Source: Takakia lepidozioides (Eukaryota > Plantae > Bryophyta). From it: a DNA stretch of 64,000 nucleotides. Made by a program: the position numbers and the translations under genes. The notes under the pieces were generated by a model, which was not told where the DNA came from, searched no databases, and saw only the letters and a list, made by a program, of their open reading frames with translations. Below, piece by piece: positions 1 through 64,000 of the stretch; within the stretch, counting starts at the first letter, position 1; every line of letters begins with the position of its first letter. Location of the stretch: positions 29,574,001 through 29,638,000 of the forward strand of contig CM060731.1 of the NCBI GenBank assembly GCA_030704615.1, given 5' to 3'.

Positions 1-300
1 AGTATGTCCGGGCATAGTCGAGCGGGGCATGAGCATAGTGATCGGGTACATATGCATGGTAGTAGCCACGGTGGTACTGTGTGGTCGGGTGGCCGTCCCT
101 GGTAGGTGCCTGCATTCATGAGTGAGAACCAACGGGTTTTAGCACGTTTTAGAAAGAGCTTGTGGAGGTGCCAGACTGCTTGGTTATGACGCGTGATATG
201 CAAGCCATGTATAACTGGGTGTGTACATTGGTTGAGGAGATGTGGCCAAGTGTCACGAGCTTGGTGGGTGGTTGCACATAACGGGCAGTATGGAGATGGG
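1..300 (-). pseudogene. LINE C-terminal CCHC zinc knuckle and start of restriction-like endonuclease (RLE)
   Basis: YCPLCATTHQARDTWPHLLNQC...ITRHNQAV, then ...PARLCPDIL (RxPD-type RLE motif) at nt 1-30. Confidence 0.7.
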
Positions 301-659
301 AACAAATGTGGCCAGAAGATGTGTTTGCGCTGGTGGCCCATGTATTGGGCATATCGGAATTTGAGCGTTTGTCGGATTTGTGCGTCGGTGGTGGCTTTGG
401 TTAGCCAGAAATGATTGGAGAGTTTATGGTGGAATATTTTGGATTGAGTCCATTTTTGGATGTGTACTTTGATATGGCTGATGGAGGCTGCCGCTTGTTT
501 ATTTGCTTCTCTGGTCAGAGTGGTCAGGAGGTTTCGGATTGGTCTGGGTGCAGGGGGGTCCGGAACGGGGTGTATGAACCAGAAGGGATAGGTGTGGGCA
601 ATGTGAATAGGGTCGTTCAAGGGTTCAACTATGGGTTGGGAGGCGCCGAGTTGGGCGAG

Positions 660-1020
660 TAGGTTTGCTTTTTCATTACCATGGATGCCAGTATGCAAAC
701 GGACTTTGAGTATATGGACTGGGTGGCCTAGGGAGATGGCCCTCTGGACAATAGCGGCAATGAGGTTGCGGTCGGGGTGATGATGATGGGCAGAGGGGTG
801 GGAGATGTGGTTACGAATGAGGAATAGAGAGGTAAGGCTATCGGTGAAGATGTAGTGTGGGGGGGTATCAAGTAGAGAGAGGGCGTCATAAATGGCCATG
901 AGTTCAGCCCGGAGGATAGTGGCAGGGCCAGGGAGCCTGAGGGCAACGCCTTGACTGGTGCCGGCGTGATAGATTCCATACCCTGCGTTGGGTTTAGTGA
1001 GGGATCCGTCGATGTAATGT
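660..1020 (-). pseudogene. LINE RNase H domain
   Basis: Manual translation: HYIDGS..NAGYGIY..TILRAELMAI..YIFTDSL..KVRLHTGIHGNEKAN. Confidence 0.9.
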
Positions 1021-1449
1021 GAATTGGCCAGTGGGTATTTGGGGATGGTGTTTTGGTGATATATTGCAGGGATTGGGGGTAGAGGTGTTGTTGGCGCGAC
1101 CTGGGAAGGACGTGGTGTCGCAATGTTCCAAGCTTTGTTGGTTTTGATCCGGGACAATGTGGTGGGTGTATGGGTGTGGGAGAGGATGGTTGGATAATGG
1201 ATGGTGGCCTTTATTTTATGAGTGATGGTGAGCAATTGTTCGAGCTGAGAAAAGAAAGATGGCGGTATGGCTGTATGACGGGGGTTTTGGATGTGTAGAA
1301 TCAGGGTTAGGGTGGGTTCCTTGGACCGTTTGAGATATTTGGGAAGAGCAGGGGTGTGAATATACTTAAGCTGGTTTGGGTCAATTGTGACGAGTAGATT
1401 GACCCCTTCTGGGAGTTGTAGAAGAGGGTGAGAGATATTAGGAGTGTTT

Positions 1450-1740
1450 TGTTGTGTGAGGATGAGGATTGTGGATGCAGTAGGAGAGGAGTGCGCAACA
1501 AGTTTTGCCCATTGAAGAGCTTCGTGGGAAGGAGAACCAGGTGGAGGGTGGGCTAGGCCCTGGCCTTCCCAGGTGTGCTGGGTGGCAGTACCAGTGGCTC
1601 CAAAGATACAGTCTCTGTGGTGCGGGCTAGAGAATGTGGGCAATGCCATAGGGCATGTCAGTGGGTTGGAGTAATATGAGTGAGTAAGCTGGTATGAATT
1701 GATAAGTAGGGAGAGAATATCTTGGGATATAGTATGGTGC
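1450..1740 (-). pseudogene. PCIF1/CAPAM-like adenine methyltransferase-fold domain inside the LINE ORF
   Basis: SYYSNPLTC..FSSPHHRDCIFGATG..WEGQGLAHPPP..HSSPTASTILIL is collinear with PCIF1 FASPLNC..YCS..D.YFGSRG..GSFEANPPF..SSPEPLSFIVFI (PCIF1 recalled from memory). Confidence 0.6.
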
Positions 1741-2204
1741 GCACACGTTGTTTCCAATTTAGTGAGGGACCGCGGTTTCTTGGGGGGAGTGTCTTTGAGG
1801 TAGCGATCAACCAGCCAATATAATTCAGTAGCAAAGTCTTGTTTCGGGGGTTGTAGCGATTGTGGGGATGAGGTAGTAGTAGAGTATTTCTCCCAGAGCC
1901 ACGTTAGTCTTGTATTGGGATGAGGCCAATGAAGCGGCCATGTTGAGCGTAAATGTTGGAAAGGCGGGGGCCCATGTGGATTAGAGGTTGATCATGCTTG
2001 ACATCTTTGTCAGGATTACATTCAGTTATGCAGATGTGCACGTTGGGGCATAGAGTGGTTGGTGTATATATTTGTTATCTTTAGGTTGGGCGGGAGTGGT
2101 GTGTTGTTGGTGCATGTGTGTTAGATAGTTGGTGTTGGTTTGTTTATGGAAGGTGGTGAGGAGGGCAAGATTGTGTTCGGGGTCGCAATCGTCATGTAGG
2201 CCGA

Positions 2205-2350
2205 AGAGGCCGTCTTCTATCTGCCATGTGTTGTCTGTGGAAGAGTACCCAGCCCATTGACAGTGATAGTATGTATCAATGCAGGTGGCTCCAAAGGCAT
2301 CAATGGACGTTTGGGTTTTAACTCCTAGTATAGCTTCAATGATGTAAGCA
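2205..2350 (-). CDS. Chromodomain within the LINE ORF (part of ORF 2026-3612)
   Basis: AYIIEAILGVK...YYHCQWAGYSSTDNTWQIEDGL matches the chromodomain pattern Y.[VI]E.IL...Y..[KQ]W.GY....TW..E..L. Confidence 0.8.
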
Positions 2351-3449
2351 TTGTTATTGTCGTCGTATTGTGGTGAGGGTGGGGGGGATGGTGCGGTGGT
2401 TAGGGGGGTCTGGGATCCTTGCCTAGTAGGTGAGGGATTGGATGGCGTATGCAAGTGACGGATAGGTTCAGGGTGTTGTGTGTTAGTTACTTGAGAGGGG
2501 AAATCAGATTCTATGTCTGTTTGGGTATTGGTGGCATATGCCGTTTTGAATGTTTGATAGATGGAGGTAGTAGGGATAGAACGGTACTGGGGGAGCAGGT
2601 CTTGAGCCGTATGCGGATAGTAGAGGCATGGGAGGTCACATTGTAGAGTGCAGGCGGTCAAGGGATGGCAGAAGAGGGTACGAAGATGATGTAGGTAGCG
2701 ATTGGTTTTGGTCGTGGCTCGGGAGAATTTAAGAGTGAATTCGCTAGGTTTTAAAAGTCTATGGCCTGTGGCGGTAGTAAGTTGGGTGAGGGTGGTGATG
2801 TGTCGTTCTTTGAAATATGTGAGGATGAGGACCTTTTGTTTGGGATAAGAAATGTCAAATTGTGGTAGAGAAAGGCTTGTAAACCATGCGCGTTCTAAGG
2901 GTGATGAGGTGTTAGGATAGTCAGGCATATCAGTTTGTATGCTAATTTTCATTTGGCGTAGGGTGAGTAGTGTGCGTGCAGTGGGGGAGTGTAGGCAGGC
3001 TTGTGGGTGCAGGGATGATAATGAGTATAGGCCATTGTATTTAGATGCAAGGTATTTGAGAAGTCCCTGATAAATTATACCTAGACGCCCAGGATCGTTG
3101 AGTGCTTCTTTTAATTGGGTGCCTAATGTGCGAGCATATGAGATGATTAATGGGCTCAAACCAATGTCGTAGTGGTCCGTAGGTAGTTGTGTGAGGGCAT
3201 TGGGGGTGCTAGTTGGTAGATCGCATACACGTTTTGTTAGCTGGATAATACTTTTATCAAGTTTTTTGATGTCTGATAAGGAGAAGGGTGCGGCATGGAA
3301 TGGGTATTGAATTTGTGTTTGTAGTACTGATTGAATGATTGATAGTTTTGGTCGAATGACAATTGGGGATTTGAGCAGGGCAATACTTTTGGTAGTGAGT
3401 TTGGTTGATGTAGATTCTTTTTGGATATGCCAAGTAAGGGAGGGAACGA

Positions 3450-4400
3450 GTTGTATGCCTAAGTAATTGTATGGCTCGTCTGGTCCTAGGAAGGGGAAGG
3501 GTGTGTTTTGGTAGTGTACATAGAGTTTACAATGTGAGGCTATGGCAGTTTTGGTGAGCCGACTATGATGTGTGGCGGCTGTGATGGCGCACTTGTGTAA
3601 GCTGAGTTCCATGCCTGACCATAGGTTGAATCTGAGTAGTTTATTAACTTGTCGGTTGAGGTGTTGTGGTTTATGTGCCAGGATGGCTAGGTCGTCTGCA
3701 TATGCTGCAGCTGAGATGTCACTTGAGGAGGTTTTGTAGTGATAGCCCAGCTTGCCTTGAGCTAGCCATCGAAGTAGGGGTTCTAGGAAGATAATGAATA
3801 GGTAGGGGCTTAAGGTGTCACCCTGGATAGTTCCACGAAGGATGAGGATAGGTGGGGTGGAGCCATAGTATGTGCCAAAGTATTCAGTAGTGCTGTTTGT
3901 GTAGATGTTTCATATTAGTTGGACGGCATCAGTGGGGTACCCAAGATCAAGCATGATAGCAAGTAATCTGGCATGGTCTAGGGAGCCGAAGACATTTTTA
4001 AAATCGATATATAGAAGATAGATGTCTTGCTTTGTAAGTTTAGCATCTTCAAGTGCGGAGAGAAAATATTGTATTTGTCGTGTTGTACTACGTGTAGCTC
4101 GGAATCCTTCTTGGGGGTCACTGAGAATTTGGTGTTGCTTGCCATATCTTGATAGCATTGTGGTGAACATACTGGTGAATAGCTTGTATATGGTGTTGGC
4201 CAGTGTTATGGGTCAGTAATTACTGAAATCTGTAGGATCGCCTTTTTTGAAGAGTAGAATGGTCCGGCTGTGTTTCCAGGAGTGTGGGATTCGTTTTAGT
4301 TTGTAATAGAGTTGAAAAAATTTAAAAAGGAGGTAGTGAAGTTGAGGGTTTAATGCTTGAAATATAGCATTGGGTATAAGATCGGGGCCCGGGGCTTTAG
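3450..4400 (-). pseudogene. LINE reverse transcriptase
   Basis: APGPD; PITLANTIYK; QEGFR; YIDFKNVFGSLDH; GTIQGDTLSPYLF; AAYADDL (~3690-3710); YNYLG. Contains stops and frameshifts. Confidence 0.95.
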
Positions 4401-5384
4401 ATTTTGATAGTTTTTTGAGACATGATTCGTAAAGATCAATTGTGAATAGGTCTATGATGCGATCCGTGGGGGATCCTCTATTGTCAATCTAGAAGCCATC
4501 TATATCATGCCACGGATAGTGTTTAGCTTTACACATGCAATTGGCAGAGTGGAGACGGGGATGTAAGCAGTTTGGAACTGCAGGTGTGTATGTTGAGGAT
4601 GCTTGTGACCATATTTCTTGGTTGATGTCCGCTGGATTGGTTAGCAAGTGGCATTGTCTGTGTTTGAGACAGTCAATGGGTGGGTTGAGGGCAGGGCTAA
4701 AGATGGCTTTGTGAGCTGTTTTGGGGTGGTCGCGTAGCAATTGGTTAAAAGAGGAGACGATTTTTTGTGTGATTGTTGACGGCTTTTTGTTTGGTAATAT
4801 TGTAAGCGGCTTTTTTGGCATCTCTGCCAACTTTGGAGAGAGCAGTTGTCCATTTTGGAATATCTTGGGGATTGACAGGTGGTGGCATTAGTGCTTGACA
4901 CGTTGTTAAGGTATTTAGGCAGGTGATACGTGGATCCGATGTCCAGTTGTTCCCCTGGTGAATGGGGGTAGTGGTGGGTATAATAGCGAGGGCACGCCTC
5001 ATCGTGTGGTATGTGTTAAGATGTGATGTCCATATACGTTTTTGAGTCCGAGTAAGGTAGCCACCATTTTGTTTTGAGCGTGGAGTTTGTGGGATTTCAG
5101 GGGGGGCAGAGCAGGTGACAATCACACTTTTGGTCATTTCTTGTATTGAAGTTGTGAGTATGGTCTCGGCGTCATTCCATGCTTTGTCAGGGGACTGCGC
5201 GAGGTTTGCTTCGGAGAGTATATCAGAGAGTCTTAGCATGCGGTGTAAGGATGTTGGTTGGAAGTGTTTTAGAAAGACGATTATATTATTGTGGGGAAGT
5301 GGGGATAAGATTCTAGATTGCGGCGGTGGAACATGTATGGATGGGATAGGTCGAAAGGGGATGATGGATACTGGGATGGTGACT

Positions 5385-6135
5385 GAGACGGGATAATGGT
5401 CTGAGTTGCATAAACTATTAATGTGTATATGAGTATGAGGGGATGTCATTTTGTGTCTTGAAGTAGAAACCATCAAGAAGACTGAGGGATGAGTAGTTAA
5501 GTCCACCTTGTCTAGAGTAATGGTGATCGGCCGGTATATAACAGAGGTGGTGTGAGTGAGTGAATTTTGCCCATTTATGGTCAACGGGGAATGAAGGTTT
5601 GTGAACACCATTGTATGTGTGGCCCATGAGGGCAACGTCCCTGTTGAAATCGCCTGCTAGGATGTAGTGCTGGGATTGGTTGGAGGGTTGTGTGAGTATG
5701 TTAGAGATGGTGAGTAGGATATCAGGGATCAGGGGGAGATCTTCGGCATGTGAGGGCATGTACAAGTGGATAAGGATAATGAGAGGGATAGCGGGGAGGT
5801 GTAGCTTGATGATTTGGAGAGAGCAACAGGTATTTTGATCGTGGTGCTAGGGGAATGATGTGTACGAAGGATACCAAAAGCCAGTCCGCCCCAAGTGCGA
5901 TGATATGGCGCGGAGCGTCTAAGTAGGCATTGTACGGCTGTGAAGGAACTGCCATATAGCAAATAGTATGCTGGGAGGAGATTGTTGATGTAGGAGCTGT
6001 TAGGGCCGTGTGTGTTGAGTTTAGTTTCTTGTAATAGAATGATATGCGAGGGTGTAGAGTCCGTTAGATGGATAAGGCTTTGAATGCTAGTAGCAAGTGA
6101 CCCTACATTCCAGGTGAGTATGTTGAGTGCGTGTG
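5385..6135 (-). pseudogene. LINE apurinic-like endonuclease (APE)
   Basis: LNILTWNVGSL; IILLQETKL; YILAGDFNRD; SLLDGF; NSDHYPV, spread over frameshifted ORFs. Confidence 0.92.
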
Positions 6136-6848
6136 CTTGCTGGGAGGAGGGGGCATGTGGGGGACTGTTGGGTCTAGGGGGTGTTGGAGATTCATTGGTG
6201 TGGCTGGGCAAGCAAGGTGTGATGACTGGTGGCAGTATCATGGGAGGGGGTTGATATCCAGGGATACTTGGTGTGGAGGGTTGCAGTGAGAATATTTTTG
6301 GAAAGGAATGGGAATTTGTTGGTGAGAGTATCTAGCTCGTGTATGGTAACAGCTGGGTGCGCTAGGTGTTCGCCAAGAATCTTGTGAACTACTCCGGGCT
6401 TGGCTTGTAGTAGGTCAAGGGATTCGTGGAGATTGTGTAGGTAGTGTGGGGGTGCTAGGTATCTGTGAGGTAGTGTGGGTAACTCATGCAGTTGTTGTAG
6501 TAGCAAACGTATGTGTATGTCTGGTTGGGTTCTAAAGTAGTCATTGCATATTGAGGGGATTGGAAAGATGACAATGTTTAGTGAGAGTAGTAGGTGTTGT
6601 GGGGAGTATGTGCAAAGTTTATGGGTGGCAGTGACTAGGGATGGGTGTTCGCAGGTAGGGAGCCCAAAGGTTGCAATTGGGTGCATGGGTTTATGGTTAT
6701 TGGTAGGAGGGTTAGGAAGAAAGGGAGAGAAGTGGTCACTAAGGTGTTGATATGTATGCACGAGCGTGACAGTGTCTGTTTGGAAATATAATTCATATCT
6801 GTCTTTATGATCCTTTGAAAGTTTGTTGATGATGCTAGTGATGGTATA

Positions 6849-6887
6849 GGGGCCTGGGTTTGGGTGAATGTCGCCGCAGCGAAGTAG
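6849..6887 (-). other. 2A-like (ribosome stop-go) motif upstream of APE
   Basis: LLRCGDIHPNPGP; a variant of the GDxExNPGP consensus with H in place of E. Confidence 0.7.
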
Positions 6888-7949
6888 TGTAAGCGTTTCA
6901 TAGGCAAGTAGATAGGACGACTTGGGATGGTGGATGGTGAGAGGAGTGTTTGGATGCAAGGGGTCTCTGGTGATATCGTCCATGTGGGCAGTGGGTTATA
7001 AGTTGGATTTTGAGAGGGTGAGGGGTGGGGGTGCGTGGGGAGTTGTGGAGAAAGTGTATGAGGGGGGTAGAGTTGGTGTTAGCATAGTGGGTACTAGTGG
7101 AGCTAGTTGCTTGTGTGTGTGTGGGGGAAGGTATTGCATGTGGGTTACCATGTCTGGGGGTCATGAAGGAGGTTTGTTGTACATGAGCTCTCATGATGGG
7201 GGTAAAAAATTAATATGGGTGTATGGTGAACACCCTTGCCTCTCAGTGATCAAGTATCATTTGTTCCTGCAGTATGAGGGCACGGGTATCAGCAACCAGG
7301 ACGGCAGCGATGGAACAACTAAGGCAATGATGGAGGAACAGATGTTGGAATCAATTCTAAGTCTGCAACTCCTTGGGGTACATGGTACTGTTCCTGGTAC
7401 ATTGGAAACTGAGCAAGGAGAACTCAGGGTGGTGAATTCAAATCCTGAGGATGAAGAAGGAGGGACAGAGCAAAGCAACTGCCCAAGGTTGAACCTATCT
7501 GAGCAGGAAATAACTATGAAAAAAAAAGGGACAACGTGGACGTTGTCACTTAAAAAAAGTGAGCCACACCACATATGTAGTGTGAATATGTGGTTATTTT
7601 GCAGCTGTTCGATGGGCTAAGTACTTAAGATTTTACAACATTTAAGTAGTTGGATGAATAGCAATGATGGATGAATTATGACTCATTGGATGAAGACATC
7701 CATCCGCCAAACATCCATGTGCCCTAGATCGGAGGGATTGATGTCAATGTTGTTGTTGCTATATTACCTGAAAGCTTGCTCATGTATCTTCTGCCGTTTT
7801 CGGGCTGGATGGCAATTGAAGGTGGGTGACCAAGTCCAACTAAACCAGTGTATGCATCTTCTGCTCAGGCATTTGGAAGTCTACTTAGACTTTGCAGCTT
7901 TGTGCATTTTTGTAACAGCACCGGATTAGATTATGGAACGGATCTCTGA

Positions 7950-8728
7950 ACATTAAGTCACGTTGTATTTGAATCGATGTTCCAATTTCAAATGTGCTTT
8001 TATGTTTCAATGGTGTTTTCGTATGCTTTCAATGGTGCTTTCGTGTTTCAATGCTACGGTCATGTACACGACTACCTCCCATCCACAGAGCCTCCGCCAC
8101 GTGCCACTTTCACCCCTCGTATTCGCCCATACTCGTGCCACGTGCAGTATCCAGAGTGCACCATGGAAGTCATATGTTCCAGTCATAACGATCACCCCAC
8201 CCCCACCCTACATAATTTGACTCCATGTGTGGACCTGGGATTAAACGTCCGAAGTCATATATGTCAGTCACGAAAGACCCTCCCGCTCCATATTGTCATG
8301 CCACGTGTCATGTCCAGTCTAATCCACGTGTTGTCTTGGGGTTAATCTGTAGAAGTCACCCTGTCATGCCACGTGTCGTTCCCGATATTCTCCATGTGCT
8401 GTCCTGGGGTTAATCCGCGGAAGTCGTATATGCCAGTCGTGAAGACCCTGTCGCCTTCCCTTTGATGTGACACGTGACATATCCCTTTCGTTCCACGTGA
8501 AGCTGACATGGATTTGCAGTCATTTACTACGGTCTTATCAATGACTATGATTAGGCGTCCATGTTGCCACGTCAACAGTGAGCTCCACAACTGGCTGATA
8601 CGACTCTATGGCGCTTACGACTCATTTGTCACAACTGACTGGGTTTATCTGACTGGGCAGTCATGCAGTCATAAAAGGCTGATACGACTGGAAAATAGCA
8701 GACGTAAAAGCCGGGATCTGTTGTAGTG
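7950..8728. mobile_element. Right end of a CACTA/EnSpm element with subterminal repeats
   Basis: Ends ...CGTAAAAGCCGGGATCTGTTGTAGTG (reverse complement CACTACAACAG...). Repeated GCCACGTG/GAAGTCATAT units at 8090-8480. Similar TIR at 30100-30851. Confidence 0.8.
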
Positions 8729-11700
8729 ATTGTATAATTGAGTTTTCACATGTTGGATTCGAAGAAGCGATACATACATATAATTCGAGAAACATGGGCC
8801 CACCTCCAAAAGACTTTATTGGTTACATCGGCTTTAGCCAGAGTCCGCTATCTCTCTCACACACACACAAACATGGTGGAAGCGCACTTGCAACGGTAAC
8901 TAAATTTATGCCAAGAGTTTTTGGAGACAAAACACCTAGTACGACACCACAATATGATGGAATGTTAAGATTTATTATTATTATAACAATAATATTAAGA
9001 TGTATATTAAGCAAGAATCTTTCGTCTTCCGTTCTATTTTGCTACAAAGATATCCCAAAGATTTAGAGTACAATGTCCCATACATAAGATAATTTTCTAG
9101 CATAAGTCTAGAGAGTGTAGTAGAATTTGAGAGAGAAAGAACAAATATGATACACTCATCTGTGCATACTAAACTAATAATAACAATTGCTTTAAGTTTT
9201 GATTGTTTGCATGAGACTTTAAGAAGAAAAAAATTGTGTAATCTTATCAAATGTTATATTACTGGCAAAATCGTACTTTTTTTTTTTTTAAATGATGAAA
9301 TTTGAAATTGTTGGTTTTCCTACAATCATTGTGGTAGATACTTAACCCGTAATTTCCTACGCAACCCATTTCGGGTCGTGCAGTTTGGAGGAACCATCCT
9401 AACTTTTGCAGATGACATTCATTCCTTTTGGGCATTCATAGTGCATGTGGTGGCACACGTGTTCCAATTGCTTGCATATCGTTTGGAGCAGGCATGCGAC
9501 CTCCACATTTTTCTAAAGGGACAGGGGTCAGAAATTTGTTGGGTGGAGGGGAGTTGATTGGAAAGTTGAAACACTTCATTGGGCCACATCCGTCCCCCAA
9601 AACTGCAAGGGTGTGTACGCTGCACACATCCATATCTCGTGCGATGTGTACTTTAGCTCCTACTTAGGGCAAGTTTCAAAGTTGTGGGTAAAGGATAGTC
9701 TGACCCTTTTGTTTGTTGCTTGAAGTGTCTACTGGAGTAACCCATTCTCTGGCCAGTGACTTCAATCTATTTGAATTTTGATTTTTTTCGATAGATCCTA
9801 ACAAAATTGATTGTACCTACTGCTTATGGGTATGTGCAATATGGTTTTTAGGATGGCATGTTTTGGACGAAAGCTTCAGGTCTGATTGTGCTTCTTAGGG
9901 ATGGTAATTATGTCAACCCTCACCAGAACACATGCAAAGCAGCATAAAATGTTGGTTTGATGAGAAATTTGGCATACACTTAGCCTTTGTACCATACATT
10001 ATGAAAGTTTGGGATACCCTTTTGGAAAATTCAAAAACATCCCTCAACATGCTTGGTCAACGCAAATAAACACTTTTTCCAAACCAAACAAAACAAAACA
10101 AAATGCTAAAAAAAAACACTATAATCTCTCAAATTCAACGGTGAATTTTCCTAAAATTTGGAGAGATGGTGTAGAGGCCAGGTAGGTATGTACGTGTATG
10201 GTCAATTTTTGTGAATGAATGTTGGTAGGTGGGCAGTCCCACCTTTCTTCTAAGGGGTAGTAGTTTTTGGGAGTGACAAAACGTACATGGTGAGAAGTTA
10301 AGGGTTAAACTTGGTCATAACATTGTGTTTTGAACTAAATGCATGGCGTTATTTTTATCATATATTAGCAAGTAAAAAAATCCGGTGAAGCTAATTTCAG
10401 GCTATTATGACCTGCCAACCTTTTTGTCCTAGTTGATGGTTGTTCAATAAAACAAAAACAAAAACAAACTTTCTATATATGTAATAAGTCCAATAGTATA
10501 CAATAATAGTTTATTGAGAGTATATATCTCGTCTTCTCCCATCCCATCTATTGTTATTGTCTCTTCATTTGCTTTGAGAAACAAAAGACCTCATTCACTT
10601 GAGATTTTGCCCCGAAAGCATGGAGCGCCTCAATGGAATTATATGGATATTGGTTGTGGTAGCTTTTGTCATTGCACTCCACATCGAGTATGCCACGGCT
10701 ATCAAAGTCCGATCTACCTCTAGACGGAGTCTCATTACATGTCCTGCCTCGAAGTAGATTCAACACCAAGATGAGGTGCTTATTGCTCACAAAGGAGACC
10801 CAATATACACAAATATGATTATCCCTATTGAATGTAAAGTAGATGATCCTCCTGAAACTTGCAACTGTTGAGAATGCAACAATCAGAATAATATTTCCTA
10901 GATCGGACTTGTGCCGAATCATGGTTTCAACAAGTGTATTTCTCAAATTTTAGAGCATGCAATTATATTCAATAATTAGTTTATGCATGAGTAACAAAGT
11001 TTGATTGATAGCTTACAAAGTACAACCAACTCAGCTTATATGGGGTTTCTCACCTCTTCACGCATGTTATAAGAATTTTATTAAAAAAATTGTTAATTTT
11101 TATTTGCAAGTCTCTCGTGATGGCAGTCGAGTATTTAGTGACCACTGTCATATCTATGAAGTTTGGAACACATGCATGGGAAAGGTGTTAGTGGGCTCGA
11201 GTGTTCTTCATTTATTAAGTGTCTATAGTCATGCATACTTCCCTGCAATATAATTTTCCTTTCTCAGCCCATCTTTGTGGGTTCTAACTAGGATGACATA
11301 CTGTAGGCGGATGTTTTGTTCAAGAAACAGGGGCAACTGTTTAGCAATACATGTGGCAAATTGGAAAACATCAAACATAGAGAATTCCATCTTAGATCCA
11401 ATTGAATTGAGGTATTGGGATACAATTGAATAAGAATCATGTCAAATAAGGTATATTTTGTGCAGAATAAATGACTAATAACGTAATTAAGGCTTCACGG
11501 CCAATACAATTTAAAAAAGATTATACTAAAAACCAATTAAGTGGCAACATGTTCTTTACGAATAACCACTTTGGATGTATCATGTGATACGCGTCAACAG
11601 CTGCAATTCCAGAACACGGTCGACTATCAAAATATTGCAAATCCATCTACATATATTGCCTTGCCTTCACAGCGCATCAAATCCTAATACTTCACCCAAA

Positions 11701-11918
11701 GAGGCCTTGAAGCTTCAGCTTCAAAAACAAAGATTAAACAAAATTTTCATACGGAGAGACAAAGTACTCCCGATGCCAGAGCTCTACAAAAACAGAGAAT
11801 CATCCTCAGAGCTATCAAGTAATGTCAACATCAAGAACTACTACACAAGGAAATAAATCAAGACAGAATAAGACTTAGAAGGTTTAAATCACCCAGCCTA
11901 CATCATGAATGATAATGA

Positions 11919-12530
11919 CTACCTACTAGAAATTTTCGAAAGTACTTCACCAGGCAGATCATCTCCATTAAAGCCCGATGATGTTGATGCTTCATCGTTA
12001 GCTCCCCCGTCAACCCTGTCAGCTCCCCAGGTTTTCTTTGTAAGAATATCTCTCAGGAAAAAGATTTGCGTAGAAAACGAGTGTATCATTCCTACCATCC
12101 CCGAGGGTAGTTTCTGCTGGTTGCTGAGGTTGGTGAGCATCTTTAGTAAATCATGTTTCAACGTTGGAGAAAGGAGGAGCCCTGCCGCAGGGTAGTTTCT
12201 GCTGGTTGCTGAGGTTGGTGAGCATCTTTAGTAAATCATGTTTCAACTTTGGAGAAAGGAGGATCCCTGCTGCAGGGTAATCCAGAAGCTCCTGAACTTT
12301 TGGTGCCGATGCCACACCACCTCCGATAACAGAATTCTCTATGAATTTGCCGAAGATGTGGGTAGATGTGTTCCTAGCATCCTTCAAATATAAATCTGTG
12401 AGATACAAGATGAGCTCCTTACGCATCTCATGCCCTAAAGTTGGGTAATCAAAAGATCCAACGTCATACCCTCTTGTAAGGTCCTCAACATAGAGAAATT
12501 ATGCCCAACTCAAACAATAATTGAGAACCT
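11919..12530 (-). pseudogene. Unidentified gene fragment broken by an 85-bp tandem duplication
   Basis: ORFs 12151-12426 and 11919-12161 both contain KHDLLKMLTNLSNQQKLP. Duplicated unit starts at 12104 and 12189. Confidence 0.4.
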
Positions 12531-12747
12531 CCACTTGCTTAACAAATTGTGGGCTCACGGATCAATCCTTCTTTTCTATGTAATGCCAAAGCAAAGCCAT
12601 ATAGGAGATGCACTAAAAAGGCATAGAAAAAGGGTAAAATCTCACATTCTCTCTCCTCAACTTCTCTTTGAGTTTAGGGTGGTGGAGATCTGTTGTCAAT
12701 CTCATCATGAGACTTTCTAAAACATCTGCCACTGCTAGCAGCTTGGG

Positions 12748-13560
12748 TTGGCACATGTGAAAATCGGACCTATTATCAAAGTAATCTCTCAAGAACTCAA
12801 TGTACCAGCACCAGGATTACAGAAGACTTGGTTTGTGAGTGGACTAAGACCAGAGTTGCAAAAGAAAGTGGATATGCTACCCCATAATAAGGTGGAGGTC
12901 CAAGCATTTGAAACAGCTAACAGAATTGAGCAATTGGGAATGCTCAGGAGAGAGAAAAGGGATGATGAGGACTCTGAGGATGAGTCAGATAAGGAAGAAG
13001 AGCAAGAGCTCAAGAGGAAGAGTAAGAAGAAGGAAAAGTTGAAGAGGGATAACTATGAGAAAAGATTAGAAGAAATCTGGAAGAAGTATGCCACAGAGGC
13101 TGCAACACATTGGAGGAAGGGTGTTTGGTGTGCAAAATGCCAGAATGAAGGCCATACCACCACTGAATGCCACATGAAGGAGAAACACTGTACTATCTAT
13201 AAAATGGATAACCATTCTACTGAGAATTGTTATTACAAAAGAAGGACAGCTGCAAGAGAACGTAGGCAAGTAAAGGTGCATCAAGTGCAGCCCCAGCCAA
13301 GACTTCAGAAACAGTGATCAGGACCACTATGGCAGGCCTGGTGGTTATAACAATAGTATGGAAGGGAGAGGTAATCCAAGAGGGAATTACCAAGGAAATC
13401 CCAAAGGCAACTATCAAGGTAATCCAAGGGGGAATTACCAGCCAGGGAATCAGGATTATAGAAATAATTCCAGAGCAGACCAAAGGCGAGGACCCAATGG
13501 TGAAGAACTGTGTTACTATTGTAATCAGGCAGGACATCGCAAGGTAGACTGTTCATTCTG
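12748..13560 (+). pseudogene. Gypsy gag, 5'-truncated, with three CCHC-type knuckles
   Basis: WFVSGLRPEL; CAKCQNEGHTTTEC; CTIYKMDNHSTENC (degenerate); CYYCNQAGHRKVDC; NPRGNYQG repeats; frameshift near 13295. Confidence 0.85.
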
Positions 13561-16500
13561 GATTAGACACCAGAATGAGATGAGAGCTCCTGTGAATGAG
13601 GGCCCAGTCGTGGCAGCTCACATGGTTAGGCCATGTGTTGTACCAGAAGTAAGTACAATGATAGTAACCAGAAGCAAAGCTAAATTAATACCTCCAGTAG
13701 ATGAGGAAGATGATGATAATGAAGATGGCAGTGATGTGCCTGAAGATGATGAGGCTTGGAGAGATGAGAAGGAACTGCATAGGGAAGTGGCAGATACCAT
13801 AAGGGAAATGCAGAAGAGTACTGATATCCCTATGGCAGATTCCTCTGATTCTGGAAGGGAAGATGAAGAGAGTGAGGATGAAGGAAAGAAAGAAGCTGCA
13901 GAAGTGCAGAGTAATGAAGGGACTTTGGCTGAAGTAATATGCCAGTCCAAAGCGGAGATTACCATTGGACAGTTATTGGCTGTGGCACCTCATTGTAGGC
14001 ACAGGCTGTATCAAGCAATCAATCAGGTTACCCATGAGATAGAGAACACAGGCATGAATAGCAAGGTGACCAGTTATAATGTGAAGCCGGAAGGGCGAGA
14101 AACAGTCATGGACTTTGATGATTCTATGCCAGTAATCCAATTGAGAATTGGAAGCACAAATCTGACTGATGTACTGATAGATGGAGGCTCTGGAGTGAAT
14201 ATCATAATAGACCAATTAAGGCAGAAGCTTGGTCTAAGTAACATGAAACCAGCCCCATTCACAGTAACAATGGCAGATCAAAGAAGTGTTCAGCCATTAG
14301 GTTTGATAAGAGGAGTTAAGATACAGATTCAAAAGATGATCTTTAAGATCACAGTGACTGTGTTGAAAATGGATGTCATGGAAGCTTACTCCTTATTGCT
14401 GGGTCGACCATGGCTGAAACAGGCCAGGGTATTCCATGACTGGAATTCCCAGTTACTAACTGTGCATGATGGGAAGCACAAGATACAAATCACCACAAAG
14501 AAATCTAGTAGACTACCTGCTACGAGAAGACCTCGGGGAGTTAGAGAGTATGACTGGAGGAGAGGACTTGATGAGGAGCAGGAAGCTACCCTGTTCGCTG
14601 CACACCCAGAGTGGGAGCAGATTGCAGAAATGCAACTGGAGGGCCTAAGTTGTTTAAAAGGTATCTGCTGTGGTGTAGTGACATCAACACCAATTGAGGG
14701 TGAAACAAGCAGTTACCCATCAAATTTCTATGAAGAAAGAGAGGGAGAAATGAAAATCCTAGAAGAACCAGCCACTGTGAGTTTGCAAGATGAAGTAGTG
14801 ACTGGTTGGACAATCACAGCTGATGAGCAGGTGAGAGAAGTGAATGTGGAAACAGAGGAGGAACCGAGAATGGTGAAAGTAGGGGCTGACTTGGAGCCAA
14901 AATTCTTTGAGGAAGCTAAGAGTCTGTTCATAAAATACAAAGATGTATTTGCTTGGAGCTATGAGGATCTAAAAGGGATACCACCTGAGATTTGTCAGCA
15001 TAAGATTGAATTGGAACCAGGGTCAGTACCAATCAAACATGCGAGGTACAGAATGAATCCCAACTATGCACAGAAGGTTGGGGAAGAGATCAAGAAGTTG
15101 GCTGAGGCTAAGTTTATGTACCCGATAGAGTATACAACTTGGTTGTCACCCATAGTGATAGTTCCCAAGAAGAATGGTAAACGTGAACTATAAGAAGTTG
15201 AATGCTTGTACAAAGAAAGATCCTTTCCCTTTGTCATTCACAGAAGCGGTACTGGACACTGTGGCAGGCCATGAGATGTACTCATTCATGGATGGCTTCA
15301 GTGGGTATAACCAAGTGCAAGTGGCAGAAGAAGACCAGGGAAAGACAGCTTTCATCACAGACTGGGGTGCTTATGCATACAAAGTCATGCCTTTTGGACT
15401 TTGTAATGCACCAGCAACCTTTCAGAGAGTGATAAGTGAATCTTTTCATGAGTATCTGGATGATTTCATGCAGGTGTTCTTGGATGATTTCAGTGTGTAC
15501 AGCTCTAAAAATGAGCACTTGCATAAATTGGAGTTATGTTTGGCTAGATGCAGAATGAGAGGTCTGGGCCTGAATCCAGAGAAGTGTACTTTCTGTGTGA
15601 ACTCAGGGGTGCTTTTGGGACACATTGTGTGTAAGAGGGGACTTCTTGTGGATCCCAGGAAGACAGAGGCCATTAAAGCCTCACCACCACCAGTAAATGT
15701 TAAGAGTCTAAGGAGATTCCTTGGACAAACCAGTTATTACAGAAGATTTGTCAGACGGTATGCACAGATAGCAGCACCATTGAGCAAGCTTCTGAAGAAA
15801 GATGCAGTGTTTGCATGGACAGCTGAATGTCAACAGGTTTTGAGGAACTTACGTTGTCAGTAACAACTACACCTGTGCTGATTCACCCTCACTGGCATGT
15901 AGTATTTCATGTTCACTGTGATGCCTAAGGAGAAGCATTGGGAGCAGATTAGCCCAAAATGTTACAAGAAACATAGATTCACCTGTGTATTATGTTAGCA
16001 GGTTGATGAACAGTGCTGAAAGGAACTATAGCACAACTGAAAGAGAAGCATTGGCAATGATTTATGCAGTCAAGAAATTCAGGCACTACCTATTGGGAAG
16101 GAAGTTTATGTTTTATGTGGATCATCGGGCTCTGATTTATCTGGTGAACAAGCCTTTGATAAGTGGAAGGATAGCAAGATGGTTAATAATCTTGCACGAG
16201 TTTGAGTTCGAAGTTGTTTACAAGCCTGGCCGTTTGCATCTTGTGGCAGATCACTTGTCACGCCTATCAACAGGAGAGCCCGCCACAGGAGTAGACGACC
16301 AACTACCTCATGCGAGTTTATTTGCAGTGGAGGTGCAGGGAAGTGCAGATGATTGGTTAGATTGGCAGTGGCCAATCAGATACTACCTTACTCATGGTCA
16401 ATGCCCACCTAGTTATGGGAAGGAGCAGAGGAAGAGAATAGCTATCAAGGATTTACCTTACACTATGATAGGTTACAGAATGTATAAGCTAGGACCTGAT

Positions 16501-17647
16501 GGAGTACTTAAACGATGCTTGTACCACCATGAAGTAAATAAAGTTTTGGAGGAAGTTCATAAAGGAGTGGCAGGAGGTCATTTTGGAGAAGAGACTACCA
16601 GTAGAAAGATACTACTTACAGGTTACTGGTGGCCTACATTGTTCAAGGATGTACACAAGTATTGCAAAAGTTGTGATGAGTATCAGAGGCTAGGACCATT
16701 GCAGAGATCTGGGAAGATGGCTTTGTATCCTACGATGCCTACTGAACCATTTCAGAAATGGGGACTAGACTTTGTTGGACCAATTAACCCACCAGCCATA
16801 AATACACAGAACAAGTACAGCCACTGATTATACTACAAAGTGGGTGGAAGCTAAAGCTCTGAGGGACAACACAGCTAAGTCCACAGCAAGGTTCCTATTC
16901 GAGAACATACTTACAAGATTTGGCTGTCCCCTGGAATTTATCAGTGACCAGGGAAGTCACTTCATTAATGAGACCATAGAACTATTGACTAAAGAGTTCA
17001 TGATTGTGCATAGGAAGAGTACAACCTATTACCCATAGGGTAATGGGCAGGCAGAAGCCACCAACAAAATACTATGTACTATCTTGGCTAAGATAGTCAA
17101 TGCGAACAGAACAGATTGGGATACAAAGCTGCTGACAGCTTTGTGGTCATACAGGACTTCATATTAAGTCACCACTAAGTATACACCATTCCAATTAGTT
17201 TATGGTATGGAAGCTTTACTTCCAGTGGAATTCTTGTTACCTACCATGAGAACTGAATGGGGAAAGAGAATGGAATTGGAAGATTCAATTAAGGTCAGGA
17301 AACATGAATTATACCATGTGGAATAAGTACGTGCTGATGCAGCGGATAACATGACCAAAATTCAGATGAAGAGGAAGGATCAGTTTGATGAAGGTAAATT
17401 AAAGACTTTTAAGACGGGAGATTTGGTACTGTGGTTGCAGAAGAAGGGAAAGATTAAAGCTTCTAAGCTTAAATCACCATGGAAGGGACCTTATGTCATA
17501 CATAAGATGTTTGATAATAACACCGCCATGTTACAAACCATTAACAAAGAAATGCTGGGAAGAGTCAATGCCAATAAGTTGAAGGGATACAGTGGTATCC
17601 ATGACAAACCATTGCAGCACGATTTGCACGTTGAAACACAAACATAG
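13561..17647 (+). pseudogene. Gypsy pol (protease, RT, RNase H, integrase)
   Basis: VLIDGGSGVNI and LLGRPWL (protease); DGFSGYNQ, MPFGLCNAPATFQ, VFLDDF (RT); NYSTTEREALA (RNase H); H..GH..C..C, WGLDFVGP, ISDQGSHF, WKGPY (integrase). Confidence 0.95.
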
Positions 17648-17707
17648 TCACGGGCTACGCCGGTGATACCAACGGAGCATGTATTGTCAGGGCAGGAAGT
17701 ACAGGTG

Positions 17708-17796
17708 TTCACATAGCTATCACAACCCACCACAGTGTCACACAGCCTATCACAGCTCGTCACAGTCTGACATAGCCTGTCACAGCCTAACACAGT
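17708..17796. repeat. 10-bp minisatellite (TCACAGCCTA-like) in the Gypsy 3' region
   Basis: Roughly nine degenerate 10-bp units. Confidence 0.75.
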
Positions 17797-20700
17797 CCGC
17801 GCGGGTTGCATAGTCCATAGGGTTAGTGACAGGTGGATGCGGGTTAACGTCAGAAAAGTGGCCGGCGGGTGAAAGGACAGCTTGGAAGTCAAACTCGGAG
17901 AATGTGCCACGCTGACAGGGGAAGACGGAGGCATGTCTAAGAACGAACACGTGGTCACTAGGGCGAAGCACACCGCGGTGCATATATTGCAAAAGTGGGT
18001 GTCATCATGCAAGAGGACAAACTGGGCCGTCAAAGTACCTAAGCGGTACAACAACCAAAACTATTTGTGGGCCCATTAATGCATTCAGGGCAAAAGTATC
18101 GGAACCCTTTACGAGTACAGAAAAGGGGGACTTTTGCCATATGTGCTGTCCTAGTGGACATTCCAGGTGGGAATGTCCACTGAGGGGGGTAAAATTAAGA
18201 AGTTACCTAAGGAGGCAACAGCCAATCAGGAGCGAGAATTTCATGCAGGTGGTTCCCTCCAAGAAACAAGAACAAGAAATTGGAAGAGTTATGAGCGGAA
18301 GAGTCGGGGTGGCTCCAAATAGCCAGTGTCTTGACGGGAGGGGCAATCAAAGACATATATAGATGTATGAGGGTAATAGGGCATAAGGCTGGGAGGTGTA
18401 GTTGGATAATTTGAAGGTCAAAATGGAGGGAGATGGGAACCGTTATTTTTGTGGTGGTCCAAACGAAAAGCAAAAGACACCATATGTAAACCCTAATTTG
18501 ACAAAATTCCGCATGTCAAGTTATTTTACCACTAGTGTGAAACTAGCTAGGAAATAGCTAGCTTTTACATATTGACATTCGGGATTGGCCCAAGTGTCAA
18601 TCCAGGGGTCAAGGCAGATTTAGGCCCTGGAGTGGTTATCTTCACGGCAAGCGCGGGAGGCTCATCTTTCTCGAGTTGAGCCTCACCGCGCCTAGTTATG
18701 GCGCCGTAGTGTGGATTCCCCATGGCGTGGGGTGCACTTAGCTTGACTTGTATTTGAGTGATGAGTTTATATATGCATGAGTTTATGCTTCAGCTTTGTG
18801 AGCTCGCATGAGCTTGTGCTTGTATTCTTCTTCTTTATCACTCGAGAAATCAGCTCGTATCTGTGAGTGCTAGATACGAGTCAGTTGTAGCACTTGTGGT
18901 TTTTGCTTGAGAGTGAGAGAAACCAGGTTGTTATGCAAGGAGCACCGTGGAGCTCTTGGTTGTTAGAAGCGGAGGCGATGTGGGTTACGAGGTGGTAGAC
19001 CTTGGCATTCGATCTTCAGCTTCAGAGATGAAAGCACCATGCTGCAGGTAATTCTAGAGCACCTTGATGGTTTCAGATTGTGTACATGCATGAGCAAGCA
19101 CGATTGGGAAGAGGACCAGTCAAGAGCAGGTTAGAGTGGCTTTGGTGGCACAGTTGAGAACTGGACTTGGGAATGCGAGCTTTCACCCACCGCTTGAACA
19201 TGGGTATATATCAGTTAAGTGCGAAGGTTTTTCTCTTCTTCTACTTAGATAAATGTCGTTGAAATGATTTAGGGCCTTGGAGTTAGCAGAGAGGGAGTAT
19301 CAGAATGTTTTGAAAAATGGAATGGATTGGTGGTCTGGACTTCAAACCAGAATGGTGTAGAGAGGATGAGAGATGATGCATATGTCCTTGGGAATGGTGA
19401 TAGAAGGCAGATGCAGCCCACCTACAATCAATGAGTGCATAGTGTTTGTCTTGCTTTTGATTGTATGGTTCAGCCACTGAATCTGGAGCAAACTGTGCAT
19501 TAGTGTTTAGAGTTAAGCAAATCTGCAAAATGAACAGTATAGGGAGATTCACCAAGGGAATTATTGCATTGGTTACAGGGTAGAAATGAGGGATAGGTTC
19601 TGCAATGGTCAGCATCAGGGTGGGAGAATGAGGAGAGATTCTGTTTGGGAGGAGAGAAAAGCTAAGAGAGAATGTGGTGTGTACTTATGATTCCAAGGAG
19701 GATTTCTGCAAAGGGTCTCCACTGGATGTGTGCCTTGGTATATCTGCATTGCATGTAGAGGGGCTGTCTGGTCTGATAAAGGAAAACCAGGGCACTTGCA
19801 TCAGAAAGGGAGAGAAAACATTGGGAAAAAGAGAGATCTGTTCAGCAAAAGAATGATGAAGGAAGGGCAGTTGAGAGATAAAGGAAAGACCATGAGTTGC
19901 ATTAGAAATATCAGACCTGCACTGTATGGTAGATCCATGTTGCCTTGCATTTTTGGTGATTGTATGACAACAAAGGGGGTTCAGGTAGATGCTACATGCA
20001 AGTGGTAAACTCATAGGCTGTCATTAACCCTCTGGAAGGTAGTTTGAGTGACTGTATCAGCATGAAAACTTAGCTGGTGCAAGACAGAACCCTAGTCAGG
20101 CCTGTTGTACTATGCAAGAAACACTTTCATTTGTCCCATCCATGTCTTCTCTTCCGCTGCGGCGTGGATGAGGACTTTATGAACTCTGATCATAAACATC
20201 ATGGATGTAGCCAACCTATGTGGGAAAACCAGAATAACAACAAGATCTTTCACTAAGAACTAGATTCGAATTAGACAGAAGGGGATTTATGCCCCCTTCT
20301 TTTCACACTACAGTCCACCATCATGTGCCGAAAAAGACCGTCCATATCATTTTTTAGGAGCTCCTGTCTGATTCACCTGATATGCCGAAAAAGGTACTCC
20401 TGCCATGTTTCCATCATCCTCGAGGCACTGATGTTCTCCATGTACTGAACCCTTTCTTAGATCTTGACGCCCCCGATGCATAGACTCCATCCATGACTCA
20501 AAGCTGGTAACATGGCCCAATAGTGGCAATGAACAGTTTCACGGATATTCCCTCTTTCACTGCTGCAGTGTTTGCAGAGTCGGCGACTCATCCCTGATTC
20601 GTTCCTTAAGCATGGTCTCTCGTCCATTTTGGCCTGGTGCTGCCTGTCAGATGGGCCTGGTGTCTTCCCTTGCCCTTGGTCATCACACTTGCTGGTATCC

Positions 20701-22099
20701 AGCCATTGTAGGATGACATCATGCAACCCAAGCTCATAACCTCATCCACGTTGGTAACACTGTGTTGTGTGTGGTCAAATACCCCTTCAGCGCATGCATT
20801 CACTTCCTGGAACTCTGGTGCATACCTCAAGTCAGCAACTGGTTGCACCCCATTTAACTCAGATTGCTCCTCCAGTGTACAACCCACATCAAAGCTGATT
20901 GCTGCTGCAACAGGTGCACTTGCACCATCCGAAACGTGCCCCACAACATCTGTCCAGCCCCTTTGTTCATGCCACCCTGTATCAATCATGTTAACGGAAG
21001 GCAGTCCAATGCTATATCCTGCCCAATTCGCTGTTTGTAGCCACCCTTGGCTGCTCGAGGTATGGCTCGTGTTCCACAGGTGTCATCAACTCATCAATCA
21101 ATCCCACTCTCTCTACACGTGCTACCATCTGCACATTCCTGCGCTTGGGATTTCCTGCCATATAACTCTCACTCACAGATTCCTCACGATCACTCATAAC
21201 ACATATGTTCTGCAGAACTTCACAGTCATCAAATTAACACTAGAAGCATTCGTGTCTTTTCCGAATCGACTGCATGTCCAAAACCACTGAGGGAATAACT
21301 TTGAGATGTTTGTTACTACTGCATAGTCATAACGGATAAATTCACATTTCTAATGGCGGATAGAAGTTGCATCAATGACTCCGCAGTCGGCGCAATATTC
21401 GCGGCGATTTAATTCAATTACGTAAATTGTTCTTTTTTTAAACAACAATTACAAGTGGTTTTAAGCACTAGAGAACGACTCTTAACAACTAGGCATTCAT
21501 TGCACACCCTATTCAAAAATGGAATTTTTATAAGTGCTCCACATGGCTCATGACGTGGAATATTTTAATGTATTTTAGGGCTTGTGTGGCTCGTAGAGAT
21601 TGTTCTAATCGTCGGATGTAAAATGATCTAAGGGTGAAAGAGTAACTTTGTCCTTTGCCTGAATTTGTCTAAGTGTTGGGAGAGGGACGGAGGCTTGGGA
21701 GAGAGACGAGCAAGTGATGCGAGAAGGACGAAGACCAAATCGAGGCCCATGTCCTGTTGTTGCAAGCGTTTATGGCGTCAGGGGCGCATTATGTGCAAAT
21801 GTGGGCTCTTGGCTCCCCTTTGTACCATGATTTGGTATTCTTCCTAATGATCACAAGGTTCTTGGGGGAATCAGCTTTGTCTTAGCAGCCCATATTTTAA
21901 TCTTTGCCCACTCAACTGCACCGTGGTGGTTCTTACGGACCCATCCCACATTACCTGACTACAGATACAAGCAGCACGCACAAGAGGTCTTCTTGGGTTC
22001 AAGGTCAGTCTAATCCGCAATGGGTCATGACACAAGGTAGAGGACAATGTGGTGAGGGCACCTTCTTCTTCGATCTATTTCAGCCTGTTTTGCCGAGAT

Positions 22100-25000
22100 G
22101 TAGTGTCGTGGAGTGCGATGCTTGCAGGGTATGCATAGCAGGGACGTGGGATGGAGGCTTTGGAGACCTATGAAGTTGCGAAGGGAGAGTTTGATAACAT
22201 GGCTGAATGAGATGTTGTCTCATGGAACAAGCTGAATGTCGCAAGATATGGCCAGCATGTGTGCGGGATGAGGGCATTGGAGACATATGAGCAAATGTTG
22301 CGGGAAGGGGTGCAGCCTGACCGGGTCACGTTCATTTGTGTTTGCAATGTATGTGCAAACCTGGCAGCCCTGGAGACTTGGAGACCTGGTAAAGGGCAAA
22401 GAGGTCCATCGTGACATCGTCAAAGCTGGAACTGTACCAGATGTAACAATACCTCGTCGACATGTATGCCAAACGTGGGAGCATTCCCTTGTGGACAAGG
22501 AGTGTTCAACAATATGGCTGAGCGAAATGTGGTGTGGTGGAACGTGATGATCGCAGGACATGCACAAACATGGTCGGGGATTGCGGGTTTTGGAGACCTA
22601 TGAGCAAATGATGTAGGTCTAGGGGGTGAAGCCCGAGCACATTACGTTTGTTTGTGTTTGTAGTGCATGTGCGAGCTGCTGGAGAAGGGCAAAGAGGTCC
22701 ATGGTTGCATCGTCAAAGCTGGAATTGTGGTAGATGTCATTCTGAACAATACCCTTCTGGATAGGGAGTGTTCAACAATATGGCTGAGCGAAATGTGGTG
22801 TCGTGGAAAGTGATGATCGCAGGACATGCACAACAGGGGCGGGGATTGCAGGTTTTGGAGACCTATGAGCAGTTGATGTGGGAGGGGATGAAGTCCGACC
22901 ACATTACGTTTAGAGAGTTCAAATGCCTCTCCACCATGACCTTGCTTAGCTAACCATGCCTTGCTGATGTTGTTGTCTTACGCTGTTTTTGGACACTGGC
23001 TGGAACATCCACAAGGCGGCTCTGCTCGAGAGAGAAATCAGCTTGAATGCAGGGGCAGATTTTGAGATCACAATCACCACTCAGAGCGCTGTTCTTTGCA
23101 CCGGCATGGCATGTCAGCATGCATATCAGCCCAAACTCATTACTCCGTGAGCCTTCCACTGCCGGAGTGTGCCTATTCAAGCCAGATCTTCGAAACGCAG
23201 GGACGGAACGGGGTTTTGAAACCAGCATTGCCCAACTGGATACCCAATTCAGCTCCGCATCTTGGTCCATTAATCTACAGCACATTGTGAAGTTTTATGC
23301 CCGTTCACCGCAAGTTGAAGAAGGAGTATTCTTAAAACACGGGTACTCCTAATCTGAAAATGGCTCCAGCTTATGATGCTTGAGTGCGAATATGAGTATG
23401 GTTGGCTTGGCAGCTTTACATCTGGTCCATCCCACTCGATATGATGAGCAGGTTCAGCTGGACTTCTCTCACACAAAAGACGCTGCCAAGATGGGGTTTG
23501 TTGCCCTAGATGACTTCCCGTCGTTGTTCTGGGCTGCAACATACAATTAATCTGGCCCATGGCGAGGGGTCTTGCCTTCCACCAATCATCTGTAAGTCCC
23601 GTGAAACTGTTTTTGTGGCAGTTTGTAAGCAGTGGGCAGCGATGGTGGGCTGTTGTAGGATTTGATGAACTCAATGCCGTGTACTGACAGCAACCCCTCA
23701 TCTCTTATGCAAGCATTCAACAAGCCAAGTTAATTGCAGAGCATATGCAGCCCCCCACGTTTCTAGTTGCCTAATGTTCTTCATCTCCTGGGCAGAGGCA
23801 TTTTCCAGGGTGTCCATCTGTGATGACACCTTGATAAGACTGAGATGAGTTGATGGAAGATAGGGAGGGCTTGCTAGTGTATGTTGTCCGATAGGCCCCA
23901 CGCACAGAGTCAGAGCTGGAAGTCAGCCTTGCAAGGACCCAAGTGAGAGAAGTCTGGTGGGGGTAGCATCTTGGGGGATGGCAGTTAGGGCAATGTGTAT
24001 CTAGGGCAATATATGTCATAGCAGCGGGTAATGTGCTGCCAATTTTGAGGATAGAGACAGCTTGTAAGCTGTAGATTTGTATCAGTGGTTTCTTCTGCCA
24101 CATATTGCTCCCAGTTTGCCACAACCAGTTTTGTTTGCGTTTGTAGTGCATGTGCGAGCCTACTGGGGAAGGGCAAAGAGGTCCATGGTTGCATTGTCAA
24201 AGCTGGAATTGTGGCAGATTTCATTCTGAACAATACCCTTGTGGACAGGGAGTGTTCAACAATATGGCTGAGCAAAATGTGGTGTCGTGGAACGTGCTGA
24301 TCGTAGGACATGCACAACAGGGGCGGGGATTGCAGGTTTTGGACACCTATGGCAAATGGTTTGGGAGGGGGTGAAGTCCGACCACAAATTACGTTTGTTT
24401 GTGTTTGTAGTGCATGTGCGAGCCTGCTGGAGAAGGGCAAAGAGATCCATGGTTGCATCATCAAAGCTGGAATTGTGGCAGATTTCATTCTGAACAATAC
24501 TCTTGTGGAGAGTATGCCAAGCTCAAAGAGGAATTGGAGACATATGAGCAAATGTTGCGGGAAGGAGTGCAGCCTGGCTGGGTCGAGGCCAAGAGGGCAA
24601 AGAGGTCCATGGTGACATCGTCAAAGCTGGAATTGTACCATATGTCATTCTGAATAGTACCCTTACATAGACATGTATGCCAAATGTGGGTGCATCAAGG
24701 ATGCAAAGGGAGTGTTCAACAATATGGCTGAACGAAATGTGGTATGATCATGGAGCCCATGATTGCAGGATATGTACAATGGGATGGAGTCCTTGAAGAC
24801 CTCTAAGCAAATGGTGCATGAATTAAGGCGTGTTGAGCCCATTGACCACATTAGGTTTCTTTGTGTTTACAATGCGCATTGTATGTGCAAGCTTGGCAGC
24901 CCTAGAAAAGGACAATTATAAGGTCCATGGTGACATTATAAAGGGGTGTTTGCTGAGATCATGAGATCGGTCTTTGCTCTTGTCATAGATTGAAAACAAG

Positions 25001-25250
25001 TCTAGGGTAGTTTATGTCTAACCTCATTTTCAAGGACAGTCTTTGGGCACCAAACCTCTACAGTTTTGGACACAACCCCCTCTAGGTCTACTCCCATTAC
25101 AAGGATCAGAAATGCTTGGGGGCTTACATGCATGGAGCTGCGATGCCTAGACATCGGGCAATTACATTCTCCTTTGCTCTTTGCATCTGTTTACTGGTTC
25201 ATGGTGACATAGTCAAAGCTGGAAATGTACTAGATGTCAGCCTGAACACT
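22100..25250 (+). pseudogene. Tandemly duplicated PLS-class PPR gene fragments
   Basis: Repeated VFNNMAERNVVSW.VMIAGHAQ.G.G..LETYEQM..GVKP.HITFVCVCSAC..LEKGKEVHG.IVKAG..D..L.NTL.DMYAKCG, with many frameshifts. Confidence 0.88.
22912..24128. other. ~1.2-kb unidentified insertion splitting a PPR motif
   Basis: PPR sequence stops at CCACATTACGTT (HITF) and resumes at TTGTTTGCGTTTGTAG (VCVC). Confidence 0.65.
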
Positions 25251-26349
25251 GCCCTGAAGCCTAACCTGGAGTTATTGCCAATGTGGCAACAGGAATTATC
25301 CAAAAACAGATGATGTAGATGTGGAGAAGCTCGTTGGTGAATCTATGGTGGTTTTGTAGTGATTTTGACATGTTACTGTAGGTAGGGTTGGGGTGTTTCC
25401 TCGAAGAACTTCACGCCGTCAGTGTCAGCTGCTAGCAGCAAGGCTGAAGATGTATTCATGGTTTGTACACAGACATGGATAGTTGAAGGACCAAGGATAG
25501 AGCATGGGTCCAGATTCATAAGAGGGCCGGATTTCAAGTGAAGAAGATGTACGATCGACATCCAGACAAAGAAGATTAACACTTGATACGATATGATCTG
25601 GACTGAATATGTTGTCTTCATGGCTGACGTGAGGCTTTTCACAGATTCTCACCTCTTTGTCATGGTAGGCATGATGGTACATCCACAAGCTGTAGTGCCT
25701 TTGGATGAGAAGCAGTCCCCTCACAAAGTATACCGGTCGTTTTCTCAAGAGCATACCAATTCTTTGCCTGCCAGAATGCTACGCTATCCTTTTCACTCTG
25801 AAAACAGAATCCACTTGTCATGTAGGGTTGGAGTAGCCCTGCCTGAGTTACCATCACACCCTCTCTTATTGTGTGGGCGACAACCTGAGATTACCATGAT
25901 TGATTATTTTCAAGATCTTCAGGAACACTCAATCAGCTGATATGCTTGCTGTTAGCTGTGTCAAGTCGCAATCTCAAGCTTAGAATGGAACCTCAAGGCT
26001 GGCTTGGTAGAGCAGGGACTATTCCCCTTTGGGTGCTTATTACATGTATTCTTACCTCTGGGCTTGCAATTTTGTGCATCAGGCCTGATGGACTGGAGAA
26101 GGCTTATGTAAGGCTGACAACTAATTATGATGCGTTGGATATGGCAAACAAAGTGTGTATCATCTAGAATGGTTCTTGTTGTTTGGAACTGGGTTGGTTT
26201 GAGAGGTGTTTTGTAAGTTTTGTAGTTTTGCAAAGTGCTTTTCATGAGTTTCATCCATAAACGTGTGTTAAAATGTCTGGCTTTAGAACAGTTACGTTTT
26301 AATAGCTTTCATAGTTATGTGCTAATGACTGCTAATGAAGGCACCTTCT

Positions 26350-27406
26350 TCAATTTCACCTTGTTTTCCCCTCTTATCAGAATCGCCCCTAATTATTCAT
26401 GTCTGAATTCTACAAGTTAGCTGGTTGAGTGAAGCTTTGATAGTTTGGAGTGACTTTGACATGATTCTGCCAATGTGACAACATGAAAGTATCAGAAATA
26501 GGTAACACAGACGAGAGAAGTTGTGGAATGAATACTTTTCTGACCCCAGTCAATGGTGGGACAATCGAGGCAAGAAGGTGAATGTTTGTTGGATTATAGA
26601 GAGTAACAGATGCAATTGAGCGTAGGAACTAGTGTGATAAGTTGAGTTGGGTGCTTCCTAGAACAAGTCTAGGATGTCATCGTCAACTGCTAGCAACTTT
26701 CAAGGTTGTATGCATGATTCGTGCGAGGCATGGATAGCTGAAGGAGCAGGGATAGAGTGTGGGTGCAGATTCACCCAAGAGGGCCGGACTTCAAGCTCCA
26801 GATTAACTATGAAGCTACAAGAAACCTGCATGGGTAGATGGTCAACTGGCAGCAACGACACAATTGATAAAATCAGACATTGTTAATCAAGGCATCTTCT
26901 TCAGCACATTTCACCCTGTTTTTCCCTCTTATCAGAATCGGCCCAAAATTTCCATGTTGAATTCTGCAAGTTAGCTGGTTGAGTGAATCTAGTTTGGAGT
27001 GACTTTGACATGATACTGCTATGTGACAACATGAAAGTATCAAAAAACAAGTAACAGACATGAGGAGAAGCTGTGGAATGAATACTTTTCTGCCCCCAGT
27101 CAATGATGGGACAACCGAGGCAAAAAAATGAATGCCTGCTACATTTCAGAGAGTAGCAGACACAATTGAGCATATGAACTAGTGTGATAAGCTGAGTTGG
27201 GTGTTTCCTAGCTGAACAAATCTAGGCTGTCATTGTTAGCTTCTAGCAGCAAGGCAAAGATGAATGCATGATTTGTGCAGGGGCATGGATAGCTGAAGGA
27301 GCAGGGATAGAGTGTGGGTCCAGATTCATCCTCAAATTTCAAGCACAAGATTACCTATGATTCCCTGTGGATCAATAACTACAAGAAACCTCCATGGGTA
27401 GATGGT
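26350..27406. repeat. Diverged ~555-bp tandem duplication, with a third partial copy at ~25420-25540
   Basis: ATTTCACC.TGTTTT.CCCTCTTATCAGAATCG at 26353 and 26908; shared ends CATGGGTAGATGGT. Confidence 0.85.
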
Positions 27407-30099
27407 ATATTCCGTGGAACTCACTGAAGTCTTGCATTATGAGGATCAGAACTGCTTGGCAGCTTATTTGCACGAGGCCTTGACCCTTAGGCGATCCCCA
27501 GAGCAGTAGTAGCTTTTGGGCTGCTTTTTTACTTTGTTTCTTTCATTTTGTCCCATAAACTCTTTGAGCTTTCCGTAGATGTAATAAAGTACCATTTTGT
27601 TTCATTTCATTCATTTTCATTTCATTTTGTTTCATGGCATGTCTTTCATCGTTTGTGCATTTCTAATGCATGATTAGTTCTCTTGTATGGCATTACATGT
27701 GTATGTACTAGTCGACCCACCACAAACACCAAAACTTAAAAGCATGAATCACTATGAATGATTGTTCAAGTAATTTTGAGCACTTCATTTAAAGTAGTAA
27801 AGTAGTGGTTGCGCCAACTTCCGCAGTCGCAATTGCCACTGGGCATGTAGCACTGCAAGTTATGTGGTCTACTACCACGTGGCACCCCGGGCCCCTGCCA
27901 CATGGCAGCAGTGCTGCTCGTCGTGGCGCCGCCACGTCGGCGTCCACATTGTCGTCCACGTCCGTGTCCATGTGTCACCGCGCTCCGGTGAGTCGGTCCT
28001 CTCATCTGGAGGGAAAAGTCAAAGTCAGCCCAAAAGGTCAGACACACGGGCGACCCACTTGGTTGCGCCACGTGGTTCTTCAACATTAATCGCATTAATC
28101 GATGAGCAGTTGTTCGCGCGTCTGTGTCCTTTACCACTCCAATCATTGGATGTCCAACCCAACTACCACGTCTGTTGTAACTAGTCGTTTGTAACTTCCA
28201 GTCGATCCCAATTTTTTGACTTTTACGACTCAAAATGAGTCGTTACCCCAGTGGTAAATGACACGAATGCTTCTAGTGTAAAGTCCATAATATTTAAGTC
28301 AAGAAATGAGTTAGGAAAATTGGTTCCAAAATCAGTTAGGAAAATTTGGCAGTTTTCTTTATTTTGTAGTAAGGCAGGAATCTTGTTTACCCTAGGTTTG
28401 TTTGCAAATGAGTGTGGTCTTGCAGGTATCGAATGAAAGTAAGCCAACATATAGTGACATTAGTGCATATAGATCATATAGTGCATGCTATGTCTTGTAC
28501 TTCAAATGTTGCTAAATGATTATGGCCTTGTATGTATCCAGCAATGGTAATTAGCCCCATATTATTTCAAGTCAGTTGCAAGTGGAGGATCCAAACATAC
28601 GTATGTATGTGTAGGATATGGGCATGTTGCACCAATAGTTTTGTTGTATGTCATGTTAGCTTTGCTTGTTTTGGAGATATATAGAAAGCTTACATTAGGG
28701 AGTCATATATGGTCATAGTCCCCTTGCCAAGGGGGGGGTGCACTCAAAGGGGGGCGCGGGGGCTGCCCCCTCATTGGGTTCATGCAAGGGCTGCCAATGG
28801 GGCAGACTCAGTTGGGTTCAAATCCCACTCTTGCAACCTTTAGGATTCAGTGTGGCTGTAGGTTCAGTGTAGTAGTAGGCCAGTCCATTGTTGTAGGACG
28901 TACATACAAACAAAAGTGACCCACTAGCTTTCCTACATGCTTGTGTGATGCTCTAAAGTGGCTAGGACAATTCTTGCTTTTGAATGCACGGCCAACAACC
29001 CTTCTCTATCCTGAAAATCATGGTGGGCTTCAATGTGGGCACTCATTGTATGTATTGGAGGTATTGGAGTGAACCTGTTGCATTGTTCACACATACCCCC
29101 ATTGCTTTGACCATTTCTCCTATTTGAGATTCCATCCAAATCCAATGATATATAGCTCGTTGGAGCGGTTGTCTAGGGAGGATGAAATACTCATCTCAGC
29201 CCATTTGGATATCATCCCGACATTGAAAAACTAAGAAAACATCGTTGGCAGTAAAAAAGACCAAAAAAAAAATGTCAATTTGCCTAAATTTGCAATGGTG
29301 GCATTTCGCCAGGTCCACGCCGATTGGTCTGAAATTTTGCCAGTAACCCTGCCATGTAGGTATGCACAAGATCTCCCGTCAGAATTGCAAATTTGGTTTT
29401 TCCCAAAAAGTTATGGCTGGATTTCTACGCATGGGTCAGTTTTTGGGAAAAAGTCAACAATCACCGGTGGACGTTTAAGGGTTAATGTCCAACATGGCCA
29501 AATGTGTGATGCAAATATTCTTCTCATCCATCATATTGTATTTGAAGAGAAAATATCTCTTGATTAATGAAAGAAAAGATTGTCGAGTAGGGCATGTTGG
29601 ATTGAATAATACAGAGCAGGTTCTTCCTTCTTGAGCAATATTGGCCACTTCCCTTGAAATGAGTGTAGGTGGTGTTGCATGACATTAGTCACAGCCATTA
29701 TGATTCCATTTGTTCACCTTGCCTTCAGCTTGCTTCCAGGCTATGACATGCATACTATAACTATTAGACTTCCCAAGTACTTCAGCTTACATCACTAAAA
29801 CTTGCAAAGAAAGAAACTAACAGAGGTCTATCCATTCAATCTCCATTGCATCATTCAAACACATTTCCAAGCAAGGTATGATCAACTGGGCATCTTTACT
29901 TCTCCTTCACAATTCTGCTTCTCTCCATCTCTTTCTCCCAAAAATCGTGAACCAAGAGAGCCCTTTCCTTCGTGCTTCTCCTCTAAATATCCCTTCAGCA
30001 ACTTTTCCAACCCCGGGAAGTATGCTGACCTCTCTCACTCCTATACTGATGCCATATGACTAATTACTTCCACATTTTATGACAAGCTGCAAGTAGGCC

Positions 30100-30851
30100 C
30101 ACAACAACAGATTGCGGCTTTTATGACTGGCATTTATGACTGTTAGGTAGTCAGGATCTTCCATTTTGTGACTGCAGTTCGTGTTGACGTAAAAACCATG
30201 TCATCTCGGACATCAGTCATAACCGCCGCGCTAGTCATATATGCCAGTCGAGTATATATTTGCTTACATGGCACGTACGTATGATACGTATATCTGCGCC
30301 GTGCCACGTGGGGAGGCGCAATTCAAAATCATGCTAGATGTCGTCCCGCGTTGTGCCACGTGACATGGTCTACTTTAATACTTAAAAATAATAATTAGCT
30401 GCCACATGGCATAATTTAGGGCTGCTACCGCGTTCTACCGCTATGACCCTCATATCCATCTCATTGTACTTGGAAAAAGTTGAATGCAAGACCTCTTTAT
30501 TATAAGACTTATAGTTCACTACGTGATAACCAATGCACCCAACGTTGCTTGATGATTTCTAATGGTGTTTTAGTTGTAATATAACAATATATTATACACT
30601 TCAAATGACAATTTTTTGACTTCGCAGTGGTCTATATATCTTGGTACATACGGTCAAACATATTTCTTCCCGCGGTCAGCCATGTTTGACTGCATTTCCA
30701 TAAATTGCGGAGTCATATAGTCATATATATGACTTCATGCAGTGAGAAGTTCGCAGATCGCGGTTTTTATGACTTTGTGCCGTGTTTTGAGTCAGATCTG
30801 CCTATGACTACCAAAAATACGCAGTCATAAAAGCTGCGATTTCTTGTAGTG
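30100..30851. mobile_element. Non-autonomous CACTA element (~750 bp)
   Basis: TIRs CACAACAACAGATTGCGGCTTTTATGACTG and CAGTCATAAAAGCTGCGATTTCTTGTAGTG; internal ATGACT/AGTCAT subterminal repeats. TSD unclear (AGG, offset by 2 nt on the left). Confidence 0.85.
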
Positions 30852-31113
30852 AGGTATTCCTACCCCTCTCACTTGCATCGATACGACAAATGCCTTATTC
30901 TAGTTCCTGCTCACTACCTAATCTGCCAGCTAACTTGCGCTAACACATGGATGAACTGTGACAGAGAATGTTACTGGTCGCCCATTCATCCATCCACTTC
31001 ATGTACTTATCAATGAATGAATTCATTACTTCATCCACCCATCGATCATCCATGTTTTAATGAATTGTTTCTTACGCACTCCACACTCCATCCATTATCC
31101 ATCTGCTTCGTCT

Positions 31114-31188
31114 CCGTCACCCGACAAGTATCCCGACCCCGTCACTCGACAAGTATCCCGACCCCGTCACTCGACAAGTATTCTGACC
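31114..31188. repeat. 25-bp tandem repeat x3
   Basis: CCGTCACTCGACAAGTATCCCGACC units. Confidence 0.9.
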
Positions 31189-31651
31189 GAATCCATGTCC
31201 GAAGAGCGAACATACTTGTCCCGCATTTTTGCCATATAGCTGTAGAGATCTCCCTCTTTTTGCTACCCGCGTCCTCGTGTGGGTATCTCATTCACTTCAC
31301 TAGTCCTGCGCACATGACCAAAAAACGGGGCTGATCCGCCCTTGACACCGCTTCCCCACGCTGATAGCGAATATTCGCCCAGCGCGATCGCTCAGCCACA
31401 AAGCTGATCCGGCCGGATAAAAGTAGATGAAAGAAAACAACCTTTTAGATGAAAAATAAAAGTGTTAAAACAAATGTTAGCTCCATCTTTGCCGTGTACA
31501 CATCATACTAAGCAGTCTGGAAGTGCATGAAGATAAATAAGCTTCCCTACCTTAAGCATGGAGAGGGAATCTTTTGGAAGGTCCTGAGAGTGATTGTTCA
31601 ATACAATGCAGTCAGTTGCCGATGATTGCGATGTGAGAAGACCACTTCAGG

Positions 31652-32400
31652 TTGAAAAGAGGAGAGTTGCACGAGGTGACAAACGATACAACACTATTGT
31701 TGCTGGATCTTTGGGAGGAAAAATACCGGGACTATGGGCCTGGACCTCTGCGAGCAAAAGACTGGACATACGTTGCTGAAAGACTGAATGCAGGGTTTCC
31801 CAATGCGCTCCATCGTTCTTGGAAGCAATGTCGCGACAAGGTCGACAAGCTTAAGGATGCGTATTGAGAAGAAAATGGAAAATGTGATGCAACATGTGCT
31901 CCTCCTTCTGAGTGGCCGTGGTACGAAAAATTTGATGGCATTCTCAAGGGCACAGCAAAGGTCAATGGGATCCTTGGAGGTATTGACCATGGAGTGCGCA
32001 ACAATCCTCCACCATTGATGATGATGATACACAGTTTGATACGCAGTCCAGCCCTATACGATAGGCTCTTGTTTTTTATGGAGGTGCTGCTTTTGTCACA
32101 ACACCAGATGTCAAGGCAGACACCACACTTGGCAACCCTTCCGCTGCACCTAACACTCATAGGACGGCACTTTGCAAATTCCCAGGTGTGCAAGGACGTC
32201 CAAATTCAAAGAAATGACGTTTGTCTGGGGGATCTACTGCCACTGCAAGTGCTTCGAGGAGGGGATCAAAGAGATGGAGACCCTACAGATGGCTATGACC
32301 GAGAGAATCACCTCACAAACTCTTCAAAGCGAGTGAAAAGTCGCGAGTTGGCAATGCAAACCCAGCTTCAGAGGGCCGTTTTGTTTACAGATGTGTTAAA
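31652..32400 (+). pseudogene. Trihelix/Myb-SANT DNA-binding protein pseudogene, probably the accessory gene of a PIF/Harbinger element
   Basis: TLLLLDLWEEKY..LRAKDWTYVAERLN..RSWKQCRDKVDKLKDAY*..SEWPWYEKFDGILKGT; in-frame stop at 31865. Confidence 0.75.
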
Positions 32401-32479
32401 GCCAAACAATGGCTCAGACGCATCGTCCGTGGGTGGTAGCACTTGATTTGCTTAGTTCATTGTCGTTCATGAGTGTGTT

Positions 32480-33430
32480 TAGTGACAATGAGCACAAACA
32501 TGAAGTTAGCACCAGAAATAAATAGATTGAACTTGAAACACTTTGTGGTTCTCCATACTGTGACCTGCAATAATATGTTGGGTTGTAGAATGATGAGAAT
32601 TTATGCTACATGGATGTGTGATGACTTGTTGGAAATGTAGTTGGATACTGTGAGTTGGGGGATGTTGTTTCATGCCGATTGAGTGAGTACACATGTAGTT
32701 ATACCCAAATAATAGAGATAGAGCTTCAAGTACTTTGTATTTCTTCAAAATATGACATTCTTTGACATTTGGGGTTGTAGCATGTAGAGTATTAAGGCTA
32801 AAAGAATGTATGATGGCTTATTGGAGAGCTAGCTAAATTCCCTATCTGCGGGATGTTGTTTCATGCCAATTGAGTGAGAACACAAGTAGTTATGCCCAAA
32901 AAACAGAGGTGGAGCTTCAAGTACTCTGTTTTTCTTCACAATTTGACCTCCATTGACGGTTGTAGCATGTAGAGAATTTAGGCTACAAGGATGTGTGATG
33001 GCTTGTTGTAAAGCTACCTAAATTCCCCAGTTGTGTGATGTTTTTTCATGCCAATTGAGTGAGTACACAAGTAGATATGCTCAAAAAACAGAGGTGCCGC
33101 TTCAAGTTCTATGGTTTTCATTGAAAATATGACCTACATTGACATTTGCGCTTGTAGAATGTTGAGGTTTTATGGGATAAGTGTGTGCGATATCTTGTTG
33201 GAAAGCTGGTTGGATTCTCCAGGTGTGGGATGTGTTTCACATAAATCAAGTAAGACCACAAGAAGTTATCCCCATAAAACTGAGGCCCATCTTGAAATAC
33301 TTTATTTTTCTTCATGTTGTGACCTGTCTTCCCCTTTGGGCTTGTAAAATGTTGGGATTTCATGCATAATGGGTTTGTGATATCATTTTGGAAACCTGAT
33401 AGGATTCTCCACCTTTGGGATTTTGTGCTA
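32480..33430. repeat. Degenerate ~190-bp tandem repeat, about 5 units
   Basis: GGATGTTGTTTCATGCCAATTGAGTGAG-like anchors at 32660, 32851, 33037 and 33228. Confidence 0.8.
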
Positions 33431-33559
33431 AATTTATGCTACCCTCACGTGGTATTTTCACTACTAGGAGTATTGGCCTATGTGCCGTCGAGAGGGGAGA
33501 CGTCCCGAGGAGAGAGACGACCGGTTTGGCTACGGTGAATTCTTGCCCGGGTTCACCTA

Positions 33560-34600
33560 GCAGATGAGTCGTGGGATTTCATCCGCCCATGTGAATGGTC
33601 ACGGCGGATATCTGAACCAACATCCGCTGGGTCCCACAGGGCTGATCCGCTGGCTGCCCTCTCATGTGCCTAGTACTACTGTCAGGAGGACCTTCTGCTC
33701 CCTTCTTAGTCGTGTCCACCATTTGTTTGCCGAATCCTGCAAATGCAGATCTTGCCAACTGCTTCTGTCTGTCAATGTACAGCTTGGGACTCCACAACTA
33801 TACAGGCACTGCTCTTCCATGCAGAATTGCGCAGCCCTCTTCATCGCGTGTTCTGCCCTCGTGTAACCAGCCTCTTCACTGGTCAGGAAGTTGTGCTGCT
33901 CCTCCGAATGCACCTTCCATTTATGCTTCTCAGATCTTGTGTGCACCATGTCCAACTGCACCGTGTTGACTCGAGGTAGATCTTCTTGCACATTCTCCGC
34001 ATGCTGCTTTACCTGGCCAGCAACTATCCATTGGCATATCTTGCAATATTCCTCCTGATCATGATGTTCCTCCTTGTTGCATATGTCAGTATCAGTGCTT
34101 AGTGCTTTCTTCTCTCCCAGGTGAATTCGACTTAGTTGCCATCAGCAGCAAGGTTCGTTTCTGCTCCTCCGGCGTCACATATGAGTTTTGCCACCTGCTT
34201 GTCTTGTTTTCATTCAGGCTGACTTCACAGCCTTCTCTGACACTGATTTCTTCCTCTTCCTGCCTTTCAGTTTGATCATTCCTCTTGGCAGCCCTGGTTC
34301 GCACCATTCCTATAAATGGCAAATCACTTCTTGCCTGTGCAATTTGCATCTTCTTGATTTTCTGCAGTACATCCCCTGTTTGAGCAGCCGCCCCTTCTAC
34401 AAGATAAGTTTATCCTGTTCTCTTGCCCTTGGCTCTTCTATGCATTTCCAAGTTTTGGTACAGGTCATGAATGACCTCCTTTTTGCTTCTTGTTGCATAG
34501 TTACTTCCCTATGTTCTTTCTTCGCTTCTTGATAATGTTCTCTTCACACTTTTCTTTTTGTCAATGCTCAACTTCTCAACATTAAGTAAACACCTTGGGT
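33560..34600 (-). pseudogene. Possible remnant of a second Gypsy gag/protease linker
   Basis: MVRTRAAKR and MVHTRS plus G*LLA resemble IVTRSK and IGQLLA of the Gypsy at 13.6-14.0 kb. Confidence 0.3.
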
Positions 34601-35639
34601 ATACCTATGGCCTAGCTCCAGAAAGGGGTAGTGCCTAGCGTGAAGCGAAGCCTCCAGAACATGTAGGAAAAATCACGCGGGTAGACCTCCATGCGAGTGT
34701 GGTTTTTAGAACCTTTCATAGAGGCTGGCGAGCAGCAAGCTGAGGTACGGTCGTACTGCATGGTTCTAGACATTCCAGAGTATCTCGCACAATAAACCTC
34801 AAGATCGCATGAAATATACAAAGAGGGCGTGGTAGTGAAGGCTTTACTCATAGAGGTAGCCGTTGTACTATCGCAGAAGAGTGGGAGCTCACGGGACGAC
34901 CCGAACTTGTCCTTAGCAGTGCCGCTTGGCGGGGTGAGCCAAAGTAGGTGATGAGTAGTTGCTCGAAAGCGCATTGCAGCATGGATCCGGTCCTGATACA
35001 GAGGGGGTGGATGGAAGAACTCCACCCGCGGAGCGGGTCCTTGTTGTATGGAGAGAGCTGCAGAGCCAAGCCATGGCGGCGGAGGTGAGTGCAGCTGAAG
35101 AGGTAGTCGAGGTAGGAATAGCGGAGCCGACAGATGAGGAGGAGGAATAACACCAAGTAGCTAAAAAGATAGCGGAACCCTAGAGAATAGAACATGGTCA
35201 CTAACTTTAGCGGCGAGAACGGTAGGAGGGCGGAGCTCCGCCCTCGCGAACTTTCTTGCATTCATGACTATCCCCGGCTGGGACATCCTTTTTAATTCCT
35301 GGACCATCCTCTAATGAATAGGGGCCCGGCAAACTTGACAGGCATCATTCCTATATGCTTACTTTATCCCAAAACTTGCATTCGAGGAAAGGAAAATCCC
35401 AACTCTTTGCGCAACTATTGAGCATCTCGCTATAAATCCTTCTGATGACTGCGCCCTCACAGCCAAAGAAGGATCAGTAAGTATCTCTTCCTCTCATTAT
35501 TCACATAAATTGTCCCTTAGTTGGGTGTAACTTTATTGATATTAATTGAACCATTTTTGGGATGTTGGACGGTTACTGGAAGCAAGAGAAAAAGACCTCA
35601 CTTTTCTTGAAGGGGATTTCAGGAGTGTTTTTCGGCTTG

Positions 35640-37330
35640 TTTGAGATTGGCAGCTCAAGTAGCTACTGAGAACACTGGGAGTCACACCAGCGATAGAGAC
35701 CTGCGTCAGTGGACACTGGCAGTACCCTTGAAATCATGGGACATGCTTGTTTTGTTTCTCACTCAGGTAAGCACATATGTCTTAACTGTGGTATGAATAA
35801 TTTTGTTTTGGCAACTCGTTCTGGCTTGTCAACGGGATTGATTTTGTGTTGGATTTGCATTGGGCTTGTGACACTGTCTCCTGTTTTTTGCTGTAGGTCA
35901 CAAAAAGGCCAGATTGGGTGAATGGAGTTCAGCAGGCATATGCGACTGATCTTGTGGTGCTGGGCATTCCTGACGGTTTTCCTGTCCCTGATGTGTTGCC
36001 TTCCAATTCAACCCCCACTTGGAACAAATCGGATTCTCGTTACTGGCAGTGGGTTTTCTCATTCAGCAACAAATTCCTTTCTGACTCGGGGGCTCTTCTT
36101 CTCATATATGCAGTCAAAGGACATGTCGACACGGAGAACTTTTTTCAGCTACATGAAAGCTTCCGGGTTTCGTGTCATCAAAACTTGGACATGCATCAAC
36201 ACTCTGCCTCTTACAAAGGGCGAGTTCCCGGGGCAGAAAGTGAGGTGGTTCGTTTGAATTAAAGTTTCGTGGTTCTTTAGTAAATGTCAAAAGTAGGTTA
36301 TGTCTTTTGCCTCATGCTCTCTTCATGATTATTGATATAAACGCTGGTACCTACCAAGGTCGGCCACCCGACCACACCGTGCCACCCTGGCTATCAGGTG
36401 TTCGAAGCTTTGTGCCTGGTGAGCGTGCGGAAGGACACTCTTCCTCCTGGTATTGCTGAGTTCCAGTTGAGGGACCTTGCAGATCACATTGACCCCACCT
36501 GTGAGCCTGTGGAGGATGATGTAATCTTCAATTACGTGGACTCGGGTCGAACTACGAAAAGGTCGACTGGTGTCCCTTGGAGAGGTGCTTGGGAGAAATC
36601 CCCAACTTTCATACAGACTTTGGTGGAGACATGCAGCCGTCACGGTGGACGAGTGGTTGACTTGTCTATTGGCACAGGTGGGCCCTAAACACTGTATTTG
36701 AAATATGGGCAGTGAGCTTAGGGAAGCCCTGTTTTAATTTCTCGTTCGTCTTGGATTTGTAGGAGCATCTTTTCATGCGTGCAAAAGCGCCCACTGCTTC
36801 GGCATGGAGGCTGATACGAAGCTCTTCTCAAGCGAGCTTCATCAGCTTGAGTCGGGCACTACTTCTGCCCCATCCACGGAGGGACTTCTGGAGGAGCCCG
36901 AAGCGCCTGACGATGATCTCGACGTGGACTCCGATTTTGAGTGTGAGTAAGTTCAGCTCTTGTCGTGCAAAATATGTTGCATTTCCTTGCGTCATTCCCG
37001 TTCGACAGATGGTTGCTTACATTGTCTATTTCTGGATGATAACATCTACCACCATTCCTCTTCTTGCTTTCCAGAGTTCGGCACCAGTCATCGAATCAGC
37101 AGACATCTTTCGGTTTCCAAGGATACTACATGCCCCCGAGTCCCCCTAGAGCTTACCGCTTGCCGGTTTACACGGAAGCTTGCGCACGGGTGTTGTCCCA
37201 ACAAACAATGTATTCGCCTCTCCATGGGGGTCGCGGAAAAAAAAAACGTCGCGGATGGGCTGCTGTGTTCATAGATGATATTGCTACAGACTCTGGAAGT
37301 GGTTCCTCTGAAACCTCAAGTACTTCTTGA
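35640..37330 (+). pseudogene. Copy A: 3' exons of the ParB-MTase gene (beta-class DNA amino-methyltransferase domain)
   Basis: LVVLGIPDG..WVFSFSNKFLSDSGALLL..GVPWRGAWEKSPTFIQTLVETCSRHGGRVVDLSIGT|GASFHAC..FGMEAD; GT-AG introns at the same positions as in copies B and C. Confidence 0.8.
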
Positions 37331-37669
37331 GGTTCAAGTACCGATACTTAATAAAATGTGTTTTGGTTTTGCTTCCATCCCCAAACTGTTTTTCAAGTTC
37401 TTCGCGCGTTCCCATAAGTACAGTTAGGGATTGCCTAGGGTAGGTCTTCAGATTCCGGCATTGAAAAATGTTTGTGGGTTGGAATGAATGAACTACTTTG
37501 CAAAAAAAGGGTTTGCTGTTAATATTCAATTCTCTATCGGGCGATCTCTTCATTCCAAAATCATGTCCTCAATCCTAAACCATCCACAAACCTACCATTG
37601 TTTTCGGCCGGAAAGAATATTCATGTGGGGGCGATGAAGATGGATCAAAAAATAAGGACATAGCGACAA

Positions 37670-37784
37670 CCGATCCGCGGTAATAGGGGGGGGGGGGGGG
37701 GGGGGAACACGGAATTAGGGCCTGCACACGTGGATGCTTGCTGACGTGGCGTGAGCCTAGCCAGGCTCACGCGCAAGCATTCCC
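37670..37784. mobile_element. Terminus (putative TIR) of MULE copy A
   Basis: CCGCGGTAATAGG..GCTGACGTGGCGTGAGCC..CCAGGCTCACGCGCAAGCATTCCC; related cassettes end at ~42969, 43508, ~48036 and 60270. Confidence 0.65.
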
Positions 37785-37853
37785 GTACAGTGTTCGGCAC
37801 CGCACATTGTTTCTGACCCCTCTCTTATATCCATTTGAATGTGCATCCTTGCA

Positions 37854-40800
37854 GGAGAAGATGCAAAGAGTAGAGGATGAGAACCCCTCAGTGCAGGAAA
37901 AGGAGATCATTGGTGATGTGGACGATGAGTTTTATGAAAGCAAAGCCGCGGAGATGCTGGGGGGTCAGAAGGTTAATTCGCAGCTTGTGGTGCAAAGTAT
38001 GCTTGCCCCGGGTGGGAGGTTGAAGATTCCCCTGTGTAGGTTGGTTTCCATGCCCGTCGTTCGTCCACCCCTCATCAAGGATATCCAGAAGCTGGAGGTA
38101 GAGTTTGTTCATGGGTATTTGGACGGATCTGCAGTTTTTTACGTTTCTACTAGGGATTCCAGAGGCAAGGAGCTCCTGGTGGATGAGTATCATGGACTCT
38201 TGGGATCCCATTTGGAGACAGGTGAACAAATCCTTCGAACTTCTTCTCTCCATGAAACCTTCGACGCAAGCATTCTCATGGAAGATGTTTCACATATGGG
38301 ATGGCAACCACCGGTTGCTTGCATGGATGGCTGTCATTGGGAGGCTGCACTCATAGGAGGAAGAGTGGCATTACTGTGTTCGAACAATGGTGCTGGATTG
38401 TGACGGGAACATGATGGGGCTTCTAACGGCAATGAATGATATGAATAGGTTGGTTTCTAATTCTACATGTTCCGGTTGTGGTTCCGTGGTTCTTTGCTTC
38501 CAATCCTCTGTTGTCGGTTCTTGAATTTCATTCTGACTTTCACACATCAATCTGCAGAGGGACGGAGACATCCCATGTGAAAACGAGTCTGGTTCACACT
38601 CTGTACAGGATACCAAGAATCGGCCAGATGCCATTGAGCAACTTCAAGACCATCCTTTCAACAGAGACATACAAGAAGTGCGAGAGCTCCAAGACATCAG
38701 AAACATGGTACTCGTTGACCCGTGAGGCTTTCATGGAGTATATGTACGCGGTGAGATACATCTTCCATCATCTGGCCTTTGGGTATTCCTGCTTCGAGAT
38801 CTTTGTTTCTATTTGTTTCCCTTGCCCTTGTGTTAATGCATCTGTCGTGCATTCTCTTGCAACAAGACTTTGCGGATGCAGGACAGCGTGGCAAACTAGA
38901 ATACTACAGCTCTACCCCTGAAGAGAGAAGGACAACAAAGGGGGTTGAGAGTCACATCAAACAAGTCTAGATGACCGCCACAAGAAAAAATATTATGAGT
39001 GTTTTTGTGAAGCAGTTGAGAATTGAAACCCATCCTTCAGACCATAGTTCCTTCAAGAGGTGAAAAACCATTTCAACAAGCCAGGAAAGCCCGAGATGGC
39101 CCAGGAGAAGTTGCACAGGTTATCTACCGCCGTTGTGTCTTCAGAACAGAAGGTGAAGTGGCTGCAAATATGGAACTCCGATCCCACTGTTAGGGACACC
39201 CACATGTTCCCCATGCCGGAGAAAGAGAAGAAGACCCAGCGTGTCATTCCAGTCAGTGACAATATGATGGACACATGGCTTCACAAGGACTTATTGGAGC
39301 TAGGTATGATGTCCTTTGCCGTGTCACTTTCTTTCCGCTTTTCTGTGGTTCTCTTTCCATGTTCCATGGGCTGTGATTGTTTTCTGGTTCATTCTTGCAT
39401 TGGAATTGTTTTGCAGTTGGAGGAAAGGGCCCAGTCTGTTCTACATACGCAGTTGGCTGACTATGGCATCACCATGACAACACCAAAGGTCTCCTTCCAA
39501 GCATACATGCGGAAATGGAGAGCCACAGTGTGACAATCTTGTTTCTTCAGGGAGGTTCAACAAGGAGGGTGGCATCAGTCGAACAAATGAGCTTGACCAG
39601 CAAGAGAAAGGAGAGGAAGCCTGGAAACGATGTCTTTACAGGTGCGAAATTGACTATGCTTCTTTGTTTTGCAAAGACACACTCTCCTCTATTTAACCTG
39701 ATTTGTGCTGGCTCATATGAGTGTGCGGTGTCACACACTCATTTGTTCTGTCCGTGTGTAGTAACACCAACGTGCACACCCTGGGCCCTTCAGGCTATTT
39801 TGTGTGCGGTGGTTACAGTGTGCGGTGCCGCATACTCTTCTTGGGGGTCTTCGTGACGTGGTAGAAAAGCTAGGAGATAATAGTTGCATTGCATAATGAG
39901 GTTGTCTCTGTGCCTGCAGGTACATAAAATATGTTCTCATGGCTGAGAACTTCTTGGACAAACATCCTGATTTCGTGGACCTGTGGCTTGTTCCTGCTGG
40001 CAACCAAACCATGTTTACTACAGGGATCTTGTAGGACTGGGCCCATACCATCTTTCTACCTATGGTTGGTATTTGGATTGCCCTGTTTCTGAGACCCCAG
40101 CGCAGGAGGTGTATTTGAGGAGAGAGAATGAGCGTGTAGCAACCACCGCCGCAGCTGCCGACCTCAAGATTCATGATAGAAATTTGAGGACACTTGCAGA
40201 GAAGGAGCCTCCCACTCAGGATACCCCGGGTAAAGGTAGAAAGGGAAAGGGAAACGATGTTGCTGTTGGTGGGAGGAAAGGAAGGGGTAAGGGGAAGGGA
40301 GCACAGGGGCAGGTAGGTGGGTAGGGAAGTGTTGCAGAAACTGGCCCTGCGGCGGATGTCTAGCCGACCAAAGAGACTCCACCGCATGGTAGGGGATCTG
40401 TGAGAAAGAAAAAGGGGGTGGTTGATCATGAGGACCCGTACCATGCAGTGGAGCATCCCACGAGGGTCATTCGCCCTACCGGGTTGGAGATGGCCAATGT
40501 CGGGTTCCTTGCCATGATGGAGTCCAGGAAATCTGATTACACCAGAGAGATTATGTGGGAGAGGATTATGGAGTTCCTCGGCACGGTGCGTGTTGTCTTT
40601 TGCTTCTTGTGTGTTGTGGGCATGGCTCGTTTCAATCCTCTTGAGCATTCGCTTGCATGCTTGTTTGCAGGCAAAAATGACCAAATCTTGGGTGAACGGG
40701 AAGGAGAAGCCATATGCAGCCGAACTCATCATCTTGGACATCCCTGATGGGTTGCCAGTCCCGGATGTCCCTCCAGCGGGTGCTTGTCAGGTTGGAATGA

Positions 40801-42100
40801 TTTTTATGAGCGCTACTGGCGGTGGATTTTCTCCTTTTGCAATTTCTTTCTGTCCGATGCAGGTGTTTTGGTGCTTATCCAGTCCACGACCTTTGCTATC
40901 GCCGTGTACTTGCCAGCTATTTGAAAGCCTCCGGTATGAGGGTCGTGAAGACATGGAATTGTGTGAACAACATGTACCTGACGAAGGGGGATCGTCCGGG
41001 AGAGATGGTAAATCTGCCTTCTTATTCCTCTTCTTGGTGGTTCTCACATGGAGTTGCATAAGTCGCTCAAATGAATATGGAGAGGCTTGGTTTTCAAGCT
41101 TCTTAGTTCCTTGTGGATGTCATGTTCGCAGACTCATCTGTTTGAAGCTGTTTGTCTCGTTCGAGTGCATCCACCTACGACTCCAGCCGTCATTAGGGAG
41201 TTCGCCATCACTCATGGGGGCAAGTTCATAGACGAGAGGACATATCCTCCCACGGATGACATGCACCACAACTACGTGGACAATAACGTGTGCTTGTGAA
41301 GGGGGAATGGGGTTCCTTGGAGAGAGGCCAGGGAGAGGAGCCCGGCTTTCATTCAAACGATTGTGGAGTGCTACACTACACCGATGCCAGAGTTTTGGAT
41401 TTGTCAATGGGCACAGGTTCGTCTCTTCATCCTTCACATTTGATTGGGTTTGTTTGAGCTTGCACTTTCAGCAATTCCCACCGTTCCAAATGAGTTTTCA
41501 ATGTCTGTTTCCTTCCTTCTATTCCATTGCAGGTGCTTCGTACCACGCTTGCAAGGCCAGTGCGTGACATCTCTTCGGGATTGAAGGGGATGCCGAAATT
41601 TACAAGAACCTCCTGATGGGTTTGGGTGGACAAACTTCTCAAGTCCTTCCGAAAGCCCTTCCCGGTGTTATTGATACAGGGGAGACGTCCGACAAGCCGA
41701 CTTTGCCTGTGAGTAAGTTCAACCTATGGATGCTTGCATTGTTGTTTCAATACCCAGAATCATTGTTCTTAAGGAAAAGTGTACATGGGAGACATCCTCT
41801 TCGTTGGACTTGTGCATTGCATCATTGTATTCAAAATGGAATTTTGTCGACTTGTGCATGAGTCCGTGTGCTTCCATTGAACCTCCAGGGCTATCACACC
41901 TTTTTGGACTTCTTTCAAGTCCTCCTCAGTCTTACATGCTGTCTATACGGAGGCACTCGCAACAAGCATGTCCGTTCATGGCACTCGTAGTCCAACCATC
42001 GACGGCCGTGGTAGAAGACGTGGTGTTGGGGCCGGAATCTTTGTGGATGACATAGCACATGAGGTCGATTCTGATTCTGATGGTTGTGACACTTGATATA
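37854..42100 (+). pseudogene. Copy B: near-complete multi-exon ParB/Srx + beta-class DNA methyltransferase fusion gene
   Basis: N-terminal IPLCRL..VRPP..FYVS..FHIWDGNHRLLAW (ParB/Srx GxHR). C-terminal ELIILDIPDG (40737), FIQTIVEC..VLDLSMGT|GASYHAC..LFGIEGD. About 9 exons with GT-AG introns; stops and frameshifts present. Confidence 0.82.
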
Positions 42101-42269
42101 AAGTTTTCTTTTACTTTTATTCGGGGCCAATTTTGAAATGGGATGGTTGTGTGTCCTTGTTGTCCTGTTTGCAAGGATGCGAATTCCTGGGAACAAACTA
42201 TTGTTGGAGATGGGGGTTGCATGGACTGCCCGGATTGTTCCTTCAATCTCTTTAGTGTTTTCCGGAGCT

Positions 42270-42700
42270 CACATGCTTGTGTACATTGCAAAAACAAACA
42301 AACGTGATGGGTCTGGGCAGTGCATTCTCGCATCATTTGCTCATTGGTCTCCAAACCATTCTTGCCAGAACAATGCTTGGTAAATCCATCACGTTAAAGT
42401 CCACGTGATCAAAGATCATTTAGGCATTCTTCTGGTGAGCATCCATGATGCTCCCGCACATACCATACATGTTCGCAAGGGTGGTGAGTAAGAAAACATT
42501 TCGCAGGGATCTGCTTTGGATGATGTGAGTGTGCACCTGCTTTCCGGGCCTTTTATCCCGATGCACTAAAACAAAAGACAAACATAGTATGTGGATATGC
42601 TGCAATGCCTCCTTCGTTCAAAATCAGAAGAGCCTCTTCCAGTTTGTCTGCCTCACAAAGCATCTTCACATGCCAAGAATGGATGCTGACAAGCAGTGCT
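42270..42700 (-). pseudogene. PLS-PPR gene fragment
   Basis: GKQVHTHIIQS..NVFLLTTLANMYGMCGSIMDA. Confidence 0.75.
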
Positions 42701-42829
42701 CACGACGTAGTCACATTCCCATGCAAGGGCTTGGTATGTTAATAACGTCTAAATGGATGCAATGGATAGAAAGGATGGATACAATGGATGTAACACATCC
42801 ATTCTGCATTCCCTGGAAAGGGCTGATCA

Positions 42830-42969
42830 ACCTGCGATAATAGGTGCCACCCGCGGTAATAGGCCCAGCATGTTCGCTCCGACATGCTGACGTGGCGTGA
42901 GCCTATGCTGGGCTCACGGGTTCCTGGGCTCACATGCTCACGTCTCCAGGCTCACGGAATAGCACCCCC
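42830..42969. mobile_element. Terminus (putative TIR) of MULE copy B
   Basis: CCGCGGTAATAGGCCC..GCTGACGTGGCGTGAGCC..CCAGGCTCACGGAATAGCACCCC. Confidence 0.65.
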
Positions 42970-43292
42970 TGAAAATTTGAACCCCTCGTGATGGACCGTT
43001 TTCTAGAAACAAAGGCAGTCTCTCATATAATTCTCACGAGCTGGACAACATGCGTAAATCCTTAGGGGTTGTCAATCCAAGTCCGGAGGGGGATTTAGGA
43101 TCTTCTCGGGATGTTTAAAATCAGTGTTTGCAGAGGACCAAGAAGGAGAGGGCTTTTGGTAAATTATTCATATGAGCCTTGTGATTCTGTCTATGTGTGC
43201 TCAAATTGATATTGGTCTTCTTGCGTTGGACATCCTCTGATGTGTTTTATGATCAGTCTATTATATGGTGCAATGATGGAGAAAAATGGAGT

Positions 43293-43508
43293 TGGGAATG
43301 ACCACGTCCTTTTATTATGTCGTCCAACTTGTTTCCGCGGTAAAGGGTGCTCTTCCGTGGGAATACACTCCACTTCTTCCTTGGCGTGTGGTGACACGAC
43401 CTTCAAGCGCGATGACGTGGAGTGAGCCCCGTGATGTGGCGTTGGCGGAAGGTGACGTGGCGTGAGCGCAGTTGCGCTCACGCGACCAGGCTCACGCCGA
43501 GGCATCCC
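43293..43508. mobile_element. MULE terminus, near-identical to 60058-60270
   Basis: ..GGTGACGTGGCGTGAGCGCAGTTGCGCTCACGCGACCAGGCTCACGCCGAGGCATCCC abuts a ParB exon. Confidence 0.65.
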
Positions 43509-45217
43509 TGCACATCCGTGAATGACTCCAGTGGCATCAGCCCTATCTTCTGGATATAGAATAGTGTGTGGCAGAGATTGGTCGTCACATGGGAGGTTTC
43601 ATTGGATCTGAAAAAACCTTCAACTCATAAGATGATTTCAAATTGTGGAAACGCAGACCGGAACGGGAACAATGTTGGTAACTTACTTGTTTATGTCGTG
43701 CATGGCTGTCAAGAGCTGCGTGACACGTCCTTTGTGGTCGAGTACCATGGAAACCACGCTCCAGTGCCATTCGATCTCGTCCGAATGCAAGCTTGAAATG
43801 TAATCCATCCAGGCAAGCAGTCTATGGTTCCCATCCCAGACAAAAAACATCTTTCCCATAAACGATTTTGTGGAGGCCTTTTTGGACAACTTGAACTCAA
43901 ACTCCCTGTTTATATCCTGCCAGCATGCATCCCAACTTTGCTCTATGTCCTCTGTTACAAGACACTCCTCTCCTTTCGTGTTCACAGTGGATACAAAGAA
44001 CACTGCAGATCCCTTGACATAGCCGTGAACAAACCGTTCTTCAACTTCGTGATGTCGTTCCTCAATGCGGGTCGAACCGCGGGCATGGAGATCATCCTGC
44101 ATAGTGGGATAACCAGGTTTCCACCGGGAACCTCCATCGACAGAATCACCTTCAATGAGTTCACTTTCTGCCCACCCATAACCTCCTCGGCCTTGTTTTC
44201 ATAGTGTCCCTCAAATGACTCTTCCTCACCATCACCTTCTGCCACTACCGCGTTGATGTCGACCTCCAAAGTGTATGTTTATGAAGGTGAAACGAAGCAG
44301 ATGCAACACTCGAATCAACCTTGCGTTGACGCGAGGCTGATTTTGATGCCTCTTCTGTTCACTCCCAGCATCCGAAGTCCCGTGCCATGAACCGCAAGGT
44401 AGGGAAAGTTGATTATTTGAAGCCCCCAAAAGAACCTTGCGTCAACGCAAAGCATTTAGTGGGTTCAATGGACTGTTCCGGTATGCATTTCAGACTAAGC
44501 TACATCCCCATCAATCAACTTTGCGTCAACGCAAGGTTGATCCATGGGAGCTCAATCTGTCACTCACAGGGATATTCATTCTCTGCAGAGGAAAAGAAAA
44601 AGGAAATCCGTGGGGGGAGATTGACGCAAGGTTGATGTCGAGCTCTCAGATTGGTGTTCAACAAACAAAAAAATAAAATGGAAAAGGAGATTGCAACCTA
44701 TGGTTTCTTCTTGGCACTTGATGATGCATCGGGAGCATTCATATTTTCCATGGCTGCCAAGTGGATACGGGAGGTGGGAATGAACAAAAAAGGCACATGA
44801 ATCAACCTCGCGTCAACGCAAGGTTGATTCGAGTGCAGCATCTGCACTCGTTTCATGCCCAGAACATACACTTTGGAGGTCGACATCAACCTTGCGTTGA
44901 CGCAAGGTTGATGTCGACCTCTCTGTTTAGCATGGAACAGACAAAAAAAAGAAAGGGAAAAAGAGGGTTGATAGCCACCTCCGGTTTCTTCTTTACACTT
45001 GATGATGCTCCTGAGGCATTCAACTTTTCCATGAGTTCTGGAGGCAGCATGCTTCCAAGGAGGTCCCGGTGGTGCGAAACAGCGGCAAACGGCAGTGTTT
45101 CCGCGTCTATCTCTCCTCCCTGCTCTCTCAAGACCCGGTTCTCTACTCGCAGCGCTTCCTCCTGAGCCCAGCTGACTTCCTCGTCCTCCCCCCCTTCTAT
45201 TGGAGGTTGCTCTTTGG
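43509..45217 (-). pseudogene. 5' part of a ParB-MTase gene (ParB exon), with an internal inversion
   Basis: GQKVNS..IPLCRMISMPAVRP..KMFFVWDGNHRLLAW..MHDINK|intron|ETSHVTTNLCHTL; duplicate of 60271-61935. Confidence 0.8.
44314..44921. repeat. Array of palindrome family 1, TCAACCTTGCGT-TG-ACGCAAGGTTGA (also 61095-61638; variant at 47606-47800)
   Basis: About six copies here; 44876-44921 has perfect 22-bp arms with a 2-nt loop. Confidence 0.9.
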
Positions 45218-47403
45218 TTGGAGGAAAACTGGAGGGACCAACTTTGGACATTGTTGTGGACCATTTCTTGACTTTGACTTCTCCAAACATTAGGAATCAG
45301 GTGAACGCTTTAAGAATGGGCTCTGGGAGCCGAGGTTATATGGACAATATTATGGATTTGAAGAAAAGGAGCATGTACGACTACATCCAAGACAGCATTT
45401 CCCCGGGACAAGGAGCTAGGAAAGTATTCCTGTTCAAAATGTCCACAAAATGTGAGGGCAGCGGAGTCAGCCTGGTTAAATATATGCAGAAGGGTGGCGA
45501 TCTTGGCAACTACTTCCTTATGTTCGATCACGTCAAAAGGGTTAAAGATTGGACCACAATGGCATGTCATGTTTACGACCCTGTGTACCAACGTGTCATG
45601 ACAATTGCAGTGTGTGACATGCAGCCAGAGTACACAGATTCACAGCAGCTCATGTGGGAAGCTCTCATTCGTGTTATGGCCTCCAATGGTCTCCCATCTC
45701 CCAATTTTGTTGGTTTCATGCCGACAGTGCTCAAGCTAACTTCAACGCTGTCCGCATTGTGTTCGGGACGGGAGATCCAAAAGTGCCAATGCCTGGAAGA
45801 GAACGTACGTGTCTTTTCCATTGGACACAATCCCTAGACAAACACACAAAGGCAGACATCAAGCCAGATATGCAGAGTATGCATCGTCAACTGTGCAAAC
45901 AATACAAAGATGCCAAAACTATGGGGGAAGCGAATACATTGTTCCAGACAATTCGTGCCTGGTGGTACTCATCTGGAGTGGCATCGGAGGACATCATGAG
46001 GGCACTGGAAGACTGGTTCGCATTTTGGCACTTCCGTTACCGACAGTGGGGAGCGGCCATGACAACGATGAGATTGTAGCAATGCCTAGTTGTAGCAATC
46101 CGGCAAAAATGGAAGAGATTTGTATGCGGCCACGGCCGATGACCTTATCCGTGCTCTGCAGCAGCAAACCAGATACAGGTCATTCTTGAGGGGTGGCCTT
46201 GGTGGCAAAGGCCTGGACAGGAGTGAGTTGATGTTGCGGGCAGCGAGAAGATCGGGGGATCCCAGCAAAATAGCGCGGGCAGTGAGCATATGTGCAGATG
46301 GCACCCCTCTTGTGGGAAGAGTTCCCCATTTGGAAGGCGAAGAGAGATTCGGGTCTTGCAAACGGATGTTGGACACCCCTCCCGGATCGGATGCAGATTC
46401 CCATAGGGCGGACACAGTCAACTTCTCGACGCCACGTGTTCCCTTGGATTAGAGATGGAATTGCGGAACATCCACAGGTGAGGGCCATTCTGCCCCAGAC
46501 CGGACCCCTGCATCAAGCACTTTCACTGCAATGGTTGAAGACCAGAACGTGGTGCCGCGTGTAATGGAGTCCATGTGCTTGGACGAGGTTTGGCATATAA
46601 AACGCACAAGTGCTGGATCGCGTGTGAAATGCGCAGCGATCAGGGCCACCAATCATGAAAAATGTACATCATTAATATCCAGAGGGAAAGAACGCACTGC
46701 AGCTCCTACATTCACTGGTTTGTTTCTCCCTTTCGGACAAGGAGAGGCAAAGAACCACAAGTTCTGGTTCTGCGTTGACGATTGTGGGAGATGTGTGCGT
46801 GGGACAGTGAGGCCCTTCGTGGTGAGGAAGCCTACTCCACCAACCGTGTGGCCTGTGAAGATGGGCACAGGTCTCACTTACCAAGAGATCGCAATGCTGG
46901 AAGAGGCGGGTTTCTCCCTAGCCAGACATTCCATTGCACGTGAAGGTGCTTCAAGTACAAGCGGTTCACGGGTACCTCCGCCTAATGCTCACTTGTGGCC
47001 AACCAGACGGAATGGGAAGCTGGTTCGACGATTCCCTCCAACCGCAGAACACTACGGCAAAATCGAGTCTGCGAGAATGCTTCACGCTCGTGTTGCGGGA
47101 ACAATGGAAGTGCATGATCCAAGGTATGGTCGGGTCTTCACCATGATCTCAACCGCATCTGCTTTGCAGGACAAGACGTACGACATCACTGTTTCCAATT
47201 TTCCAAATTGTACATGTCCTAATTTTGTTGGTATGCTTTCAAGTAGTTTGGGAAAGAGAGGGAAGTTCATACCGTGCGAACACCTTTACTTCGTCTTCTT
47301 GAGAAGGATGGTTTGTGATTCAAAGCGCGACTTCTTCATTCACCAAACCACTATGAGTTTCAACGAAGTCAACACACTTCTACAGCGGGATACAAGCCCA
47401 TAG
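45214..47403 (+). pseudogene. Mutator-like (MULE) DDE transposase with C-terminal SWIM zinc finger, decayed
   Basis: LMFDHVKR (D1), FMADSAQA (D2), RTCLFHW (CxxH), CTCPNF..PCEHLYF (SWIM). The E-containing segment is deleted relative to the 63-kb copy. Confidence 0.8.
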
Positions 47404-47867
47404 AAAGCATGCACTTGACATGAAGAAATTTGTGTTTTCCTTGACTACAACTTGTAATGGAATGACTGTTCAAGTCCAGTGTCTCTCAATGTATGTCGTC
47501 TAACATCTTTGCTATGCGTGGGTCAGTGCATTTGTCGCATTGGTTTGTCATTCTGATTTCATTTGCAAACACAAGAAACTACCTTCAGATAGACAGATGA
47601 TCAAATCAACCTCGTGGTAACACGAGGTTCACTTGAGGTTCTCCAAATCCCCCTTGTGTCGACACAAGGTTGATTTTAGTTCTAAGAAAACAACATCGTG
47701 TCAACACGAGGTTGATTTTTGTTCCAGGAAAACAACCTCGTGTTAACACAATGTTCATTTCAGTTCTAGGAAATGAAGCTCATGTTAACAGAAGGTTGAA
47801 CTCTAGGAAAGCCCGAAACCCTTCATCCGTTTCACCTTCATGTGGTAAAATCAGCAGTTGGGGGCTC

Positions 47868-48036
47868 CACGGTTATAGGCCCACCTTCTTTGTGGTGACG
47901 TGGCATGACCTGGACCAGGCTCACGTCACGTCAGCATCAGCGCCACGTCAACTGCGTGAGCGTAGGCTCACGCCACGTCATCGTTGTGTGAGCGTACGCT
48001 TACACGCTCACGCGCCAGGCTCACGCAATAGCGTCG
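47868..48036. mobile_element. MULE terminus downstream of the transposase
   Basis: CCACGGTTATAGGCCC..GGTGACGTGGC..CCAGGCTCACGCAATAGCGTCG. Confidence 0.65.
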
Positions 48037-48169
48037 TTGAACACTGTACAGAGTTCGAACTCATACCTTTTTCTGTGTTTACACGAAGTTTCAAATGTGC
48101 TTCAAAGTTTCACAAAGTTTCAATATGGCTTCCTATTACATCAAAACACATATCATAGTACAGGGGCAC

Positions 48170-48621
48170 AAACAGTGTGCGGCACCGCACACTGTTTCGT
48201 ACTGCCATTTCACCTTCATGGAAGTTTGAGGAACAGGGCATGGTTCACACTTCTCAACCCCCAAATGAAGAGAGGGACAAGAAACAGTATGCGGTGCCGC
48301 ACATTGTTTCTTGCTTTCATTTGTCTCTATTTGAAGCAAGAGAGACAACTGAATGGGTTCATTCCAAACAAAAAAAGAACACTTGACCGGGGTTTCAAAA
48401 ACTGTACCCCAAAGTGACTCTTCATTGCTTACAGGTTGATTGAAGCTTGACAGACAGAGTTGGGTGAATAAAATACAAAGGGGCTGAAATAGTGTGCGGT
48501 ACCGCACACTGTTTGAAGCTACTATTTCAAGCCTGCTTAAAACACCTGAAGATTCAAAGTTCCACCCAAAAGAGAGAGTTCTAGGGGGGCAGAAACAGTG
48601 TGCAGTGCCGCACACTGTTTC
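48170..48621. repeat. Array of palindrome family 2, AAACAGTGTGCGG-CA/TG-CCGCACACTGTTT (also in copy B introns at 37787 and 39720-39838)
   Basis: Four copies at 48170, 48281, 48489 and 48592. Confidence 0.9.
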
Positions 48622-48779
48622 GTGCTGCCATAGCGCTGATTGTAGCATGCCTCACACAGGGGAATGACACCTCTCCAATCAAGGCCCTGGTGTGAAAGGA
48701 TTTAGGGGCACCCCTTTCCACTCTCTTTCGTTTGGCTTAGAGCTGTTTCTTAGGCGAAAGCAAAAAGTATTCACGCACT

Positions 48780-49640
48780 TGCTTTCTTGTCCATGCCCTG
48801 CAGAAGCCCAGCAAGTCCAGTGGAAGACGTGGGAGGGTTGAGCTCAAACAAAATGTCCCCATCAAACTCTGCTGGCAATATTGAACCCGATGCACCCGAA
48901 GGGACTCCCAATCAACAAAACGCAGCTCGCTCTTGCACTCAGGCACCCCTGCGAGGGCTTTCGATTTCGGAATGACACTCGTTATCTCCTGCAATTCGTC
49001 AGCATTCAAGAATGGAGTCTGGACTGGCGCAGGTATCTCAGAAATATTCTCCAAAGACAAGTATGAAAGAGTCACGAATGTAGTGGATGTGCTCACCTCT
49101 TGTTTCACATGCACTGTGCCCTTCTGTTGCACGACCGATGTTGCAGTGCCAGGGGTAACCACTGATCCTGCTGATTGTCTTCTCTCTTTTCCAAGGACCC
49201 GATGTTTGCCTAGGAGGACTCTCCACTTCCTCCCACACTCGCCAACCAATGGTTTCTGCAAGTGCCCAGAATCCAAATTCCCATCCTCGTCATACACCTC
49301 TTTTTGAACAAGTAGAGAACCCAATTCCAGTGGGAACACTGTAACCAGCTCATCCTCATGAACAACTGCAAACCCATCCTTATCTGCAGTGCCAGTCAGT
49401 GGAAGACTACCTACATTGGAATGAAATCGAGCGAGTCTGTCTCCCTCCTTGAACATGTTTTCCTTGACTGAACCAAAGTTGCGATCCACAGAGGGTCCCC
49501 CGGTTCGCAAACTGATAACCCGTAATTTTCGAGAGGGGATCCACCTCAAACGAACTGAGGTGCATAAGGGTAGCACAGTCACAATGGCTGCGGGCGATGT
49601 ATGCAACGAAAGGATGACATGCACGGCGGAAGTATGCACC
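48780..49640 (-). pseudogene. Probable N-terminal exon of another transposase gene of the same MULE family
   Basis: 300-aa ORF ending (with a frameshift) VDWESLRVHRVQYLPAEFDGDILFELNP..LQGMDKK, followed by an intron-like region holding family-2 palindromes. Confidence 0.45.
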
Positions 49641-49969
49641 GAACTCCGTAGTCAACCACACTGACAGACACCAACTGGAAAAACTGACTTCGAAGACAAG
49701 AAGCCACAAGAAGCCGTATTGTGTTTGGATGAAAAGCAAACCATTGCACAGGATATGGAGCCATCCATTATGGAAAGACGGTGATGGCCCCACGAGTCCA
49801 ACAAACAGGAAACCCAGAATCAAATTTGTTTGTGCTGTGCCAGAAGATCATAGCACAAACACTGACACTTAGGGGGACACTCCGTAGGAAGGTGCGCAAC
49901 ACATTACGATTGCCGACACCAAGCTTTATACCAAAGGAAGAAGTTTTATCGGAGAAGGAACTCCCAATA

Positions 49970-50769
49970 CCTGGACATTCCCTTGCCCAATGTCCTTTCT
50001 TTCCGCATTTGTTGCAGTAGCCAGGTTTAGTTTGTGAGCCAAACTGTCCGACATTAGAGTTGAACCTCCTGTTTTCAACTCGATCGTTTCTCCGCGCTAC
50101 TTGAGATCCTTCGAAACTTGAGAACTAGGTCCCTCCTCGTCTTGGGCTCGAGTTCGATTTGCATTGCCGCTCTCTTCAAGTTGGAGCCTCCCAACTATTT
50201 CTTGGATGGTTGGGAGTTCTTTTTTCGCTCGAGATAGCCCTAATGAAGCTGTCGAAACTGGCTGGCAAGGCATTGATTATCTGCTCCACGATGATGCTCT
50301 CGGATGGCAGTTCACCAAACTCACTGAGTTGGTTGAGTGTGTCTTGTACTTGCCTCATGAAATCAGCGACAGTCATACCTTCCTCAATTCGTAGGTTTGA
50401 GAAACGATTTCGGATTGCCAACCTCTTGGCGTTGTTCTTGACTTCAAACTGCCTCTTCAAAATATCCCAGCACTCCCTTGGTCCTTTGGCATGTAGTATG
50501 AAAGGTACAATCTAGTCTTTCACCGATAGCTTGATTAAAGAAAAAGCCTTCATCCTTTGCTTTCTAAGAACATGATCAACATCTCTAGGATCGGGCAAGA
50601 GCTCAGAGACGGAGCTAGTGTCGGCGGAGCTATTGTCTTCCTCCGGTTGTACTATTTCCCAAAGATCCTCGCGTTCAAGGATACTTTGTATCCTGAACTT
50701 CCACATGGCATAGTTTGAAGCCCCTTCAAGCTTCTGGTTCTCACCTATGGAGTGCTCTGTTCCTGACAT
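49970..50769 (-). pseudogene. Ty1/Copia gag fragment
   Basis: KLEGASNYAMWKFRIQSILEREDLW; IINALPASFDSF; CNKCGKKGHWAREC; in-frame stop at 50512. Confidence 0.9.
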
Positions 50770-51939
50770 ACTGTTCTACGATGCGATATACACTACAACA
50801 AAAGAAATAAATAAATAAAGTAAGTGTTTACAGATCAATAGCTTACACTAATCTACTTTCAGCATAAAGAAATGCTATGAAGAACTAAGAGAAAGAAAGC
50901 AAACTACTTGCGTGTAGCCTCTCCACGTTGTCCCAGTCGCTTGACCATCTTCTTCTTTGTTTCTCTACGAAACAAAAAAAAATGCTCTTCACATATCCTC
51001 CTCAGACTCGAATCGTATAGGTCTTAAAGGTACCCTCAAAGATTCATGACTACCCGTGTAGTCCACTATCCTCGCTCTGATGTAAACAATGAGTTGATCA
51101 ACTAACAGGAACACCATGGGTGTGAATACATATACAACGTTTGTCACATGGATAAGGAGAGCAGGACCACATGGGCCTTATCGCTAACTGTAATGAAGCT
51201 ATAATTACTGATGCAAACGGTGGCCAGCTACTATCTTGATTTAAGGAGCGGTGCACAACAAAGGCCTGATCTAGCGGCACCACAACATGGGTGTGTTAAT
51301 TGCAACAGACTGCGTTTGGATGGCTAAACTGAGAGAGCGAGAGAGCTGAACTCAGTTTGCCGTCAATAACCTGTGTTTCCAAACTTTATTAAACTTCGCA
51401 AATACATATGGCAAAGGCATCCTTACTAGGCCTTTCGTATATCTTCACCACACATATATATTCCAAGGTCAACTGATCTACATTGAAAGAAACAAATGAA
51501 AGACCTTTTCTTCCGTGGGTGTCGGGAAGTCGATGGCTGGAGTTAACTTGAATCACTTACACTACAGTGTGACGAATGAGCCTACAGACCTTAGCTTTCA
51601 GACCTTAGCATTCAAAGTAGAGAAAACCTTCTCAAGTGCGAGGATTGCGCACCGAAGGGGAAACGGTAGAATTTGGAGCACAGACTGTGAAGGCGGTGGA
51701 CTCTTGCCAACCGCACTCTTGACACACATCGAGTATCATAGCTAACACCTATTCGTTGCTGTAGCCGCATCACATCATACACTGCTCGAAGCCCAATCGG
51801 ATCTATTCGTGGTGGCTTTGAGGCCGGCGATCGATACGGAAAGGACGATGCAATGTCCGCGGGAGAGATTTCCGAAATTTGTCCAACGGAAGAGTTGTAA
51901 GTAGTACGAATGTGCTCATGCTGTCATCGGGGAAGTATC

Positions 51940-52629
51940 TCAGGAGATCTGGATCTGGCGGGTCTCAGCCTTAGGTTTGTTAAGTTTGGGGACGGTAACA
52001 GTAAGCACGCCGTTCTCTACTTCTGCTGTCACTGCGTCCGCATTTGCGTTCTCTGGCAGGCGGAACCGGCGCAGAAAGCTACCCCGGGACCGCTCAACAC
52101 GGTGCCATTTGTCTCCCTTCTGCACCTCCTCCTCCTTCCTCTCTCCACTGATTTCCAGTGTACGTCCGTCCACCATTTGCACTTTGATCTCCTCCCTCTT
52201 CAGACCTGATCCATCACAATGTGCACAACCTTTAAGAAACTTCAATGACTTCCTCTCTTTCAGAATTCGAGAATAATTTTAGTTCACTTCGACGGAACAA
52301 GCAGTTGAATTGGATATACCGACTGTACTCCTCCATTCACCCCAGTGATGACCAACATTTGCCAAATTCTGGAGACATTCTTTACTTTCATCTGAAGCAA
52401 AGGACAGGAAGAGAGCATCTGAACAAAAATTAGTCAAGTTACCGGGAAGATCAGCTTTGAAGATTTGTGCCTCGGGAGTCTCACGCCAATCGATCTGCGC
52501 ACTCGCCACAGCCTTTGCATTCCGAGCCATCTCACGGGATGGCTCACTCTCGAAGACATCCCAGACGGTAGGAATGAGGACGGGATCATAAACACTGTTG
52601 TCGTTCCCAAAGAACAATGAAAGAGCCAT
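51940..52629 (-). CDS. HSP17: Cytosolic class I small heat shock protein (~17 kDa, 150 aa); exons 52629-52443 and 52205-51940
   Basis: [18 protein letters not shown]|[55 protein letters not shown] phase-1 intron; spliced CDS is 453 nt and open. Confidence 0.95.
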
Positions 52630-53349
52630 CGATGCTGTCCGAGGTCTTCTTCAGTAAGACTCTGACACTCAGAATGCGGGGACAGAAGACGATCAGTCCA
52701 CAGCTACTGCACGATCACAGGTGAAGAAGTAGGCAAAGTCCGCCGAGAAATTCTCACAAAGATTTCTAGAGAAGATGGAATGAACTGAACACGGGATAGA
52801 GCAATTGTGAAATGAGGGTCACAGGGTCTTCTTGTTTTATAGAGACGTCAAAATGCTGTCGCGTACGTCGGTCGGAGAACGAGAAGCTTCCGGAAAGCAC
52901 CCGACGAGACGACCCCTTCGTTGAGGGCCCCTCCCGTAGTGTTCGTCCGTCTGGCATTGCCTCATCCATATTGGAGTTATCATCCAAGATCTTCGAGGCC
53001 TCGTGATCTTTCTGGTGGATGAACGTTCTGTTATGTTCCAGAAGAGTCGGGAGCGCAGAGTTGCAGAGTGTGCTTCGTGCTGGTCGTGTGGCGATAGCGA
53101 CGGCAGAGGTCTGGAGAGATCTAGAGGAAACTCGAGGTTGAGAGAGAGGTCAGGAAGGAGCAGGAAACCGACACAAAAGTAGTCTATATAAGAGGCATTC
53201 TACGTTGCGTTTACAATCTGCACTCCCAGGAATTCATCATCGTGCTGCTGCACGCATCGAGCTCAGAGTTCTCTCGCTAACTGATTTCAAGTGATTCTGC
53301 TTTGACCTCTCTACAAACTAGCCCTGAACTATGCACCAACCGCAGTCAA
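52630..53349. promoter_or_regulatory. Bidirectional heat-shock promoter
   Basis: Perfect three-unit HSE AGAAGCTTCCGGAAA (52882-52896); more nGAAnnTTCn at ~52746 and ~53021; TATA boxes at 52835-52842 (-) and 53185-53191 (+). Confidence 0.8.
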
Positions 53350-53481
53350 ATGGCCCTGGCATCCTTCTTCGGAAATCGCTTCGGCAGTGTGCGGGATCCA
53401 TTGTCGTGGCCGGACTACGGTGCGCTGTGGGACCAGGAACCAGCTCGCTCGTTTGTGGAGGATGCGCGCGCTATCGCGCCC
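53350..53481 (+). pseudogene. 5' fragment of a second class I sHSP, truncated before the alpha-crystallin domain
   Basis: MALASFFGNRFGSVRDP..WDQEPARSFVEDARAIA parallels [28 protein letters not shown]. Confidence 0.8.
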
Positions 53482-54931
53482 AATACGAGTACTTAAGCCC
53501 GTATTGAAAACTCATGACACAGTCATACTTTTGGTGTTGAACATCTTCCTACGATCATTTTGTGACACATACTTCAACAAAATCTGTGCACCTATAATAC
53601 CATCAACTTCCGTCTTAATTGTTGCGATGTTTCACGATCAGTAGTGATCGTGACCCTACTGGTCATTACACTTAGCCTACACTCACGACCTATCAATCCT
53701 TGCTTTCCTTATGAACATTTTGTCACTGCCACTACTCCAGTGACCGCCTTTCACTCCACTTCTGGTCATCTTTCGGTACATATACACTCATTGTGCTCCT
53801 GCCTTTCACTGAACAGGAACATTCTCCACTTGACTAACATTTCATAGAGACTTGATAGAAAGATCACCTTCGAGGCCCGAGAATCCTGCCAAAAACCCCC
53901 CAAAGAACTCTCCTTCCCTTTGGAACTTAAGGACGACCTGAATAATAAACAAATGCCACCACCTAGTTTCTGAGTGGACCTAAATACAAGCCTTGAACTA
54001 TCTCGAAAGCTATTTTGGATGCGCTAAGTGGCGCTTCCATTTTTACGATCCGTGATTTCATCCTTCATTCTCAACGGCAGTGATTCAATTCGTTCCAACG
54101 CCTCAGATTTCCCCATATCATGTTTGGTGAGGGAATTGCTGACATGCCTGATGTGAGGTTGGCCAACTGTTGCTGTCGTCTCCTACATTCTTCAGCAGTG
54201 TAAATTTCTGAGTCGTTCTGTCAACCCTGTCGACTTGTATGTGCAGTTGCAACCGGGTGCCAATCTCTTCCTCCCTCACACCGACTATTTTCGCTGGATC
54301 GATCTTCAGACGCCAACGCTGATCTGCAGTCGAGCTAAATAATGCAGCAGATGGCGCCAAAAGCGATCCCAGCCTCCTCTCAATGATTCCTCGGAAATGT
54401 GTCTCTCTCATCACCACTCTTCCATCTATGAAAGTTCGTAGTTCGACCCCTCATGCACCTTTGGAAGGCTGAATTCGTGAGTCAAACAAACCCTGCTGCC
54501 CTGCAGTTGAGTCTTAGCAGAACCGATTCAAATTACTACTATAAACATATAACTGCCTCATAAATGCAGCTACAGTCGAGTAATGAAAAACAATTGTGAA
54601 GTAGTCAGAAAATGTCGGATTGGTCTGTGAGAACCACCACGGTGCAGCTGAGAAGCCAACGATCGAAACACGACCTCCTAAGAGCTTGCGGCACATACTG
54701 TACAGAGTCTACCAAAAAAGGAGATTGCGAAGATCATCCTTGAAGGTCGCGAGGTGCGAGTTGCTCCATCCTATGCGCATTGCCAAGGGTGATGCTCCAA
54801 CTCAAGCTGCACAGGCTCCGCCCTCCTCCTGTTCCAGTTCGATGTTAAGAAACAGATGGTGGCGCGGGAGCCCTTGTGGCGAAGAGACACCCTAATTTAC
54901 GCTTCCTTCGGGAGGCGGAGGCGTCTATATA

Positions 54932-56307
54932 CCGTAGCCTCTTATACGGTTGGGCAGAAAATAATTATTTTAAGCATTTGTCCAAAAAAATATAAAGTAG
55001 TTCCACCATTTCTCGTACCAGTTCTGGTCTGTCTTAGAGAGGACTTCGTTTTGTCAATGCTCCAGTTCAATGAGCAAGCCCTCTTTCTACTGCAACCTTA
55101 TATTTAGATTTAAGCTCACCACTCGAAGTAAACCAATGATAGAGAGTACCTCTACTCAATTTATCAAAGGGACTTCCAACGACTCCGGGTTTTTTGTGAG
55201 CTGTTCGCAAATACTGCAAAGCATCAGCCAACGTGTGGTTTCTTTTCACTGCAGCAGATATCAATGACCAAAGTTATGGTGTAAACCAATTCATGTATGT
55301 CCCCCTTGATTTGACCTGTGTACATAGAAGTACCTTTAAAATCAATACCAAGTTCAAGATGATGCACAAAATGATATTATAATATATATGGATAAATATA
55401 AAGAGAATATAACTGACCTTCTTCCGTGTAGATGAAGATACATCGTTGATTCACAACAACCAATGTCTATTCTGTCATTCTGCTCGATCAATGAAACAGT
55501 ACATACGTTTTGCTTACGAGGTCTCTCCACTGGCCGCAGTCTGCTTGATTTAGGCACATCGGTTTTGCTCGCAAGATCTTGGATAAATCTTTCTTTGTCT
55601 TTGGTAACCTGACATCTATGCCCTAGAGTTAGTTTAAAATTGAGACGATAAAATGATTGTAATGTAATAGAGCTTAGAATATGTGGCAGGATTGCTTCCT
55701 GTGCTGGAAGTTCATCTATTTCTAGATAAGGTTCTACAAACCTCGTATCAAAATCCCTTGCAAGCTTTTCCAAAGTCAACACCACAATACTTTCTAGAGT
55801 GGAAAAATCACTTAGTTTTGCCATCAAACTTCCATGTATACATTGTGGTCTCTGCTTGCAGCCTTGCAATGTTGTCTGCCTTTTCAATGCTAAAGCTGCT
55901 CTACTCAGTTCTCCTCTATCTCAAAGTAACTTGTTTGCCTTTCAATCTACCCCCAGTAAACAAGTGGATCGATGTTGTCAGCTTCATTGACGGCTTGATC
56001 CACGTAGCGCCTTGTGTCAAATAATGTAACGGTACCCATTATCACCTCAGAATAGCTAGCTCAGTGCTGCCTAATTTATTTCAAATCAGATAAATTATTT
56101 AAGACTAGTTGGTAGGTTTAATTCATTAATTACTCACTGACTCTTTGCCCAATCAATACATATTTGGCTCATGACCTGTCTAAATTATTATAAACTTCAT
56201 AACTGAATTGCCCAAATAAGATATATTAATGTGATATTGCCCAACCGTTCAAAGAAAAAGAAAAAATTATTGGGCAAATTTTTGCCCAACCGTATAAGAG
56301 GCTACGG
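54932..56307. mobile_element. Non-autonomous TIR element with TA target duplication (Tc1/mariner-pogo type)
   Basis: Perfect 25-bp TIR CCGTAGCCTCTTATACGGTTGGGCA (54932-54956 and 56283-56307) flanked by TA; internal GCCCAA repeats; unidentified minus-strand ORF pieces. Confidence 0.85.
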
Positions 56308-56332
56308 TATATATATATATATATATATATAT
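56308..56332. repeat. (TA)n microsatellite at the TIR junction
   Basis: About 12 TA units. Confidence 0.95.
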
Positions 56333-56499
56333 TGGCGCAGGAGACAAAGAGGACCAAAAAGAAGGCTAAGTCCATAGGGAAGATTTCTGTTCATCCAACT
56401 CTTGTGGACATTGGGTTTCGTAAGAAAAATGATGATATTCATCCGAGGTGGCCTCGTGAAGCGGGTTTTGCTTCGAAGCTTGGAAACTTCCGATTGGGG

Positions 56500-57290
56500 C
56501 TTGCTGTCTTTGGCTTGTAATCACAGATCCAAAGGGAATGTCGGTGCCGACATTCACTTCTATGTCTGTGTCCTTCCAAAGCTAGAGATTGCATTCACCT
56601 GGATTAGGAACTTAGGGTGTGTTTGCAGTGTCCTTGAATGATATTTTGTGAATGGCGTTGACCACATTCACATCCAGAGCTGTTGTGAGCTCCCGAGATT
56701 TATTGTACGTTTTGTATATTGAATGTCCTACTAGAAACTGTGTTGCCTCTGGTGAGAAATCGTTAGGCTTTGTAAGCAGTGTAATCATAGATCCAAAGTG
56801 AATGTCGGTGCCGACATTCACTTCTATATCTGTGTCCTTCCAAAGCTAGAGATTGCATTCACCTGGATTAGGAACTTAGGGTGTGTTTGCAGTGTCCTTG
56901 AATGGAATTTTGTGAATGTCGTTGACGACATTCACATCCAGAGCTGTTGTGAGGTCCTGAGATTTAATGTACGTTTTGTATGTTCCATTGATTTTTTAGT
57001 GAGCGTTCCTCACTCTAGTTTTCTGAATGTCGTTGCCGACATTCACTTTCCTTGCAATGTTGTTGCCTCTTGTGAGAAATTGTTAGGCTCTGTTAGCAGT
57101 GTAATCACAGATCCAACGTGAATGTCGTTGCCGACATTCACTTCTATGTCTGTGTCCTTCCAAAGCTAGAGATTGCATTCACCTGGATTAGGAACTTAGG
57201 GTGTGTTTGCACTGTCCTTGAATGGAATTTTGTGAATGTCGTTGACGACATTCACATCCAGAGCTGTTGTGAGCTCCTGAGAGCTCCTTA
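56500..57290. repeat. Tandem repeats carrying palindrome family 3, GTGAATGTCG[GT]-TG-[CA]CGACATTCAC, upstream (intron) of MTase copy C
   Basis: Seven palindromes at ~56536, 56648, 56798, 56911, 57024, 57118 and 57231, within ~260-320 bp higher-order duplications. Confidence 0.9.
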
Positions 57291-57396
57291 GAGCTGTTCT
57301 GAGCTCCATTTCCTTCCTCGTTTTTTTCATTCTATGCTACTGGCATCTTACTCACTTCGCGCTTTGGTGGGTTGGGTTTTGTCTCTTGTTTCACAG

Positions 57397-59636
57397 GTAC
57401 ACGAAATATGTGCTTATGGATGGAAATCACATCAGCGGTATTCCAGACTATCTTGACATGTGGTCGGACCCTGCAAACGATCCAACCATGTGCACTGCAG
57501 GGATATTGAAGGACTGGAGTCCTTCTCACTTCAGAGACTGTGGTTGGTACCTAGACTGCCCACCTGAGCACACGACCTTTCAAGAGCAGCACATGAAATA
57601 TTTGAACAATAATGCTGAGATGCTGGCTCCTCTGGACGACGAGGAGTACCAAAGAAACATAACAACATTGGCTGCCAAGGACCCTGATGCTCAGGAAACG
57701 ACGCAGAGGGGCAAGAAGGCGGGGCGCAAACCAAAAGACAAGGCTCCTGATGTCATAGCCATGTCACCAGCAAAGCCAAAGGACAAAGATAAGTCCAAGG
57801 ACAAGGAGAAGGAAAAGGACAAGGGGAAGGAGAAAGAAAAAGAGAGGGAGAGGAAAATGAGAGTGAGAAGGACTTCACTGCTGGAAGGTATACCCGCACA
57901 ATTCAGTGCGTGTTCGATGCCAGGCCACACCCTTCCCGTGCTGATTCGGCAAGAGAGATTAAGATTGTCAATGAGGGTTGGCTGGCGATGATGTAGAGTC
58001 AAAAGAGATGATACACTGGGGTGCCTTCGCCTACCTGGGACAACATGATCTCATTCCTTAATTTGGTGAGAATTTGATTTTCTTTCCTTTGCATCTGTAA
58101 GTGTCATTTGCAGTATTAAAGTTTGGTTCTTTGAAAACATTCTTGTCTTCGTTCTAAAATTGAACATGTCTATTGCAGGTGAGCACTGGTCCCACCTCCG
58201 TGTGCGCTGTGCAGAAAACATTTGCGGCTGACATGGTCATTTCTCGACATCCCGGACGGCCAGGCTGTGCCAGAAGTTCTTCCGAAGGGCAAGACGCCAA
58301 GCTGGAACAAATTCGATGACAACCATTGGAGTTGGGTGTTCAGGTTCTGCAATAATTTCCTCTCTGATGCAGGGACACTTCTGCTTTTTCAGTCATGTGA
58401 CAAAGATAGTCGTCGGGCATTGGCATCATACCTGAAGTCCTCTGGGTTTGAAGTTTTGCGCACATGGAATTGTGTGAACATCCTCTACCTTGTGAAAGGG
58501 GGTTGTCCTGGTCAGCTGGTATGCCATCTCCCTTCTGCATGTGCTTTCATGCTGCGTTTCAATGTTCTCTGTAGCTCCACTATAGAAGAATCTGTAATGA
58601 TAGACACCGATCAGCACAAATTCGTGACAAAACAGATTGTTGTATGCCAGTTTTTTGAATAGCCAATGTACAAACTTCCACTATAGTTTGTGTTTACCAC
58701 CCTAACCTGCAGTCTTTGGCAGACGAGGATGTTCGAGGCGATCTGCCTGCGGAGGATTTGCACCTCAAATACATCATCCTCCGTCCGCAGCTTTGAGATT
58801 TCTGACTAGGGTTGTTTTGTCAACCCCCCGTATGAGCCGCATGTCGATGACATTTGTACAACTTCATGCAGTCCAGTCAGACTCTCAAGAGACCAGATGG
58901 CACTCTCTGGAGAGGTGCAAAGGAAAAAACCCCAGCGTTCATGCAGATACTGCTGGAGTCATGCAGCCACTATTTTGCACGGGTGGTCGATCTTTCTGTG
59001 TCCACAGGTTCGTTCTCTCCCTTTCGAATTGATTTTCTTTCACCAGTTTCATCTTCTTAAATTCCCCCCCCCCCCCCCAACAACCTGTTCATGCCCTCCT
59101 GTCTGGTGCAGGAGCAACTTACCATGCATGCAAGGCAGGCGGAAGAAGCCTTTTTGGCATGGAGGGTGATTCTGACCTTTACAAGACAGTGGTCATCCCC
59201 CTTTTGTCTCGCTCCACTTCAGGCACACTGACTGAGAGGATTCAAATCCGAAATGATGACGATCCCAAAGACAAGCAGGTCTAGAACGACTTTTCATGTG
59301 AGTAAGTCCTAAACCCACTTTGGGAGCCATACTCAATTTCTCGGACATCAAATTTACAGTAATAACTTTTTTCGGGCTGTGACTTGCAGGAAAGGCAACG
59401 ATTGATCTTCAGGAGATACCCCCATTTGTGGCGGGTCTGTTTTTGACAGCCTCCTTTCCAGTTTTCTGCTTTCTGTGTATGCCGAAGCAATGGCACTTCA
59501 TGCGGCTGAGTCTCTATCCCCTGACTTTTTATTGCCTGGACGCAGGTGTAGCCAGCGTAGATCCGGAGTTCTTAAATACTTAGACTTAGATGCAGAGGAC
59601 GCGGGGATACATTGTACTGACTCTGAGTCAGACTGA
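57397..59636 (+). pseudogene. Copy C: 3' half of the ParB-MTase gene
   Basis: YTKYVLM..GWYLDCP; FLDIPDG..WVFRFCNNFLSDAG; WRGAKEKTPAFMQILLESCS..RVVDLSVST|GATYHACKAG..FGMEGD. Confidence 0.82.
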
Positions 59637-60057
59637 ACTTTGTTCTTTTAATGTTCTGTTTCATCCTCTTCGGAAAACATTGAATCCCCTTACTCCACTG
59701 TAGTTCTTCTGGCAGAAAATAAAAAATAAAAAATCAAAGAATCCACTTTCATTAAAATGGCAATATGTATGAATCCATCCCACAAACCCCACTCACTCTT
59801 GTCATATCCATTGTGCATTCATCTACTGTGTATTCATGCGTGCTCCATTCATGAATGTTTTCCTTTATTCAACATCCATTGTACATTCATCCACTGTACT
59901 CTGTAATCCACCCCACAAACCTACCACACTCATGTCATATACATTGTGCATTCATCTCATCCCACATTCATCCATCTACTTTCATTTTTCACACTCATCC
60001 ATCTGTTTATCATCCACTCTACATTCATCCATCCTTCATTCATCTGTTGCTTTCAGG

Positions 60058-60270
60058 TGGGAATGACCACGTCCTTTTATTATGTCGTCCAGCTTGTTTC
60101 CGCGGAGGGTGATCTTCCGTGGGAATACACTCCACTTCTTCCTTGGCGTGTGGTGACACGACCTTCAAGCGCGATGACGTGGAGTGAGCCCCGTGATGTG
60201 GCGTTGGCCGAAGGTGACGTGGCGTGAGCGCAGTTGCACTCACGCGACCAGGCTCACGCCGAGGCATCCC
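60058..60270. mobile_element. Terminus of MULE copy C
   Basis: Same cassette, ending CCAGGCTCACGCCGAGGCATCCC, downstream of the MTase stop. Confidence 0.65.
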
Positions 60271-62145
60271 TGCACATCTGTGAATGACTCCAGTGGCATC
60301 AGCCCTATCTTCTGGATATGGAATAGTGTGTGGCAGAGATTGGTCGTCACATGGGAGGTTTCATTGGACCTGGAAAAACCTTCGACTCATAAGATGATTT
60401 CAAATTGTGGAAACACAGACCGGAACGGGAACAATGTTGGTAACTTACTTGTTTATGTCGTGCATGGCTGTCAAGAGCTGCGTGACACGTCCTTTGTGGT
60501 CGAGTACCATGGAAACCACGCTCCAGTGCCATTCGATCTCGTCCGAATGCAAGCTTGAAATGTAATCCATCCAGGCAAGCAGTCTATGGTTCCCATCCCA
60601 GACAAAAAACATTTTTTCCATAAACGCTTTTGTGGAGGCCTTTTTGGACAACTTGAACTCGAACTCCCTGTTTACATCCTGCCAACATGCATCCCAACTT
60701 TGCTCTATGTCCTCTGTTACAAGACACTCCTCTCCTTTCGTGTTCACAGTGGATACATAGAACACTGCAGATCCCTTGACATAGCCGTGAACAAAACCGT
60801 TCTTCAACTTCGTGATGTCGTTCCTCAATGCGGGTCGAACCGCGGGCATGGAGATCATCCTGCATAGTGGGATAACCAGGTTTCCGCCGGGAACCTCCAT
60901 CGACAGAATCACCTTCAAGGAGTTCACTTTCTGCCCACCCATAACCTCCTCGGCCTTGTTTTCATAGTGTCCCTCAAATGACTCTTCCTCACCATCACCT
61001 TCTGCCACTGCCGCATCTCCCCCCACGGATTTCCTTTTTCTTTTCCTCTACAGAGAATGAATATCCCTGTGAGTGACAGATTGAGCTCCCATGGATCAAC
61101 CTTGCGTTGACGCAAAGTTGATTGATGGGGTGTAGCTTAGTCTGAAATGCATACCGGAACAGTCCATTGAACCCACTAAATGCTTTGCGTGGACGCAAGG
61201 TTCTTTTGGGGGCTTCAAATAATCAACTTTCCCTACCTTGCGGTTCATGGCACGAGACTTCGGATGCTGGGAGTGAACAAAAGAGGCATCAAAATCAGCC
61301 TCGCGTCAACGCAAGGTTGATTCGAGTGCTGCATCTGCTTCGTTTCACCTTCATAAACATATACTTTGGAGGTCGACATCAACCTTGCATTGACGCAAGG
61401 TTGATGTCGAGCTCTCAGATTGGTGTTCAACAAACAAAAAAACCAAATGGAAAAGGAGATTGCAACCTATGGTTTCTTCTTGGCACTTGATGATGCATCG
61501 GGAGCATTCATATTTTCCATGGCTGCCAAGCGGATACGGGAGGAACAAAAAAGTGGATTGGCAGCAGGGAGTCGCCGCACCGAATGTTGATGGAGGTCAA
61601 CATCAAGCTTGCGTTGACGCAAGGTTGATGTTGACCTCTCTGTTTAGCATGGAACAGACAAAAAAAAGAAAGGGAAATAGAGGGTTGATAGCCACCTCCG
61701 GTTTCTTCTTTACACTTGATGATGCTCATGAGGCATTCAACTTTTCCATGAGGTCTGGAGGCAGCATGCTTCCAAGGAGGTCCCGGTGGTGCGAAACAGC
61801 GGCAAACGACAGCGTTTCCGCGTCCATCTCTCCTCCCTGCTCTCCCAAGACCTGGTTCTCTACTCGCAGCGCTTCCTCCCGAGCCCAGCTGACTTCCTCG
61901 TCCTCCCCCCCTTCTATTGGAGGTTGCTCTTTGGTCGCCTCCGGGATCACTTCAAGACCTTCCTCTCCAAACTGTGGTTGCAGAATCGGGTTTTGCCCTT
62001 CGTCCTCATCTCCGACGGAGGTTTCTTCTCCCATTCTAAGTTCCCGTCTCGCCTTCCTCATCCTCTCCTTAGCGCGTGCCCTTTGCTTGTTTGATGTGAA
62101 ATAAAGTGTTCTTCGACGCTTTCTTCTCCCTCGGGATGGGGTCAC
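60271..62145 (-). pseudogene. 5' exons of a ParB-MTase gene (basic/acidic leader and ParB exon), interrupted by copy C
   Basis: ORF 61726-62145 and ORF 60445-61026 with FVWDGNHRLLAW; the next exon is cut at 60271. Confidence 0.8.
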
Positions 62146-62779
62146 CGTCTCTGCAGAATCCAGGGTTGCAAGGAGAATAAGAAGAAGAAGGAAAAAAGGG
62201 GGCTACGGGAGGTTCACCGCAAGGCCTTCCGCGCCAAGATGATCGCTCGGAATGACCTGTGCGCCACATGCTCATTCCACATGCATGGTGAACACGTGTC
62301 CATCTAACCGTTATGAATATCTTCGGAAATCATTTGTTTCTCATCCACCGAAATTCGTTCGGGTCCACCTCTCATTCGAAAAAGTTCATTATTGGGTAAT
62401 AGCTTTTGGGATGTTTCAGAGGAATGTGCAGTATGTACAGTTGTACAACGGTGCAGGTGCCGTTAACATTGAATGGAAATGGGCACCTCATCTGGACTCT
62501 CTGACATGACAGCCAAATGGCGGCTCTATCAGTCAATCTTGCGGAATTCGTTGTCCAATGCACTGGTGGGGCACCTGTGAAAAAACAGTTGGATTCTTTA
62601 ATTAGGGCTGACATTATCCACTCCGCATTTGGGCACTCTGTGACCATCCACTTGGTTCGCATGGGGACACATTTCTTTGATGTGCCGAACCGTGTTAGGA
62701 GACCTGCATGCGGGAGCGACATTTGCAATTCTGTGTAACGACGTCTTCTATACAACCAAAAAACTCCGCTCTAGTACAA

Positions 62780-64000
62780 CAGAGACAATAAGTCTACACC
62801 AGAGACACAAATCGACCCTGTCAGGGCGATGGGAATCTCCATCCGACCTGGAGGAGTGTTCAATTTCTTTTTGCATGATCCAAATGTTTCCTCGCCTTCC
62901 AAATGGGGGACCCTGGATTGCAAAAGGGAACCTTAAGTGCACCTGTTCAGAGCTCTCGCCATCTTCGATGGGTCTCCGGACCTACTCGCAGCCCTTAGCA
63001 TCAACAAAGTCGTATCATGGGGCCCTTGCCTCCGCTCCGTCATATTAGAAAATTCCGATATCTGGTTTGTTGTGTAAGTGCCCACACCATGTCATCTGCA
63101 ATGGCAACATACAAGTCACGTCCTGCTTTGGTAGACTGCTGCATCCAGGCGTTGTGAACAGTCTCCGCCAAATTACACGAAGGCATGTCGGTCAAGTCCT
63201 CCAAGGACATGTCCTAAAGGAGGCCATGCACGCAAATGTGAGGAATGAAAGGAAATGGTGGAGATTCTGCAAGTGACAATCTAGCAACCCTAGAGGAATT
63301 GGAACAGGCACGATGCAAAGTGAAATTTGTGTTTCTGGGATTGAAGAGGCTTACCGTCGTCATGAAAGCTCCCCATTGTCTGTACCTGAAGTCCAAGAAA
63401 ATCAACCAGTCCTCCAACTCCTTCAGCTGGATCCCAGTAGCAGCACCAAAGGAGAACCACCAAGCCCAGATTGCTTGGTAAGTGCTCTCAGCTTCTCCCA
63501 TTGAGGTGGCATTTTTGTACTTGAGGCAGAGCCTTCTGTGCTTCAACTGAAGGTCAGGTCGAATACAACGCTTTTGTATGACGTGCCAGAGATTGACTCC
63601 AATGGAAGAGGCATGTGCGCTCCCTATTTTCCATTGGCACTTTAGGATCCCCCGATCCAAAGACTCGCCGCACTGCATTGAAATTTGTCTGTGCACTATC
63701 AGCCATGAACCCCGCAAAATTTGTGTTTTGCATTCCATTGCGCTGCATGACGGCTAGGAGAGAATTCCACATCAGCATTTAGATTTAGTGTCCTCTGACT
63801 GCATATCACAAATTGTTATGGAGAGCACATGCTGGTACACTGGATCGTACACATGGCAAGCCATGGTTGTCCAACCCTTCACCCGTTTGCAGTGATCAAA
63901 CATTAACCAACATTTCGCCAAATCTCCTCGAGGTTGCATTCGGCGGACAATGCTAACACCACTGCCTTCGCACACTGTGGACATTTTGAACAAATACACC
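62780..64000 (-). pseudogene. Second MULE DDE transposase, running off the window end
   Basis: WLMFDHCKR; FMADSAQT; RTCLFHW; intron; MPSCNLAETVHNAW (putative catalytic E, ~63165); MLRAASRSGDPSK; DSHRPD. Confidence 0.82.

Follow-up and report, generated by a model that had tools for sequence, protein, structure and literature searches.

The palindromes scattered through decayed, nested Mutator-like elements in the window (the whole 64-kb stretch of DNA that was analysed) are best explained as family-specific loading sites of the elements' own ParB-fold protein, likely serving a non-catalytic self-recognition; we put the probability of this reading at roughly 0.6. There are 28 copies of 24 bp each, in three families (F1, F2, and F3) and one variant of F1, and the plan of the site is an 8-bp arm, CG, four nucleotides (N4), CG, and the inverted 8-bp arm. 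The sites sit in predicted introns of a gene that joins a ParB-fold protein to an N6/N4-methylase-like domain. A sequence-only reading of this DNA had taken the palindromes for cognate ParB loading sites forming a co-evolving self-recognition code. The first half of that claim has support: the palindromes behave as binding sites of a protein would and are linked to the ParB-fold gene (conservation has a 24-bp edge, and the arrangement recurs in 18 of 27 outside lineages). The second half is not supported.

Palindrome families and element remnants in the window

How regular are the sites? A scan blind to family (8-bp arms with at most one mismatch, a core of CG, TG, or CA with at least one CG, and a 4-nt spacer) found 17 sites in the window, against a mean of 0.37 and a maximum of 3 over 30 shuffles. 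Spacers of 2, 3, or 5 nt gave no sites and a spacer of 6 nt gave two. Sixteen of the 17 lie within ParB or transposase pieces, the remaining one is at 7527, and the scan returned none between 49.7 and 56.3 kb. The three families and the F1 variant are located where they had been reported (Table 1), in introns or spacers and about 100 bp apart; the median gap within clusters is 108.5 bp (n = 20, range 42–224). The common core with a 2-nt loop that had been described is right as to the unpaired central two nucleotides, but CG-N4-CG fits better: the next pair is mostly, not invariably, complementary, and the F1 variant has the core TG-N4-CA, in which CpG is absent.

Table 1. Palindromic sites, gene pieces, and putative element ends, in window coordinates
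Feature	Position	Strand	Remarks
F1 sites, 5 copies	61097, 61180, 61296, 61380, 61604 (61097..61627)		24 bp each
F1 sites, 5 copies	44316, 44432, 44516, 44803, 44887 (44316..44910)		second family copy
F1 variant, 4 copies	47607..47756		42-bp period, F1 arms, 3' of SWIM gene
F2 site	37787..37810		directly upstream of ParB exon acceptor (exon from 37855)
F2 sites, two (39718, 39815)	39718..39838		predicted intron 39642-39919 of ParB-methylase gene
F2 sites, four (48172, 48284, 48489, 48595)	48172..48618		
F3 sites, 7 copies	56534..57255		two-site unit present three times, and one single site
F1-type ParB gene, 5' part	60271..62202	-	acidic exon, 30-nt exon, ParB/Srx-fold exon 61047-60449
F1-type ParB gene piece	43509..45296	-	second, rearranged copy
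F2-type gene	37855..41700 (end approximate)	+	ParB, helical domain, methylase-like
F3-type gene, 3' half	57397..59300 (end approximate)	+	methylase-like part
Fourth paralogue, 3' part	35897..36950 (end approximate)	+	methylase-like
Mutator-like transposase piece with SWIM zinc finger	45216..47403	+	frameshifted
Second transposase piece	63214..64000	-	DNA 66% identical to 45424-46067
N-terminal transposase piece, truncated	48780..49651	-	other copy; match to L047 upstream of transposase core
Putative element end	37743..37784		non-palindromic subterminal motif
Similar putative ends	42889-42969, 43454-43508, 47900-48037, 60216-60270		
11-bp word	37785..37795; 48039-48049	+; -	2 matches vs 0.02 expected

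The arrays had also been called copy-specific. The arms do differ between families, but the two F1 clusters are copies of one family, 97% identical, and F3 is mostly a repeated unit. Many of the site copies are local duplicates and are not independent. The F1 sites at 61 kb are distributed over two predicted introns, 61695-61267 and 61236-61048, that precede the ParB exon. In the 44-kb copy the segment 44252-44621 is inverted, with one breakpoint inside a further site, and relatives connect 44241 with 44622 on opposite strands. The sites of the F1 variant form a tandem with a 42-bp period beyond the transposase gene, in a region that is also covered by a contig of organism B. The four F2 sites at 48.2–48.6 kb are probably a displaced remainder, split off by rearrangement, of the intron that holds the site at 37787. 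The exon whose acceptor the F3 sites precede is a homologue of the exon after the 39.7-kb F2 sites (16 of 33 amino acids identical), yet F2 and F3 share none of their eight arm letters.

All copies of the elements in the window are broken. The exon chain of the 61-kb F1-type gene, predicted from GT/AG and frame only, has one stop in 342 codons, and the exon after its ParB exon is truncated at 60271 by the end of another element; a 56-nt exon candidate at 61.5 kb was dropped as a duplicated, stop-bearing exon end. The F2-type gene is multi-exon and carries stops and frameshifts. The ParB exon of the F3-type gene lies outside the window, and the piece inside is partly covered by contigs from a run guessed to be RNA; no RNA dataset was listed as matching 43.3–48.7 kb. 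Near the fourth paralogue there is no site of the CG-N4-CG type. Mutator-like elements typically encode a DDE transposase with CxxH and a C-terminal SWIM. The larger transposase piece has lost about 2 kb at 45216; its SWIM zinc finger scores above the cut-off (E 6.7e-5), its acidic motifs and CxxH were read by eye, and Pfam gave no MULE match for the frameshifted halves. Read depth marks the element pieces as repeats, far above the neighbouring DNA, and gives no copy number.

The putative ends are related to each other and G-rich. Their motif, which is distinct from the 24-mer, has eight matches against none expected, and it is absent from all 80 outside loci described below. Both copies of the 11-bp word adjoin a putative end, each a different one, and the word is likely a target-site duplication inside an F2 arm. 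This is the one candidate target-site duplication seen, and the window holds no intact element with both ends; in Mutator-like elements such duplications measure 8–11 bp and the termini are related.

Conservation of the sites and their occurrence in other lineages

What distinguishes the sites from the DNA around them? Between copies of F1, F2, and F3, half-site identity is 0.86–1.0 at the CG pairs and 0.76–0.96 in the arms, but only 0.25–0.33 at a distance of 31–60 bp; it falls to background immediately beyond the 24-mer. A coding role was ruled out, as the five F1 copies occur in all three frames and outside exons.

Similar sites accompany the gene elsewhere. Eighty related loci from metagenomes, grouped into 48 clusters, give a count of 17 for CG-N4-CG against 0.3 in shuffled DNA. 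Among the 27 clusters with enough upstream DNA, 18 carry such a palindrome ahead of the ParB exon (0.65 when shuffled), whereas other spacers are found in one or two; nine have no upstream site under the cut-offs used. The arms differ between lineages. Sites are concentrated near the gene (33 in 38.9 kb, against 6 in 115.6 kb of far flank), above all between -2000 and -300 (31 against 1.2 expected), with a second group at +2000 to +3000 (8 against 0.6). In a second organism, a further F1 site lies some 1.7 kb farther into the gene. Close relatives with ParB identity of at least 75% (10 pairs, not independent) agree at 0.84 in the inner arms and at 0.30–0.36 in the flanks. Viral contigs yielded neither the F1 pattern nor a relative.

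Do the arms follow the protein? Across 30 lineages, arm identity is not correlated with ParB identity (Mantel rho 0.06, p 0.20), and the predicted recognition helix shows no simple correspondence between residues and arms; deep co-phylogeny of the arms with the ParB exon is not seen. The F1 and F2 ParB proteins are sisters, yet only three of eight arm letters are common to them. Lineages L011 and L012 have a near-identical predicted recognition helix but different arms, while the arms of L029 resemble those of L010 although its protein is distant.

The encoded protein and other candidate explanations

The product of the N-terminal exon is modelled as a ParB/Srx fold (pLDDT 91.7). In a structural search with this model, all eight matches with Z of at least 5 are ParB/Srx proteins, and the best is KorB (Z 7.8, rmsd 2.6, 90 aligned residues); all Z scores are below 8 and the Foldseek E value is at best 0.013. 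A GxxR-type motif, DGNHR, is conserved in the family. The model of a relative from Riccia can be superposed on 159–181 residues of ParB and Noc chains, reaching through the DNA-binding domain; its best alignment (177 residues, Z 6.9, rmsd 8.5) is middling and concerns the relative's protein, not that of the window. Searches of a 430-aa model with Foldseek and a wide VIA search were dominated by generic helical bundles, and the wide search gave no match to a DNA-binding domain. At the sequence level, Pfam matched the window exons to neither ParB nor methylase, and PDB sequence searches gave nothing meaningful. In the ESM Atlas, fungal DUF3723 clusters lie nearest to the ParB exon (0.96, 47% of members), a lead only, with a recognition score of 1932 that is below the bar; for the helical region nothing reached 0.9. 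The glutamate motifs for CTP hydrolysis, GE-RR and ENLQR, are both replaced in the family (GNHR, HDIN), which counts against CTP-driven loading. The protein may bind CTP without hydrolysing it, like PadC. No ParA-like ORF was found among the 17 window ORFs scanned.

Might another protein of the element bind the sites? The transposase, or the SWIM protein, could do so, and the sites would then act like internal enhancers in transposition or self-activation. Transposase and ParB genes are linked and divergently arranged (L047, L049, L060, L067, and the contig of organism B); because they travel together, linkage alone cannot tell binding by one from binding by the other. The F1 variant array is 280–430 bp from a putative element end, and the AtMu1 transposase alone activates cognate copies. 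However, most sites are in introns of the ParB gene, kilobases from the ends; the ends possess a common motif of their own, and AtMu1 transposase peaks are located at TIRs. According to the accessible part of the red-algal source, arrays there adjoin the ParB gene in elements whose transposase belongs to an unrelated superfamily. Binding by the transposase is unlikely.

A different possibility is that the site-binding protein does methylate DNA, at N4 of cytosine or N6 of adenine, with the CG pairs or nearby bases as substrate and a mark that blocks host 5mC silencing. In beta-class methylases motif IV comes ahead of motif I, and the catalytic consensus is (D/N/S)PP(Y/F/W). In the window copies motif IV reads DIPD twice and GIPD once, so that the fourth position is D and not aromatic; in most relatives listed it is E, G, R, S, or T. 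A fern relative (P0069) has an aromatic residue there and L055 has W, and the domain retains the D/N and P of motif IV together with a motif resembling a SAM site. One full-length relative fuses ParB to N6_N4_Mtase (E 5e-5), and relatives match PF01555 in its C-terminal part (E from 4e-3 to 9e-6); every one of these scores is below the curated cut-off. Plants do employ a beta-class 4mC enzyme at CG, and the Ectocarpus protein is predicted, in the accessible text of its description, to produce 4mC or 6mA (PMC12477816). The active methylase of the sequence-only reading nonetheless has poor odds, its catalytic motif being without the aromatic residue in the window copies.

Could the palindromes be selectively neutral, either micro-MITEs or products of template switching that local duplication has multiplied? 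Duplication in place, both tandem and segmental, accounts for much of the copy number; the arms of one site reach 22 bp, and rearrangements break at the sites. The symmetry had been ascribed to compensatory evolution. Among 16 hand-picked sites, nine of 11 pairs show two-sided change and the CG pairs are invariant, a count that is circular because the sites were picked for symmetry; template switching can restore symmetry as well, and the claim is not supported. However, neutrality would not account for a CG-N4-CG core, a 24-bp length, and a position that are constant in 18 of 27 lineages while the arms differ. The palindromes are not flanked by direct repeats of a consistent length, and sites are near-absent from far flanks. 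With no flanking duplications, the sites are not the micro-MITEs that would have spoken against the sequence-only reading; the neutral explanation is largely refuted already and very improbable.

RNA hairpins in the pre-mRNA, acting in splicing control or autoregulation, would suit the intronic positions, the GNRA-like loops of some sites, and the tendency of core mismatches to the G-U type (24 against 13, in copies that are not independent). By contrast, arm mismatches show no G-U bias (13 of G-U type against 16 of A-C type), both orientations of the spacer are found (GCAC 7, GTGC 6), the arm sequence itself is kept within a family beyond pairing, and Rfam has no match within 33–64 kb. This makes hairpins highly improbable. 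Captured sites of a host transcription factor can be all but dismissed: some arms presumably resemble NAC or auxin-response-factor half-sites (TTGCGT in F1, TGTCGG in F3, TGTCTC in one outside clade), but the spacing differs from that of their dimers, and one host factor would not allow arms wholly different at equivalent positions, as in F2 and F3.

A proposed mechanism and its relation to known systems

If the palindromes are loading sites of the ParB-fold protein, a dimer would hold both halves of the double-stranded site by means of a helical DNA-binding domain of the ParB type, with the invariant CG pairs as shared contacts and the arms as family specificity. More speculatively, loading might be followed by nucleotide-gated spreading, and the protein might mark the copies of its own family for expression or transposition in a VANC-like anti-silencing. 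Marking might then proceed through occupancy and recruitment and not methyl transfer, because the methylase-like domain is without the DPPY aromatic, though its SAM-site-like motif is kept. The same anatomy would allow KorB-like self-repression. New copies of the sites would originate by local duplication within introns.

A broader version is tentative and somewhat doubtful: a system widespread in seed-free land plants, in which a ParB-derived clamp fused to a pseudo-methylase reads a two-part address for family-restricted re-activation. The invariant CG-N4-CG core would sense the methylation state of the element and the 8-bp arms would act as a family barcode. If so, this would be an independently evolved counterpart of VANC, derived from bacterial partition, and a natural library of protein-site pairs.

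The idea that a transposon ParB binds its own element is already published for red-algal Plavaka elements. The accessible text describes, in PAG2 and PAG3 of Bostrychia moritziana, a ParB-homologous protein with tandem inverted-repeat arrays beside its gene, proposes the same self-binding with the same comparison to VANDAL, and notes homologues in Mutator elements of Chondrus (bioRxiv 10.1101/2025.02.11.637652). The elements described here are alike in carrying a ParB homologue with inverted repeats by its gene. In Plavaka, as far as that text goes, ParB is joined to a 2OG-oxygenase, with a separate SET-fused methylase gene, in EnSpm-type elements; here its fusion partner is a degenerate methylase, and the elements are Mutator-like, from land plants, with sites dispersed in introns. 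The CG-N4-CG core with family-specific arms would also set our sites apart, although the algal repeats may share the core. An accessory gene of the Ectocarpus element Sola1-1_Ec32, transcribed opposite to the transposase, combines ParB-like and N4/N6 methylase domains in one protein, for which binding to its own element and modification of it are proposed; the accessible text, with a term search of five supplements, reports neither target palindromes nor the state of the catalytic motif (PMC12477816). That fusion resembles ours, in a Sola element of a brown alga.

No description of the system in land plants was found in a search of mainly open-access literature; the relevant items were the algal papers and a review. 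Nor did the accessible literature hold an earlier description of a fixed CG-N4-CG grammar across lineages. For the red and brown algal genes the target site is undefined in the texts available, whereas the candidate site here has a strict grammar and dozens of natural variants, each paired with a protein variant of its own, so that cross-binding assays could test the proposal directly. If true, plants would have evolved sequence-specific self-recognition of transposons a second time, next to VANC/TnpA; a bacterial partition module would have been re-used in eukaryotic chromatin, and the elements would offer a set of orthogonal DNA-binding pairs.

In Arabidopsis VANDAL elements, according to the accessible text, family-specific motifs in introns and non-coding parts have been multiplied by tandem duplication and are bound by the accessory protein VANC; they are non-palindromic words of 8–9 nt (PMC5735166). 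The likeness lies in Mutator-like elements with family-specific, tandemly multiplied intronic motifs. Unlike VANC, the accessory protein here has a ParB fold and the sites are palindromic 24-mers; binding and anti-silencing have been demonstrated for VANC and are proposed here. ParB/parS, Noc/NBS, and KorB share with the present system, in the sources available, a ParB/Srx N-domain, a probable helical DNA-binding domain, and palindromic multi-copy sites. By contrast with the 16-bp bacterial parS, the site here is split and 24 bp long, and unlike bacterial ParB the protein has replaced CTPase glutamate motifs, a methylase-like fusion, and no ParA partner seen. Bacterial ParB specificity can be switched by four residues and parS specificity is conserved across bacteria, as the accessible texts report (PMC7383237, PMC8494293), whereas in these elements the turnover of the arms is rapid.

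Palindrome arrays and their place in the accessory gene

The palindrome arrays are a genuine feature. All three families described in the sequence-only reading (F1, F2 and F3; 24-bp sites in which 8-bp arms enclose CG-N4-CG) were found where it had placed them, and its spacing of about 100 bp agrees with a measured median of 108.5 bp. The window holds 28 copies: two F1 clusters of five, four of an F1 variant, seven of F2 and seven of F3. A family-blind scan for 8-bp arms flanking CG-N4-CG (decay of one CG allowed; 30 shuffles as control) returned 17 sites versus 0.37 in shuffled sequence; spacers of 2, 3 and 5 gave none and a spacer of 6 gave two. One of the 17, beyond the elements, and an isolated perfect 20-mer palindrome are unexplained or due to chance (Table).

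The copies are partly interdependent, not all separate events. The two F1 clusters belong to copies of one family that are 97% identical, and one copy has an internal inversion; the F3 array is mostly one two-site unit, repeated, and the F1 variant array is a 42-bp tandem. All four F1-variant sites carry a TG-N4-CA core, a symmetric change that places a methyl group at the position of that of 5mC. A single ancestral event could explain this; the core may also be a sign that methylated CG is tolerated by the binder.

Do the sites lie in introns, as had been claimed? By GT/AG and reading frame, the F1 cluster at 61 kb does: its five sites fall within two predicted introns, 5' of the exon coding for the ParB/Srx-fold N-terminal domain of the accessory gene (the ParB exon), in an exon chain with one stop in 342 codons. 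The F2 site at 37787 lies 5' of an exon homologous to this one. The F2 sites at 39.7-39.8 kb and the F3 sites each stand ahead of homologous exons (16/33 amino acids identical), and despite this homology F2 and F3 arms have 0/8 letters in common; the window has no ParB exon of the F3 type. An 11-mer within the F2 arm is duplicated (2 matches versus 0.02 expected), which points to a transposition through two unrelated ends and an inversion of about 10 kb. The two copies of the 11-mer border the ends of different elements, so the F2 array at 48.2-48.6 kb probably represents the remainder of the intron holding the 37787 site. Two rearrangements break at palindromes, this inversion and a shorter one. 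In the contig of a second organism, an additional F1 site lies about 1.7 kb deeper within the gene.

The same plan in outside lineages

Among the best 80 of 124 relatives from one metagenome scan (48 clusters at 90%), there are 17 intact CG-N4-CG palindromes versus 0.3 in shuffled sequence; a spacer of 2 gave six (0.2 shuffled), and spacers of 3, 5 and 6 gave one, none and one. CG-N2-CG palindromes occur in a minority of relatives. With CpG decay allowed, sites peak twice around the ParB domain: 31 lie 300-2000 bp upstream (versus 1.2) and 8 lie 2-3 kb downstream (versus 0.6). Of the 27 clusters that extend 700 bp or more upstream, 18 have an upstream CG-N4-CG site, versus 0.65 shuffled and 1-2 of 27 for other spacers; with all cluster members pooled, 20 of the 27 have a site. 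Near the gene 38.9 kb contain 33 sites, versus 6 for the far flanks, 115.6 kb in total. Symmetry beyond the inner six pairs, which were used for detection, holds to 10-12 bp and is at background by about 15. In an AT-rich clade the core is mostly TG or CA, which would be the decay expected of methylated CpG. A second recurrent palindrome of AT-rich loci lacks a CG core, has a 1-nt centre and lies at varying distances from the ParB gene.

Do arms and protein evolve together? Arm sequences are lineage-specific among the outside loci, and similar within two clades of the ParB tree (47 rows; one cluster left out for length, two window copies added). Across the 30 lineages with sites, a few of whose single sites may be chance matches, arm identity against ParB identity gives rho 0.06 (p 0.20). 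The closest 10 pairs, which are not independent, alone keep their inner arms (0.84 versus 0.30-0.36 in the flank). Families differ in their predicted recognition helix, with no simple correspondence to the arms. Of the proposed family-specific, co-evolving code, family specificity is thus upheld and co-evolution with ParB is not, since arms differ by lineage but do not track ParB identity.

The host elements and the accessory protein

The right half of the window consists of nested, broken plant DNA transposons. Their pieces are repeats, since summed contig depth (which is no copy number) is 1e4-2e5 over them versus 170-460 over 50.1-54.4 kb. The second organism's contig and loci L047, L049, L060 and L067 share a layout of a transposase-like gene with a SWIM match (E 6.7e-5) and a divergent multi-exon accessory gene. 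Assignment to Mutator is based on SWIM, by-eye motifs, related G-rich ends and one 11-bp duplication; a Pfam search of the transposase-like pieces gave no MULE match. Named relatives come from Riccia and Adiantum.

The ParB exon has 568 relatives at 50% clustering. All 8/8 structural matches of its model (pLDDT 91.7) at Z of at least 5 are ParB/Srx (KorB 7.8, PadC 7.7, SerK 7.1). By language-model features its nearest neighbours are fungal DUF3723 clusters, weak by the tool's own bar, which suggests that DUF3723 is ParB-like. In the model of a 430-aa Riccia relative, re-examination of Foldseek's own hits aligns 159-181 residues to ParB and Noc, reaching the DNA-binding domain (Z at most 6.9, rmsd 8-9), but ParB/Noc chains are not among the matches listed in a wide structural search; this leaves a helix-turn-helix plausible. 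The glutamate motifs described as required for CTP hydrolysis in ParB (PMC8494293) read GNHR and HDIN in the accessory protein.

Table. Positions of features in the window and in outside loci
Feature	Position	Strand	Remarks
LINE-like reverse transcriptase ORF	2026-7078	minus	weak chromodomain match, E 5e-4
CG-N4-CG site beyond the elements	7527-7550
Gypsy-like retrotransposon piece	12739-16827	plus	ORFs: zinc knuckle, protease, RT-like
Tandem array	32498-33421		4 copies, period ~190 bp
Perfect 20-mer palindrome	35226-35245		away from ParB genes
Subterminal motif cluster	37743-37784, 42889-42969, 43454-43508, 47900-48037, 60216-60270		putative element ends, four families
11-bp duplication	37785-37795, 48039-48049		borders ends of two different elements, opposite orientation
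Shorter inversion	44252-44621
F1 variant array	47607-47756
Small heat-shock-protein-like host gene	51300-52800	minus	low copy; family recognised by eye
Intron of this gene	52204-52440		spliced in two runs presumed RNA
Short repeat	54601-54652		very high depth; loose ends both sides in DNA and presumed-RNA runs; resembles 21880-21962
35-bp inverted repeat pair, 97%	54926-54960, 56279-56313		bounds 1.4-kb segment ending at (TA)n run; possible MITE-like element
ParB exon, F1-type	60449-61047	minus
CG-N2-CG palindrome (outside)	L008:8-200		locus also has a spacer-4 site
1-nt-centre palindrome (outside)	L030:7940; L032:6815, 11605; L051-L054; L071:3108; L074:783; L077:4263

Proposed binding at the sites and known systems

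How would the sites act? In the best reading, with a probability of about 0.62, a dimer of the element's own ParB-fold protein binds the 24-mer. The CG pairs would be contacts common to all families and the arms a family address; the outcome would come through occupancy and not methyl transfer, with self-activation its most likely effect and self-repression possible.

That the transposase binds the sites is unlikely. The AtMu1 transposase is reported to bind TIRs (bioRxiv 10.64898/2026.08.24.746577), and the subterminal motif cluster shared by putative element ends is a candidate transposase-binding site; the motif was found in 0/80 outside loci. Slightly less probable is an active methylase working at the sites. 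In one full-length relative the C-terminal domain resembles N6_N4_Mtase (E 5e-5, below the cut-off); the catalytic motif is altered to DIPD or GIPD in window copies, and its aromatic residue is missing from most relatives and present in two. A neutral origin of the palindromes is improbable. Template switching as well as selection could keep symmetry across families, for which the measure is circular; the arms of different copies have an identity of 0.76-0.96, versus 0.25-0.33 for the stretch 31-60 bp away from the centre in F1, F2 and F3 (0.61 in the tandem F1 variant), and no consistent flanking duplications mark insertion around the palindromes. RNA hairpins have very little chance, given arm mismatches of 13 G-U versus 16 A-C type and spacers in both orientations, and recognition by a host factor is rated just as low.

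A Bostrychia preprint (bioRxiv 10.1101/2025.02.11.637652) describes ParB accessory genes with adjoining inverted-repeat arrays, which it likens to VANDAL, and a Sola element of Ectocarpus carries a ParB-methylase fusion (PMC12477816). This kind of system is already proposed in print, still as a hypothesis, and that of the window is a variant; literature searches for a land-plant description found none. Further methylases linked to ParB are listed in the review PMC4738411; none of those noted there has the layout of the window elements. For ParB and Noc, specificity is set by four residues (PMC7383237). VANC targets also lie in introns, but they are non-palindromic 8-9-mers (PMC5735166), whereas the window sites are palindromic 24-mers. 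With a fixed CG-N4-CG grammar and lineage-specific arms, the published guess becomes a cross-binding experiment.
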